A stretch of 64,000 nucleotides of DNA, from positions 124,001-188,000 of the forward strand of contig QPGO01000041.1 in assembly GCA_008632985.1 (NCBI GenBank), given 5' to 3'. Positions 1-64,000 of the stretch are shown here, in pieces (positions within the stretch are counted from its first letter, which is position 1; each line of letters begins with the position of its first letter). The notes below the pieces were generated by a model, which was not told the origin of the DNA, did no database searches, and saw nothing but the letters and a program-made list of their open reading frames with translations. The stretch comes from Psammoneis japonica. Its lineage: Eukaryota. The position numbers and the translations under genes are program-made.

Positions 1-2150
1 CAGTGGAACGTTGACAGAAATTCAAACATGGGGTTGGGAATGAGCACTCAAAAATGATGCAAAGACCTGTTTGAATCAAGAGAGGACATGCGAGCAACAA
101 CAAAACCGAGAAAATCACATGCAAAGTGCGTTCATTTCGCAACTTGCCTTTCACAAAGCAACAGGAAAGGACGGAAGTTCCAAATGAGAGGAAGCCATTG
201 GGAAGGTGAAAAAGATGGAAGATGCAGTTCTCACAGGAGCAACGGAGGGAGGAAGTGCAACTTCCAGCAGCAAGTGAGGTTGAGAAAGGACATGACAAAG
301 AGTTGCTGATGAGCCAACAGAATTGGATTTGTCTGTGTGGTGTCACATGAAGTCACCATGAGTCCTGCGGTGGTGGCCTTGTTGCACTCACAAAGAAACA
401 AACATGGGGAATTAAACAGATTCCAGCACGCAGGTGGGGATTCAAGTTTGGCGGTGACTCCCACAGAGGGGTGTCTTGCGTTGGATCATGCACCAGTGGT
501 GGGCAAGAAATTGACAGCATCGATGCTCACAAAGGCAGTCAATGAGAGTGTTTGGCCACATCGCAAGTTCGCAATCTTTGATCAAGAACTCGCCGCAGGA
601 GGAGATTGCATGAAATTGGTTCTGCAGGAGTTGAGGAGCATGGCGTCTTCACCGGAGGCATTCTGGGAAGAATGCAAAGAGGTGTTCAGGACCAAACTCA
701 ACCAAAAGAGGAACAATGTGCAGGACAACACATTGGGAGGAGAATGACAGGCAAGCAGATGTGTGCGTGCCGCTGATTGTGTTGGAGGCGATTGTCTGAC
801 GGGATGAGTGTTGCTTCCTTTGCTTCCATCTGTGCAGTTGCTGCTTTAGAGGGATCGCTGGTGGGTTGCAAAGATTTGACAAAGGGAAGAAATGACAAGG
901 ACACATGCCCGTGGTTCTTGGAAACTGTGGTGCCGACGTTGGTGGGACAAGCGCAGTTTGGCAGAAGCACAACCAACATGCTTCAGGAGTGGCTTTCCAT
1001 TTTGTCGGAGGCATTTGCTCTGCCAGCGGCCGCACTTGAGCTGCTGCGACAAGGTGAAGGACATGGCAGAGAAATTGGAAAAGGAAGAAAATGTTGCAAG
1101 GAGAAGAAAGCTGACTGTGAAAGACGCTGCTCCTGCAAAGTGGACAGCACAGGCAGCAGGGGAATCGGCAAAGAGGAGCCAAGGATGGAGCAAGGAGGGG
1201 ATCAAGAAGCACAATGATCCATGTCAGTGGGTGGTGAAAGACAGAGAGAACAACCAGGGATTTGGTGCATGGTTCAAGGAGAGAAGGCGAGAGAAGACAA
1301 GCTTGTCCAAGGGGGAAAACAAGAAGTGCAAAAGAGAGGAAAAGAGAAAGGAGAGAGAGGAAGGATGGGCGGCGCCGATGGGAGAGGACCTGCCATTGCA
1401 GGCGGTGGCTGCAGGCAATGGAGCGGCAGCAAATGCTGCAATGGCCGCCAACCAAACTGGTGTGCAAAAGCAATTTGAAACAAACAACAAAATCTGGAAA
1501 AGCGAGAACACAAAAAAAAATGTTCTGCAGTGCGGCTTGGATGCAAGAACGTGCGGCAATTGGGAACTTTGATTTGAAAATGACATGGCAAAGAGACAAA
1601 ATGCAGGACAAGTTGGCAGACAAGGAGGGTGGATTGCAAGTGGCAACATTTGTGCTGAAAGAACGAGAAACCGCAAATGTCAATTGGGGCGCAGGTGTCA
1701 GCATTGTGTGAAAAGAATGACCGTGCTTAAAAGTGGGAAGCGATTTGGGTTTTGGAAGCTTGTGAACTTGCACAGTTCTCACATCACATTCAAGAGAGAC
1801 TTGGCTCACAAGCCAACAACAATCTGGCATCAAAGTCAACAAATGCCCAGATTGTGGCAGACGGTCAGACCCAGATTGTTGGCGTCCCAGATGAAGGGGT
1901 TTTCACAAAGACAGCAGTGCAAAGCAGGAGTTTCCAGTGCTGCCCCCCAGGTGCACAGCGCACCACTTGCCTGGCACTCTCTCATCCCAAACTGCGCCAA
2001 AGAGAGTTCAAGCCATCAGAGAGGCCAGTGTCAAACCCGCTTGCTGACGGAATGTCGGGGTCCATGTCATGTTGTGTCCATGTGTTGATGGGCAGACACT
2101 TGAGAGGCAGCCGGCCCGCCGCCAGCCACACCGGTGCCATGCACGACGCT
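1..2150 (+). mobile_element. Decayed transposon segment (Plavaka-associated accessory gene region), TpA-depleted; left end lies outside the window
   Basis: Only 3 TA dinucleotides counted by eye in 1-2150, then dense TA from 2156. Fragments (KLNQKRNNV, PWFLETVVP, SEAFAL, GWSKEGIKKHN...VVKDR) are homologous to the gene at 55863-57066. Confidence 0.7.
337..1420 (+). pseudogene. Mutated transposon accessory gene (SDEAFAL / GWSxEGI family) with probable intron 751-837
   Basis: Motifs spread over ORFs 337..747, 777..1217 and 892..1572, in the same order as in 55863-57066. Tyr is absent; frameshifts present. Confidence 0.65.
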
Positions 2151-3005
2151 TCAGGATAATTCTACAGTACAGTGCTGTACAGTGCAGCTTATACACGCAC
2201 TTCAACAGAAAACAACAGAAAATGCAAATTTCCCGCCCAAATTCAAAAGCCATCCTTGTCATACTCACTTGTTAAATAAGGCATACATCTATTCCTTTAT
2301 GAAGATACTTATGTTTGTTTTGTGGGATCGATAGTGCTTCCGTTGAGCACTAATTTTGTTATGACAATGAAGGGCATCATCTAAACGTTATGGGATAACA
2401 TATCTCTTTATACGGGATACCAGAACTTATGTATTCATCAATAATTTTTGTCGATCATTTTTGAACGGAAATAGTCGGAATTTTTCAGGCGCAAAATTTT
2501 GAAAAAACTGCTAACACGTCCCGCAGTGCTTTCAACGGCGTGGACGGGTACCGCGGCGCATCGTGTGTTGGTGTTTGTTTTACAACAGCATCAGGCCAGC
2601 CAGAAGCAACTACTATTACGGAACAACTCTTGCAGAGACTATCGTTGTATGCCTCTCAACTATTCGCTCTCGGTGGGATTACAAGCCAACAGAGCTGACG
2701 GAGGGCATTTCTATCATCTGTATCCTGTATCGCTCTGAGGAGAAACAAGAATTTGCGGAGCTCTTCATCTCGTCTGTGAATCATAGCAGAGGCCGGACTC
2801 ATTACTACCGTTATTGACTGTTATCTGGCTCCTGCCTCTACCCATATTCAGCGTGAATTCAGGGAGCTTGGATCTGCGTTGTTGCGTTAAGGAGCTCTTC
2901 AATCTGGAATCTCGATAAAAGTTCGAGTGAGTGAGACCGGTTCTTACACAGATTTTTCATTTTTTGTTCATATACTTCATGCTTGCTACGTACAAGACAA
3001 GCAAA

Positions 3006-3815
3006 ATGATGGCACAACTTCTCTTTGAGTCCGTTTGCAATTGCCTGGGAACACCGGGTCATCCCGGTAAGCCAGGGTCAAGGACATGGCCAGAAGGTAC
3101 ATCAGACTCCTCACAAGAAGACGAGATGGATGTTGCCTCCTCGGAAAGAAATAAACGATCAGCTCGATTGGAGCTGCGGCACGATGTGTGGAATGGAGTC
3201 TTTTCACAACCAAGAAAGGCCTCTTCCCGCAGGGTCCCACCACCAGAGAAATCAGCATCCCAAAGAACATCAAGAAAGTCATCTTCGAAATCACCGCCTC
3301 AACGGAATACCTCGAATGATTCGGAGCAAAAGCCACACATCAAGGTGGGACCGGACGGCAGGCTACTAACCGATAGCAAAGAGCGAGGTACTACATCGAG
3401 ACGAAGAAGATCGAAAAGCCGAGGCAAGAGTCCGGATACTATATTCCGGAAACGCACAAGTGCGGAGCAAGCCAAAAAACAAAGCTCTGCCCCACCCAGC
3501 ACCTTTTCACAACTGCTCTCGAACCACCAGGTGGCCAATGCACTTTGCTTTGCCACACCTGTACGAGATGACGATGAAGAAGACGTCAATTCGGTCGTGA
3601 CTGCAGCCTCGGATGACTGCTCTTCTGCGGCCAACACCTTGAATACTGCGGGCGAGGATGATACAATTATGTTTGAAGTCAAGTATGGTTCTCGCAATAA
3701 ACTGAAGCGCAGAGAGCCAATGATGCTTTACCCACAATACAAGGTCGTAGACGAAAAGGATGAATTGCGACGGATTGTTGCTAACGACTCGCATAAGAGC
3801 CTGTCGAAAGAGTAG
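3006..3815 (+). CDS. Hypothetical Ser/Arg-rich low-complexity protein
   Basis: Clean ORF 2931..3815 with plausible ATG at 3006 (MMAQLLFESVCNCLG). Normal dinucleotide composition; no recognised domain. Confidence 0.65.
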   Translation: MMAQLLFESVCNCLGTPGHPGKPGSRTWPEGTSDSSQEDEMDVASSERNKRSARLELRHDVWNGVFSQPRKASSRRVPPPEKSASQRTSRKSSSKSPPQRNTSNDSEQKPHIKVGPDGRLLTDSKERGTTSRRRRSKSRGKSPDTIFRKRTSAEQAKKQSSAPPSTFSQLLSNHQVANALCFATPVRDDDEEDVNSVVTAASDDCSSAANTLNTAGEDDTIMFEVKYGSRNKLKRREPMMLYPQYKVVDEKDELRRIVANDSHKSLSKE

Positions 3816-3989
3816 ATACAGATACCGACGGTGTCATTTAGAACAGAAATGTTGTGGGTTAGCAGAGACTATTGAAGTCGCGATCTGGTCTGCAGCGATA
3901 TTTATAACAAAGCTATAAAGAATGCTTAACTCTTCAATATTTTCTTCAGCATCTTTAGAACGTAGCACATCCTCAATATTCAGGAGCAG

Positions 3990-6482
3990 CTACACTGCCT
4001 GACCAAACCCAAAGATGCGCTCGAACTCTTCATAGGTCACACCTCCAGAGTCGCTGAGGTCGAGTGACGCAATTGTATCCACGAGATCTTTTTCTGGTAT
4101 GTCTGGATCGTACCGCAGAAGTATGCCTCGCAAGTTCTCAAGCGAGATACTTCCACTTTTATCTTCATCGGCGGCCTCAAATGCTTTCTTCAGGTCCTTG
4201 GGGTCTGAAGGGAATGGTCTCTTGGTCTTGAAGACAATGGCCTTGAGAACTTCTCGCCGAAGGCATAAATCCCTGATGGACTCGTTCACATTTTCGGATG
4301 ATTTGATGAAATCCAAAAAGTCTTTTCCTCGCATTACTTGCAACTTGCACTCGTCACTCATACAGACAGCGGAAGAGTTTCGTTTTCGTCCAGTGACCAA
4401 GGCATGCTCCCCACACATGTTTCCTGGCTCTCGCAAGGAAAAGACAGTGTAGTCTTCCACTTTAACATCCACATCGCCTTCCTCCAATATGTACAAATCC
4501 TTACCCTCCTCCCCGCATCTGTATAGATAAGTTCCTTTCTTTACGGACAACGGTTTGATGTTCTTTTGTAGACGGAGCATCTTCTTGGCCCTGCCGCGCC
4601 TGCGAGCCCTATGCTTTTCTCGAACCGTCATTTTACCCGTCACAGACGAGGCGAGGTACTTGTCAAAGTATTCGCGACTCACCTCGATCGCATGAACAGG
4701 AGTAACACATCTGACGGACGAAGAGCGGATCTTCTTGGGATTCAACAATGCACCTTCACCAAAGAAATCACCCTGCGTAATGGTGGAACGATCGCCAGCC
4801 TTGGTGAAAACCTCAAGCGTCCCAGAGTTGAGAAAGTACATGTGATTGCCAACATCGCCCTCTCCATATATGAGGTGGCCTTTTGGAAAGTATTTGTTTC
4901 TCATGTTTTCCGATAGCAAAGTTTCAAAGTGCGACAACGTCATGCCAGACCGTCGGCGGTAGCTTCGTCATCGCTGACGGGGTCCGTCGCAAGCTCTCGC
5001 AAATCTCTAGTAGATATGAAGCCCTTGTGCTGTGGATCCAAACTGTGGAAGGATCGTTCGATCAGTGAGTTTTCTTTTTAGCCTCATCCTGGGTGTCGTT
5101 ATCAGACCATGAGATGATGTTTTCGAATACCTTGGCCGCCAAAGGACTCTTGAAGACACGAAATTTGGCTAGTTTCTGGTCCGAGTCGGCAATCTTGTCA
5201 TGCTGGCAGTTTCACCTCGTACCCACGGATGTTGTAACATATCGTGGGCCGTCATTCTGTGTCTTGGGTTCCGTGTCATTAGCCTTTCAATCAAACTAAT
5301 GGCGGAATCTGATAAATGTGCTGTAACTGGTGAGCCACGCAGCGGAGGCCGCTCTCCTGCTTTAACTCGTCTCTCGATACTTCGTCGGGCTTGAGCATTC
5401 AAGTTCAGTATCACAATGAAACGGTGAGTCGAGAATCTCGGACGGAGAACAACTTGCACGAACTAAACACCTCGTTTACTCACAGTGTCTCCGGATAAAT
5501 CATATGGGTGAACACCTGTCAGCATAATATAGAGTATTACACCCAACGCATACATGTCCATCGAAGGGTCTGCTGTTTGGCTTTCCTTTGTTTCAAAACC
5601 TCTGGCGGACAATAGCGGGTGTATTGCCTGTTTTGGTTGGTTCGCTCAGTAAGTAGAGTCAGCTGCTCGCACCTGGGAGCTGCCAAAATCCACAATCTTG
5701 ATTGTGGCGTTGCTGCTACTCCCGGTGCTGAGCATCAAATTCTCTGGTTTTAAATCTTTGTGAACCACCCCGATTCCATGCATAAATGCCAATGCACTGG
5801 CAACCTCTCTTACTAAACGAGCTGCGTCAAACTCTGAATAAGCTCCCAGCTCGCACAAGTGGTCAAACATCTCTCCACCAGACACCAAGTCTAACGCTAA
5901 GAAGTAGTAATCGCCTTCATCAAAATTTTCACGCAAGCCACAGATATTCGGGTGCCCACCTGCTTGTCGAATGTGGTTGAGCGCATTCATCTCACGCTGA
6001 AAACCTTGATCATCAGTGAATTGCTTTGTAATTTTTTTAATCGCAACAGTTTCTCCAGTCTGCCTATCGATCGCAGAGTAGACTGCACCAAAGGCCCCTT
6101 CTCCCAGGGGATTCTTCCAATCAACCTTGTATCGGTTCTCCAGAGACGATTTCGTTCGAGTCCTTCTTAGCATACGGACTGTTTGGTGCCGTGCCAGTCG
6201 AGACACGGAACGATGATTGGTTGAGTTCTTTGTAGTACGTGCATCCCACATGGGAGGATCATCTGGACTACCGACGAATGATGCTGGTGACGAATGTGCT
6301 ACGACCGGCTTTGTGAGCAGGGGAATCTCGGTGGACTTTGTGAAAAGATTCGTTTCGCTCAATCTACTTCTTTCATCCGTCTCTGCATCTTCACGAGATA
6401 GTTCCAACAGCGCCAAAGCCGATGCCGCAGCAACAAAGCCTCTCCCATTCGCAACGGCGTTCCTTAGGTAGGACACGGTCAT
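3990..6482 (-). CDS. CAMK-type Ser/Thr kinase + EF-hand + 2 cNMP-binding domains + EF-hand pair; paralog 1, interrupted by an intron and several frameshifts
   Basis: GEGAFGAV, VAIK, HKDLKPEN and DFG in 5646..6671. GDFFGEGALL..RS and GEHALVTGRKRNSS (cNMP), DEDKSGSISLENL and DLSDSGGVTYEEF (EF-hands) in 3990..4943. Colinear with the 6840-9194 paralog. Confidence 0.8.
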
Positions 6483-6839
6483 ATCAAGCACAGCACAGAG
6501 ATGATGAGAACAGTGAGACGAGAAAGGACAAAGGACAAGCGCCAAAAACGAACCAGCGAGAAATCCACGTGAGAAAAATTGGGCGCCAGAATCATTGAAC
6601 GTATTTATCTCTGAATATATTTTAATGAATCTTCTTCCGATCGCTTTTTGGGAAGTTGGCGACGCAAACACAGAGCATTTTTGTGGAGCTCCACGTGAAA
6701 GAGCTCATTCTCTACGCTTGCCAAGTAAATACCGTTCCTACCGTACCTACCACAGCAGATAGATAGATGACAAGGAAACTACTTAATACAACTAGAGAGA
6801 GTATCAATTTTATAAGCACGGTAGCGTAGCGGCTGGTGA

Positions 6840-9194
6840 TCACATTGATGTTGCTTGATGATCCTGGAGACCAAAGATGCGCTTGAATGCTTCGAAGCTC
6901 ACAGCTCCGGTTTCATCCAGATCCAAGGACTTGATAATATCACGAATATCTTGCTCCTCAATCGTTGGGTCATACCTTAGCAAGATATCGCGAACATTCT
7001 TGAGAGATATCTTACCACAATTGTCTTCGTCAGCGGCCTCGAAGGCTTCCTGTAAGTCCTTTGGATCCTCAGGAAATGCCTTCTTGGTCTTGTACACAAT
7101 AGCCTTTAGAAACTCACGGCGGAGGCAGATCTCTCGAAGAGTTTCCTTCATGCTTTCAGAACTGTCCATTAGATCGTTAAAATCACGAGCTCGCATAACT
7201 TGTACTTGGCACGTGTCGCTCGCACACAGAGCCGAGGTGTTGCGATAACGCCCCGTAATGAGAGAGTGCTCACCACACATGTTTCCAGGTTCTCTCATGG
7301 TGAAAACAGTATGGCCACCAACTGTCACATCCACAACACCATTCTCCAAGATGTACATCTCCTTGCCTCTCTCTCCGACTTTGTAAAGGTACTCACCCTT
7401 TTCGACAGTCACCGACTTGAGGTGATTCTGTAGACGTAGAATGACCTTGGCTCGGTTTCGGCGTCGGGTCTTGTCCTTTTCTCGGAGTGCCATTTTGAGT
7501 CCTGCCTCCGAATTAGCCAAGTACTTTTCAAAGTATTCTCGACTGATCTGAAGGGCATGCACTGGGGTGACACACTTAATGGATGCTGATCGGATTTTTT
7601 GGGGATGCAACAGCGCTCCCTCGCCGAAAAAGTCACCCTGGGTACGTCTTGTCCGGGTACCGTCCTTTGTCGTAACCTCAATGGTCCCAGAGTTGATAAA
7701 GTACATGTGATGTCCTTCGTCGCCCTCTTCATACACCACGTGCCCTTTCGGGAAATACGTGTTCTTCATATTGTCTGACAGTAGATCCTGAAAGCTCGAA
7801 AGCGACATTCGTTCGGAAGAAGGCTCTACCAAATGCTTCCCACCCTTTGTGAGCCTGTGAAGATCGGTTGTGGTAATAAAGCCCTTGCCTTTTGCATCCA
7901 AGGCCTGGAAGGAACGTTCAATGAGACTTGTCCTCTTGGACACTTCTTCACGGTTCGCTCTATCTGACCACGAGACGATATTCGCAAACACCTTTGCCTC
8001 GAGGCGGCTCTTGTAAGCGTGGTATTTCGACAACCGCTGGTCAGACCCAGCAATCTTGTCTTGACTGGCAGTCTCTCCTTGAATCCACGGATGCTCCAAC
8101 ATTTGCAAGGCTGTCAATCGTTCGGACGGATCCCAAGCCATTAGTTTTTCAATCAGGTCGATAGCCGAATCGGACAAGTGGGATGTAATGGGAGACTTGC
8201 GAAGAGGAGGCGATTCGTGTGCAAGAACGCGCCTCGCAATTTCTTCATCCGAAGTTTGCCCATTCAAATCAAATGGATGCAAACCCGTAAGCATAATATA
8301 AAGGATGACTCCCAAGGCCCACATGTCTAGAGCAGGATCAATCAAATCGGATCTGTCTTTTCCCAGATACTCTGGAGGGCAATATGCGGGGGTCTGAGCA
8401 AGGGCCTGCGCTTCATTACCTTCGTCACTAGCCTCTTCACCTTGGGTTTGTGAACAGCCAAAGTCGACCAGCTTTATGACTGCATCACTAGCCTGCTGCG
8501 TACTTAGCATCAAGTTTTCCGGCTTGAGATCGCCGTGAACAATATCAATGCCATGCAAAAAGGCAAGGGCTTGAGCCACCTCTCGCACAAGACGGGCTGC
8601 GTCTGCTTCAGAGTACGCTCCCATTTTGACCAAGTGATCGAACATCTCTCCGCCCGAAACCAAGTCGAGCACCAAGTAGTAGTGGTCGCCATCATCAAAA
8701 TTTTCCCGAAGGCCACAAATGTTGGGATGACCTCCTACTGAACGAAGGTGATTGAGAGCACTCATTTCTCGCTGAAAACCCTGATCGTCCGTATACTTTT
8801 TTCCAATCTTCTTGAGAGCGACCTTTTCGCCCGTCGATCTGTCTCGAGCCGAGTAAACCGAACCAAAAGCCCCTTCACCTAACTTTTTCTTCCAATTCAC
8901 TCGGTACCGACTTTCGAGTTTGGTTCGCGTCGATGTGTCTTCCAACATGAGAACCGTTCTCTGTCTCGCTAGCTTGGATCTCTTTGCATTCCTGGTTTCT
9001 CTTGCATGTAGACCTGGCGTATCGTTCCGTGCTAGGAACCAAGAATCGCTTTTTCCATCCCAGTCGTCCTCGTCTTCCGCTCCTCCTTCACCGAGTACAC
9101 TGTCCATTTGAAAAATAAAAAGTGTCGTCAAGGAAGCTCCTGCACTGCTACGCAACAGGGCATTTCCCAAGCGACTAGAGGCAAACGCAGCCAT
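6840..9194 (-). CDS. CAMK-type Ser/Thr kinase + EF-hand + 2 cNMP-binding domains + EF-hand pair; paralog 2, intact and intronless (~784 aa)
   Basis: GEGAFGSV, VALK, HGDLKPEN, DFG, DMWALG; DAKGKGFITTTDL; GDFFGEGALL, GEHSLITGRYRNTS; DEDNCGKISLKNV, DLDETGAVSFEAF. Confidence 0.92.
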   Translation of the reverse strand: MAAFASSRLGNALLRSSAGASLTTLFIFQMDSVLGEGGAEDEDDWDGKSDSWFLARNDTPGLHARETRNAKRSKLARQRTVLMLEDTSTRTKLESRYRVNWKKKLGEGAFGSVYSARDRSTGEKVALKKIGKKYTDDQGFQREMSALNHLRSVGGHPNICGLRENFDDGDHYYLVLDLVSGGEMFDHLVKMGAYSEADAARLVREVAQALAFLHGIDIVHGDLKPENLMLSTQQASDAVIKLVDFGCSQTQGEEASDEGNEAQALAQTPAYCPPEYLGKDRSDLIDPALDMWALGVILYIMLTGLHPFDLNGQTSDEEIARRVLAHESPPLRKSPITSHLSDSAIDLIEKLMAWDPSERLTALQMLEHPWIQGETASQDKIAGSDQRLSKYHAYKSRLEAKVFANIVSWSDRANREEVSKRTSLIERSFQALDAKGKGFITTTDLHRLTKGGKHLVEPSSERMSLSSFQDLLSDNMKNTYFPKGHVVYEEGDEGHHMYFINSGTIEVTTKDGTRTRRTQGDFFGEGALLHPQKIRSASIKCVTPVHALQISREYFEKYLANSEAGLKMALREKDKTRRRNRAKVILRLQNHLKSVTVEKGEYLYKVGERGKEMYILENGVVDVTVGGHTVFTMREPGNMCGEHSLITGRYRNTSALCASDTCQVQVMRARDFNDLMDSSESMKETLREICLRREFLKAIVYKTKKAFPEDPKDLQEAFEAADEDNCGKISLKNVRDILLRYDPTIEEQDIRDIIKSLDLDETGAVSFEAFKRIFGLQDHQATSM

Positions 9195-9807
9195 GATGCT
9201 GCGACTACTTTGCTGATAACAACAGATCAAGTCGAAACGCCCCTGTCGTTATGAAGTGGGTGGTGTCAGTAACCACATCCTCATCGATCCTTCTCTCAGA
9301 TTGAAGCTGGTTCGCACCGCACGAAAGCGAAGGTGACGTGTTTTAGAAAATTTAATGCTACATACAGTCTCTTAGTATTCATATTTTTTTAGTCAAGCCA
9401 TTCCAAAAATCAAAAAACATATATCTTTGCAATTTGTCATATGTACACATATGTCTACATGAAATGTACTGTACTATCATGTTACATTGGTACAGACAAC
9501 TGGGGTAATATTGATAAAACGTATATTCGTTTAACATACGCTAATACTTTATGACAACAGGCATATATAAGGCATAAATATTTCTGTTCATACAAAGTCT
9601 ATTTGAATTCGATAATACATATTCATCCAGACATATCAGACAAGGATGTAATTAAAGATTAAGTACAGTACTGTACCGTTCATCTTTTTTGTCCGGGACG
9701 AACCGAACTCTTGGAAAACAAAACGTTCACTTTTCCAGTCTCCTTTTTGAATCTTTTTCTCGTCGCGCATCAATTCCTCATTATAAACGCCCCGAAAGAA
9801 CTTCGTC

Positions 9808-12568
9808 ATGACCATGAAGGGATCTTTTCGTGCAAGGCTAGCCATTGCTTCAGCAGTCGTAGTTACGTTGGCTCACGCAAGAGACTTGAAATATGGCTCT
9901 CGTCTCAAGGCTTTGAAGAAGGACAGAAGGTGCCGTCGATCCAGTTGCCAAATGGACGCATCTGACATCCTGGGCAATCTTGATGAAACAAAAACAATTT
10001 CTTTGGATCTTGATGAGGGAAACCCACTTTTCTTCCAACAGACATTGACTGAAGACAAAGACTCTTGGCACGGCGAAAATGGAATGGCGGCCATGGATCT
10101 TCTGGTGCGAGAGTCACCAACAGAAGGGCCGGGTGCCAATGACACTCTTGTTTTTGGCTCAATGTCAGATGAAGAAAAGGTGTATGACATTGCTCCTGAT
10201 GAGTATGGAGTCACTCAACTTACTGAAAAGCGCTGGGAGGATTATCCCCCAGAAGCGGATGGGATTCCTGTTCCGCCCGAGAGCGTGGCTCTAGATGGAC
10301 AGCGGCGTACGCTAGAGAACTTCCCAGTAAGACGAAAGCTCTCTCCTGTCGTTAAAAACAGACCGCGCTTCGTTGTTGATGAGGAAGGAAAACGTCGCAG
10401 TCTATACGATGACAGCGGAGGAAATATTGATGTGATGGTTGTGTGGACTCATGATGCTGGTGAGGAATGTGTAATCTATTTTGGTGCGTTCTGGTCGTCC
10501 AGATTTTCTAACCCACAAATTGTCTCATTGCATTATTACAGAGTGTGCACGTCACAAGTTGCCATCGACGTGTGTGACAACACCAAAGACGACGGCGAAC
10601 ATGATTGGTCTTGTCGAGTTAGCGATTAAGGAAACAAACGTAGCACTGAGATCTAGTCAGGTAAAGACACAGCTTCGTCTTGTTCATGCGTACAGAGAAG
10701 ATGACTACGATGAGGGAAATGTCAAAAATGGCCAGCATAAAGCGGCTCTTAGTGCTATTACAAATACAAATGATGGGAAAATGGATGATGTGCATACGAA
10801 ACGGCTCGAGTACGGGGCTGACGTAGTGGCACTTTTGATCGCTGGTAGAAAGGACTCATCGTATTGTGGAATCGCATGGCTCGGTCCGATCTATTCACGT
10901 AAGTGCAAAAATGAAGGTCGACATGTCGATGCCTGTTGCCGCACTCATTCAATTAGTGTCACGCTGTTGTCTATATTGTTCACTGGTGCGGCGGTGATAA
11001 TTTTCTCCCAGAGTAAGTTTGTGCGCGACGCCTGTGTTTCATTTGGGATTTGTGAGGCGTTCCGCTCAACTAACGTCATTATCCAAATTGTGACTTCCTT
11101 GAATGTCTTGAAGCATGTTTAGTGTTACGCGATGGAATTGCGCAACAGGCAACTACAGTTTTGGCCACGAAATAGCTCACAACATGGTGAGTGGTGAGCT
11201 CGCAATTATGTTTCGCATTGAGACATAAATAATGAAGAATCTCACATTCGCCTCTAACTCAATCGAATAGGGAGCTCATCACGACAAAGGCACAACAAAC
11301 AAATGTAACAACGAAAGCTACAATGCCGGCTACCGCGATCCGCGAGCTAAATTTCGAACTATGCTTGCATACAACTGCGTTGCTGGGCAGTGTGATAATA
11401 ACAAAGGTGGATCATGTCGACGTATTCAACGGTTCTCGACCCCCGATGTAAAAGTAAGTGGGCGACACGAGAGACGCGCGCACTCCAATGATTCGTTTAG
11501 TTCTGTCTTACATTGTTCCCTCTTCCTCAGTTCAACTCTGCCCCCTTAGGAGATGCCTATACGGACAATGTACGGCAGATCAACGAGCAAAGCGCAAAAG
11601 TTGCCGCGTTTGTGCCAGTTGTTGAATGTGACAGAGACCTTGACTGCGACGACAACAACAGTTGTACAGAGGATAGCTGTGATACTTCTCTAGGGAAATG
11701 CACACACGTGGACATCTGCACGGAAGGTATTAACCTTCTGCCGCCTCCACAGCGTCCAACAATCTCACCAACTCTCTGGCCTACGAAAGCACCCACGAGA
11801 TATCCGACAGAAGCCCCAACGAAACAGCCTGGTACGGTGGAGACATTCTTTACCACCGGAAAGGGAGGATCTGCTCAAAATGGTAAGACTGTCGTGCAAC
11901 GGGAATGTTTCTTTTTCTGTACAGTATGAAAATTGCCACTTCTCAACCGCCCCCTTCCCTCTCAATCAGGAAACATGTTCAACGTAAAGGTGAAAATGGA
12001 CACTGAGATACTTGGATTCGACATTCACACGGCTGAAGAGACACAAGTGCGGGTTTTGGTATACACCAGAAAAAACAAGTATGTGATGAAGAAGTCTGGA
12101 TGGAAAAAGGTTCAAGACGTTCGCGTTATGGGATTGGGAGCAGGAAAAATGACGCCGCTTCCATTGTTCAAAAATCCAGTGAAAATGTCCGCTGGTGCAA
12201 CACAATCCTTTTACGTGACGTTGGAAAGTCACCAAACCTTGACATATACCATTGGGAGAAAAGAAGGGCGAGTGTTTAAAACGGATGGTAATATGAGCGT
12301 GATGGAAGGCAGAGGTGTTGTTTACCCCTTCCAGGCCCGTGTTGTTTTTTCCCCAAGGGTATTTAACGGGAATATTCATCACAGGAGAAGCGATTCTTCA
12401 TCACCCACAGGTTGCAACGACAATGCAGACTGGAGATTCGTCACACGACGAGGCCACAAAAAAAATTGCGCGTGGGTATCGAAAAAACGAGACAAGCGAT
12501 GCCAAAAAGTTGGTAGTAACAATGATACAGGCTACGTTGGTTGCAAACGCACGTGTGGTGTTTGCTAA
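9808..12568 (+). CDS. Secreted reprolysin/M12B-like zinc metallopeptidase, multi-exon (paralog 1)
   Basis: Signal-like N-terminus, prodomain, IDVMVVWT, YGADVVALL, CGIAW. HEIAHNM|GAHHD reconstructed across the intron at about 11187-11270. FRTMLAY Met-turn, Pro/Thr linker, beta-rich domain and Cys-rich C-terminus. Confidence 0.85.
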
Positions 12569-12699
12569 TACAGCTACTCTGCAGGATAATACGGTATATC
12601 AGGGTTTTATCAATCCGCAATCATTGTCGACTGAATCTTCGTGTGACACAAGAAACGGGATTCTCGTTCGCCGAGTAGTCTAGTCAAACTACTTGATTT

Positions 12700-13450
12700 C
12701 CTGAAGCGTCTCAAAGTCACGACATACATCCATTGCCACGCTTAGATCTGCTGCAATAACTCTAGAATATCGCACCATTTGCTCTGTAATCCACTTTGCA
12801 GTAATGTCTGCTACTTGACAAATTCTTTCGTAGATTTCTGCCACTTTTACGTGTACTTTTCAACAATGTTCAATCGAATGGAGTTCCGCCACGAATCGTC
12901 TCTGCCGGACTGCAAACTCAATTCGGCGCACCAGACCTTTTTCGATGCTTTCCATTTGCTCGGTCTTTGATATTCGCCTTTTGCATATTCTTTCACCTCG
13001 CGCTTGCATTCAAGATTCAAGATGGTGAGATACATCTCTTGACGCCGTAGACTTCTTTTAGCATACCTTATAAATCATCATACTTCTGCTCTACAACCTC
13101 TTTCGTTTTCTCGTAATTGATCGTCAATGAAACCTGGTTGCCCGACGGTAGATGTGCTTGAACTCAAATTTGACGCCTTGTTCCTTGTTGTTGGTCTTCT
13201 TTTTACGACGAAATTGACGAGTCGGACGACGAACGAGAGGTCCACAAAAGCGTCATCAAGAGAATCATCAATTTCTTCAAACTCGTCCAGACGGTCATTG
13301 TCTATCTCGTCCACGTCTCGCTCCTTATTGAGCTCATCCTCAGAATCTTAATAAAGATGCAAATGTGCAGAGAGAGCAAAAGGATGCCTCCATTTTTTCG
13401 ACCTATCGCCATATCCGAGGAGATCGATTCAAAACGGCATGCACCCTCAA
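12700..13450 (-). pseudogene. Possible degenerate hAT-like transposase relic
   Basis: Broken frames give a CxxH-like segment (CSLHICIFIK), VRLVNFVVKRRP and a WRNS (RWNS-like) segment in hAT order. Many stops. Weak, by-eye call. Confidence 0.3.
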
Positions 13451-14075
13451 TGAGAGATAGAAATGGATTGACACTTTTTGTAGAAGCACAAACTCGGGAC
13501 GAGTCCTCTGGTAAAACCGTGTCGAAGAGTAAGATAAGAATGATCGTGCTTGGCTTTCCTTCGCATCGTCGACTGCGAAGTAATTGTGATTTTGAGATTG
13601 TTGAAGAATGGAAAAAAGATGTTCGAAGCGAACTGGGCCGTATCCACTGGTATGATATTCTTGTATGTAGAAAATACTGAAAATGTCTTATGTGCGTGGA
13701 GTGCCGTGATTTAACAGGCGAAAAGGACTTTTAAAGTGAAGTCATTCATTCATTTAACAAATGTCTCTCAGTTTTAAATAAATATGGTCATTGAATTTGT
13801 GCCATTCAATAGTGAATTTTCGTTTCAATCTTGATAGGGCAATATGCTTCTTGGGGGCAATAGTACAGGGCATAAATAATGGCGCTGTCGAAAAATATTG
13901 TTCTTACAGGGCGACGATTCGTCCTGCGAGAAAGATGATGCATCTTGTTCGTTATTATGTTTTGTTCTTCTTTGCCCAAAAACAGTCGATCAAACGCGAA
14001 ACAGAGAAACCACCAAACATGTACAGGCCCGTATTGCTCGAACTGAGCCATATCACTCAACCATATCCCTAAGAG

Positions 14076-17000
14076 ATGGCGTTTCCCTTGTTACTACTTA
14101 TCCTTATAACGACATCAGCCTTTGATGCAACGGCTGAGCAAGGAAAAGTTGTCGTCAAGAAAAGAGCCTCAGGGTGTAGGCACGGGTCGTGTCCATTCGA
14201 TATCTTTGACCTTGCTACAAGAGACTTCCGTGATGTTGATTCCGTCACAATAGAACTCGAACCGGGAACCTCTCGCATATTCACTCCAAGTGTCGACAGC
14301 ACCAAGGACATGTTCCATGGCGAAGGCGACGATGCGGAGTCCATTACACTTTTGACCCGAGAACACATTCAGATCGAGGATTCTTCAGATTCTAGTAAAT
14401 CAATGTTCGTCTTTGGCTCTGTTACTGTCAACGATACACTCTATCATATAGCACCAGATGAATTTGGGGTCACGCAAATTACTGAGTCATTGTGGGCAGA
14501 CTATCCTGAAGAATCAGACCCCTCATTTCTCCGGGAGCTAGAGAACTTCTCAGAGGAAAGAAACTACCTAAGGCTGAGATTAGTAGCCGACGAACTCTTG
14601 TCGACGATGATGGCGGAATCATTGACATTATGGTCGTCTGGACGCACGATGCCGGTAAGTTGCCACTGCATCGAGTACTCTTTTGTTCACATGTTGTGGC
14701 AATCTTCTCATCCTTGTTTGTGCACCACTTTCAGAATGTGTCAGCGTCACGAAACCGGAAAACTGCCAAGTTGACGAGATATCAACAAACAGAATGATGG
14801 GACTGGTTGAACTAGCAATACGAGAGACCAATACAGCGTTCAAGGAATCTCTTGTCAACACGCAGCTTCGCCTTGTTCACGCCTATAGGGACGAAACTTA
14901 CGAGGAACCAACAGTTGAAAGCTATCTGAGAACGCCACTCCTTGACATTACATACGTTGGAAACCAGAAGTTTGAGGATGTCCACGGGAAACGTGATGAG
15001 TATGGAGCAGATATAGTTGCCCTCATTGTCGCTGGTCGTCGAGAGTTCCGAACATGCGGTGCAGCATGGATCGGCACGTTGGAAACCAGGTAAGAAAATG
15101 CCAAGTGAAAAGCCATCAGCATTCAGCATCATCTCGTGACCTCTTCTCTGACCTTCATCTCACGCTCTTTCGTCTCTCTTTCTTTTTGAATTCTATCCCT
15201 AACTAGGATGTTTGCAGTGACAAAGTGGAACTGCACAACAGGCTACTACAGTTTTGGGCATGAGATTGCACATTTGATGGTATGAAACTGCATTGACAGC
15301 AAGTCCTGGGTCACAAAGGACTGGACAATGTCTAATGCTTCCTTCTTTATCTTCCTTACTTTCTCAGGGAGCTCAACACGATCGCGGATCGCTTAGTGAA
15401 AATAGACGAGGGGCCTGCTCCGAATCTGGCTACAATTTTGGATGGCGTGATCCAAACGCAAAGTTTCGTACCATTCTTGCGTACAATTGCGTGTCTGGCC
15501 AATGCGATGGGAATCCCGGGGGTGGATGCCCCCGAATACAACGCTTTTCAAGTCGTAACGTACGGGTGAGTTCAGCCCACTGCCTGGTCAATTCACCTAC
15601 GACTTCTTGCCTTCTTGTTATTGATCCTGTGTTTCGTCTCCTTTTCTTTAAACAGTATGCCATAAAGGAGTAGTCGCGGCGTCTCTTGGCAATGCCATGA
15701 ATGATAATGCCCGCCAACTTAACAGTGTGCTGGCAGTGGTAGCTGGATATAGGCAGACGGTCGTAGAATGGAGTCCAATGATACGAACTGGAGAACTGCA
15801 AACGTTGCTCTCGACAAAGAAGGGAGGGACTACAGGAGCTGGTAAGGATATACTGAATCTTTCTGCATCGCTGATGTTGATTGTTTCAACGTATGCCGTT
15901 CCTTATCTACGTCTGTCCATTGTTGCTCAATTTCCAGGTAACATGTTCAAGCTGAGTGTCACCATGACCATTGAAGTAGTCAGTCTTGATATCCATACGC
16001 ATGCTGACTTTTCTGGTTTACGAGTCTTGGTTTTCACCCGTCGAGGTGGCTATGAAGACGCAACAACAGATCCATCGAAATGGAAAATGATCCAGGACAC
16101 ACGCGTGACTGGTCTAGGGCAAGGATCCCTCACCCCTCTTCCACCCTTTGAAGTTCCAGTAAGAGTGAACAAAGGCTCTACACAATCGTTCTACGTCACC
16201 TTGGTCAGAAAGGATATGCTGGCATATTCACCTGGTACTGTGGAAGGAGGTCTTGCTGCATCGGATGGTATTGTCAGCCTCTTTGAAGGGAGCGGTTTGA
16301 TCTCACCTTTTATGGATCTAAAGCACCAAACATTTGGAACGGCAATATCAACTATTATCTTCTCAGGGATTTTGATCAACTTCCGACAACTCCACCTCCC
16401 ACCCCGGCTGCGACAGAGGCAAACACCGCTGGAACAAAGTCAGTTCAAGAGTTGGTCCTACCAACCGACGGAAGCGATGCGCAAAATGGAATAATGTTTC
16501 AAGTGAGAGCAAAAAAGAATGTTGAGATTCTAGGCTTTGATATTCACACCCGCGAGACGGCACAAGTCCGTGTCTCCGTCTTTACCAAGCCAAACGACTA
16601 CGTCATGAAGAGATCTCGTTGGATCAAGGTTCAGGACGTTCGAGTCATGGGCTTGGGAAAGCGACTATTGACACACGTTCCATTGTTGACTAATCCTGTA
16701 GGTATCCCTGCCAACCGAACTCAATCCTTTTACGTGACGCTGGGAAGGTCCCACAGATTGAAATTTTCGGTTGGAATCAATCAAGGCGAGATTTGCAAGG
16801 CCAATGATGACGTGACACTATTTTCTGGCAAAGGAGTCCGGTATCTATTTCAGCGGCGTTCATACCCTTCAAAATGCTTGGACGGAAATATCAAATACAC
16901 AATCATGGATGATTCAACTGGTCCAAGGTGCGAAAACCGCCGAGATTGGAAATTCGTCACATCAAGAGGCCATCGAAAAGGTTGTGCTTGGATAGCAAAA

Positions 17001-17083
17001 AAGCCAAATAAGCGATGCTCCAAAGTTGGCCTTTGGAAGTTTCGGCCTTTGATGCGTGTAAAGCGGTTTGTGGCGGATGTTAG
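14076..17083 (+). CDS. Secreted reprolysin/M12B-like zinc metallopeptidase, multi-exon (paralog 2), with apparent frameshifts
   Basis: MAFPLLLLIL signal, YGADIVALI, HEIAHLM|GAQHD, FRTILAY, two copies of the beta-rich domain, Cys-rich tail ending DACKAVCGGC-TAG at 17081-17083. Confidence 0.82.
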
Positions 17084-17716
17084 AAAAAAGATAATCGAGG
17101 AATGATAGGAGGAGGTGGTCTCGAATCTGGTTGGGTTATTGGGCCTGTTGGGCCTCTTTTGCGACGCGATACGAATGCAGACGCGGGTGACGAGTACTCA
17201 TTTTCTTTGCCATGTAGAAAACATATACTATTTCAATATTTCAAATTCTTCTTATTGCCCTTCCAGCCCACTAATTTGTATAGTACCATCTGTTCAAGCG
17301 CCGCATCAATAGTACATATATTTAACTATCTCCCCCTACTGTACCCTACCGTACAAAAATAATTATTACGTATCCCTCCAGGCAATAGAGTTGTCGGTTG
17401 AGAATAGCTTATGACATTACTGAATGATTCCCGTATTTATAATTGAGACATTTAATCCTTGTAGTAGTCGTGCACGCAATAGACAAAATTCTCGATAGTC
17501 GTGCTGGTACTAATTACCTAGCCTACGTAGTCTTACTCAATCGTTTTTAAAAATTTGGTGAACGTACGTAGACTCCCGTAGAATGTGTACGACAACTGAC
17601 ATGATTATGTTTTTGGCCAGCCACGCAATAATAAACGCGGATGAACCAACCTCGCGAAGCGATAATGCATCAAAAAAAAACAACGCAGTCATTCATGTCT
17701 GTGTAAACAAAAAGAA

Positions 17717-20700
17717 ATGTTATTCGATGATAGAGCCATGGTATGGCGTCTTGTGGTGATAATACTGGCAATAGTACTGTCAACGGGGGCTTCAGAAGAA
17801 CGAAAACGAAAGGAACTCACAATATCTAAGCAGGGGCATGACATATTGAGAAGAAGCTCTTCGCCGGGGTGCAGGGGGAACACTTGTCGATTCGATGTCC
17901 GTGGCCTTACCGGGAGTCTCGGTGACATTGATGTTGTCAACTTCGAAGTAGCACGTGGAGTTTATCGTAGATTCAAGCGAGACTCGAGGAGAAGAAGATC
18001 ATACATTTTTCACGGTGAAGGGGAAGACGGCGTTGAGTCTCTGAACCTCCTTACCCGCGAACTGGTAACCGAGGGTGACGCACCAAACGAAGTCCGCTTT
18101 TTCGGGTCTGCCTCTGATAATGAAAAGCTCTATCAGATTTCACCTGATGAGTTTGGGGTGACCCAAGTCACAGAAACCGAATGGAAAGACTATCCAGCAG
18201 AAACCGAAGCGCTCTATGCGCCCACTCGTAGGGTTCTCAAAACACAATGTAGGGAAGATGCGGAAACAAATGTACAACGTAAAATCTCCTCTGTTGTACG
18301 ATCGCAGCTTGATGTCGTGGATGACCTGGGCGGAAACATTGACGTTATGGTTGTATGGACCATTGATGCCGGTGAGTCATGCGTGTTCTCAAAACTGATA
18401 CTGTTTTGTACCTGGTGTTTCTTGTTTCTTATACCCACTGATTCAACGCCCGTGATAAACAGAATGTGCAAAAGCTGGTATAGCAGCGGAAGGATGTGAA
18501 CTGAGTGCATTAACTGTGAATACAGAGGACACCATGATGGGACTCGTTGAACTGGCAGTGGAAGAGACGAATGTCGCCTTGCGAGAATCCGGTGTCAACA
18601 CGCAATTCCGTTTAGTTCACGCCTACAGGGACGCATTCTACCGAGAACCGGATTCAAACACAATTCGAGCAATGCTAAATGAGGTTACCTTTACGGGAGA
18701 CGGAAAACTCGATGATGTGCACCAGAAGCGCAACGAGTATGGTGCCGACGTTGTAGCAGTGATTGCTGGTGGGCGAGGTGACAGGAACACTTGCGGTATG
18801 GGATGGATCGGGCCGGATGTCAACTATATGTTCTCTGTTACGAATTATAGATGTGCCACGGGTTACTTTAGTTTTGGCCATGAGATTGGTAAGTTTTCTG
18901 TTCTCGTTGTGCTGTCTGAATGTTGGTGCTAGTACTTTCAACTGACTCCATTCAATTTTGATCTATTTTGCGGTTTTCAGCACACAACATGGTATGAATG
19001 AGACTGTGTCTTCTTTGAATGGATTGCTTTCCAAGCAATCCCAAAGCTCATGACTGTTTTTTTTTTCGTTTTCAGGGAGCTCATCATGACAGAGGTGCAA
19101 TGGGTCCCGCGGGTTGCTCAATGCCCGGTTATGCTCATGCTTGGAGAGACCCACAAGCTCGGTTTCGAACTATACTCGCGTACGATTGCAGGACGAATCA
19201 GTGCGACAACATTGCTCGGAGTGGATGCCCTCGTATCCAGCGATTTTCTAACACACGTGCACTCGTAAGTCAAAATTGAAATAGTTTCCGTGTCAAGCAA
19301 GACAATTGTCGGAAATTGTTTCTTACATACGTTTTCCAACCATTCTCATCAGTACAATTACAACGAAGCAGTCAATTTGCCTCTGGGCGACGAAAGAAGT
19401 AACAACGCCCGTCAGCTGAATAATGTACTGGCAGAAGTTGCCGGGTACAGGCAAGCTGTTGTAGAAAACGAGAATCCTCCCAATGAGGAGGGTTCCGAGA
19501 ATTCAACGTCGCCCACTGGTGAAATGCTGACACTGACGACGACCAATGAGGGAGGGAATATAGGATCAGGTAAGAATAAGTCGTGCCCAAACGCGTTGTT
19601 GACAGCATCAATGGTCTTTTGTACTCATTGTTTTGCAATAATTCTTTATTCCAATCTCAGGTAACGCGTTCAAGCTGAACGTCTCAGCGAGCATTGACAT
19701 AGTCAGCCTTGACATTCATGTACTAGCCACTGTTGACGTTCAAGTTTTGGTATATACTCGCCAAGGTGGTTATGAAAATGCAACCTCCGACGAGTCCAAC
19801 TGGACCATGGTTCAAGATACAGTTGTAAGGGGTCTCGGACAATTCAATCTGACCTCGCTCCCACCATTTGATGTTCCGATTAGAGTGGACGAAGGCTCCC
19901 CACAAGCCTTTTACGTCGGCGTGAACGGAACTGATCTACCGGTATTGGCATACACGGCTGGTACTACGGAAGGAGCTGCGTATGAATCTGATGGAGTCAT
20001 CAGCGTTTTTGAAGGCCGAGGCTTCCAGAGTCATTTTGCCAATGCGTCGGCGCCAGAAGTATGGAACGGCAATGTCAACTACTATATTGTGGAAAGGTCG
20101 ACACCAACTCCGTCTCCAACAAGGGCTCCAACGGGTGGCATCCCAACCAATAGTACCGGCAGTCCAGAGGCAGTCGAAGACTTTATCACAACGCTCAGCG
20201 GCGGAGATTCGAACAATGGCGTCATGTTCAAGCTTAGCGCTGCCCAAAACGTTGAGATTCGCGGTTTTGACATTTACACTAGCATGACCTCTGACGTGCG
20301 TCTCGTAGTTTACACAATGCCAGGAGATTACGAAATGGATCAGACGAAATGGACCAAGGTTCAGGACATTCGGGTCCGTGCTAGAGGTAAACGTCGATTG
20401 ACGATCGTACCTCTCCTTGAGAATCCTGTCGGTATACCAGCTAGTCGAACTCAGTCGTTCTATGTCACACTTGATGGACGCCGCACAATGACCTACAGCA
20501 AGGGTCAGAGGGAAGGCGAAAAATTCAGGACAAATGGAGTGTTGACGTTCTTTGAAGGCCAGGGCGTGGGTTATCCCTTTCGAGGTCGACCAGTTGCCCC
20601 TCGCGTATTCAATGGTAACATCAAGTACCAGGTGCTCGACGAGTCATCGAAAGTTTCACCAACCGCGGAGTCGGCATCACCCTCAGACACACCATCGATA

Positions 20701-21552
20701 GCATCATCCCTCTCAGAAACACCATCGATAGCACCATCAGAATGGCCCTCAGAATCGCCACCATCACGCTCACCCTCGGAAGCGCCCTCAGTGTCGCCAT
20801 CAGAAACACCCTCAGACACACCATCGATAGCACCATCCCGCTCAGAAACGCCATCGATAGCACCATCCCGCTCAGAAACGCCATCACGCTCACCCTCGGA
20901 AGCGCCCTCAGTGTCGCCATCAGAAACACCCTCAGACACACCATCGATAGCACCATCCCGCTCAGAAACGCCATCGATAGCACCATCAGAATGGCCCTCA
21001 GAATCGCCATCACTATCGCCCTCGGAAGCGCCCTCAGTGTCGCCATCAGAAACACCCTCACAATCACCGTCTGAATGGCCATCGGAATCACCATCACCGT
21101 CTGAATCGCCATCGGAAACACCGTCAGAACGACTTTCAGCATCGCCATCGGAGTCGCCATCACGCTCAGAATCACCCTCAGTGTCGCCATCAGAAACACC
21201 CTCAGAATGGCCCTCACAATCGCCATCGGAATCACCATCACGTTCAGTATCACCATCGATGTCGCCCTCAGAAACACCCTCAAAATCGCCGTCAAAATCA
21301 CCATCAGAACCTCCCTCAGAGTCACCACCATCTGAATCACCGACTGTATCACCGTCCGAAACACCAACCCTTTTGGAGAATGATCCGGATTGGACATTTT
21401 ATAGCTATCGAGGTGTGTTGAAGAGATGTGATTGGGTAGGAGCGAAACCAGATACGCGATGCGGCAGAATTGGCAGAGAAGGAATCCCCGCTTGTGAATC
21501 GTGCGAAGAGGTTTGCGCTGGAGTTGCAGTTTGCCAGGAACAGTCAGAATGA
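17717..21552 (+). CDS. Secreted reprolysin/M12B-like zinc metallopeptidase, multi-exon (paralog 3), with a mucin-like Ser/Pro/Glu stalk
   Basis: IDVMVVWT, YGADVVAVI, HEI|AHNM|GAHHD via an 11-nt exon, FRTILAY, two beta-rich domains, PSxxPS repeats and a Cys-rich C-terminus. Confidence 0.85.
20660..21365 (+). repeat. Coding tandem repeat (PSETPS / PSIAPS / PSESPS) with 30-bp units and a 120-bp higher-order duplication
   Basis: The 60-nt lines starting at 20761 and 20881 are identical; ccatcgatagcaccatcccgctcagaaacg occurs in tandem at 20821-20880. Confidence 0.95.
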
Positions 21553-21949
21553 TGATGATTCGGCAGATGATGCACTTCCCTCGTCGATTCCAATGTCGTC
21601 TCGGGGACCGCCACCTGAACAACAACTTAATGGGGATGCTGTTCATGTTGAAACTAACCTTTCGGGCTTTGTGTTTGGTAAGGGGGGATTTGAAGCTCTT
21701 ACCCAGAGCCATCGTGAAGAACGATATTAGATACATTCGAAAATAGATTCTATAGATGCTTCCCATTTTGCAAATAATTGACATTGTGCCTTGTCTGTTC
21801 TCGTCGTTGCGAAACATTTAGAACGTCAATTTACACAAACAGTTCCACTCCATGCATGAAACTTCTTGCCGAGACGTACGATTAGTCTATCATGTATTCA
21901 ATGCTAAGACGTGGTCCTACTTCTGACAGCTTCCAATTTCCGGAAGAAA

Positions 21950-24100
21950 GTTGAGCACACCCTCCACAGCAAGTTCTGACTTCGAGCAACTTTTAGCACA
22001 CAGAAAACTCTCCAACTCTCACTTGTCGCGCATTGCGTGACAGGAAATCCCACATCCACCAAGCATTGACCATTGGACCTGGAATCCTCATCAATGCAGA
22101 AGACTCTCCCATCACTCCAATTGGTTTCATGTGTCATTCAATTGCACACAAAGGACCTGCCTGTCAAGCTTGGATTTTTCTCAATCTTCAAGCAACTTGT
22201 CAACAGAAACATCTTGCAAAGCTGCAATGAGAAGAAAGTCAACTCACAAGCAACCATCCTTTCAAAGAAATGACCCTTGCCTGTGCCAATGCCCCCACTC
22301 ACAATTGCAAAGAACTCATGCTCATTTGTGTCATTGGCCCACATTGTCTTTTCACACATGTCACTGAGAAACTGCATGGTGCATCCAACTGGAATGGACA
22401 AGAAGTCACAGCATCAGAATGTGCGTTCACTGTGCCCCCCAGAGCACACTTCTTCAATTTGCATGAAAGCACATCATTGGGCACCATGAGTTTCCCATCA
22501 TGATCCTCTGCCTTCCAGCAACTGGGATGTGCAATCAGAGCAAAGAACAGAGACACAACGCCATTGCGGCATCTTCCATGGCAAGACAGGATTGGACAAG
22601 ACCAACCCTGCAAGCAGATTTGGCTGCCAACAAGAGGTCCTGTTTAGACACAAGTTTGCCAACCCTAATAGCTCACTGTGGTGGTGGTGGAGCAAGGTGC
22701 TGCAGAAAGCACATGGCACATGGTGGTTCACACACGTTGGTTCAGCCAAGAAACTGAACAAATCATCTTCTTGCACCGCTGCTTTCCACTTGAAATGCTT
22801 TTGCAGCAGCATCCTGCCAAACTCCTTTGGAAGCTGCCCTCCAACTGGAAGTGGGTAATTTTCAAATGAGATTCACTGTTGAACACCAGTGGCATGCTTT
22901 GTGGTGACTTGGTTGACTGCATCGACAAAGGCTGCTGGCACAACACAGTCAAACAGATCATTTGACAGTTTGGCATTCCAAGAAATGAGGAAAGTGCCCA
23001 ACAACAGCAAAACTTCACTGAAATGCAGTGCAAATGCATTGTCCTTGATTGCGTTTTTCCAAGAGAGTGCACCCAAAGCCTCCACAACATTTCACAAAAA
23101 AGTCCTTGCCAGCTTGACAAGTTTCACAGGTGCGTGCTTCTGTGGTGATTTCACAAAGGTCTGCAATGAGACTGTGCACATCTGTGAACTTTTTGCAACA
23201 ATGCAAGCTCCCAATGCAGTTGCTGCCTCTTTCACAGTCCTCATTTTGCCAGGCCCAGAAACAGCACCAGCACATCGCCAGGAGGGGAGCACCGATGCAA
23301 AGTCGGTTTGTCGTCTTTGCCTTCAAGGTTTGTCAGCTGCTGCTCTGTTGAAAAAAGTCCAGCGAAAATTGTTTTCTTCTCTTCTTTGCTGCAGCAGCAT
23401 CTGAATGAGACAAATCATGACTCTTCTGCACCTGAGATTGATGCCACAATGCAAAGCAGCTTTTGAAGCATTTGCGTTGGATTCAACCACAAAGTGCTGC
23501 TGCATCAGAACCTTCTCCAGCATTGCCACAGTTGAGCCAACAGAAATGGGCCAGTGCAAAGGTCATCATCATCTGGAGCTGACACTCTGCTCGTGAGCAA
23601 GCAATGACAGTTTTGGACAAAAGCACAAGCAACAGCTCAGACTTGTCATCTCGATTCACGTGGCGCGCTTTTCCCAGCATGCAGCAGCTGTCACACAAAC
23701 AATGATGAGATGATGCACACCTTTTTCCACTTCAAGAAGCTTTCTGCAGAATTTTTCATTGTCAGGAGGGTCCCCAGCAAGCAGAATCAGATCCCCTTCT
23801 GGAATTTTGTGCTGCACTTGATGAGACCCACGGTGGCTTCAATCGTGTCTTCATCATTGGCTGGGCTCTCCCTTGTTGTGGAGCAGCCACACTGCTTCCT
23901 CTCAACAAATTCTGTCCATCAGCTTTCATGCCATGCAGTGCCCAATTCATCTTGGACTTGCCCCTTGATCTGAGAGAGCCACTCGTCGCGATTCTTGCTT
24001 GTGTCACTCACATGGCTTGTGCTTGTGTTGTTGCCTGTGTGGGCGGGATCGACGTGCAATGCAAGACGACTCCCTTTTCCTTGGGCGGGCATGCGATGGA
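21950..24100. other. TpA- and CpG-depleted decayed sequence (unidentified repeat or pseudogene)
   Basis: Very few TA or CG, excess TG/CA, Cys/His-rich fragmentary ORFs; normal composition resumes near 24120. No family or TIR recognised. Confidence 0.6.
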
Positions 24101-24519
24101 ATGGAGAGCACACACGAATTACAAGCCGTGCTAACTTTTTCATTTTATTATTAGAGTACTGTAGATCCCTTGCTATGAAATTGATTTGAACGTTACACGT
24201 CCCGCATTGGCGAATAAAAATTTGTATTCAAGTATTGAGTAGTTTTTCAAATCACAAACTTCAAGAGTTCTCCTAAAACGAACTTCATTGGATAAACAAT
24301 TATTAGTGCATGAAGACGCCTAACAGCCTGAAATACCCGTCCCTTCTTCTTCAGCCGCTTCTTTTTGACGCGACGGGGCGCGGCAGATCAACACGCTGTT
24401 TTACTGCCAGCAGTCGCGAAGCAACACTTTGGGGGCTTGTAGTGTTCTTGTTGCGTTGTTGTTCTCCTCTGTCGACATACAGCAATCTCGGATATTCACT
24501 GAATGTTATAACGTACGAC

Positions 24520-26176
24520 ATGACAGCAGCAGTTTCTCCTTTTTCGTTTCACTGCATGATTTGCTTTGAAGAATTTCATACAGAATCACGGTATCCTGTG
24601 ATTTTACCCTGTGGCCATACCTATGTCTGTCATGTATGCTCGGAACGACTCGACAAGTGTATGGAATGCCGTACTCCGCTCTTTGTATGGACCGTACCAC
24701 AGCCCAAGCCACTGACTGTTCCGGCAAATAATAATAATCCCAATCATTCACGTTATCACCACCCTCGCGGTTCTGCACAGCAGACGCACAGAAACGTGCC
24801 GAGATTAGCTCCGTCTTTGGAACCACCCACCAAGACGAGATTGCCACTTCCGAAAAATGTGGTTCTGCTGTCCCTCATGGAAGCTACAGAATTAACGACG
24901 GAACGACAAAAACCCGCGTCACCCAAGATTGCTTCGTCTCTCAGTAAACACCAGCAAGAAGAGGAAGAAGAAGAAGAGGAGGTGAATTTGGAAGAGACGA
25001 AAATTCGTGAAGGAACGTCTCTGGCCGTCAGTGGATGTGGTACCTATGGCGTGACGGCAGAATCGCTCTTGATTTATCCCATTCGTCCGTCTGCGGGTGA
25101 TACAGCACAGGCGGATGGAGGAGATGTGGATACTCTGGTTAGGTTTCATCACTTGGATCAAGAAGTCGACAAGCAACGCGTCAGTATGGGCGATCGGATT
25201 CAGATTGTATCTATTGACGGGGGGTGGGCCAAACTGGCGCGTGGATATGGATTTATTCAGGCCAATTCCAATCAAATTGTAAAGGGTACGTTGCTTTTTC
25301 AGGTGCTTACAGCGACTTGTGGGATTGAAATAAGTTTTCTTACACACGCGCTGTCATTTTCTTATACTTACAGTCGGCGGTGCTATGGACCGCGCTTGTG
25401 TTTTGGAAGCCATGCTGCATTCTCTTTCGATTCGTCGAAAGGAATTGCGAAAGCAACAATCCAAGGTGGATAGTCGCTTTGTGTTTGCCATGAATGAATT
25501 GCAAACCTCACTTGCTCAGGATGAAGACTTGACTGTGATTTGCGCTGAAACATTCAAGAAAACCACTACCGAAGAAACCAAGCCCGAAGAGAAGGACGAG
25601 AGCGAAGCAGTAGACAAGCTTCGAGAAATGAAAATGTGTTCGTCTCTCATGGATGAAGATGATGACGACGACGACAGTGACAGTGATAGCAGCAATGACG
25701 ATGAAGCAGAAAACGAAGGGGTGCCCGCCCCTCAAGAACAACTCGACATGCCGAATCTCGCGGCACCCGTCACCTTGACACGGCAAGAGACACCGCAGTG
25801 CATCATTGGACCCACCTCCTCTGGTCTTGGCTGCGGTTTCTCTTCTAGCCTACTTCCTGAAATGACAACAACAACGACATCACCCACGAACCGAGCTCGT
25901 GCCGCGTCTCATCCGACCGAAGTCAGTCCAAGTCAGTTTAATCAATCCCAAATGTCTGCGGGTGCCCGTGCTTGGAGAGAACGGCACAACCGTCCAGCCT
26001 CCAAGGGTATTGATTTTCGCACGGGACTGTCGGGACACACGGCGCTCATGTCGTCACACGCGCATCCACACGGATATCTGGGACGAAGTGCGTGGAGGAC
26101 GGGAATGTCCAACCATTCCGGATTGAGTCGGACCGTGCGAAAGGCCCCGTCGTTTCCACCGGATTGTGATTTGTAG
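24520..26176 (+). CDS. RING-HC finger protein with SH3-like segment and acidic region; intron at about 25286-25373
   Basis: CMICFEEF..PVILPCGHTYVCHVC..CMECR; GDRIQIVSIDGGWAKLARGYGFI; gtacgt...acag intron joins the two ORFs. Confidence 0.85.
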
Positions 26177-26329
26177 TTGAGACGTGAGACTTTTCTTAGG
26201 AGACGGGAGTAAACATGGGAACAACGGGGGGAGGCAGAGTATGTACAGCTTTAATGTGCGCATTCATCACTATAAAACCATTGCATGATTGATTCATACT
26301 TGAACTACTAAGTCTTAGTCAAAAGGGCT

Positions 26330-28268
26330 TTAGTTTGTTGTCTGTGCTGTTGCGTTTCCAAGCATCCCAATGCCATAATCAATATTTCTCCAACTCGTTG
26401 GGAATTCTCTTGCGAAGGTCACAAAAAAATTGTATCTAAGCATGGCATCCTTTCTCTCCTTGGTAGCGTAGTAGTACGTGTTGGGCAGGACCCCATCTTG
26501 ATATCCATTCAACCTGTCCTTGACGGAATGGTATCCACGCATTCTCGTAATGTACCCCGTAAAGGTGGAGAACCAACATCCAAAAAACAAGCGCCCCCGC
26601 GACGCCACGAGTTGATCGAGCATGCCGTAAAAGTTGGTGTTGAATCCCTTGATTTCCGTCATGAAATCATCCAAAAACACGACGTGATAATGCTGCCGGA
26701 GCGGGTCAAAGAATGTCTTGTTCTTTTCGTCCGTGCGATGTAAATAGTGGCGTTCTCTTGCAATTGTGCCTTGGTATTTTCATAAATCTCTTGTGCGGAT
26801 ATTCTCGTATTTTTGAATTGAAAGTCGCCCCGTCGAATGTGAAACGAATCAAATTCGCCGTTTGCATTTCCCCGTTTTCGGGATACTTCTCGAACGGCAT
26901 GCACTACTCGAGCGGCAGCACACTGGATTTCATCGACATAACGAACGTGATCTCGTATAAAGCGTTTGGTCCACAAGTCTTGTTTCCAATCTTGAAAGAA
27001 CAAAAAGCAATAAAAGTGCACCAACAAGCGTATTCTCATTTTGTGATAACACATGAAATGAACCACGAGGGCTTCTTGCATTTCTTCATCGTAGATACAG
27101 AGTTGCTTTCGATTGCCAAGTATTTCCTCCATGCGGTCTTGAGAGGTCCCATGACGTTGGGAGGGTTGTCGAGCGCGTTGAGTTTGGGACGCTTGTTCAA
27201 AATGTTGTCCTTGGTCGTTTGCAATTGATCAATTTCCACCTTGGATCCCGCATCACTTGGAAACGCCGCCACGCACTCTGTGGGCCGCCACATGGCAACA
27301 TGAGTCACGTTGCGTAGATATTCTTTAATCTCGTAATTTCCTTTCCCAACAAGCCGTTCCAATTGGTACGATTGTCGGGTGGAAAAACCGGTTGACCCGT
27401 GTTTTTATCCAAGAGATTTCCCGTCATGGCTTCTGTTTCTAAAAATTCTTGCATGGATATAATTTCCAACCCGACGTGTTCGTTGGCCAATTCGGAAATG
27501 GGAAAAAAGTCGGCAAAGCCAAAGTAGTTGCGTTGTCGATTTTGATTCTTGGCCAACAGATACATGCGTTGTTGCGGAGGCATTACGAGCGTACGGCCCA
27601 TGGCGTCTGCGTTGGAAAAAAAAAGCAGAGAGCAGAGTATGGACTTAGCATATGTAACCAGAGATAGCAACGGATTGCAGCGTAAATGAAAAATGCAGTG
27701 GGAGACGGATTCTCGCAAATACAGCAGAAGAAATCCCTCTGCGTCATTGGAACGGAAACTCAATCACACAAACAACAAACACAACTCATCCTATACATAG
27801 GTACGTACGTGCCATGGCCAAGACGGTTTCCATGGCCATTCGTATGTTGTTCCAACCCCCACCATCCGGTTCAAACGTCATGTACCGCTTGTGCTGTCCG
27901 CGCTTGGCGTGAAAGGGACTGACGTAATGCGCATCCGATGGTATATCGGACCAGTACACCATTTCCTGAGCAATCTCGGGAGACGGTCCATCCTTACACT
28001 GAAGCGTGGCAAGCTTCTGATCAGGAGATGATGATACAGCCATGAGCTGTTGGTGTAAATCTGTAAAAGCTTGAATGGCAGTACGAGCATGTGCATCAGC
28101 CCCATGGTGATGTGGATGCCACGCCAACAGTACGTTGTGATTGACAACAAACATGAAAACGCTGCAGCAAAGAAGAGTCAAGAAAAAGAGTCGTGCCATT
28201 CCATTCGTACTCTTTTCCTCCTTCTTGGCACCATTGTTGTGGTTCTTCTTGGGCGACGACGACGCCAT
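26330..28268 (-). CDS. GDP-fucose protein O-fucosyltransferase-like glycosyltransferase (type II membrane); one intron, apparent frameshifts
   Basis: N-terminal TM segment, TFEPDGGGWNNIRMAME, HIRRGDFQ, LDQLVASRGRLFFGCWFSTFTGYITRMRG. Confidence 0.82.
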
Positions 28269-28359
28269 GGCGACTTACAGAAGATGTGCGTCGTCGCAGT
28301 GGGTCGATCGCGCGGAGGGCGGCGTCATTTTTTCGAAGCCCGGAATAGCATGGTCGCCT

Positions 28360-28632
28360 TTCAAAGATCAAAAGACGCCACGGAGGTGCGAACAAATGTG
28401 ATGTTGAAAACGACGACTCATCACAGGCGGAGGGCAGAGGAATGCAAAAGGCATCGGGGAGACAGACACCCATGAAACAATCTTGCACCTGTTTTGAGAG
28501 TTGGTTGTGTCCACCAGGTAAAGGTTGCGACAACTGCTGGCCCAGCACACAGAGCGAAGCAACATCGCCTCATTTCTCACATTTGGCTCTGCTTGACTGC
28601 CTCCTTTTGAGCAGCTCTCCCATGGTCAAGAC
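28360..28632 (+). repeat. Dispersed repeat fragment, homologous to 41539-41811
   Basis: Shared tcaaagatcaaa...agggcagaggaatgcaaaaggcatc...ctctcccatggtcaagact. Confidence 0.85.
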
Positions 28633-29500
28633 TTGTGTGGCTTGTTTTTGCTTCAACAGGCTTTGAACCCCCACAAACTGAGCCACAATGGAGCTTGCAA
28701 GAATCTTGTCGCTCTGTCACAGCTGCTGTGCATGCGCTGCATTGCGGTTTTTTTCAATTCTCGTGCACTGCCTCAACTGCCAACTGCAACAGCCACTTGC
28801 CGTTGCCACACCAGAGGATGTTGTGTGTGACCATGAAAGGTTGAAAACAAAAAGGACAAGGCTCTGCCAGAGAAGCATTTGTCTCCTGACCAAAGAGCTG
28901 TGGAGAGAAAAAATGTGCGAACAATGTGTCGTGGATGCTTTGCTGCTGCAAAATGACCAAAGCCTTCTTTTTGACAAAGGCACATCAGAGAGCAGAGGCG
29001 TGTGTGAGGAGCGCAGAGAATGTGCAAATGACTGTTTTTGGAAAGCACAACACAGCCCCAGCTTCATCTGCTCGCTTTTCCATCTTCTTTGGGCAACTCA
29101 ATGTTTCTCATTTGCTTTCCAAAATGTCTCAAGCATGAGTTTAAGAGCCAACAAGATGGCATTGAGCTCGAGCATTGGCTCGTGGTCTGATGGCTTTTCT
29201 TCTGCAAAGAGTGTCTTTTTGTTCTTCAAAGTCATGTTGTCGCCCCTGTTTGGTGGCTGCACAGCTGCCTTCTTGGGCTCTTGCTTTTCAATCACTGCCA
29301 TTTGCCATTTGCGCAAACATTTGTTTTTCTCTTTCGTTGCACCTCAAGACAAGGGGGGGTGGATCTTCTTGTGTGATCCTGATTTTTTCAATGTTGAACA
29401 TTGCCTGAAGCACTGATGTGATGCGCACGCGCTCTGATTTTTTCACCTTTGCCTAAAATGCTGATGCATTTGCGCTAAAAGGGCCCTGCAATTGTTCGCA
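28400..29500. other. TpA-depleted decayed segment between two host genes
   Basis: Near absence of TA, excess TG/CA, fragmentary Tyr-free ORFs. Confidence 0.6.
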
Positions 29501-29792
29501 GGTCACTCGCACAGTGGATGGAGTACGAACTCTTCGTCGTGCTTTTTTCAGTGCGCGTCATCTGATCGTTGACCCCGAATCCCGAATCCGGGTGCCCGGC
29601 CGGGCAATTCAAGACAACTTTGAATCGTGGTTCTCATCGAATCGTGCATTCCGTTTCGGTGCGACGACCGGCCGACAAGGTGTGATTCTGACACAACTTT
29701 GCCTTTGACCATCATCAGAGAATTCTTCACTCATTTCATCGCCTTAGTGACGCAATCGACATCTACACACATCAAAAAAGACTCCAAGCACA

Positions 29793-30458
29793 ATGTCACT
29801 CATACTGGGAATCGTGGGTTTCTTCATCATTGTAGGCCTCGCCGTCGGCGTGAGTTATCTCTTCCTACGGTGCATCTGCAAGCTCTGCGGCGATGAGAGA
29901 TCAAATCATTCTCGGCGTCGACAATCCGAGTGCGACAACAACACCGATGTGGCAATATCACCGACATCACAAAGTAACACTCGGACTACTGTGAGGATCC
30001 CCCAAGCCATTCACGACATTGAAAGCAACCATCCTGAAATTGAAAGGCCCAACAATTCTGTGGAAGATAGTACTGGAAGGGATCCGCCCTACAATCCGTA
30101 TTTTGTCGACACTGATCATGTTCCGGTATTAGCGGTAAGTTGTGTATGAGTTGGCAGTACCACGCTTCACACTGTGCTTGTTGTAAATTGGATGCTTGAA
30201 ACTTTTTCCCTTTACTTTTTGTTCTAGAAGGTAGTAGTTAACGACGGCAACAAATATGCTGACTTTGGTAATGACCAGTTGGCACCCATTGAAGAAGAAG
30301 CCTGTACCATTTGCCAAGAAGAGTATGAGCAAGACGCAATCGTCTTTATAGGAAGGAACTGCCGGCACGTTTTTCACAACCATTGCATTGACGAATGGAG
30401 AGAGACTGGACATTCACTCTGTCCCATCTGTCGCGCTGTGCTGTTCAAGAGCGACTGA
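29793..30458 (+). CDS. Small membrane-anchored RING-H2 (ATL-like) E3 ligase, two exons
   Basis: N-terminal TM helix; gtaagt donor at about 30135; exon 2 reads CTICQEEY..CRHVFHNHCIDEW..CPICR, stop at 30456-30458. Confidence 0.8.
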
Positions 30459-30649
30459 CACCACCTCATCAAGGCAATTTTTGTGTATTACTGATAGGAT
30501 TTTGTACATAGTAGTTGATCGCCATGAACTCTGCTGCAGTACTATGCGTTAGGATATCTCAGAGGACACGCTGTAGAGAGCATGTGAATGCTACAGATGA
30601 ATGCTTTTAAAGTTACGCAAGAGCGAATATGTCTCCTTCGGCTCTACTT

Positions 30650-32500
30650 ATCCTTTCGGTTACTACTTCTGCTTTCAAAGCTTTGTTTGATGCATGTCCA
30701 TGTTGGTGAGCAAGCCAAAATTGTCGATGGCCTTGTTTCCAATGTTGCCACGAGTTGGAAAAGCGGAACGATAATTACGCGTGGATCAATTGGAGCATTG
30801 GTGGGAGCGACAACGCCTTCTTCATTCCCAGAAGCTGCGACAACTGCTCATAGGCCAACAAGGTAGGGGAGAGGAGCAAACAACCCGCATGTCACTGCCC
30901 TCGTAGAAGGCTATTAATATTCCGGAACAAGAATTCAAGTGCTTCGTTAGCTCGTTTCAAAAAGGCGCCAACGTGATGGCCAAACACAAAACGATCTTAC
31001 CTTGATATCCCTCATGCTTTAAGATCTTGACGGTGCAATCCCGAGTTCCAGATTAGGCTAGCTCGCCCTCCCGCGCTACGACTTGACGACGTGTCTTGAT
31101 CACGTAAATGAGATGATATGGTGAGAAATTGCATTGAGACCTGACCACTATGTTCAATACAACTTACCCGGCACACCGGCCGCGGCTCCCGCGACGAGCA
31201 AATTAGCGGTGGACGGCTTGTGGGACCCTTCCTTTTCCATGAAATAATCCTCCTTGAACCAAGCATAGGCTGGAAAGTACGTGGCCGGAAAGGGGGTATC
31301 TCGCAACAGACACACTGTCGCGCCCTTGTAGAGCCCAACAAAACCAAGCTCAGCAACAATTGCAAGTACAGACCGGGGTTTCGGAACGGGTCGGCCCTTT
31401 TTCTTTAATATTAGCACATGAAAACCGAGTCCAATCTGCTCCTTGCCTTGACTCGTTACCGTGAAGGCATCTCTCAATGACATTTGGTTCACAGTCAACT
31501 TGATTGCTTGGGATAGAAAGAGACGTGGACGTAACAGGCAAGACAGTGAGCTCACAAATTCTGCTTGATAACACAGCTTATATTGCAATAACCGCACTCA
31601 CCTTTCTCGGCAGCAACACCTCTCTAGCAGCGCCGCGGCAAGAGCCCTCGATACAAGCCAAAGAAGCCTTCCGACCGTATTGTCTTGGTCAAACAAATCC
31701 ATCGAGTTGTTGTACATTCTTGTACCGTCTACTGCGACGCGCTGTTTTTTTTTTTTTTTTTGCATTCTCGTCTTTACCAAGTCGATGGGGTACACCGCCG
31801 CCGCTCCGATTTCCCAACCTGCAATGGCGCCGAGTGCAAAGTTTTCAATAAATTCTCTCAGATACTTCAACAGCGACTTGTTATGCTGTCTTTGCGGATT
31901 CCTGCTCCATGTCGGGTAGCGCAAAGGTGAGCTATATTGCCGCATCATCGTCCCGCCACGGCTTTGATTCGAGGCGAAAAATCCACACCCACAACGCACA
32001 GGCTGTGTCTTGCGGCGAAACAAATCCATCCCCATCCAAATCAAACAATTGAAAAGCAACATCAAGTATTGTCGTCGACTCAGCTTGAAAGGCTAGAAAA
32101 TCACCTTGGGCAAACGACCGTTCTCCCAATTTCTTGAACCTGCGTCCCACATTAAAAACAAAATTGATGCCGACGTGATTTTGGCTGCCAACTACTGGGG
32201 AGTCGAATCATCGGCATTGAGTTTATCGGCTTCGACCGCCAACCACGCCGCTGATTGATTCGGATGCTTCAATTGGTTCTTGACACAACGCAGCGCTTCC
32301 AATCGCAGCGATCTGCCACATACGCCACTGGGCATAATCTCCATCCACGCAGCGGCTGTTTTCAAGATGCGCACAAAATTAGTTGGTGGTATAAATGCTC
32401 TCCCTCAATCCCGTGCAATTCAACTTGATGCAAAAAGGCTTGTTGTCGTCCCATTGCGCGTTGTAGATCCCACAGAAACAGAGAAGGACATTAGAACATG
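30650..32500 (-). pseudogene. Degenerate calcium-binding mitochondrial carrier (aralar/citrin-like)
   Basis: FQLFDLDGDGFVS EF-hand; ENFALGAIAG..VYPIDLVKTRMQ; AIKLTVN; GLYKGATVCLLRDTPF; LLVAGAAAGVP. Many frameshifts and stops. Confidence 0.8.
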
Positions 32501-32770
32501 ACAAGATTGAAGATGATTTGGATTCGCAAGAAGATCATCAAGCTCGGTGTGTGCAATAGATTGCGGGCTGGAGGTGGCAGGGACGGACGAAAGCACAAAA
32601 CATGCGCGCTCGCGCAGAAACCATCATACAGACAGACTGCCACTGCGATTATTCTCCGCGCGCCTCCTTTTGCGATCAGTAAGCAGAGTGCCCGCTGCCG
32701 ACGATGACACAACATCGATGAAACTAGTAGGTTGCGTATTTGGCAAACAGCAACAAGTGCATTGTTCGTG

Positions 32771-33718
32771 ATGAGTCGAGCGTATCTCCTTCTCTGTCTC
32801 CTTTCTTGCTGCACCAGCACCTGCCATGCGACTCAACGTGTGCCAGTGCACTCCGCGAAAACGACATCACGTTCCCGCTTGACACTAGCAGGCACACAAT
32901 TGCAACCAGCAATAACTTCTACTTCTCCATCGACCTCGTCCATCATGATGATTCGAGGTGGTGCCAGTAGTAGTAGTAGCAGAGCAAGGATTATTGTTGC
33001 ACAAACAGCAACAATTGTCAGTTTCATACAAGGATCCGTTGCGTTTCTCAAACCGTCGCCGTGGCCCAAGGTTATGGCTTTGTCGCATCGTCTCCAATGC
33101 AGAACTCATTGTACGACGGTTGGGTATTATTCTATTGCAAATGTCCGCGCTCGGATTTTGTAGCTTTTTTCTCAAGACTGACAAGACTGCAGCTATCGGT
33201 GTTGCATCGCTTGGTTTTGTTGTGGAAATCCTTCGTAGCATCATGGCGAAGGAGCACAAGAAATGGGATTTGCATTGGGGCCACAACTGTTCATTCTTTT
33301 GCAGTGTTTGCTGGTTAGCTACATCAATCTGGTTGCTTCAAACGTTCACACAGATCTCATTAACAAGATTCTTTCCGGTTGGTTGTTGTTGAATGGATTT
33401 CTGTTTGCTTTGTTGCCGTCGTGGGTTCTCCAGAATGGCTGGGGTATGAAGGACGTGACTGAGAAAATTGTCGGAATGACTAGCGGTTTTGGATATTGGT
33501 TCATTGCCTATGCCATCCATGTGACTTGTTTGGTTTGGAAGAGTGCTTCAGCAGCAGAGGAGGATGCAGCTATCAATGCATTGAGCTGGAGTCGTTTGTT
33601 CATCCTTTTGATCCATTTCCTACCCTCGCCTGGCGAATCCCTTGATATGGACAAAGGAAAGAAGTTGACCCTTTTTGCTTACCAAGCCACAATATTGGCT
33701 GGTCTTGTTTGTCTTTGA
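32771..33718 (+). CDS. Multi-pass membrane protein with signal peptide and IRGG motif; frameshifted in this assembly
   Basis: MSRAYLLLCLLSCC...MMIRGG followed by hydrophobic helices across ORFs 32732, 33061, 32958 and 33263. Confidence 0.6.
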
Positions 33719-34624
33719 AAGATGTGTGATGACGCAACAAGCCGTCGCGATGACAAATGTGTGCACAGACCTTATTCCTTGGCAATAGCAACATATATTT
33801 TAGACGCACTCTCTAGCTAGACGCTTGTTACATGGCTCCTAACACCCTGGTACATCGAGTCTCATTCTAGAGACTTCAAAAAGAAAGAGCCCCCCTGTGA
33901 GAAAAGGGACATGCTGAACAGCAACGTGTCAAGATTGGAAGGCGGGATCTTCAGAACAGATACCGCGAGAGAAGGAAGAAGAGAGGCAGGCTTTGAATAT
34001 ATAGCGTTTAGACTGCCACATGATGTGATTCAAAAACTCTGGAAACTTGGAAATTACAAAACACTCAAGAGCAGCATCCAACTGGCCTTGCATCGGAGAG
34101 CACCTATAATATCCGTTGCCTCTCAACCCTCGAAAGTTCAGACGGCGTACAGGGAAACTCAAAACAAAAAGAATCAACGATTGAGATTTACGCAGAACCA
34201 GTGCAAAACACGAACACCATGAAACCTATTGCCTTAATATCAAACGGAGCGACCACCGCGTTTCAATACATAATATAGTAGCAAGAGTACATAGTGAGAA
34301 CTCATATTACTACTGTATCCAGTCTTTCCTTCTAGAGAATATATATGCTATGTTAGGTACAGAATGATTGCTTTATGCCAACATGATAATGAGCAACGGA
34401 AAAGGGGTCATAAGGACATCAACCTTGGAGTCAAGCTTATCTTCATATTTCCGCCAATTATTTTTCAATTTCGGCCTCCAGCGGGAGGCTTGCAGTCTAT
34501 TGTCCGTCGCTCTCGCATGATTTTGGATCCAAGGTTCGAAAGGTGGGAGAGAGGACGTAGCTACAGCGACACACCTTTTCCAGGGTTCCTTCCAAGGTCA
34601 TCACGCATCAATAGAGATTCTCAA

Positions 34625-37062
34625 TCAGTTCTTCTTCTTTAGAAATAAACGCTCATGATTCAATGCCTGCAGCGGTCCGTCAGAGGAACGGAAGCCAGCG
34701 TTGCGTAATAGTTTCTTCGCTGAAGCCTGTCGTGTGGTCCAGCGCTCATCAGCCTTGTCGCTGATCCTTTGGGTAAAGCCATGCCAGGGTACGTCCCTTT
34801 CACTCATGAAAGCCGCAACGCTGAATCCAAGGGAAGCCAGATCATACTCGGCTTTGGGCGACCAGCTTTTCGTACCCCCCATGCTATGCACTTGAGCATG
34901 AGCAAAGGGGGAGATCCACGGAAACCTGTTACTCTTTCATCGCACGAAGCACATGTCCAATCAATGAGAACAAATACCTCTTTGCTCCGGTCAAACACGA
35001 TATTCTCAATACGCACGTCGAGGTGCAAAACCTTTGCGTTGTGAGAGTGGCCCAATCCCGCCTCAGTATCCTTCCACAAACGTTGCGCCGTTTCTTCTTT
35101 TGACTTGAAAAATGCACTGTGGGCTTTTGCAACTGGAATGCCCCTCGGAGCGATCAAGATGGCGGGGACGGCTACTGTCGTCTTACGGATATCATATACA
35201 AGTTGCCCCACACCTTCAAGACAAGGGATGTGATCAAAAGCGGCCAAGGCACGGAGGGCTTGGATTTCGCGCTTGATGTGACGAATTTCACCAACCCGGG
35301 ATGCTTTGATGCACTTGTAAGAATCACTGGAGACCTCGTACACTGTGCCATGAGACCCAGCACCAATTATGCCCCCCGCGGACAACCTTTCGGAGAAAGT
35401 TAGAGGCGAAGTACAAGTGGCCGCTTGGAATGATGCAGCTTGATCTCTTCCTTTGACAGAAAAAAAGAAGAACCTAAACTTTCCTCAGATGCATGCAACA
35501 AATTCCAAAGTTGCTTCAGTCCGGGTGGCACCTTGGGCTCTGCACATCCAGACGGGAATGGCTCTTCTCGAGAAATGTTCTGGACTTCTCTTTTGTCACA
35601 ATTTTCTTGAAAGCCGCACGGCTGACCAATGGAAACATCTTTGTGTAACTTGTCTCCACACCCACGTTAACAGTTCCCATGTTTACAAGCTGGAGTCGCA
35701 CCGCCTTCACATGGACGGGGGTGATGAGCATTCCCACAGCGCGTCCATCAACGCCGACGTTCCCAAGCTCAAAGGCAACAAGCATGCGCTTCGCCCCGTG
35801 CCCGATCTGTTGCTTGATGTTCTCATTATGCATTTCTTCTGCATTCTGATTTTTCCGGGAAACATTCTTTACTTCGGCACCTGCCTCCATCGGGAGCACT
35901 TTCGTTGCGTAAGGGCGCGGGAATCCAATCTCAAAATCGATGGAGTGCTTCGTGTCGGCGGCATGCATGCGAGCGCATTCGCGTTCTCGATGAATGTCTT
36001 CCCGTCCACGTTCTCCGTGAATGTCCTCTCGTCTAGTTTTGTCACCAATCAGTGCCAGAACTCGGAGCAAGGAATGCAATGTCGGTTGGACAGCCTGTTT
36101 TTCTCCAGCCTCCTCGTGCGGAAACATGAATGCCTCGTCATCACTTTGACTTGATGCATTGTCTTCCCAGTGTAAGATCCTTTCAGCGGTTCTTTTCATG
36201 CCGTCAGTGCACTGTTTCTTTTCGTTTTCTGCAGCGCTTGATGACAATGGATTCTTGATGTCAGCTCCGCAAATCAAACTATTCAGGAACTTCGAAAAGT
36301 GACCCAGCTCCTCGTCTACACCAGCATTGACCTGGTCTGGCCACCAAGGATCTACCAAAGGAGAATTCCCTGCTTGAGAAAACCTTTTCTCTTGTGCACA
36401 AGGGCTTGGAATTTTGACTCCTTCCATTCTTTCCTGAAGCTCGTCCAAACAGAATTCTCCTGCAACACTGTCGACGCGAGTTTCGGTAGATGCGTACGTC
36501 TTTGTTTCAGTTTTGTTCGAAAACAGGCACAAACTCTTTATTTCGTTTCTCGTCCTTTCCAGTTTGTCAGTCAACTCCTGCGTAGGCGATGCAATGTGAA
36601 AAGCCAGATCAGCATAAAGCCCTTTTTGTCCTTTATGAGGCGTGCTCTGTCGTACGCGGACTTGTCTTGTACTTCCATCAAGAGATCTGCTAAAGACGAA
36701 TCTACCTCTGACCAATCCAACTGCATGTCGACATTGGCCATGGTTTCTTGCTTTAGCCTCTTCACTAACCCCGAAATCCGTTGCAGGTCCGTGTCATCAG
36801 ATCGCCCGAGGAATGCAAGCACAGATTTGATTTCTTCTGTCCGATCTCTCCAGCACTGGACGGTGCCTTTAGGAGCCTTTGGAAATAGGGAAAGCAAATC
36901 GTCAATGTCTGTGCAGTCTGTATTTTGCTGCTCTACCGTTGCGGCGGTCATTTTTTGGACATTCTCCTTCTGGTGTCTGGCTCGAACTCGGCGAGCGACG
37001 GACTCCTCCTCCTCCTCCTCGTCGGCAGAGTGTTTTCGCTTCGCGCCAGACGTCGTCACCAT
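34625..37062 (-). pseudogene. Restriction-endonuclease-fold + protein kinase gene (Crinkler/RHS-type architecture), interrupted
   Basis: IDFEI...AEVK...KQQIGH PD-(D/E)xK-like core in 35516..36715. IGAGSHGTVY, IKAS, HLDVRIENI and LIDW kinase motifs in 34804..35385. Confidence 0.65.
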
Positions 37063-37556
37063 GGCTATCTTTGGTTCTCTTTTACAGCTAAGATCGATGA
37101 AAAAGCATGCAATCAATGTACAGTGACACCGCATCGCACGTGATGAAAGACACCGAAGCACCAACCGACAACGCGACACACACGTCTGAAAACCTGAAGT
37201 GCATTCTACGGAATTCTCCAACGTGTTTGAAATCGACTAGCAAGAGGAGCCATGCAATCACTGTCCTTTCCTTGTCCGGCACATGTGTCCCCTGCCACCC
37301 TGCAATGCGATGGCACAAGGCAACTCTTGGTGCATGCGATCGAGAAGGAAGATGAGAAACAAGCAACTGCGACAACGGGCAACGCGACAACGGTTTGTGT
37401 GTTGTTAGCATGTTGTGGGCCCCGCGTTTTTCCTGTGATCAAGCACTTCCTCGTTCACGCGCACATGCGCGGATGGAGTGCGGGGCCCGTCGCGGGGGGG
37501 GGGGGTGCCGTCTTCTTTTCCGAAAATCGCCCCGCTGTCCAAAGGCCTCTCTGCTG

Positions 37557-37931
37557 CTGATTGTCATAGAAAATCTGTGTCGATTTGAAAATCTGTGAGA
37601 TTATTTTATTGGGGGCCGAATAAAATCTGCAATGTTTTAGAACGGAAAATCTGGAATCTGGACCCGTCTGTCTTCCCCCCTGCAGTGGCACAAATGCACG
37701 TGGGGTGCACGTAGACCACGCCGGGCCCACTTTTACCGCGCCGGGCCTGCAGAACGGTTCTTCAAAGTTCGCATTAATTTGGCAAAATTCGGCAAAAATT
37801 AACCCCGGTTTTAGACGAACAATTGAAAATCTGAGCTTTTTGAAAATCTGCAACTGTTTCTGCGAACCCCTTGAAAATCTTTAAGAAATCTGAACCCCAA
37901 ATCTGTGCCACAGATTTTCTATGACAATCAG
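37557..37931. mobile_element. MITE-like element (375 bp) with perfect 23-bp TIRs and internal AAATCTG repeats
   Basis: ctgattgtcatagaaaatctgtg (37557-37579) is the reverse complement of cacagattttctatgacaatcag (37909-37931). No clear TSD. Confidence 0.85.
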
Positions 37932-38202
37932 GTAGAGCAGCTGCGAGAGTCAGTCCTGCTTGTGTGTTGAGTGTCAAAAAGTGCTTGCATCTCCACGCGC
38001 GTCTCCCCTCGTTCGTTCGGGCCGTGGGTTGCAACAAGCAAGAGTTGAGAGCTGCCCTTGGAACATGACGGTTCCAGGTTCGAGACACTCCTGTCATGGC
38101 ATCTTTCAAATGGAGCACAGCTGAAGGAGACAAGAGAGCAACAGCATCAGCAGTCATGTGGAAGATGACGATGCGGAGTGGTTCGATGAAAAAACCAGCA
38201 CA

Positions 38203-38592
38203 GACGCGTTCCAGGTCTAGGTGGGACCTCGTACTACTGAACTGTGACATCGATAGTTTTTTGAATCACGTCGTATGTCGCGCACGTAGATTTCTACGTG
38301 ATTTTTTTGACATTTTGTGTCATTTTACGGTGCACTTATTGAGCGATCCGTCCAACAACTTTTGACATTTTTTGTTACAGCGCGATTCTATAATGTCTTA
38401 AGAATCGCGTAGGGCAGGTGCATTTGCAAAAACGTCGAGTGGTAAGAGGCATAATTGTACCACAAACTTGGCCGTTTATTTGATGTTGAAGACAAATGTA
38501 TGCATTAATTAAATTCTCGTACTACGGAGCTCGCACGTAGAATTCTACGGGCCCAATGTCACACGGAGTCCCACCTAGGGCTGGAACGCGTC
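38203..38592. mobile_element. MITE-like element (390 bp) with 25-bp TIRs (23/25) and flanking CACA direct repeats
   Basis: gacgcgttccaggtctaggtgggac at the left versus gtcccacctagggctggaacgcgtc at the right; caca at 38199-38202 and 38593-38596. Confidence 0.85.
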
Positions 38593-39479
38593 CACAAACA
38601 AGCACACTGGCAAGCTCCCACTGCCAAACATGGACAATCCCCAACACAGTGGCCCATGAGAACAGACAAGCCATGCATCTTTGTCTCCCACATGGGATGA
38701 GACGGAGTCAAGGAGGGGCTTGCAAGACCAACACATTGGTTTTTGGAGAACATTTTGCTCGCAGACGCCTTTCTCGATGATGCGCCCGGCACAGATCTCT
38801 AGGGCCAAGACAAGTCATGGGCTCTCATGCGGCCAGCCTGTGAGTGCACTCACACTGTCATCATTTTCTCGCCCTCCTGCTGAAAGCAGAAATTTTGTGT
38901 CAAGGAATTGAGTGTTTTTGACGACCGATTGAGGCTTTCTTGTGATGCCAAGGCCGCTGCTGCTGCTGCCGTCAGCAACAAGAACAACTCTCTTGCAAAT
39001 TCCAAGTCCTGCCAGCCCTCTGGAACATGATGAATTGGATGCCATGAACAGGTGAAGGACTTGACATGGATTGGCCAGCACACATGGAATCCTGCCAACT
39101 GCATGATTCAAACGTTGTTGTGGCCGAAACTCTCAAGAATGCTGCTCCAGACTGCTGCCAAAATGCCATTGGAAAAAATGTTGCAAGAGAATCTTGACAC
39201 ATGCATGGAGTCTCTAATCAGAGGGCCATCCAACATTCCTCAAGATTTGTTGAAATTTGCCAAGGAACATTGTTTGCCAGTGCTTGTTGGGGCCAGTGAC
39301 TGTGGCGGTTCTTTGTCAACAGTGTCATCCTCAAATGATGAATGCTGCATTGCCAGAGCCATGTTCTCAAGAGGACGTTACATGGATGAGGACAGAAAGT
39401 AGAGCCATCAGGTTCTCAAGAGCAAAAAGCAGATTCAAAGAAACCTTGACTGCACTGTGAAGCATGGAAGTGGCGCGGT

Positions 39480-41150
39480 CACATGTGGTGATGTAAAAAT
39501 GCAGAAGGAGTGGCGCGGCAGTCTCTTTCGTGCAAGGTGGGTTGTTTGAGTCGAAGTTGAAGCAGACATCAGACACCAGGAGGTGCAAGAGTGATGGGAT
39601 GGTGCAGGTGTGGTGTGGGGAGCTTTTAGTTTGGGTGTCGCAGAGGCGTGATGAAAGGCCGTCAAGGTTGGTGCGGAAGTTGGAAGCTTTCTGTTCCAGG
39701 CATGGGCGGGTGAAGGCTGGGCTGCCAATGGGTTGGCCGAGAAAGCAGTGTCCGGTGGTGATTTTGGGGTGCAAAGTGGGGTCGTTTGTGGGGTTGAGGA
39801 AGGTGAGGGCTTGGTGAAGGGCATCGGCGCTTGCCGGAGGCAGGTTTGGCACAGGGCTGGTGCCAGATGTAGAGGTGAGCATGTGTGTTTTGGAGCAGTT
39901 GAGGTGCACGCCGTGTTGCGGTCCAAGCTCCTTGAGGCATTGAAGGAACCATGGGAGTTTGGTGCAGGGGAGCCACATGCTGGTGTCACTGATGAGGGAG
40001 GCAGTGGATGTGATGTTGGATGAGGGGAGGCATTGGCAAAGTTTGGTGTTTAGTTGCTTGAGTGCGACACTGAGGATGAGGGCAGAGAATGGAGGAGCCA
40101 GTGGGCAGCCTTGGGAGAAGCCCTTGGGTTGTGGGAACGATTTCCAATTGCCGTCAGCATTGCAGTGCCAACAGGCATTTGGCGTGTTGCAGCAGAGGTC
40201 AAAGATGGAGACAAGGTGTCTGAAGGCGGGGTTGCCATCAAGGAGCTGCCGACAAGTGTCGCGCAAGCACTCATTGAAGAAGTTGAAGAGGTTGAGTGCA
40301 AGGAAGGCATGGGTTGGTGTTGGGACATTGAGACAGTGCTCAACATTAGCATGAGTGGCGTGGATGAAGCAGTCAAGGCCGCCTTTGATGCCTGTTCCAA
40401 ATTGACCATCCGGGAGGAGGCAATCTGTGAGAGTGGGCACGTTGACGGTCATGGTGAATGCACTGGCAATGCAACAGATTGCAGGGCCGCAGCCAACAGG
40501 GCGCAGTTTGTTGAGGTTGGTGGGGTCTTTGTGCAGTGCGATGAAGTGGTTTGCAGCGATGTGGGGTTGGATGGTGGTGGGGACAGAGTTGGTTTGGAGG
40601 AGCATCATTGCTTCTTTGAAAGTGGCAAGATGTGGCCGAAGTTGCATCTTGGTGGGGGAGCTTGTTTTGAAAAGAGCGCAGCCTTTGAGGAGGTCAGTGG
40701 AGTCAGAGCAAGGGCCAGTGGCAGTGCCTGGTTTGCACTTGCTAAGGGCGGCAAGGAGTTGGTTGTCGGAGACGGGTGGTGGCAATGGTGGGGGCAGAGT
40801 GGGTTGTGTGTTTGAGACGCGGATGTCGGTGGTGGGCATGGGGTGCATGGTGGACATGGTGCATGGATGAGGGGGAGGCATGCAGCATTGGTGGTGGCAA
40901 CTGGGAGATCAGAGGTGACACGATGGCATGCAGTGCCGATGTTGTCAGCATCGGCAGACACTTGGGCCACATGGCAGCAGGTGGAGGTGGAGAAGTCGGG
41001 TGCATGAGTGTGTTGTGCACGCATTGATCCCAGCATGTCGGAGTTGTGCAGGAAGCACACTGTCGCAGTGGAGTGGGGTCTGCCGCATGGAAGTGGGAAG
41101 GATTTTGGTGGAAACGTGCGGTCCATGTAGAGTCTGATGCATCATGTTGA
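39480..41150 (-). mobile_element. Decayed non-LTR retrotransposon, reverse transcriptase fragment (CRE-like)
   Basis: IALHK..KLRPVGCG, QFGTGIKGG, ALNLFNFFN, GFSQGCPLAP, degenerate YxDD (LISD), GVHLNCSKT, FLGQPIG. Confidence 0.85.
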
Positions 41151-41538
41151 TGTCCATCCTTCCATCAGAGAAACTGACAGTCTGACATGAACGGTTCGAA
41201 AGAGAGCTCCTCATTCTTTGTGTTTGTCTGAGAGGGACGAAGAATCAAGGAGCAAGGAGGCAATTTCAGGAGCATTGCCATGGAATGGTTTGTTGCATGT
41301 CTCATGTGTCGCGTGAATGACACATGCAACAAACACTGTTGTCGACCAGCTTGAGAGAGTGCAAGGGGATGAGAGCCACCAAAGCAGCAGCAGCCACTCA
41401 GAAGTGCCGGCACAATGAACCCACACTGGCTGTGTCCAGTGCACAAGCCACCAGGGATGCTGCTGCTCCTGTTGCTTCAAACCAGAGTGCCGACAACAAT
41501 GTTGCAGTGCACCAAGAGCCACAAAAACAAGAAGAGAG

Positions 41539-41811
41539 TCAAAGATCAAAGAGATGCCACCACTGAGGAGCAAACAAGTGCAGTGTTGAAAACAGCAACT
41601 CATGTGGCAGGCAGAGGGCAGAGGAATGCAAAAGGCATCAGGGGGACAAACACCCATGATGCAAATCCAACATCTGTTTTAGAGCCAGTTGTGTCCACTG
41701 GGCAAAGGTTGCAACAACTGCTGGCCAAGCATGCAGAAAACATTGCCTCCTTGGCTCAGCTGCTCTGCTTGACTGTGCCTCCTTTTGAGTGACTCTCCCA
41801 TGGTCAAGACT
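41539..41811 (+). repeat. Dispersed repeat fragment, homologous to 28360-28632
   Basis: Direct sequence similarity; this copy has lost more CG. Confidence 0.85.
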
Positions 41812-41819
41812 CATGTTTT

Positions 41820-42060
41820 GCATGGCAGTGCTTGGCAAAATTGAAGTGATGGCTCTTGGGGCAATGTTGGGAACACCGCCAGGTGCCAAAGATGGAGCGT
41901 CACTTGGGTCATCTGATGGCAAAACAGAAGGTTGAATTGAAGGTAAGTTGCTTGATTGAGATGGCATGTTGCAGGCTGCAGGCTTGGAGCATTGGAGGGA
42001 GCAGTGCTGGGTGCTGCACTTGGCAATCTCAAAGGCAAGTCACTGGGCATCTGGTGCAAT
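41820..42060 (-). pseudogene. Decayed PSxxPS mucin-like coding fragment
   Basis: MPSDLPLRLPSAAPSTAPSNAPSLQP and PSIQPSVLPSDDPSDAPSLAP in two frames. Confidence 0.5.
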
Positions 42061-43274
42061 GGAGTGGTGCTTTATGAAGGCAAAGGAAAGGCACTCGGTG
42101 TGATGCTGAGAATGCCGCTGGGCACTCAATGTCTCTTGGTGTCTCTTGGTGGAGGCCAGAGCAAAATGGCGTGTGATGTGGCAACAAGCAACAGATGCTT
42201 GGAAGTGGTCAATTTCAAACCAGCAAAAAAGTCTTGTTTCCAAAGACCATGCAGAGCAGCAGCAGACAGAATTGCACTGTTCAACATGATTGCTTGACAG
42301 ACAATTGCCCACGAGTCTTTGCCACAGGAGAATGCACAGTGTGCACTGCACTGACTCAAAAAGTTGAGTGCATTGCAACAAGCCATGTGCACTGGTGCAA
42401 AAATCACGCAGAATTTTCATGCAAAAAAATCACAAAAATCAGGGTCTGCTGTGCTTCTCGGCTCCACCGATGCCTCAAGGAATTGTTTTCACCTGAAACC
42501 ATTGACACCTCACATGATGGCTTTTGCACAAGCAACACGATTCTGTGTGTGAAGACTTCAAAACCCCATTTTTAGAAATTTGATCAACTCTTCGCTGCAG
42601 CCCCACTGTGGCAAACATTTTGTTCCAATTGTGGAATTTTGCCAAACTGTGGACATTGTCATGTTTGTCATCAAAAAGCAGGCACACAAAGTGTCAACTG
42701 TCATGACTGAAATCAATTCCTTGAGGTCACAGCCCATTTTTTGCAAAGCATGGGAAAAGCTTGATGAACAAGATGTGCTGCATGAATTTCCTGTGTGAGT
42801 TTTGTGCCATGAATTGGCCCAAACCCTTCTTTTTTGAACTCATGACCCCTGCACATGGCTTGTCAAAAGTTGAGCACATTGCATTTGCATTGGGTGTCAA
42901 CTTCTTCCATCTCTGAAGATTGCCTGTGCCTGGTCCATCCCAGCTCTTGCCATCCATGCCATTGAGCAAGTGCAGGTGTGGCACCAAGGTCAACACAAGC
43001 ACCAACTTGGAACTTGCATGAGACGTGTGGCTTGCTTTGGGTTGTGGGCTGGTTCTGTGCACAAGCCTGCAACACACATGTGCAGTGTTAAGAGCTGCTT
43101 CTTTTCACTGACCATGAAGGAGTTAATTTGATCTCATTGTCTCTGACAACCTTGTCAACTGTGCCTTTCTTGCAACTGCTTGATGTCACGGCCACATTTT
43201 CATGTTTGGCGTCTTTTTTGATTTTTCATGCACATGGCATGCTGTCACCCATTTTGACCTGTGAAACAATTGCA

Positions 43275-44590
43275 CCATGCAGACAGGCTGCCACTGCACG
43301 ATGATGACACAATCAATGAAAATGCGGGTTGTTTGCCATTTGGCACACAGCAACAAGTGCATTGTTCATGATGAGCTGAGTGCATCTCCTTCTCTGTCTC
43401 CTTTCTTGCTTTGCCGGCACCTGCCATGCAACTCAATGTGTGCCCATGCAACTGGAAAATTGCGGTGCTCTGAGATGCTCTCGCAAAACAAAATCACATT
43501 CCTGCTTTGTGCCAGCAGGCACACAATGGCAACCAGCAACAACTTCCACTTCTCCATTGACCTGCTGGTCCATGCAAACCATTTGGGGTGGTGCAAGCCG
43601 TGGCAGAGCAAGGGCCGTTGTTGGGCAACCAGCAACAATCATCAGTTTCATGCAAGGATCCATTGCATTTCTCAAACTTTCTGTCTTGGCCCAAGGTTGT
43701 GGCTTTGTCACATCATCCCCAATGGCAGAACTCATTGCACGATGGTTGGGCATCATTGCACTGCAAATGTCCACTTGGCTTTTGCAGCTTTTTTCTCAAG
43801 GCTGACAAGACTGCAGCTGTTGGTGTTGCATCACAGCTTGGTTTTGTTGCAGAAATCCTTTGCAGCATCATCACCAAGGAGCACAAGATGATGGGATTTG
43901 CACTGGGGCTGCATCCTTTTGCAGTGCTTGCTGGTTGGCTGCTTCAATCTGTTTGCTGCAAACGTTCACACAGATCTCATCAACAAGATTCTCTTTCTGG
44001 TTGGTTGTTGTTGAATGGATTTCTGTTTGCTTTGTTGCCATTGTGAGTTCTCCAGAATGGCTGGGGTGTGAAGGATGTGACAGCAAAAGTTGTTGGAATG
44101 ACTGGTGGTTTTGGACATTGGTTCATTGCCCATGTTGTCCATGTGACTTGTTTGGTTTGGAAGAGTGCTTCAGCTGCAGAGGAGGGTGCAGCTGTCAAAG
44201 CATTGACCTGGAGTCATTTGTTCATCCTTTTGATCCATTTCCCACCCTTGCCTGGCAAATCCCTTGGTGTGGACAAAGGAAAACAGTTGACCCTTTTGCT
44301 TGCCAAGCCACAACATTGGCTGGTCTTGTTTGTCTTTGAAAGATGTGATGACACAACAAAAGCCATCACAATGACACATGGTGTGCACAGACCCTCCTTG
44401 GCAATGGCAACGTGCATTTTAGACATGCTCTCCAGCCGTGCACTTGTCTCATGTCACCCAAGGTAACACTCTGGTGCACCAAGTCTGTCAAGTCTCATTC
44501 AAGAGACATCTGAGAGAAAGAGCCCCCTGTGAGATTTGGGGCATGCTGAACTGCAACATGTCAAGCTTGGCGTGTGGCATCTTCAGAACA
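43275..44590 (+). pseudogene. Hypermutated duplicate of the 32.6-34.0 kb membrane-protein locus
   Basis: Colinear with about 32625-33958, including flanks. Differences are dominated by TA->CA/TG and CG->TG/CA. Confidence 0.92.
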
Positions 44591-45417
44591 ACAGGTCCAA
44601 AACAGCCACATTTTGAGCCCACCCAGTTTTCCAAGCACCAGCAGACAGTCTGATCTGGTGGCACTGACCAGCCACAACTGCCAAGAAACCATGTCAGGAT
44701 CAGAAACACTGGCAATCAGAGCTCAGTGTCTCAAATCTTGTTGCATCTCCAGGCCAAATGATTTGTGGCAATTGGGCACTTCATCGCATTGCTTCAGCTC
44801 TTTCTCTCAATGGCACCCAAGAGCTTGTTGCCAAGCTTGGCATTGGACAGGTTGTTGCAGCAATGGTCATGGCAGTGGCCAAACAGTGACACAAATTTTG
44901 GCACATCAGCAACATGTCAAAAAGAGCAGCATCTGACTGCAGTTGCTTGCAAAACATTGCTCATCAGAGGCTGCAACACAGTGTTGTTCACTTTCCTTTG
45001 GAAAATTTGGAACATTTATTTTGACAATTGTGTGCAAAAATTAGTGACAGTTCATTTGTTTTTTGATGATCAATTTGCATTTGTTGTTGCCGTTTTGTGT
45101 TGGCAATTGTTGCCGTTTTATTTTGCTTTTAAGTTGCCAAAGAATTTCAACAAGCCCTTTGTTGTTGAATGATGCTTTTTGTTTTGATTGATTTTTCACA
45201 CATTTGTGGAATTGTCAACTTTGACAGTGCTTTTCAATGGCTTCACCGCAGCCTTGCGTCACCACAGACAATGGCATTTCTCCCTCGCCCCAGTCGGCCA
45301 CGCAATTGCCCAGAGGAACACTGTCTCATTGTTTCCACCTGCACGCTCCAGTTGTCCAGTCAATGGGCCCCCACCTGCATTTTGGTGCCTTTTCTGCATG
45401 CGCAGTTCTCCACCCAT

Positions 45418-45476
45418 TTCACAACAGCACACCCTCTCCCCAAAATGCTTTTGACGAGAGGGTGTGCTGTTGTGAA
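45418..45476. other. Perfect 21-bp-arm inverted repeat (hairpin) 40 bp upstream of an ATG
   Basis: ttcacaacagcacaccctctc (45418-45438) and gagagggtgtgctgttgtgaa (45456-45476), with inner caaaa/ttttg pairing. Confidence 0.9.
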
Positions 45477-45516
45477 TCCTGTGCATTCTACGTGAATCGG
45501 CAACTGACTGTTGGCC

Positions 45517-46956
45517 ATGGCGTCTGACAACTTTACCCCGTCTGACGACGAGGTCGACCCTGACCCTTCTTTCCAAATTGCTGAGGACTTGAATTTTGAT
45601 GAAATGGAACATTTCACCAATGGTTTCGGATTCGAATTGTTCCAACCCAAGCTCAAAAGCACAACTGCAACGCGTGCCTCGAAAAAGAAGTTTTTGGAGT
45701 CGACGAATTGGACCCCCTCTCCAGAATTCCTCGCTCTTCCCTTCCTTTGTCACAAGCCGAAGTTGCGCCGTGTTCCTCATGTTGCCGAAGTTGTCCGCAC
45801 CAATGACATTGCAAGGAAAACCCTTGGCTGTCCCGACATTTGGTCCTGCATCATGACTCGTGGTTGGTCCATCAAGAAATCCCACCGTGCGAAAGGCGAA
45901 TGTGTCCTGCGATGTAAAAATCTCGAGGAGGCTCTGCATTTCTCCAAAACATCCGGAGAGACAGAAAAAGAACAGCACAACCGTGTGCTTCTTCACCGCA
46001 ACATCCAGGCGATGGCAGAATTTGTTCACACGATCATTGCCGGAGACGACCCAAATGATCCTTTATCCGGTGAGCCTTGTTTCCGATTTTTGCGGTGCAA
46101 AAGTCTCCAAAGTTTGATCAACGATCGAGCCCAAGACCTCCACAGTGCCCATTTTGTCACTGACATCATCATGCGTTACGTTCAGTGCAAGCCCAAGGAC
46201 ATGGACTGTTGGTTCTTGAAGATTTTCCGTCACGTCAAAACCCAAAAGGAATGGTGCCTCTTTGTTGACAGCTTTCTGGTCATGTGCGACACTGATGATC
46301 CTGGTGCCCAGGCGGATGAGATCAAGGGGTTCCTTGACGACTCAACCGGCAACACAAAGAACACAGTGATGATGCAAGGCAATTCCCTTGCACGCCGTGA
46401 GGCTCACGAAGAAAAAATCAACTCCATGTTGAATCACGAATTTGGGAAGCGTTGTCCCAAGGAGCAAATTGGCATCCGACCTGGGCACAGCAAGCAGCTC
46501 ACAATGCTCCGTTGCAGAATGCGTGATCAGAGGGCCGACCACTTGGAAGACGACAACAAACGAATCTACAACTCCAAAACCAAACGCAAAATCAGGAGGA
46601 CCCGCAAGGATGGCACCTGTTTGTACGATGGTGAGAACCCCCCCCCCACCTCTTGCCTTCTGCCTTTCCGCCTGCATCTGTCATCTCAATGTCTCTTCTC
46701 ACACCCCATGGTTGTTCACGACCCACCAGAGCCTTCCTTGACCGTTCCCAACAAGAAGGCCAAGCCTGCATCTCGCAACAAACAAGCCCCTCCATCGCTT
46801 TCTGGCAATGTTCCGTCGTCTGGGGAGGCGCACCGGACTCTCACCGCCGACCTTCCGTCACTCTCAGAAATTGTGGAAAACCCAAAACCCACTTCTACCT
46901 CCATCCAAAGGTCCTTCGTCCAAACCTCATTCCTCTCCTCCTTCTGTTTCAGCTGA
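45517..46956 (+). pseudogene. Transposon cargo ORF A, unknown function; possibly the N-terminal part of the next ORF
   Basis: Long protein-like ORF (MASDNFTPSDDEVDP...), Tyr-poor and Cys/His-rich; overlaps ORF B by a frameshift or intron. Confidence 0.6.
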
Positions 46957-49500
46957 TCCTCCCGCAGTTACGTCTCCTCCCAGTGACCCCAAGGACATGT
47001 CGTGGCTGGACCTGTCCACACTCCGTGATCGCTTTGACCCATCCAAGTGTCAACCCGTCACCACCGAGGAAGTTTCTTCTCATTTGTCACACCTGCACAT
47101 CATTGACAAAGCCACCGACACTGATCGGGTGCTTCATCATTCTGCCGCCGACTTTCACCTGGCGGATGACTTGCGGGAAAACTGGCACATGTTCTCAAAC
47201 AATGCGCCATTGTGTGATTCCACCACCGCATCTCGTGTTCGAACCGAGCACCCTCCTGACCTCGATCACTTCTCCGAGGAACTCTCCGTTGCCCGTCAGG
47301 CTAACTCTCTGTACAAGGGGCACTTCGGGTGCCTTCGTGTGTGCATTCCCACCCTTCTTCCATTTATTTTGTTGAAGGGAGAGTCTGATTTGACACGTGA
47401 CGGACCGGTTGCAGTTCAAAACGGCGAAGCACGCAGGACAAAGTTCGGTTGTGCTGGGAGAGCGCATCACCCCAAGATGCCTGGTTCTGCCAAACTGGCC
47501 AAACCAAAGGCCACTTACGGACTTGATGTCTTTGAGTCCGATGACAACTTTGACGCCAACGAGACCTCCAAAATCAAGGCGATGGCAGCCGACATCCTTG
47601 ACTCGATTCAGCTTTGCGAAAATGAGGTAGAGCTGAAAAAACTGAGCAATCCACCACCATTTAACTGGTCACTTCGGTGCGAGGAATGCTCGCAAAAGTT
47701 GGGCAACGAAATGGGCTGTCTCTTCTTCAAACGTGAGGACGTCACCATGCAGGGATTGTGCATTTCCCGGGGTCAAGTCTGTGATGGTCACTGTGACAAT
47801 AAAAACTGCACCTGGCGTCAACATGGGAAGACAGCTGCCGGTTGCTTCTTTGTTGTGGATGCCTTTGGTGACATCTGGTCCTTCAAGGTTGTTGCCAACA
47901 GCAGAAGGACCATTGGTGAACACTGCGACGACCAGTGCGACATGAAGCCCATGCTTGCTCACACGCACCACAATCGAGCTCAGCTTGATTTTGCACTTAA
48001 AGACTTGGACTTGCAGCACGATGGTCCCACCCACCCCGATGTGTCGCTTTCCAGCATTACATTCAAGCATCTTTCCCTTGATGACAACAGGCCGCGGGAC
48101 AATGTTCTCATTGGTGGAGGTGGCGACTCTTCACATGTCGAGGTGTGCATGGATCGACTCAAGTTCCTGACTTTCCCAGTCAGGGACTTCCACTTGTCTG
48201 CCCCAGTCACAGTGATCTGCCGTTTCAAGAACATTGTGTGCCGATCGGGTCCCGACCCAAAACGAGTCATTCGTTTGGCGATCCATGCTGGTTGTCCCAC
48301 CGGATGTCACCGATTTTACTGCGTGGGGGACAAGCATCTTCCTGGCCTTTGTTGCAAAGGTGCTGACCCGTTTGTCAACTTTGCCAATTGCTTGCAGAAC
48401 ACATTTGGGGTGCCATGCGGTGACCCACAGGTGGGTGGGATCAGCCCTGCCAATTTGACATGCGAGAAATTTTGCGATGCATTTCTAGACCCTTGTTGCG
48501 TCGGAACCGCGAATGACCTAATTGACGCAATGGTGGAAGAAATCCATGCTGCACTTCTCTGGATGAACAACAACGTCGACACCAATGAGTTCTGTCCCAA
48601 CTTAATGGAACAATGGTGCAAGGCAGCGTGTGATGCTTGGGCAGACCGGGGAGCAGATTTCAGTGAGATTCGTCTCATGTTGGTGCTGCAATGTCTGGTG
48701 CTGGCAGGTGTCGCAGTGAAAGACCATCCAAGACTCAACGACATCATCTGTCCTGTCTTCAATTCGGGAGCTGCCGCACAACTGGGGCATGTTCAACCGG
48801 AAGAAAGGCCGCTCATGCACCAAAGGACATCATCCAAAACAGGAGCCGAAGAGCACAGTTGGAACGGAACCGAGCACAAACTTTGTGAGAATTCAGACAA
48901 TCGCTGCACCTGCATTTTTGATTGTGTTTTCCGAGGACCCTGTTCAGGACAAGACCTGTTTACCTTCTCTCCCTCTGGGCAGCGTCTCCGCAAGCCATGT
49001 GGGTCAACCGAGCATGAAATTTGGAGTGTGTTGACGACGACCCCAACCTTTGCCAATCACAAGACAACACTGAATCGCGCACATTTGTGTGTGAATCAGC
49101 CGTGCAATCAGACGGCACCAGTGTTTTCTCTGCTGTTGATGGACTGCCCACGGACAACAAACTCAGCTCATTGTCTTCGGAGGATTGTCGATTTGACGCG
49201 GAGAAAGAACCAAGTTCATTGGATTCGGAGGAGTCTCGACTCGCCGCAGACAATGAACTCAGCTCATTGTCTTTGGAGGAGTCTGTGTTGTCGGAGGACT
49301 GCTCGTGTCCTGATTCTGACTGCCGCGCTCCAATTGTCACGGTAGATTCTGTCATCCTTCAGTCGCAGGATCAAGAATCCGATGAAGATGACACAAGCAA
49401 CGCAACCACGTACGATCGACCCGAGCCACCGGTCCTTTTACAAGCACAAGATTTTGACATGGACAAACATGTGAACACTGTTTTTGAGCAAGTCTGTCAA
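46950..49500 (+). pseudogene. Transposon cargo ORF B: candidate TET/JBP-like dioxygenase + HhH/aGPT-PPlase-like domain with acidic tail
   Basis: HCDNKN (HxDxxN) at 47789, then WSFKVVANSRR at about 47876. GADFSEIRLMLVLQCLVLAG at about 48650 and NGTEHKLCE at about 48863. Motif-level resemblance only. Confidence 0.45.
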
Positions 49501-49639
49501 CAGCCAAAGAACTGCTGCAATTGTTTGGTGCCATGTTTTTCACAAATCTTGGTCCGCAACATGACTCCTCCTGTGCTTTTGTTTCACATTGTCATGTCAT
49601 CCCCAGACAAGACGGAAAGGCAAATGTCCTGTGGCTTTG

Positions 49640-50507
49640 CATGACGAGGCCCGTCATGGCCGGAAACCTGACATTAGATGAGACATGTTCGGACCGTGGC
49701 GTGGAGGCCATCCGATCCACTCAGCAAAGAAGAGATGAGGCAAGGTGTCAAGTCGTTCAGGATCTCCATACGAACTCAAATGTTTGTGCATGCCTGCAGG
49801 ATGGTGGCCCCGCTTGTCACTTGAATTGCAACATGTCCGCCAAGAATTTTGCCCAAAGGGTCAAGACGCGGTTTGGAACAGTGATTGATTTTAAGAAAAG
49901 TGGCTTCACTCAGATCTGCATGGACTGCTGCTGGATGCAAAAAGGGGAGTGGCTGCAGTTGACACTCGGAAATGGCTTCTTTGGCGAAAACCCAAGGGAT
50001 GTGATGGAAACGTTGTTTCATCCAAAGCTCCAGAGGTGCCGCATCATAATCCCGTGCACCATTTGGTCACCAACCCAAACCGCGTGCAATTTGGGTGACA
50101 TTTTGGAATGCGCACTGGCGCAGGCCATGACACAGGACATGGCATGTGAAACAGTGACGCTCTGCCAGGCTTCCCAGGAGATCATGGAGGAGTGCCGTGT
50201 GGATTGGCTGGGAAAACCATCTGACCAGGAAGCATCACATTTGGGAGTCACGGAACAGGAAATTCGGGAAACGCTGCCACATGAAGAAGCTAATTCAGTC
50301 CCAGAGTTCCTGCGAGAGTGTGGAAATTACAACCCGAAGGAACCATTCCTGTTCCTGTCCTTCGAGAGGAGAATTCCCGATTTTGGGGATGAGTTAAGGA
50401 AATGGCCTGGGAGTTGTTTGCTGTGCTGGTTCCCAGTTGGATTTGTGAGTGGATTGTCAAAGTGGGTGAGTGAACGTTGTCTCTGTTGTCCTTGTCGTCC
50501 CAATTGA
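49640..50507 (+). pseudogene. Transposon cargo ORF C, unknown function
   Basis: Protein-like frame within ORF 49521..50507, converging on the transposase 3' end. Confidence 0.4.
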
Positions 50508-50543
50508 GTTTTCTGCTGCTGTTGTCGGATGCTCACATGCTTT

Positions 50544-53500
50544 TCACCTGCTTTTGTGAAACAGCTCTCCCCATGCATTTCTGCGGTCTTGAACTGCCCA
50601 AACATGCTTTGTCCTGTCGTGTGTCTCAGCAATGCCGGGTTGCTCCTCATGCACCAACAATTTGTCACCAACAGCGTCGGTGGGCACCAAGAAAAGCTTG
50701 GGTGAGTACACTGTTTGTTCAGCAGAGGACAAGTTGTTGTTCTTCACTTGGTCCAATTGCCAGCGACCAACCAGGTCAGTGTGTTGCATTCATTCAACCA
50801 TGGTGCGCTTGTTGGGCTGGCACGTGCAAGGGTGAACGACCGCATGCAAGTCACCGTCGCTTTCCCTTTGGAAGAAACAGTGAAGTCTTGACGGGAAGCA
50901 CAATTCCCCCCCAGTTGTGCCAAAGTTGACATTCGCCCAGTCGTTGTTTGGTCCTTCGCTGTTGCAGTCTGGGTGTGCGCGGCAAGTGTCTTTCCCGTTC
51001 TTGTGGCAGAATTCGGTTTTGCAAACAAGGTTGACGGTGAGGTCACCTCCTGCTCCAACGCATTCCCTCCACTTCTTTTGAAAGAAATGGAGCAGGACCG
51101 GGTGAACCTGACATTGTTTTTGCTTTCCGTGCCAGAGAAAGCTTGCTGCATTGTTTGTCACACTGCAGGTGATGGCAAAGGCACTGCCACCCAGTGTGTG
51201 ACTGTCGTCACCACATGCAACGTCCTTTCGTCCAACTCTCAATGTGATCCATGGGTTGGCCGACAACGCACGGTGCACCGTCATTTGGTCTTGCATGCGC
51301 GATGCAACCTGACCCAGGAAGATGTCAAAGCTGCATTGTTGTGCCGTGGCAGAGGGCAATTTGAAAAAATCCTCAAGCAAAGATTCTCCAAGACCAGCGT
51401 CAAAGTTCATGGCATGATGGAAATGACATAGAAAGATTGGAAGGTGAAGAAGCTCATGAAGTTTTTGCAGCTTCCACCCAGCCCCTTCGTGTCTGGGGGA
51501 GTGATGCATGATGCAAGACACCAGCAACCGAATTTTCTTTGTGATTTTGGTCAGGTCAGTTGTGTCGGTCGGTGGGTCGCTGAGTCGACACCAAGCATGG
51601 AAGGCAAGCAGGTCTTCCAGCAACTGGACGCATTGCCCAACACTGCAACTGAGGGGCTTTCTCTTTTTTTTCCTTTTCCATTGATTGTGGCTGTTGCCTT
51701 CATCCTCGGACTCGTCCGGTTGTTGTTCCACACAATCGTCTTCATCCGTTTTGCATGGATCATCTGTTCTGTTGTTGGAATGATGATCGTTGCCATTGTC
51801 GCACTCTTCCGGCATGTGATGGTGATTGATTTGGAACCCAGGTGTCCCACGCCCTGATGGCAATGGATGATCGTCTTGGTCTTCCTGGAGAAAACAAGAT
51901 TCGCAGACATCTCTGCCTTCCTTTGTCAGCAGCAACAAACAAAAAACAAAGGCCATCCCCGCCCAATGATGTGAGTTGAGGCAGGTGAGTGATGTTGCCC
52001 CGCCCTTGAAATTGGTTCGCAAGAAAGAATTGCACGTGGATCAGTGATTGCCAAACATTTTTTCCACCAATCTGTCGACCTCGCTTCTCACTGAGTTTGT
52101 CATGCTGTCAACAAAAACACCAACCTCCCTTTTTAAAGTTCCGTTTTCAAAAAGGTGCATCATGTCGCTTGCCGTGGAAAGGGTTGCTCCGAATGGCTGT
52201 TCTCCGAAATCTGCACTGAGCAAGCTGTTGGTGGGCACATTGTGCTGCTTCATGCAATGAAGCTGCTGCAGCCAGTGGCTCCTTTCTTGCTCGTCAAGAC
52301 TGAGATCATTTGCGTGGTTCTGGACTGACAAAATGTCGCCAGCCCTGACTGGTTCGCACTCCTTCCAAGGGTCGTCAAGCTCATTGCATCCGGTCATGCA
52401 AAACCTGGAACAACATTGGTGACAGTTCTTGGCACCACACCCACCCACAAGGCAGTCACCACTCTTCGCATCTCCATTGATTGGGGTCATTGTTGGAATG
52501 ACATGAAGGAAACGTGTCTCATCACCGCGTCGAACGCAGCAGCGAAAGCCACCGTTTTCCATTGTGTCTGGCAGAGGCTGGAGCATTGTTGCCAACACCT
52601 TGTGATGATCCTGGATGCTTTGGCCCTTCTCCGACTTTCGAGCATTAGATTGCTGTTTGGCGGTGGAGGAGGACATTTTTTCTAGGTCGGGAATGCAGCC
52701 AAGGACACGCCACTTCGCTCTGTCATGCCATTGGTTGCAGGCAACATGAGCCGACGTAACCATGACGGGTTCTCCGCAGGAAGACGACATGGAGGCTGTC
52801 TTCCCAGTCTTGTCAACGTAAATTGTCAAACATTCAAGGAACTCTTTAAGAGGATCCGAGACCCTGGCTGCACGCGCACTTCTGTGCCACTCTCCTGCCA
52901 AAACACACTTGTCGTGCTTTCCCTTTGAGACATGCGTTCCGCATGGATCGGCAGTGTCGGCGAGATTGCTGGGGTTGGCCCATGTGCAAGCATCCAGCAT
53001 GAACGATTCCCACACATCTTTGAAATTCCATCGCGGAGCTCTTGCCATTGTCTCACCGTGTTCCCCATTGATGCTTTCTAGGTTGACTGGAATCATCTCG
53101 CATTCCGGACCTGCAAAAGATTTGTGCAGGTTCTCCACCAGTTTGGTCTGGCAAGGGATTTGTGTTCCAAGATGGAAGGTGCTGCCACAGTGTCTTTCGA
53201 TGAACTCGGCGATCTTGTCGCACAGGTGAAGCGGTGCTCTGCAGTCATCTAAGAGCTTGCACAGCTCTGCACAAGCACCGTTGAGGTTGCCAAGAGATGG
53301 CATGCATGCAAAGGTGTCTTCGGCTGGGCTGCGGTGCACCTTGCCCAATTGGCTGTCTTCACTCCGCGAATCATCTTCGTCTGAGCTGTTTGATTTGTCA
53401 GGATTTGCAACTTCGGAGCCCTCCATTGTGACATCTGGCAGCGCGTCAAACGAGTTGTCTGGTGACAAGCTGGCTTCGGAAGACAAGTCCAGGGACATGT

Positions 53501-53942
53501 CATGAATTTCCTCGTGATGGGATCACGGCCCAAGAGCGGAAATGTCATCATCAAACGGCGGTGACCATGGTTCATCGCTTCTGTCGTTTTTGTTGTCAGT
53601 GGACCCAAGCCTGATGTTTGCTGCGGATGCACCTCGTCTGGACCGCCTCAGCCATGGCTGTGACGCGTCATCTGATGAGGAGGAAATGTCGAGATCAACC
53701 GACCCACGTCTGCGAGAGAATTTGTTGCTGACGTTGGAAGATTTAGCCGCAACCCTTGCTGACAACTCTGGCATTGGGCAGTTTGTGACTGCATCGCGAC
53801 GTGACAAGTTGGGCATCTCTTGAGCAAACGAAAAACATGGTGGGTCATGATGGAAATGGGTGAGCATCCGTTTGAAGGATCGTTTGCAACGGGGACATGC
53901 CACCACACCACCCCCACCCTGCCAACCACCATTTCCTTCCAT
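50544..53942 (-). pseudogene. Plavaka transposase (~1130 codons) with N-terminal Zn-finger-like motif; three in-frame TGA stops
   Basis: ORFs 53523.., 52041.., 50790.. and 50544.. are one frame. Motifs CPRCKRSFKRMLTH, IYVDKTG, WRVLGCIPDL, NGDAKSGD, DMMHLFENG, GWKLQKLHELLH, NFDAGLGE, RAHPDCNSEGPNNDWANV. Confidence 0.85.
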
Positions 53943-54257
53943 TTGTTGTTGCAGCAGGTTTGTGGGCCACCCAAACACATGTGTGTTCGAATGGCAGCAC
54001 TGGTTCAGTTCGTGAAAAGTGAAATGGTTTGGGTGGCAAGGAAGGAAAACATGACATGAATTGGTGCGAAAACATGGGTGCATTGTGTTCTTCCCATCAA
54101 TGAAAACATTGACAGGTGAGAATGAATCGAGTGCGTTGTGATGATTGACAACTTTGAGCATGAATGGCTGATTGCAAATGTTGTTTTTCTACGGAAAGGA
54201 AAAAATAAGTTGTGACATGATGAGCCGTGATGCGTTGCAGCGAGAAGTCCAGGAGGG

Positions 54258-55433
54258 GTGCACCCACACCTGCTGCAGCACCAGACACAAACGTTGCAAT
54301 CAACAATGAATGCTGTTGCACAAAATGACCGCTTGACAGCACATTGGCCAAACGACTGCTGGAGGAGATTTGAAAGTTTGACAATCATGACGGCAGATGG
54401 AAGGCAACAAATCATGGAATCGGAGCACGAGGCGGCTTTTGATGAATTGGATTGTTTGATGCAAAGTTCACCACAAGGTGGGATGGTGCATTCTGATGAC
54501 ACGGGTGCAGCTTTGATCGAGTTTGAGAGCGGCACACATGCGGTTGACCCACACCTGCGCCGTGACGCGATGGACCTGCAACGCATGATGAACGAGGACG
54601 ACATCGAAGGGAGGTGGCAGGAACCATGGAAGCAGAGGTGCAACCACATGGTTTGGCTGCACGAACATGTGAGTGATTGGAGCACAGAAGCAATTGAGTG
54701 CATGCACGCCAGCACAGGCATGATCTCAATTCACGACAACCTGAACTGGTTGAATGGCATCGTCAACTGTGGCATTGGTGCTCGCCATCACCCGGAGCAT
54801 TGGGGCTGCATTGCAACTCACCAAGACAGGCAAGGAAGGATGTGCTGTGTCTGCAGTGCTCTGCACAATGAAGGAGAGAAAGAGCTGAGGGATGAATTTG
54901 CAGCGGGTGCATGTGATGGTGCAAAACCAGTCATTGACAGGGGAGACGTTTCGAGATTGAGACGGAATTCGAGCGTCAGCATGCCAACCCATGGCATGGA
55001 CGAGACAGGCACTTGCAGACCGTTGGGAGAAACATCGGCAAGGGGAGGCACATGCGGACTTGCAATGGACAAGAAGGGAATTGTTTGCGATGCATTAAAA
55101 CTGGCGAAGTGGTTCCAGCATGACATCGTGCGAGACAACCATGAAAGACTTTGGTTCTGTGAGCAAATGGAGTTCTTCAGGTTGTCTCCACGGACAGTCA
55201 ATGAACGGATGCTGGACATCATCCGGAAGGAGGATGGTGAGCGGGAGAAATTTCAAAGCAGGAGAAAGGAAAAGCACTGGGTGGAGAGACGTCGTCACGT
55301 TGAAGTTGACGAATTCATGAGAATGGTCGGAGCGGAGACGAGGGCTTTCACCCACATGACTGACTGTTCCGACATCGGGCGACACATCAAGTTGAGAGTT
55401 ACGAAGTTGGAGGGTGATGACGAACTGGACTAG
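54258..55433 (+). pseudogene. Transposon cargo ORF D, unknown function, divergent from the transposase
   Basis: 391-codon charged, protein-like ORF without Tyr. Confidence 0.55.
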
Positions 55434-55862
55434 AGAAAACGATTTGGCGCCAAAAAGGATGGATGTGCTTGGGCCCCAACAGCAAACCGGAACAACGTTG
55501 AAGCAGGTGAGGGGTTTGTTCATTGCAGCAAAAACAACTTTTGCAGGCGCATGTTTCACAATGATGTTTTGGACAAAACACTTTTGCAAGCAATTTGCAC
55601 TGTGGAAGTGGATTTCGAAATTGCAGCAAAAGAGAGGTTTGAACTGGAATTCGCAATGATTCAAAATTTTCACAAGATCACAAGGAGTGGTAAAATGGAT
55701 GAATCATGTGCACATCAAAAGATTTGGTTGATTCTCAATCATGTTGCATTTGAGAAAAAGGAATCATTGATGGCAACTGCAAGATTTTTGGCATTAAAGA
55801 GAGGTTTGAAAATTTTCCAACGGCGAAAATAACTGGGACACAAGGCATGGAGCCACCCACAA

Positions 55863-57066
55863 TTGGCAACAATGGCAAGGAAGAAGAAGAAAGGAACTGC
55901 GGGGGTGGCTGGAGATCAACCAACAAGCCCAAGGCTGGCCGCAGTGTTGGTGTGGGTGGGAGCCACTGGGGATCACCAGTCTGTGAAGAGAGAGGTGGAA
56001 GAGGTGGCGTGGAAGGAACTTTTCCCAAAGGCAAAATTCCTTGTCAAGGCGGACATGGCAAGCAGTGGCAAAGTGTCGCGGCTCATCAGGAAAAAGACAG
56101 CCGGAGGAAATTACAGCAAGCGAGACTGGGCGGGAGCATGGGAAGACTGGGCAAAGAAGTGCGTCATGTGTGCAATTGACACGAAAAGGAGCACGGTCAC
56201 TCAGGCGATCAAGAACAATGCAATGGCTGGCAAGTGTTTTGTGGTGCACGGCATGTTGAGTGCAGTTGCACTCAACACAACTGCACCTTCATTTGTTGAA
56301 GTCATGTTGACAGAGAATGAAGCAGAGGAGACACACAGTCAGAAGCCAGCAGCAAAGGGTGGAGGTGGGAAGAAGAGCAAGAAGAGGAAGAAGAACGATC
56401 GCACGGAAGAGGAAGAGCCGTTCCTGGTGACTTGGGGGGAGGAGACTGTGACAACGATTGTGGAGGACAAGCGCAAGAACAAGGAAGCACATGCTTGGTT
56501 CTACGAAAACATCCTGAAATTCACAAAGAGCACCACCACATGGAGAAGAAAGGCAGAGTCGGGTGAGACAAAGGCAACCAGTCAGGCTGCAGCGAGCGAC
56601 GAGGCTCTAGCGCTGTTGACATTGGAAAACTGCTGGAAGAGTTGGGAGCACAAGGCACGTCATGACAAGACTGTTGCAGCAGGGGGGGGGGGGGTTCGGA
56701 CGAAGAAGATGAGGAAGAGTCGGAACCAACACTCAAGTGCACGCAGGGATCAAGCGATTCAACGAACTGCTTGCGGCAGCAAAGAAAGACAGGTTGAGTG
56801 AGGAGGGCATGCAGTTCGACACATGGTGCAGCAAAGGCAAGAAAAGGAAGAGTGACGAAAGAGGCAAGGGATCGAAAAGAAAGAAAAAGCAGGTGGAGGA
56901 GGCAAGAACACAGGCAACGATGGAGCTTTCAAGTGACGACGAGGAGAGGGAGGAAGAGGCAACGGACGAGAACAGAGGAGACGAGGACAGCAACGAAGGG
57001 GAGGAGGACAGTGATGCGGAAAGCGATGCGAGTGTAGATGCAGATGGTGAGCGAGCTGCGGCATGA
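55863..57066 (+). pseudogene. Transposon accessory gene (SDEALALLxLEN / GIKRFNEL family), probable intron 56230-56301, acidic tail
   Basis: KRSTVTQAIK, HAWFYENIL, SDEALALLTLEN, GIKRFNELLAAAKKDR; homologous to the gene at 337-1420. Confidence 0.7.
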
Positions 57067-58097
57067 AAAGGCAGCGGAGGCTTTTGTTAGTGTGACAATG
57101 GAAAGAGGACAAGCAACGCAGCAGGCTTCAATGTCAACAGTTGTGAGGTTTGACAAAGTGTCAAAGGGATCATTGTTTTGTGATCTAACCTTTCGTTTGA
57201 CAACCAGTGCATGCAACAGAACCAGTGCATGCAATGGAACGTTCTCTTGACCAATGTAACGCAATGATTGGCATTAAATTGTCATCAACCAAAACGTTGT
57301 GAACATTGCTTTCAAAAGGTAAAAAGTGACGGAATTCTGACAGTCAAGGGAGGGGTCCCACAGGCAAAGGAGGGGTCCCATGGTGAAAAATGCAATGCTG
57401 TGATGTGTGATAAAAAATCACGTTCTACACAACTCACTCAATGTGAAACCATTGCATTCACACCTGTGATGGCATTGAAAATCACCTGTGAGAAGGGTGG
57501 TCAGGATCACTGTGTTTCGCGCTCTGATGCTGCTGTCAGCAAAATGAAAAGCATGCATGGTCAACTGCAACTGCTGACAACAATGAAAACTTGAACTTTC
57601 TTCCTCCACATTGACATTTCTTGACATCATTGAGATGCCAGCTCACATCTCTGGCAAAATGGAGACAATGCATGCACTGGCTGTCAGCTGTCCCAAGTGC
57701 TGTGCAGGATCTGCATGGGCCTGGTGATGACTCAGAAAAAAGTCAACAACAAAAGAGCTGCAGCAGTTCTTGACTCAAGAGGAAAAAGTTTAAGGTCCTC
57801 TCAGCAAAAGAGACTTCTGAAACAGCTGTGAGATGTGCACAGAATGCAGAACGTCAGGGTCATCTGGGCAAGACATGTCATCCACCGCTGCATTTTTCAT
57901 GCCAGACAAATCATGTTTGCAGCACAAATTTATTCCAAGTTGGCCATGTGCTCAAGCAGGGCAGCACACCAAACACAAAACAGCAGCTGTTGTCCTTGAT
58001 GAGAAGCAGCAGCAGCCCAATCATCAGTGCACATCAGCAATCTGCACTCTCCTCCAAGATGACATCTTTGCAGAAGAAGAAGAAGAAGAAGAAAGCA

Positions 58098-58259
58098 ATG
58101 GCAGGTTCTTCAGCAGAATCCTTTGAATGCAACAGGTCTGTTTCAGCATGAGGTGCTCCACAATTTATCATTTCCTTCATGGCAGGTTCTTCAGCAAAAT
58201 TCTTTGAATGCAACAGGTCTGTTTTGGCATGAGGTGCTCCACAATTCATCATTTCCTTC
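58098..58259 (+). repeat. Tandem duplication, 2 x 81 bp
   Basis: atggcaggttcttcagca...atcatttccttc at 58098-58178 and 58179-58259. Confidence 0.92.
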
Positions 58260-58572
58260 ATTGCTCACATCACATCTGCTTCACATTGTTGACTGACACT
58301 GCTGTCATGGTCGCAAAGTGCAAAGAAGTTGTGAAAAAATGAGAACACACTGCCATGGCAAGTTGCACAAAAAACCAGCTTCAATCCAAGCAGAATTCTG
58401 GGCCAGTTCAATGCTCTAAGTTGTCAGCAAGTTTTTTAATTTGTGAACATTTTCACAAACAGTTTGAAAGCACTCTTTGTGTCAGCCAAACAGCGCACAA
58501 TCAGATTCATTGAGAAAACAGCCAGTGTTTTCACAATGCAAGTTTTCAATTGATTTGTGACATCACAAGCTG

Positions 58573-60308
58573 CCGTGCACAAGAAGTCTGGAATGCCAAA
58601 AAAGTCTGGAATTCTTCGCACCGCGCATGCGCATGTTGTCATGCACGAGCACGCACACAGCACCGCACTGTGCACCGTGCTGGTCTTCCGCCGTCCGCCG
58701 CATTGCCGTGTTGATCCAACACAGTCGCAACTCTGACAAACATGGGCAGACTGACAATGACAGCCATTGAGCCATCTAGATCTAAATGTGTCATCTGCTG
58801 CTTAAATGCTCATGGGACAATGTGCGCACTTGCTGCTGACTCCACCATTGAGAGACGCAATTGCACGTTCGCCTGCTGCAGCAAACTCCATCTTCAACAT
58901 CCATCTACGACCAGACAACAAAAACTCCAGGGTCCGATTCCCCAGATGAACAAATGCTGTCAAAGAACACATGTCATGCAGAGCATCAGCCTAGAAAGCC
59001 CACTGCAAGCTCTCGCAGTCACAGATGTCCATGCTGGCAAACTGACAAGCAAAGTGCAAATGTGAGCGGAACAAAGTGTCGTGCACAACAATGAACCAAT
59101 GAGGACACACAAAACAGCACACTCACCACGTGAGCTCCCAGAGATGATTCTGAGTGATTCTGCCAAATTTTATGCCCCCCAGCACCAGCAGCGGTTTGTG
59201 GCATCCGCACAACCAAGAGGAGGCAAGGTGCCCGGCTAAACCATCCTCCACCTCGTCATTTTGCCAAGTGCAAAGCCCAGAAACGCAGTTGCACCACCAA
59301 GATCTGCCAAAATGACGTGGACAAAATCACATCCTGGACAATGAAGTCAACGCGGTTGAAGAATGAGAGGAAAGGGTCAAAAAGGACCAGACACCTGCAC
59401 ATGAACCTGACTCACAAAAAAAGGCTCGTGAGGTGTGAGAATTTTGTCAAAACGAGTCTAAAAGCCAATCAATCACAAAACACTCACTGGACTGTCTTCT
59501 GTGGACAATGAAAAGACTGTCTGACAAATGCAAACATCGTGACTGGCCCTGAGGCTCAATCGCGTTGATTTGTTCCCATGGCATGCACTTTTCAGAAATT
59601 GTGTCGCCACAAAAATGACATGCCATTGTTGTGCGCCAACAAAGAACCCAAGAAGGATGTCAAGCGCGTCACAAGTCCATCCCAATGTCAACAACAGTTG
59701 CGCCAAAGGACGCAGAGCGGGACAAAGCACAAGGCTCCCAAACGAGTGCGCTTTGGTGGTGCAAATGCCATTAAAAAATTGTCAATGTTGCAGAAATGAC
59801 AATCAACCGCATGAGACGATCAAGCCACCTGTGAAGATGTGACAAAGCACAAACAACATAGATTGGCAATCATTCAGACGGCATGAAATGAGAAAATGTA
59901 GAAAGAACTTGCCACGGCAACGTTGTCGACCATTCAGATGTCACCCGCACCATGCCGCAATTGAGTCACGAGTCGAGGCACGCAACCGTTTGCAGCATGT
60001 GCAGCAACCAAAGCAGCCCAGGAGACCAAACCAATGTGCCAACCTCTTTGCAACAAGAGCAAAAAAAGATCCCTCCGCATGACGCATCGTCATCACGATG
60101 TGTGCCATGGCGAGATGCGTCAAAGCACAAGCATGCCGCAAAATCGGGTCCGGATGAGTACAATCAAATTGTTCGACTCTCGCACTTCACCGTGGTGAAA
60201 TTTCAGTCACGGACCCCGGGAACGTCTGAGGTCTCCGGTGGTGCACTTTCTACATGATTCTACATGAAAAACCAAAAAAGTCTGGAATTCCAGACTTCTT
60301 GTGCGTGG
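58573..60308. mobile_element. ~1.7 kb TIR element flanked by TG dinucleotides, interior decayed
   Basis: ccgtgcacaagaagtctggaat at the left and attccagacttcttgtgcgtgg at the right; subterminal ccaaaaaagtctggaattc at both ends; tg at 58571-72 and 60309-10. Confidence 0.75.
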
Positions 60309-60974
60309 TGGCAAGGTTCAACACAAACTCTAACTCCAGATCAATGACCCTTTGTGTCAGGATGCTTTTGACGCAATGAAAATGGAAAATGAAGAGCAAT
60401 CACCTGTTTGGGTGTGTGCAAAACACCCTGACATTCTCAAACATGAGTTGCAAGTTCATTCCTAAGTTGGCGACATGCAAAATCTATGTCCAAACAAGAA
60501 AATGTCAATTTTTTGCACTTTTTCGTTCACGCGCAGCTGGAGCACGTCATGTGTGCTCTGTGCCTCGAGCGACCACATGCGCCAACAATCACAGGGCAGG
60601 ACGGCTCTGAACATGCACCACATTTACATGGCACATGCCTGTCTGTGTCCGTGACATGTTCCTGTCTATGGTACAAGGCCGGATCGAATTCTGTGGGACT
60701 CATCTAGACTGAGATGTGTTTTGACAAACCAAAAGCTCGAATGATCCACAAGAAGAAAATCTTACTTCGCACGGGCATCGATAAGACGTCACACAGCTTC
60801 ACAAACTCACGAACAGAAACGGAATCTTCTGTGCAACCCTATCCTTGTGCATGCAACCGGAGCGGTTTCCGCAGGTTTTATTGCATGCGTGGCACGTGAA
60901 CCTCTGTTTTCTCACGGGATTGCCATGTTGAATGTGGGATATGTGGGTGCATTAGTTCATTTCTCAACATCTTC

Positions 60975-63900
60975 ATGATGAAGACAAGCGAGCTCGTGAA
61001 AGACAGGAACGACTCTGGTAGCTCAAAAATGGGAACGGGCGATAACGGTGAGGCTCGTCCACTTGTAACCGACAGCAACAGCACTGCCACTGGTAGCACT
61101 GTTGCCCCGGCATCGTCGTCGTCGTCAATTGGCGGTAGTAGTTTCAACCCAGCCAGTAGTAGCACCGGTACTGGATCCTTTCCTTCTAAAACCAATCGAT
61201 TTTCCCTTCACCTGGATGATTTGTCGATTTGTGGGCGATCTCGAGAGACGGCCGTTTTGCAAGACGCTTACGATCGAGTGATTCACAAAGAGCTAGCAGC
61301 AGCTGAGATACTGTTAGTTCGGGGAGAGTCCGGAACGGGAAAGTCGATGCTAATTCAAAACACGTTCCCCGTTCAAAGCACAGACGGTCGACAGAAGAAA
61401 GACTTCTTCTTCGTTTCTGGGAAATATGGCCAATTCGATAGTATATCCCGTCCTTACGGAGCTATTGTCGATGCTACAAGCGAGCTGTGCTTTGCAATAA
61501 AGCAGGATGATGCCCAAAACATGATTCGCCAATCCATGCAACAGATCATGTCGGGTGCCGAGCTTCAGCTACTTGCCAACATAATACCGGCAGTCGAGTT
61601 CATTGTTCCCATCTCTAAGGTCGAGTCTGATCTGGTCGCAGCTGCACCAACCACAACAGTCACTTCTCGCTCCACCACCGATGGAGTCAACGAGCAAACA
61701 TTCAATCGATTCAAAGGTATCTATCGCAACTTCCTCAAGATGATATGTTCGTCTCGGCCCCTGGTACTCTTTCTCGATGACCTGCAATGGGCTGATGATG
61801 CCTCCAAAAGTCTCATCGCTTCAATCATCATGGATTCCAGAATATGCAACCTCTTGGTTATTGGATCTATTCGGGATAACGAGGAGTCATCATCGTCGTC
61901 ACCAGGTTTTGATATTTCACAGGATGACACTGTCTGGAAGCTTACTGAGATCGTCCTTGGGCCGCTGTCTTTGGAGAGCGTCAATCAGATTGTCGCCCAC
62001 ACGACGGCTCGTGACCCTCAAGATACGAAAGATTTTTCCGCCACGGTCCATCACAGGACCGGAGGAAACGCATACTTTGTTCTTCAGTTCATTGAAATGC
62101 TTCAACGTGAAGAATTGCTCAACTTTGACCTTTCCACAGGCGCATGGGAATGGGACCTTGACCAAGTCGTAGCCCGTACGAATGTTACCGACAATGTGGT
62201 TCAAGTCCTGGAACGCAAGATCGAGTCCATGCCCGTTCCCGTCCAGGCTGCTCTCATCATTGCTTCATGCATTGGCTTTACATTTCATGTTGTTATTTTG
62301 GAGAGCATTTTGGGTATGCAGGATCTTTTTCGCCTGTGTTGTGACATGCTGGAACGAAAACTTGATAGCGAGCAAACAGCATTCATGGGCAAGGACGACG
62401 TTCAGAGTGCCATGACACTGGCGGTCCGGTCTGGATTACTTGATACAATTTCCAGTGATAAATTCAAATTCTCGCACGATCGAGTACAACAGTCGGCGCA
62501 TTTGATGATTCCTTTCGGCAAGAAGGGACAACGATTCAAACTTAGGCTTGGGGAAATCATCCTAGATCTAAATAGTCATCAAGGAAAGGAGGATGATTGG
62601 ATGATATTTGCTGCTGTCGATTTACTTTTGGCAAGCGATGGTCCGTCCTCAGATAGTAGAGTGGGAGGCAAAATGCTTTCAGAGCTGTGTCTTGATGCCG
62701 CGGAAAGGGCCTCCAGGAAGGCAGCGTATCTCTCTGCTGCTCGATATGCCGACGCAGGGATTGAGTGCCTCAATGGCAGCATCGAAAGCAATTACAAACT
62801 GTGGCTTGAACTCTCCAATATTTCGGCCGAGATGCAATACTGCCAAGGAAACTTCTTTCAGAGCGAAAGGACAGTCACGGCCATTCTGAGCGGTTCACGA
62901 TGTGTCGAAGATAGATTTCGTGCTTATGCAGTATCTATGGATACTCTACAGGCAAAAGAAGAGTGGGAGGGCGCTATATTGCAAGGCGCTCAGTATTTGA
63001 GGGAGCTAGGAACTCGGATTCCAAGAAACCCTAATACTCTGCACGTGATTGCGGGTATCATGAAGCAGATGGAGAATCGCAGAATGGCCGAGACTCTTCG
63101 AATTGGCGGCATGATGGCTTTCTGTGCATGGCAAAGTGGACAAGAGAATCTCTGCATTCTTCTCGGCATGAGAATGATGCTCATCACGCTCGAGTACGGT
63201 ATTGCGGCTGGTAGCCCATACACATTTTGTGCCTATGGACTATACTTGTCGCATTTTGGTAACTTCAAGGAGGCCTATGAGTTTGGGCGATTAGCTTTGC
63301 GCATGTTGAAACGTCCCGGAATGAAAAATACGACTGCGAAAGTCTATGCTCTCGTTTACAGCTTCCTGGACTGGCTGCGCATGCCGATTCAGAATAGTTT
63401 GGAACCACTAATGGAAGGTCATACTCTAGGAATGGAGACGGGAGACGTTATTCAAGCGTCGATTTGTATTCAAATCCGAGCGGCTTTAGTTTTGTTCACG
63501 GGCGTACGACTGGTAAACTACGAAAGGTAAAAGCAGCCTCAGTTATGCGTTATTGAGGTTGAGGAAGGACTCTTCTCAAAGGCACTTATTTTCCGTTTTT
63601 TTTTATTTTTCATTGAAGGGAACTGATGGGCTTTTGTGATTTCTTCCGTGAGTACAAACAGTATTCCAGTTTAAGCATAACGATTCCGTGGTTGCAATTG
63701 GCGGAGAACCTCCTCGGGAAAAGTGCTGATCCACTGAAACTCATGGGAAGAGCTGCGGACGAAGACAACCTGCTTCAGTCCAGTGTACAGTCATCAAGTC
63801 ACGCTTCTCGACAGCTTCAGCGATCTTATGTTGTTTCAAGTATTCACAGTGCTCGTATGGTACTCCTCTACACCTTCGGAGAGTTTGAATGCGCAGATGA

Positions 63901-64000
63901 GGATCGGAAGAAGCATGAAGGATGCGATGGCCAGACGGGAGTGCATTTTGTCGTTGTCTACAGAATCATGTTTTGTGCTTTGACTTGTCTCAGCATGGCT
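60975..64000 (+). CDS. STAND-like AAA ATPase (COG3899-type) with long helical/TPR-like C-terminus; intron at about 63527-63618, 3' end unresolved
   Basis: Walker A GESGTGKS, Walker B LVLFLDDLQWAD, TGGNAYFV, FSHDRVQQSA. Confidence 0.85.

Follow-up and report, generated by a model that had tools for sequence, protein, structure and literature searches.

To our knowledge, no process that erases TpA was known before 2026. The closest described system is the TpA-specific hypermutation of integrated NCLDV and virophage DNA that Mettrop et al. reported from mutation-accumulation lines of Bigelowiella natans (bioRxiv 10.64898/2026.01.13.699255). According to the text of this preprint, two viral inserts acquired 231 de novo mutations, of which 230 were A->G or T->C changes, every one of these 230 at TpA, and they arose in integrated, transcriptionally silent DNA at a rate ~1000-fold over background that was episodic between lines. 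The preprint also describes TpA-depleted, CpA- and TpG-enriched clusters genome-wide, with RT and DDE enriched among the TpA-depleted coding sequences, proposes an ADAT2-like adenine deaminase, and cites in its Discussion the preference of TadA/ADAT2 for a U or T on the 5' side.

Other known systems resemble this one in part. In fungal RIP (Neurospora and others), transitions in a dinucleotide context likewise degrade mobile or repeated DNA and leave sharp compositional blocks, but they are C->T changes (CpA->TpA) that raise TpA and AT content, make stop codons and mutate both duplicates. Deaminase-driven hypermutation against mobile DNA is represented in concept by the AID/APOBEC and ADAT2/TadA-type enzymes, of which the APOBECs edit C on single-stranded replication intermediates in strand-coordinated runs. 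Decay of CpG by deamination of 5-methylcytosine gives the same end products, TpG and CpA, but is unable to remove TpA and differs in extent between elements.

The whole stretch of Psammoneis japonica DNA analysed here, a window of 64 kb, contains four TA-poor blocks with a TA content of 0.14-0.49%, compared to 3.94% in the gene-bearing sequence between them (35,704 bp of host sequence):

1..2150, no strand assigned: TA-free block A, 3 TA, extending beyond the start of the window
21995..24119, no strand assigned: TA-free block B, 4 TA, CG 1.6%, flanked by host ORFs
28277..29744, no strand assigned: TA-free block C, 6 TA (0.41%), CG still 4.36%
38577..60620, no strand assigned: main TA-free domain of ~22 kb, a nest of mobile elements; TA 0.49%, CG 3.28%, TG 10.36%, CA 10.15%

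The first-pass annotation had described a scarcity of TA with an excess of TG and CA over 37950..60700. This composition was confirmed: TA observed/expected was 0.03-0.12 in each 2-kb window of 39001-60000, compared to 0.45-0.78 in the parts that carry genes, the ratio for TG and CA was 1.4-2.1 in the same windows, and TA counts per 250 bp dropped from ~10 to 0-3 on entering TA-poor sequence, with 108 TA in all within 38600-60600. The end of that range was about right, whereas its start lay ~630 bp too far left, the edge being at 38576/38577 (TA is dense through 38576 and sparse beyond); on the right side, TA recovers between 60159 and 60625. Blocks A, B and C lie outside the range. Block borders fall within tens of bases, the flanking host genes having a TA observed/expected of 0.45-0.78, and are probably insertion boundaries. 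Among these host genes, all named top matches of a kinase were from diatoms (49-62% identity, one longer protein 41%), and the Atlas cluster nearest to an AAA_16 protein was Bacillariophyta, so that a diatom is indicated by both.

The sum of TA, TG, CA and CG was approximately constant, at 24.04% for host sequence and 22.8-24.3% across the four blocks; the excess of TG and CA therefore equals the deficit of TA plus CG. The loss of TpA was uniform between elements and that of CpG variable, with CG observed/expected ranging from 0.14 to 0.74 within the main domain. At the protein level, the eight long ORFs of the domain contained 0.25% Tyr, 5.9% Cys and 4.8% His, compared to 2.73%, 2.1% and 2.4%, respectively, in five host ORFs. 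No Pfam match was found for the ORFs of block A, and no terminal repeats or TIR were found in blocks B and C. Positions 28361-28633 of block C are 78% identical to 41539-41811 of the main domain, with 8 copy-specific CA<->TG swaps in ~280 bp.

The direction and specificity of the change were analysed in a pair of related sequences, one on each side of the domain border:

32692..33958, plus strand: TA-normal partner among host genes, with 42 TA and 50 CG in 1246 aligned bp
43291..44590, plus strand: TA-free copy of 32692-33958, ~80% identical by BLAST

The copy had been described as that of a host gene; the TA-normal partner exists, and its designation as a host gene is plausible but unproven, as 32692-33958 has no Pfam match. 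Of the 1246 aligned columns, 1044 are identical. The 42 TA of the partner correspond in the copy to CA (18), TG (14), CG (3), TA (2) or other dinucleotides (5), i.e. 40 were lost and 32 became CA or TG, and no TA of the copy is aligned to a non-TA of the partner. The strand-symmetrised rate of A>G per A was 40/83 (0.48) after T and 0.05-0.08 after the other bases (9/200, or 0.045, after A; 11/211 after C; 13/160 after G), while C>T outside CpG was 0.02-0.05 per C. Judged from sequence, the reading of TA loss as mutational and polarised, from TA to TG or CA (A->G or T->C), holds, the polarity in the pair being taken from the asymmetry of composition and not from an outgroup. The direction put forward in the first-pass annotation is thus borne out by the pair, and also by the replacement of Tyr by Cys or His at positions conserved in relatives.

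CG was changed to CA or TG at 39 of the 50 partner sites, which supports CpG decay as a separate process co-occurring on the same elements. The distinction between the two losses had been anticipated and agrees with the blocks: block C is poor in TA but keeps its CG, and CG observed/expected is 0.14-0.21 in 41000-45000. CpG decay cannot account for the loss of TA, and TpA and CpG losses vary independently between blocks. The process had also been called repeat-targeted, which in the sense of RIP does not agree with the window. Here A->G changes at TpA remove TpA instead of raising it and make no stops, C>T changes outside CpG are at the low rate given above, one duplicate is untouched (the partner keeps its 42 TA and 50 CG), and the old host gene duplicates of the window, including tandem paralogs, are TA-normal. 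The sparing of the TA-normal paralog indicates that the process is not RIP-like pairing.

The few surviving TA were not a random sample of flanking contexts. RTAY accounted for 6% of them (baseline 34%) and YTAR for 47% (baseline 15-18%), with chi-square p values of ~1e-17 against the DNA of relatives and ~1e-21 against host DNA; survival by tetranucleotide extended from 0.00 for ATAT to 0.51 for TTAA. Conversion therefore ranks RTAY > RTAR > YTAR. Both strands were hit, and no signal of strand coordination was found in the pair for the 32 TA events (16 runs, 16.7 expected) or the 39 CG events (18 runs, 20.4 expected), which differs from APOBEC editing, as does the base edited, A (or T). Nor was there a signal of single-strand flank preference in the pair, Y being at +1 in 20/32 events on the edited strand and in 19/32 on the unedited strand. 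At the 15 informative RTAR/YTAY sites of the pair, a hand tally of product choice gave 8 one way and 7 the other. The single-strand motif to which the flank effect points, TAY, thus has no backing from product choice, which would favour recognition of the duplex over scanning of a single strand. Strict TpA specificity, preference of RTAY over YTAR, absence of strand coordination, independence from CpG decay and absence of RIP-like pairing together constrain the mechanism.

We consider it probable that the blocks arose by insertion of mobile elements into the nuclear genome of the diatom, namely an RT retroelement, the Plavaka-like DNA transposon of 12.7 kb, a small TIR element and several low-copy repeats, among them one with captured TA-normal sequence, and that TpA in these elements was converted by a TpA-specific A:T->G:C process aimed at mobile or silenced DNA, of the same kind as in B. 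natans and acting through adenine deamination. Adenine at 5'-TA-3' on either strand would be deaminated enzymatically to hypoxanthine in DNA and, as the TA motif is self-complementary, each site would end as TG or CA. The conversion would be almost complete in mobile or silenced DNA, most efficient in RTAY and poorest in YTAR, ordinary genes would be spared, and the target would be marked by chromatin or small RNA, not by pairing of duplicates. It would be much faster than the separate 5mC-driven decay of CpG on the same elements. By the logic of the genetic code, no TpA-directed transition can make a stop out of a sense codon, so that long ORFs would persist in the elements even as almost all of their Tyr gave way to Cys or His; many Ile, Val, Asn and Lys codons would also be changed. 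The long ORFs were considered as a sign of function and this was rejected, as they are expected once TAA and TAG are gone and TpA edits make no stops. DNA adenine deamination is our leading guess for the mechanism; TadA/ADAT2 substrates carry U or T 5' of the edited A. In P. japonica, the process may no longer be active.

The signature is already known from B. natans; its occurrence in a diatom is new, as literature searches found TpA erasure reported for no diatom and no other stramenopile. The first-pass annotation knew of no characterised system with such a signature, but the preprint, as far as its text goes, reports exactly the same one: A->G or T->C only at TpA, giving TpG or CpA, and restricted to foreign or mobile DNA in an otherwise normal genome. 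The diatom blocks likewise show TpA-restricted A->G/T->C, an equal gain of CpA plus TpG, and a restriction to foreign or mobile DNA beside normal genes. The lineages differ (a stramenopile versus a chlorarachniophyte of the Rhizaria), as do the targets (transposons and captured sequence versus viral inserts) and the state, which is saturated in the diatom, whereas the B. natans NCLDV insert, as described in the preprint, has lost only part of its TA (3.3% versus 6.0%) and is still mutating. The flank hierarchy is new here, as are a paralog that was spared, a TpA loss separable from CpG decay and a family seemingly multiplied after TpA loss; the main text of the preprint makes no mention of 'diatom', 'flanking' or 'trinucleotide'. 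The occurrence in a diatom suggests that such editing of mobile DNA is more widespread than B. natans. The sole earlier report concerns one chlorarachniophyte, and a saturated signature in a diatom argues for a recurrent or ancient process and not for a one-species curiosity. Some diatoms can be cultured and genetically manipulated in the laboratory.

The first-pass annotation had named mobile elements as the targets, and this was borne out for the RT retroelement, the Plavaka-like transposon and the TIR element, together with the copy of TA-normal sequence. A Pfam search of 114 stop-to-stop ORFs of the TA-free blocks (E<=1) returned only sub-threshold matches, to RVT_1 and Plavaka, and the identities of the elements were therefore taken from their relatives:

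39370..40908, minus strand: degraded reverse-transcriptase ORF of a retroelement, 513 aa, RVT_1 E=0.022
45003..57675, no strand assigned: 12.7-kb element of an apparently highly repeated family, from summed word depth
46742..49342, plus strand: 867-aa ORF from a protein family carried by elements and lacking annotation, with 162 relatives at E<=0.001
50793..53522, minus strand: Plavaka-like transposase frame, split by one TGA at 52041-52043
58577..60304, no strand assigned: element of 1.7 kb with 22-nt terminal inverted repeats at its ends (95% complementary)

The RT ORF has six relatives at 35-40% identity, all with RVT_1 in their precomputed annotation, which was confirmed in the four that were rescanned (4/4). 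Compared to a relative, its Tyr are replaced by Cys or His and the YxDD site is degraded. It had been called a LINE; the RT domain is supported through the relatives, whereas the LINE label is plausible but unproven, as only RT was found and the element showed neither an endonuclease domain nor a poly(A) tail.

The 12.7-kb element has a weak terminal inverted repeat (45140-45168 and 57743-57771, 72% complementary). Its transposase frame scored 16.9 bits (E=0.0038) against the Plavaka/CACTA-type family PF18759, below the gathering cutoff of 26.3, and is therefore called Plavaka-like only; the relative P0121 scored 15.6 bits. The frame is 37% identical to P0121 and 54% to P0122. At 11 columns with Tyr conserved in relatives it has His (4), Cys (3), Tyr (1) or other residues (three), while conserved non-Tyr residues were kept in 9/15 (F), 17/21 (G) and 12/16 (D) cases. 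The 867-aa ORF contains 0.3% Tyr, compared to 2.5-4.1% in 13 relatives, and has Cys (3), His (2), Tyr (2) or other residues (two) at 9 conserved-Tyr columns; Ile became Thr three times and Met three times, and conserved P (14/16), D (13/16), C (5/5) and H (5/5) were well kept. Two of its three surviving Tyr lie at conserved columns, which supports no claim of enrichment (hand hypergeometric p ~0.27). No credible Pfam family was found in the 12 relatives of this ORF that were scanned, and no usable Atlas match for the ORF at 45508-46953. All 8 metagenomic loci of transposase relatives had a TA observed/expected of 0.50-0.66. The relatives of the element proteins thus keep Tyr and their DNA has normal TA, and the claim that Tyr is swapped for Cys or His in conserved motifs stands when measured against them. 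Three low-Tyr relatives (P0253, P0225 and P0144, Tyr 0-0.5%) were considered as the same process elsewhere and set aside, being too short and of unknown origin.

The summed word depth of the 12.7-kb family was 1092-4195, compared to ~29-37 for exact-match flanking contigs (30-130x); summed depth is not copy number, but the copies apparently amount to tens. A 272-nt contig at depth 458 (~14x unit depth) matches the window copy in its scarcity of TA, so that the 12.7-kb family appears to be TA-free already in its majority sequence. For this family, the idea of a locus-targeted domain with sharp borders was not upheld: among the 40 copy-versus-contig differences listed, of 432 variant places, 2 were TA-type, 16 CpG-type and 5 were CA<->TG swaps (10 rows). 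A TA-free majority sequence and mostly CpG-type differences from it suggest that much of the TA loss predates amplification. Most conversions of this family seem to have occurred before its last amplification, in the lineage of the element, and some are copy-specific.

This timing could also be read as target exhaustion, in which the TA-free state would result mainly from selection: variants that lack TpA but remain functional, invisible to a host system that reads or edits TpA in mobile DNA, would re-amplify, and the state would mark successful evaders instead of inactivated elements. The excess of word depth would fit, as would the contig at depth 458, which is TA-poor and has G at 52043, giving CGA at the only stop of the frame 50793-53522, a stop that aligns with Arg of P0122. 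The retention of non-Tyr residues in the 867-aa ORF and the absence of stops from TpA transitions point the same way. We nevertheless consider this reading improbable. Full function is difficult to square with a conversion of conserved Tyr to Cys or His in 7/11 and 5/9 columns, the YxDD of the RT element is destroyed, the non-coding parts and the captured non-element sequence are just as TA-free, and the same mutational process would still be required as driver. Moreover, summed depth does not give copy number, and dead copies could also have been multiplied by trans-mobilisation or segmental duplication. A broader proposal, that TpA-directed editing is an old defence across SAR (at least diatoms and chlorarachniophytes) and that the 12.7-kb Plavaka-like family is an escape variant, edited down to the last TpA, still coding for want of new stops and multiplying unseen, seems doubtful to us; if true, the two parties to an arms race over a single dinucleotide would both have left their record in the diatom. 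That no stops are made and that one family seemingly multiplied after TpA loss raises the question of how well the editing serves as a defence.

Within the preferred reading of a TpA-directed editing process, the base attacked might be T instead of A. Oxidation or modification of thymine at TpA, e.g. mispairing of 5hmU or 5fU with G, is unlikely in our view, to about the same degree as target exhaustion. Attack on A and attack on T of the same TpA give the same sequence outcome, and as TpA is self-complementary the data agree equally with T being attacked in 5'-RTA and with A being attacked in 5'-TAY. TET/JBP enzymes that modify thymine occur in several protist lineages, but A is the usual pairing partner of 5hmU. 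The sequence offers nothing in favour of thymine modification, and the only published discussion of the signature, in the text of the B. natans preprint, proposes an ADAT2-like adenine deaminase.

Very unlikely is RNA A-to-I editing of element transcripts by an ADAR- or ADAT-type enzyme, fixed by reverse transcription. The 5'-U preference of such enzymes agrees with the signature, and the plus strand of the RT element has 200 TG but 116 CA; this asymmetry, however, tracks the extreme G/C skew of the element (611 G, 238 C). The mutations of B. natans lie, according to the preprint text, in integrated and transcriptionally silent DNA. Changes are not limited to retroelements or to the sense strand, as TA is just as scarce in the DNA transposon, in the TIR element and in the captured sequence, TG and CA being roughly balanced (1242/1180 and 164/148), and the paralog pair contains both products.

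Error-prone repair by a pol-eta-like polymerase had been a candidate of the first-pass annotation; it would act at WA hotspots in repeatedly damaged heterochromatin. Misincorporation by pol eta opposite T in WA motifs does give A->G changes, but ApA was at background in the pair, and neither a near-complete conversion of TA nor the RTAY/YTAR hierarchy would be expected, which makes this explanation less credible still.

Least credible of all is that a modified base caused an artefact of sequencing, base calling or polishing: although a single run, and none of RNA, was found to cover the stretch, and this run is probably from the sample used for the assembly, so that contigs built from this public run check the assembler and not the sample, a modified A on both strands would yield mixed TG/CA reads and not fixed states, the Tyr->Cys/His changes are coherent in protein alignments, the TA-normal paralog 10 kb away was read normally, and the read-derived contigs match the window exactly, with 0 differences over 41001-41974, 42017-42306, 42651-43150, 43719-43982 and 60226-60817.

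Across 39001-60000, the TA dinucleotide was present at only 0.03-0.12 of the expected frequency, compared to 0.45-0.78 in the gene-bearing parts, and TG and CA were raised to as much as 1.4-2.1 observed/expected in the TA-free DNA (2-kb windows). Expressed per 250 bp, the count fell from ~10 TA in normal DNA to 0-3. The list of all TA positions places the left edge of this main domain between 38576 and 38800 and the recovery of TA at its right edge between 60159 and 60625. The first-pass annotation, made from the sequence alone, had set the domain at 37950..60700; its TA depletion was confirmed, but the proposed start takes in ~630 bp of normal sequence. Three further TA-free blocks were found beyond that range, giving the following set:

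1-2150, TA-free block A
21995-24119, TA-free block B
28277-29744, TA-free block C
38577-60620, TA-free block D, the main domain

TA makes up 0.14-0.49% of the dinucleotides in the four blocks versus 3.94% in the host sequence (35,704 bp). The sum of TA, TG, CA and CG is nearly constant (22.8-24.3% in the blocks, 24.04% in the host sequence), and the TG/CA excess is therefore the amount expected from the missing TA and CG. The region 35500-37500, which adjoins the main domain, is moderately TA-poor (observed/expected 0.32, 2-8 TA per 250 bp) and normal in CpG, and its ORFs have no Pfam family; this could reflect codon usage, or an incomplete or earlier action of the same process. Within the domain, an 81-bp unit is duplicated in tandem at 58098-58259 (94% identical).

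The direction of the change was deduced from a pair of paralogs detected by self-BLAST of the window (~80% identical, with 1044 identical columns out of 1246 aligned):

32692-33958, paralog with normal TA and CG (the partner)
43291-44590, TA-free paralog in block D (the copy)

The 42 TA sites of the partner correspond in the copy to CA (18), TG (14), CG (3), unchanged TA (2) or other dinucleotides (5), and its 50 CG sites to CA (21), TG (18), unchanged CG (3) or others (8). By comparison, 99 of 113 TG and 83 of 101 CA were kept, and over the 1246 aligned columns no TA of the copy faced a non-TA in the partner. The polarity of the pair comes from this asymmetry and from the normal composition of the partner, not from an outgroup. 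With strands pooled, A>G affected 40 of 83 adenines after T, against 9/200 after A, 11/211 after C and 13/160 after G; C>T affected 41 of 99 cytosines before G and a fraction of 0.02-0.05 in other contexts. These rates by context indicate two separate transitions on the copy, TpA to TpG/CpA and CpG to TpG/CpA.

TpA loss is uniform among the TA-free parts and CpG loss is uneven: block C retains 4.36% CG with 0.41% TA, and CG observed/expected is 0.14-0.21 over 41000-45000. TpA erasure is therefore separate from CpG decay, and faster. The surviving TA sites are biased in their flanks, with 6% RTAY, 47% RTAR/YTAY and 47% YTAR, compared to 34/51/15% in host DNA (p ~1e-21) and 34/49/18% in the DNA of relatives (p ~1e-17). 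Relative to host frequency, survival is lowest at ATAT (0.00) and highest at TTAA (0.51). Products at the 15 informative half-sites in the paralog pair, tallied by hand, split 8:7 and did not confirm a simple single-strand TAY motif, and the order of 32 events showed no strand coordination (16 runs versus 16.7 expected). Duplication per se is not the trigger, since the partner of the pair and old tandem duplicates among the host genes (kinases and reprolysin-like peptidases) are TA-normal; in this the process differs from RIP.

In the TA-free blocks, Pfam searches gave only sub-threshold matches to RVT_1 (E=0.022) and Plavaka (E=0.0038). The elements were therefore described from their relatives:

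39370-40908, minus strand, ORF of an RT retroelement, with 35-40% identity to six proteins (986-1416 aa)
46742-49342, plus strand, 867-aa ORF with 162 relatives at E<=0.001, within the 12.7-kb Plavaka-like element at 45003-57675
52044-53522 and 50793-52040, minus strand, Plavaka-like transposase ORFs of the same element, with 37% and 54% identity to two proteins
58577-60304, 1.7-kb TIR element with 22-nt terminal inverted repeats

All six relatives of the RT ORF are listed with RVT_1, which was confirmed in the four that were rescanned, and one of the two transposase relatives itself has a weak Plavaka match. None of 12 scanned relatives of the 867-aa ORF has a credible Pfam family, and this ORF apparently codes for a so far undescribed protein of Plavaka-like elements. 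Compared to one relative, the RT ORF shows many Tyr to Cys/His changes and a degraded YxDD site. Similarly, the 11 conserved-Tyr columns of transposase 52044-53522 hold His (4), Cys (3), Tyr (1) or other residues (3) in the window, and the nine of the 867-aa ORF hold Cys (3), His (2), Tyr (2) or others (2). Other conserved residues (F, W, G, D, P) are mostly retained. Tyr content is 0.3% in the 867-aa ORF versus 2.5-4.1% in 13 relatives. The metagenomic loci coding for transposase relatives have normal TA in 8 of 8 cases (observed/expected 0.50-0.66), so that the TA-free state is derived and not a general trait of the element family.

A sense codon can never become a stop through A>G after T or T>C before A; stops are only destroyed or interconverted. 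Very long ORFs in all frames follow from this, and ORF length is uninformative on function here. The sole stop inside 50793-53522, a TGA aligned to an Arg of a relative, represents a CpG event. The RT element has an extreme skew on the plus strand (611 G versus 238 C, 200 TG versus 116 CA), far beyond what TpA conversion would yield and probably intrinsic to the element. The 12.7-kb element contains an inverted pair of homopolymer runs ~10 kb apart, C10 at 46635-46656 and G13 at 56676-56697.

An origin of the pattern in read errors is disfavoured. One public run contained 79% of the words sampled from 36001-46000, and contigs built from it agreed with several stretches of the TA-free sequence without any difference (word depth ~29-37). 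As this run is probably from the sample from which the window was assembled, the match tests the assembler and not the biology. Against an artefact, each site is fixed as TG or CA, the TA-normal paralog 10 kb away was read normally and the protein-level changes are coherent. At 43912-43992, contigs from another run on this sample lie with 8 differences, and their loose ends continue like the TA-normal paralog at 33263, unlike the TA-free copy.

The 12.7-kb element drew 3854 contigs at >=90% likeness, with a summed word depth of 1092-4195 versus ~29-37 for the exact-match contigs; the family apparently comprises tens of copies, summed depth not being equivalent to copy number. The differences between contigs and window, classified at 40 among 432 places, which is a real caveat, were CpG-type (CG versus TG/CA) in 16 rows, CA<->TG swaps in 10 (5 sites), transversions in 7, other transitions in 5 and TA-type in 2. 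On these 40 of 432 places, most TpA loss seems to have preceded the family's latest multiplication. One contig of 272 nt, at depth 458, had 7 differences from the window, restored TA at none and carried CGA at the window's stop in the transposase frame; the majority sequence of the family was therefore already TA-poor, with a continuous frame at this site. The sharp borders of the family are most simply insertion boundaries. A 280-bp repeat common to blocks C and D shows 8 CA<->TG swaps and 17 sites where one copy has CG and the other CA/TG, and such copy-specific events suggest that the process was active both before and after the copies separated.

A signature of this kind was first described in 2026 in Bigelowiella natans, and it is found here in a second major lineage. 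In mutation-accumulation lines, as the preprint reports, 231 of 302 nuclear mutations lay in an integrated NCLDV and a virophage insert; 230 of these 231 were A>G or T>C, 230/230 on TpA, at ~6e-7 per site per generation and in some lines only. The same source gives 324 TpA-depleted CDS, among which RT and DDE domains are enriched, along with 124 clusters depleted in TpA and enriched in CpA+TpG, and its authors propose an ADAT2-like DNA adenine deaminase (bioRxiv 10.64898/2026.01.13.699255). The words 'diatom', 'flanking' and 'trinucleotide' have no match in its main text, and literature searches found no report of TpA erasure in diatoms or other stramenopiles. The window adds useful constraints on the mechanism. 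The first-pass annotation had proposed a TpA-erasing hypermutation of repeats; its observation holds and extends to the three additional blocks, its interpretation is supported in part, and its remark that no characterised system has this signature is out of date in view of the preprint.

The evidence best supports an A:T to G:C editing that is specific to TpA, is directed at mobile or silenced DNA and belongs to the same class as that of B. natans. Its chemistry would be adenine deamination in DNA, which we hold with moderate confidence; judged from the sequence, the base attacked may instead be the T of the dinucleotide. Of the alternatives, the most interesting holds that the TA-free lineages are escapees, multiplied after their target sites were exhausted. 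Two mechanisms are disfavoured: RNA editing with subsequent reverse transcription, as DNA transposons and a captured sequence are affected symmetrically, and pol-eta-type synthesis, whose WA pattern is at odds with the background rate at ApA in the paralog pair.

For the host kinase at 6843-9248 (minus strand; cNMP-binding and EF-hand domains), every named top match comes from a diatom, with Asterionellopsis, Attheya, Nitzschia, Seminavis and Odontella among the sources; identities are 49-62% in nearly all cases and 41% for one longer protein, and the best match overall (73% identity) lies outside this named set. For the AAA_16 protein at 60900-63527, the closest Atlas cluster is of eukaryotic origin, with Bacillariophyta as its most common group. 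These two host genes place the window in a diatom and not in Bigelowiella. Two tandem paralogs of the kinase fused to cNMP-binding and EF-hand domains, an architecture with many diatom relatives, occupy 3993-9248 (minus strand; ~65% identical DNA, TA-normal). Three tandem genes matching reprolysin-like (M12B) metallopeptidase lie at 9787-18929 (plus strand), TA-normal although duplicated, and in one of them a Dicty_CTDC repeat follows. A 636-aa ORF at 19642-21549, without a Pfam family, contains internal ~130-bp repeats at 20678-21360 (70-79% identical).

Follow-up and report, generated by a model that had tools for sequence, protein, structure and literature searches.

In a 64-kb window of the Psammoneis japonica genome (the whole stretch of DNA analyzed, 64,000 nt), discrete sharp-edged blocks have lost most of their TA dinucleotides, and a dead duplicate of a host gene within one of them has had its TA and CG converted to CA or TG on both strands. 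We consider it probable, though by no means assured, that these blocks record a strand-symmetric A:T>G:C mutagenesis of DNA at TpA whose targets are silenced repeats in the nuclear genome of a diatom. An 801-aa kinase encoded in the window has diatom proteins as its best named matches (54 to 61% identity).

The TA-depleted domains hold 116 TA in 26.9 kb, versus 1443 TA in the 37.1 kb elsewhere in the 64-kb window. Across the four blocks, TA o/e is 0.02 to 0.14, compared with 0.51 to 0.60 in the host DNA of this one 64-kb window (Table 1). Block edges are sharp and were resolved to ~100 to 200 nt, the left edge of the largest domain being approximate; among the sub-blocks of this domain, CG o/e spans 0.16 to 0.70. 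An Rfam scan of the window matched no family, a Pfam scan of 127 ORFs gave none above threshold, and a search for terminal inverted or direct repeats around the island at 22.0 to 24.1 kb found none.

Table 1. Features of the 64-kb window (window positions; o/e, observed/expected dinucleotide ratio)
Feature	Position	Strand	Properties
TA-depleted island, truncated by window start	1..2050	.	TA o/e 0.025; CG o/e 0.46
TA-depleted island, 2.1 kb, sharp edges	22000..24100	.	TA o/e 0.028; CG o/e 0.28
TA-depleted island, 1.5 kb	28250..29750	.	TA o/e 0.084; CG o/e 0.75
Repeat copy in island 28250-29750	28361..28653		78% identical to 41539-41833
Parent gene segment	32692..33958	+	TA and CG normal; CDS ~32771-33718
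TA-depleted domain	~37250..60700 (~23 kb)	.	TA o/e 0.04-0.14; CA+TG o/e 1.5-1.9
Second MITE-like element	37557..37931	.	Perfect 23-nt inverted ends; 12 TA (o/e 0.40)
MITE-like element	38203..38592	.	30-nt inverted ends at 87%; 26 TA (o/e 0.86), 28 CG
Sub-block with deepest CG loss, contains gene copy	41251..45250	.	CG o/e 0.16
Second repeat copy	41539..41833	+	TA-free; lost all 9 CG kept by 28361-28653
Hypermutated dead copy of host membrane-protein gene	43291..44590	+	TA 2, CG 12 in 1300 nt
Ghost reading frame, 867 codons, no stop	46742..49342	+	3 Tyr, 42 His, 48 Cys
Ghost reading frame, 1132 codons	50793..54188	-	Interrupted by two TGA only; 1 Tyr, 64 His, 62 Cys

The parent gene sits in gene-rich DNA 10 kb from its copy, and the product of its CDS is a signal peptide followed by a multi-pass membrane protein of a family without a name, for which Pfam has no family. 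A word-based search for homologues of the parent ORF was negative; a later exhaustive search with the parent-derived ORF returned six homologues among 1.84 billion representatives. Relative to homologue and copy, the parent contains three 1-nt frame breaks near 33056, 33100, and 33250, which could be assembly errors. The copy itself carries CGA>TGA at codon 3, one W>stop change, and frame-breaking indels. In a local alignment of the parent (32692-33958) and the copy (43291-44590), each on the plus strand, 1063 of the 1326 columns are identical and 85 contain gaps, for an identity of 85.7% when gapped columns are set aside. Homology extends upstream to ~32593-32622 in the parent and 43230-43273 in the copy, with a segment of ~55 nt found in the parent only. 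Given this extension, the boundaries that an earlier sequence-only reading had placed at 32625 and 43275 are right, and all seven word pairs it quoted were found in the alignment. No terminal inverted or direct repeats were found to bracket the gene copy, no poly(A) tract was found at its 3′ end, and the repeat-structure search gave no sign of its route of arrival.

The 1267-nt parent segment contains 44 TA, 53 CG, 103 CA, and 116 TG (TA o/e 0.49, CG o/e 0.77), while the 1300-nt copy has 148 CA and 164 TG alongside its few TA (o/e 0.023) and CG (o/e 0.16). Only the copy inside the domain was hit, as had been claimed, with TA o/e of 0.49 in the parent versus 0.023 in the copy. The mutated sequence derives from a host membrane-protein gene, which agrees with the earlier suggestion that DNA other than transposable elements is a substrate.

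Parent and copy differ by 178 substitutions, 127 of which are transitions. TA and CG had been described as converging on CA or TG on both strands, and counts by context bear this out (32 of 42 aligned parental TA and 41 of 49 aligned parental CG). The TA became CA in 18 cases, TG in 14, and CG in 2, with 2 kept and 6 otherwise changed; the CG became CA in 22 cases and TG in 19, with 3 kept and 5 otherwise changed. Meanwhile, parental CA and TG were retained at 84 of 98 and 102 of 112 sites, respectively, no CA became TA, and the copy gained no TA, both of its TA being TA in the parent too. Changes at TA sites are enriched over other transitions (39 of 83 TA bases versus 30 of 567 other A/T bases; odds ratio 15.9, p=3.2e-21), so on this point too the claim survives its check, and the same holds for CG (42 of 97 bases versus 15 of 464 other C/G bases; odds ratio 22.9, p=5.4e-24). 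The two strands were struck about equally, TA>CA 18 times versus TA>TG 14 times and CG>CA 22 times versus CG>TG 19 times. When sorted by following base, C>T changes number 20 of 49 before G, 4 of 98 before A, 3 of 50 before C, and 0 of 73 before T; G>A changes follow C at 22 of 48 sites, with 2 to 3 after each of the other bases. Outside TA and CG there are 85 substitutions at 1031 sites.

The TA that survive in the domains differ in their flanks from those in host DNA: ATAT (0 versus 129), GTAT (0 versus 115), CTAT (0 versus 82), and TTAA (20 versus 52). This bias is consistent with a multiplicative model. Applied to the 21 informative sites of the copy, however, the flank model was no guide to the strand that had been struck (7:8 versus 3:3, p=1), and we therefore claim no third-base preference.

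The direction of change was polarized over 197 codons with five outgroup protein homologues, 40 of these codons differing between parent and copy. Where the difference arises by TA/CG-type substitutions only, the outgroups match the parent only at 12 codons and the copy only at 0 (both at 4, neither at 3). For other amino-acid changes, they match the parent only at 5 and the copy only at 5 (both at 3, neither at 7; Fisher's test, 12:0 versus 5:5, p=0.0096). In every informative Tyr>His/Cys and Arg>Trp/Cys/His case, the outgroups carry the parental residue. TA and CG are thus ancestral and CA and TG derived in the copy, as the sequence-only reading held; an outgroup with CA or TG ancestral would have told against that direction, and at no codon changed by TA/CG-type substitutions do the outgroups side with the copy only.

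That reading had attributed the loss of TA and of CG to a single process, which we could not uphold. The block at 45251-57000 has a TA o/e of 0.08 yet a CG o/e of 0.67, and CG o/e varies from 0.16 to 0.75 among TA-free blocks. Likewise, both members of the repeat pair at 28361 and 41539 are TA-free and just one is CG-free; of the nine CG that the latter lost, seven are now CA, one TG, and one CT. Since CG loss differs between blocks that have all lost TA, it is a separate process, and from its sequence pattern we consider it most likely to be a second one, overlaid on the first, in which 5-methylcytosine would be deaminated in methylated repeats. Diatom transposons are CpG-methylated.

The longest reading frames observed, at 867, 513, 493, 482, and 416 aa, can be set against 100 composition-matched simulations, in which the longest frame was 455 and the mean maximum 279. 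These ghost ORFs contain 0.25% Tyr versus 2.5% in host ORFs, 4.8% versus 2.2% His, and 5.3% versus 1.9% Cys. Because TA>CA/TG cannot create stops and removes TAA and TAG, transposon genes persist under such mutation as near-Tyr-free ghost frames, and the frame at 50793-54188 is probably a mutated transposon gene. Searches of solved structures with two ghost ORFs yielded nothing significant (best E-value, 0.008), and for the 867-aa ORF a search of proteins 476 to 1518 aa in length gave no match at E<=1e-5. Below threshold, Pfam gave hints of a Plavaka transposase in the frame at 50793-54188 (E=0.0038) and of RVT_1 (E=0.022). A further hint comes from one public sequencing run that contains the region (X1), in which summed depth, taken over contigs at >=90% likeness and not a copy number, is 1156 in bin 42274-42740 and 780 to 3007 across 44609-46000, versus 55 to 84 over the gene copy. 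Altogether, the summed depth in some bins, the ghost ORFs, and the sub-threshold Plavaka and RVT_1 matches hint that the domain may be transposon-derived and that the blocks may represent silenced transposon DNA.

Two MITE-like insertions lie inside the TA-free domain, yet both are unmutated; they are young, and their state indicates that position alone does not mutate DNA quickly. Summed X1 depth reaches 141,515 in bin 38071-38537, which overlaps the element at 38203-38592, versus ~50 nearby, and one X1 contig (depth 24.7) skips the element at 37557-37931. A scan of the MITE end against metagenome contigs gave 0 matches. That targeting follows chromatin domain or position, as was also put forward from the sequence, is plausible and no more: TA loss is common to blocks that differ in CG decay and X1 depth, and independent CA/TG choices in the repeat pair favor it (p=0.037), but the MITE-like elements remain intact. 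Given islands of only 1.5 to 2 kb with sharp edges, the targeting unit could be the element.

Putting these observations together, we envisage an A:T>G:C transition at an A that follows T, on either strand, which would convert TpA to CpA or TpG. Its substrate would be discrete stretches of repeat- or transposon-derived DNA, and the 1.3-kb host-gene duplicate would have been converted together with its surroundings while the parent 10 kb away was spared. CpG loss (CG>TG/CA) would then be superimposed as the second process. We would expect the agent to be an enzyme, and the likeliest candidate is a DNA-acting adenine deaminase of the ADAT2/TadA type, by analogy with the chlorarachniophyte Bigelowiella natans, for which such an enzyme has been proposed in the available text of a preprint (10.64898/2026.01.13.699255). 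That one and the same copy was hit on both strands alike (18 CA versus 14 TG) speaks against a single-stranded RNA or cDNA intermediate. Mutation probably occurred in place after insertion. CA<>TG swaps make up 5 of 45 comparisons in the repeat pair versus 6 of 192 between parent and copy (p=0.037), an excess expected if each repeat copy resolved ancestral TA independently; this argument depends on 5 events.

An unlikely but serious alternative is that mutation preceded insertion. A fragment would have been captured by a transposon or virus and edited during the life cycle of that element, whether in episomal form, as a replication intermediate, or by way of RNA that an ADAR-like enzyme edited before reverse transcription, so that the blocks were TA-free on arrival. 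The islands are indeed element-sized (1.5 to 2 kb) and sharp-edged, the young MITE-like elements within the domain are untouched, and the high X1 depth beside the copy, which is not a copy number, could fit similar TA-free families. ADARs also favor a U immediately upstream of the A that they edit (10.64898/2026.01.13.699255, available text). However, the equal impact on both strands of one copy (18 versus 14) is unlike editing of a single-stranded RNA genome, and converting ~95% of TA sites would require many rounds. Furthermore, this alternative sits poorly with a TA loss common to blocks unequal in CG decay and to bins unequal in summed depth, with the discordant CA/TG choices in the repeat pair (p=0.037), and with B. 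natans, where the mutations are described as arising in integrated DNA (10.64898/2026.01.13.699255, available text).

A change in chemistry with the same targeting is also conceivable, and we judge it decidedly unlikely: the T of TpA could be modified or damaged, for instance oxidized or hydroxymethylated by a TET/JBP-type enzyme, and could then mispair with G and yield T>C. Thymine-modifying enzymes exist in protists, and because a TA>CA change reads as TA>TG on the opposite strand, T>C before A fits the counts as well as A>G after T. We found no direct evidence for such chemistry, however, and adenine deamination is the sole published proposal for this signature (10.64898/2026.01.13.699255, available text).

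We regard an assembly or base-calling artifact, in which modified bases of heterochromatin (5mC at CpG, modified A/T at TpA) were misread, as largely refuted and very improbable. TA and CG are the two self-complementary pyrimidine-purine steps and typical modification sites, and the three 1-nt frame breaks of the parent could be assembly errors. Against this, three X1 contigs (572, 1645, and 726 nt; word depth 31 to 35), which derive from exact 31-mers, match 39074-41974 with 0 differences, an agreement over 2.9 kb, and the run contains 0.80 of sampled 31-mers from 42000-46000. X1 may be the sample behind the window assembly and is thus not independent; the comparison also counts 203 differences and 31 indels whose positions are not itemized, and the copy region may carry some of them. 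Two other runs, X2 and X3, had no contigs on the TA-free domain and are evidence for neither side, and no RNA run was listed for the region. Moreover, strand-specific miscalls at a palindromic step would yield a mixture of TA, CA, TG, and CG in place of a uniform CA or TG. Parent and copy are further separated by 85 gapped columns and by 85 substitutions at 1031 non-TA/CG sites, and loss of Tyr is consistent across the ghost ORFs.

The reverse polarity, with the parent gaining TA and CG from CA and TG, or selection against TA in the domain, has nothing in its favor beyond the symmetry of an unpolarized pairwise comparison and is the remotest of prospects given the outgroup count of 12:0 for TA/CG-type changes, a parental TA o/e (0.49) that resembles host DNA (0.51 to 0.60) while that of the copy (0.02) is far off, and the inactivated state of the copy, whose third codon is a stop, which makes selection on it unlikely.

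Full-text literature searches brought up the B. natans preprint but nothing on loss or hypermutation of TpA in diatoms. That 2026 chlorarachniophyte study is the one description to date of regional hypermutation specific to TpA (10.64898/2026.01.13.699255, available text). We suggest only tentatively, at somewhat less than even confidence, that diatoms possess an enzymatic DNA mutator by which silenced transposon or foreign DNA is cleared of TpA, and that the rhizarian Bigelowiella has the same system. Such a mutator would be RIP-like with opposite polarity, incapable of creating stops, and would act on marked chromatin, host genes included. If this is true, TpA-directed genome editing would be an old defense common to the SAR supergroup, and TpA hypermutation would extend beyond one alga and beyond integrated viruses. 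The MITE-like family of the bin with very high summed X1 depth has an unmutated member inside a TA-free domain and offers a natural experiment, as a comparison of members inside and outside such domains could reveal both the rate and the targeting rule, and TA loss and CpG decay can be distinguished block by block. For annotation, long near-Tyr-free ORFs in such regions should be treated as relics and not as genes, and composition-based methods could mistake TA-free blocks for horizontally transferred DNA.

In repeat-induced point mutation (RIP) of Neurospora and other ascomycetes, C>T changes at CpA make TpA, both duplicates are hit, and stop codons are created. The pattern described here resembles RIP in that both are hypermutation by transitions at specific dinucleotides, which inactivates repeated or foreign DNA and leaves dinucleotide composition strongly skewed. 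It differs in that TpA is destroyed rather than made from CpA (CA kept at 84 of 98 sites, none becoming TA), that one duplicate only is mutated (TA o/e 0.49 versus 0.023; CG o/e 0.77 versus 0.16), and that TA>CA/TG cannot create the stop codons that RIP does. In addition, X1 stretches of ordinary depth are TA-free here too, while the MITE-like element in the high-depth bin is unmutated. We therefore reject fungal RIP, as CA was not turned to TA and the parent was not mutated; the contrast with RIP drawn in the sequence-only reading is borne out in both polarity and one-sidedness.

Decay of methylated CpG is similar in converting CG to TG or CA on both strands (22 versus 19), to a degree that varies by block, but it accounts for the CG half only of what we observe. 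ADAR/ADAT editing and APOBEC hypermutation are likewise deaminase-driven, clustered transitions directed against repeats and viruses, and a U precedes the edited A in ADAR and ADAT substrates (10.64898/2026.01.13.699255, available text). In the known cases the substrate is RNA or single-stranded cDNA and only one strand carries the marks, unlike the changes on both DNA strands seen here. ADAR-type RNA hyperediting fixed by retrotransposition was rejected on the basis of 14 TA>TG and 18 TA>CA in the same copy, and APOBEC-type deamination because TpC/CpC-type contexts are not enriched (C before T 0/73, before C 3/50).

Judged by sequence signature, the diatom pattern appears to match the TpA hypermutation of B. 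natans. Mutation-accumulation lines of that alga yielded 231 mutations in two integrated viral regions, of which 230 were A>G or T>C, each of these at TpA (Mettrop et al., bioRxiv 10.64898/2026.01.13.699255); the targets are integrated NCLDV and virophage DNA, and the genome contains 124 TpA-poor, CpA+TpG-rich clusters (10.64898/2026.01.13.699255, available text for both statements). Two features of this type, A>G/T>C at TpA and regional confinement, are present in our one 64-kb window. As far as the available text of the preprint describes them, both systems show A>G/T>C transitions limited to TpA, giving CpA or TpG on either strand, confinement to particular regions of non-host-like DNA, and a lasting footprint of TpA-poor, CpA+TpG-rich clusters, where unannotated genes and genes related to transposons or viruses are enriched in B. 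natans and may be so in the diatom. On the same basis, they differ in host, a rhizarian there and a stramenopile here, and in extent, with a Rho_TpA of 0.45 in the NCLDV region compared with near saturation here (TA o/e 0.02 to 0.14). CpG decay is seen here, and the words "CpG" and "diatom" have 0 occurrences in the available text of 10.64898/2026.01.13.699255. Finally, polarity came from mutation-accumulation lines in B. natans and comes here from a host-gene duplicate, with no de novo events; an outgroup-polarized pair of parent and copy complements the mutation-accumulation data on the direction of change.

The parent, a host membrane-protein gene segment, and the copy, its hypermutated duplicate, align on the same strand over 1,326 columns (1,063 identical, 85 gapped; local alignment), with 85.7% identity over ungapped columns. 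Transitions account for 127 of the 178 substitutions between them, and the seven word pairs from which the sequence-only reading had proposed conversion of TA and CG to CA or TG were all found in this alignment. Among 42 aligned parental TA dinucleotides, 18 read CA and 14 read TG in the copy, while 2 were kept and 8 became something else; the 49 parental CG dinucleotides gave 22 CA, 19 TG, 3 kept, and 5 other. Parental CA and TG were kept in 84 of 98 (14 other) and 102 of 112 (10 other) cases, respectively, and the copy holds no new TA. Transitions are far more frequent at TA bases (39/83) than at other A/T bases (30/567; odds ratio 15.9, P = 3e-21), and at CG bases (42/97) than at other C/G bases (15/464; odds ratio 22.9, P = 5e-24). 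Sites outside TA and CG differ at 85/1,031 positions (8.2%). Set against this divergence, TA survival of 2/44 in the copy implies that TA sites changed some tens of times faster than the background or more; saturation of the sites makes this a minimum estimate. The copy is a dead gene, with CGA changed to TGA at codon 3, a Trp codon changed to a stop, and indels breaking the frame.

Homology between parent and copy ends sharply at 33958/44590 and extends upstream to ~32593 to 32622/43230 to 43273, with a parent-only segment of ~55 nt. A 93-nt stretch just upstream of the parent coding sequence, overlapping the segment missing from the copy, is absent from one contig (depth 23.1) of X1, the one public sequencing run found to contain the domain (the TA-depleted stretch holding the copy) and which may be the source sample of the window. 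Given both absences, the indel may be polymorphic and the copy may have descended from the shorter form.

An exhaustive search of 1.84 billion representative sequences with the 159-aa C-terminal open reading frame (ORF) of the parent returned six homologues, the best of which, P0001, is a full-length protein of 304 aa with 48% identity. The parent belongs to a genuine gene family, and no Pfam family was found for its protein. To polarize the changes, each parent codon was matched to its counterpart in the copy by way of the DNA alignment, and both were set against five outgroups; 40 of 197 codons differed between parent and copy. Where codons differed by TA/CG-type substitutions only, the outgroups matched the parent alone in 12 cases, the copy alone in 0, both in 4, and neither in 3, versus 5, 5, 3, and 7 for all other changes (Fisher's test on 12:0 versus 5:5, P = 0.0096). 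The outgroup residue was Tyr at parental TAT/TAC sites where the copy reads CAT/TGC, and Arg at parental CGN sites where the copy reads TGN/CAT. TA and CG are therefore ancestral, the opposite of the polarity that the sequence-only reading had raised against itself, in which an outgroup would carry ancestral CA/TG.

Relative to P0001 and the copy, the parent as assembled lacks a single nucleotide at each of three places (near 33056, 33100, and 33250), and at all three the copy retains the base. X1 also contains a second allele of the parent stretch, which differs by 14 substitutions and 5 gaps over 535 nt; the differences include an additional C behind 33056. These frame breaks stem either from errors in the consensus, the region being heterozygous, or from decay of this allele. 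Should they prove genuine, normal TA and CG have persisted in the parent without protection by selection, which would strengthen the case that the two copies are set apart by where they lie or how they are marked rather than by selection.

Dinucleotide profiles divide the window into four TA-poor blocks, including the domain, with 116 TA in 26.9 kb, and a remainder with 1,443 in 37.1 kb. The observed/expected ratio (o/e) of TA is 0.02 to 0.14 within the blocks and 0.51 to 0.60 outside, while that of CA+TG is 1.5 to 1.9 within and ~1.2 outside. Left of the domain, a host-like stretch has somewhat low TA, which may reflect either codon usage or the process having spread there in part. The window also contains two tandem paralogous protein kinase genes, each encoding two cyclic nucleotide-binding domains and EF-hands; the upstream paralogue is seemingly split over two ORFs. 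The earlier assignment of this DNA to a diatom is right, judging from the named relatives of the 801-aa cNMP-binding, EF-hand kinase, the best of which are diatoms ("Asterion...," Attheya, Nitzschia, Seminavis, and Odontella; 54 to 61% identity); its best hit outside named entries has 73% identity.

Positions of features in the window
Feature	Position	Strand	Remarks
Parent	32692-33958	+	
Copy	43291-44590	+	
Stretch skipped in X1	32634-32728		93 nt
TA-poor block	1-2050		sharp edges
TA-poor block	22000-24100		sharp edges
TA-poor block	28250-29750		sharp edges
TA-poor block (domain)	~37250-60700		sharp edges; holds copy
Host-like stretch	35500-38200		TA o/e ~0.32-0.33 per kb; CG normal
Repeat pair	28361-28653; 41539-41833		sole other pair within window
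MITE-like element, first	37557-37931		inside TA-free DNA; perfect 23-nt inverted ends (100%); TA o/e 0.40
MITE-like element, second	38203-38592		inside TA-free DNA; 30-nt inverted ends at 87%; 26 TA; TA o/e 0.86
Ghost reading frames	39370-56798		several
Ghost reading frame	652-1902		
Tandem kinase genes	3990-9248	-	4009-5349 vs 6871-8211: 65% DNA identity
636-aa ORF	19642-21552		no Pfam family found
Internal repeats	20676-21360		tandem-like; 70-79% identity; within 636-aa ORF

TA loss and CG loss had been treated as one process, and here the earlier account merged two that can be separated. CG o/e varies among and within TA-poor blocks, at 0.16 in 41251 to 45250 (which holds the copy), 0.67 in 45251 to 57000, and 0.75 in 28250 to 29750. 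Furthermore, both members of the repeat pair are TA-free, and only the right-hand member has lost CG, reading 7 CA, 1 TG, and 1 CT at the 9 CG sites of its partner. Together these patterns argue for two processes; we read the CG loss as probable ordinary methyl-CpG decay.

Surviving TA is also strongly biased by its flanks. ATAT, GTAT, and CTAT are each found 0 times in the TA-poor blocks versus 129, 115, and 82 times in host DNA, and TTAA survives best (20 versus 52). A multiplicative two-strand neighbor model fits these flank ratios; its strand prediction failed at 21 informative copy sites (7:8 versus 3:3, P = 1), so the flank bias stands as an observation only.

Miscalling of modified bases would yield mixed calls at a palindromic step, and clean CA or TG is seen instead. 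The TA-poor sequence is real DNA: 0.80 of sampled 31-mers of 42000 to 46000 are present in X1, and three X1 contigs (572, 1,645, and 726 nt; word depth 31 to 35) show zero differences to 39074 to 41974. The exact match is claimed for that interval; the X1 comparison counts a further 203 substitutions and 31 indels, some of which may fall in the copy region.

Within the one copy both strands are hit equally and conversion is nearly complete, a combination indicative of what would be repeated action on double-stranded genomic DNA and not one round on RNA or cDNA. Swaps between CA and TG occur at 5/45 CA/TG sites in the repeat pair versus 6/192 between parent and copy (P = 0.037), an excess expected if the repeats resolved ancestral TA independently after separating; on these few events, it supports a model in which mutation would occur in place. 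Targeting by chromatin or position, as proposed in the sequence-only reading, is plausible but unproven, since two MITE-like elements (~380 to 390 nt) keep TA inside TA-free DNA, which counts against a simple rule that anything here mutates. Both are missing from one 460-nt contig of X1, of roughly half depth (24.7); for the second, the skip rests on 30 letters past the joint, one below the bridging rule. Both insertions are probably recent and polymorphic. The process may be slow or episodic, as it is in Bigelowiella natans, or else its unit is the element rather than the place.

Once TA has become CA or TG, Tyr codons read His or Cys, TAA and TAG are gone, and no new stop can arise, so that dead coding sequences stay open as ghost ORFs. 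The longest frames in the domain span 867, 513, 493, 482, and 416 aa, versus a longest frame of 455 aa and a mean maximum of 279 aa in 100 second-order Markov simulations, and one frame of 1,132 codons is interrupted by two TGA only. Tyrosine makes up 0.25% of domain frames versus 2.5% of host ORFs, with His at 4.8% versus 2.2% and Cys at 5.3% versus 1.9%. Gene finders would annotate such Tyr-poor frames as genes. Of 127 ORFs at least 90 aa long, none exceeded the Pfam threshold, with weak hints below it of a Plavaka transposase (E = 0.0038) and RVT_1 (E = 0.022). X1 depth, summed over all contigs per bin and so a hint of repeats and not a copy number, is 1,156 at 42274 to 42740, 780 to 3,007 at 44609 to 46000, and 31 to 88 over most of 39.0 to 44.6 kb. 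We infer, rather than annotate, a transposon-rich domain.

The polarity of the changes, the one-sided damage, and its unlikeness to fungal repeat-induced point mutation (RIP) were correctly interpreted from the sequence. The bin holding the second MITE-like element has a summed X1 depth of 141,515 versus ~50 nearby; if this reflects copy number, then, unlike in RIP, repetitiveness alone would not trigger mutation, given that the element is unmutated. A closer likeness is found in the chlorarachniophyte B. natans, for which a 2026 preprint describes mutation-accumulation lines, only some of them mutated, in which two integrated viral regions mutate ~1,000 times faster than the remaining genome; 230 of 231 mutations there were A to G or T to C, all 230 at TpA (10.64898/2026.01.13.699255). 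The preprint also describes 124 TpA-poor, CpA+TpG-rich clusters in the genome and proposes an ADAT2-like deaminase as the agent (10.64898/2026.01.13.699255). By term search, the preprint mentions neither CpG nor diatoms (10.64898/2026.01.13.699255), and full-text literature searches returned no diatom report of TpA loss or hypermutation. The diatom signature is best classed as a new case of the B. natans type of TpA hypermutation, and a more extreme one.
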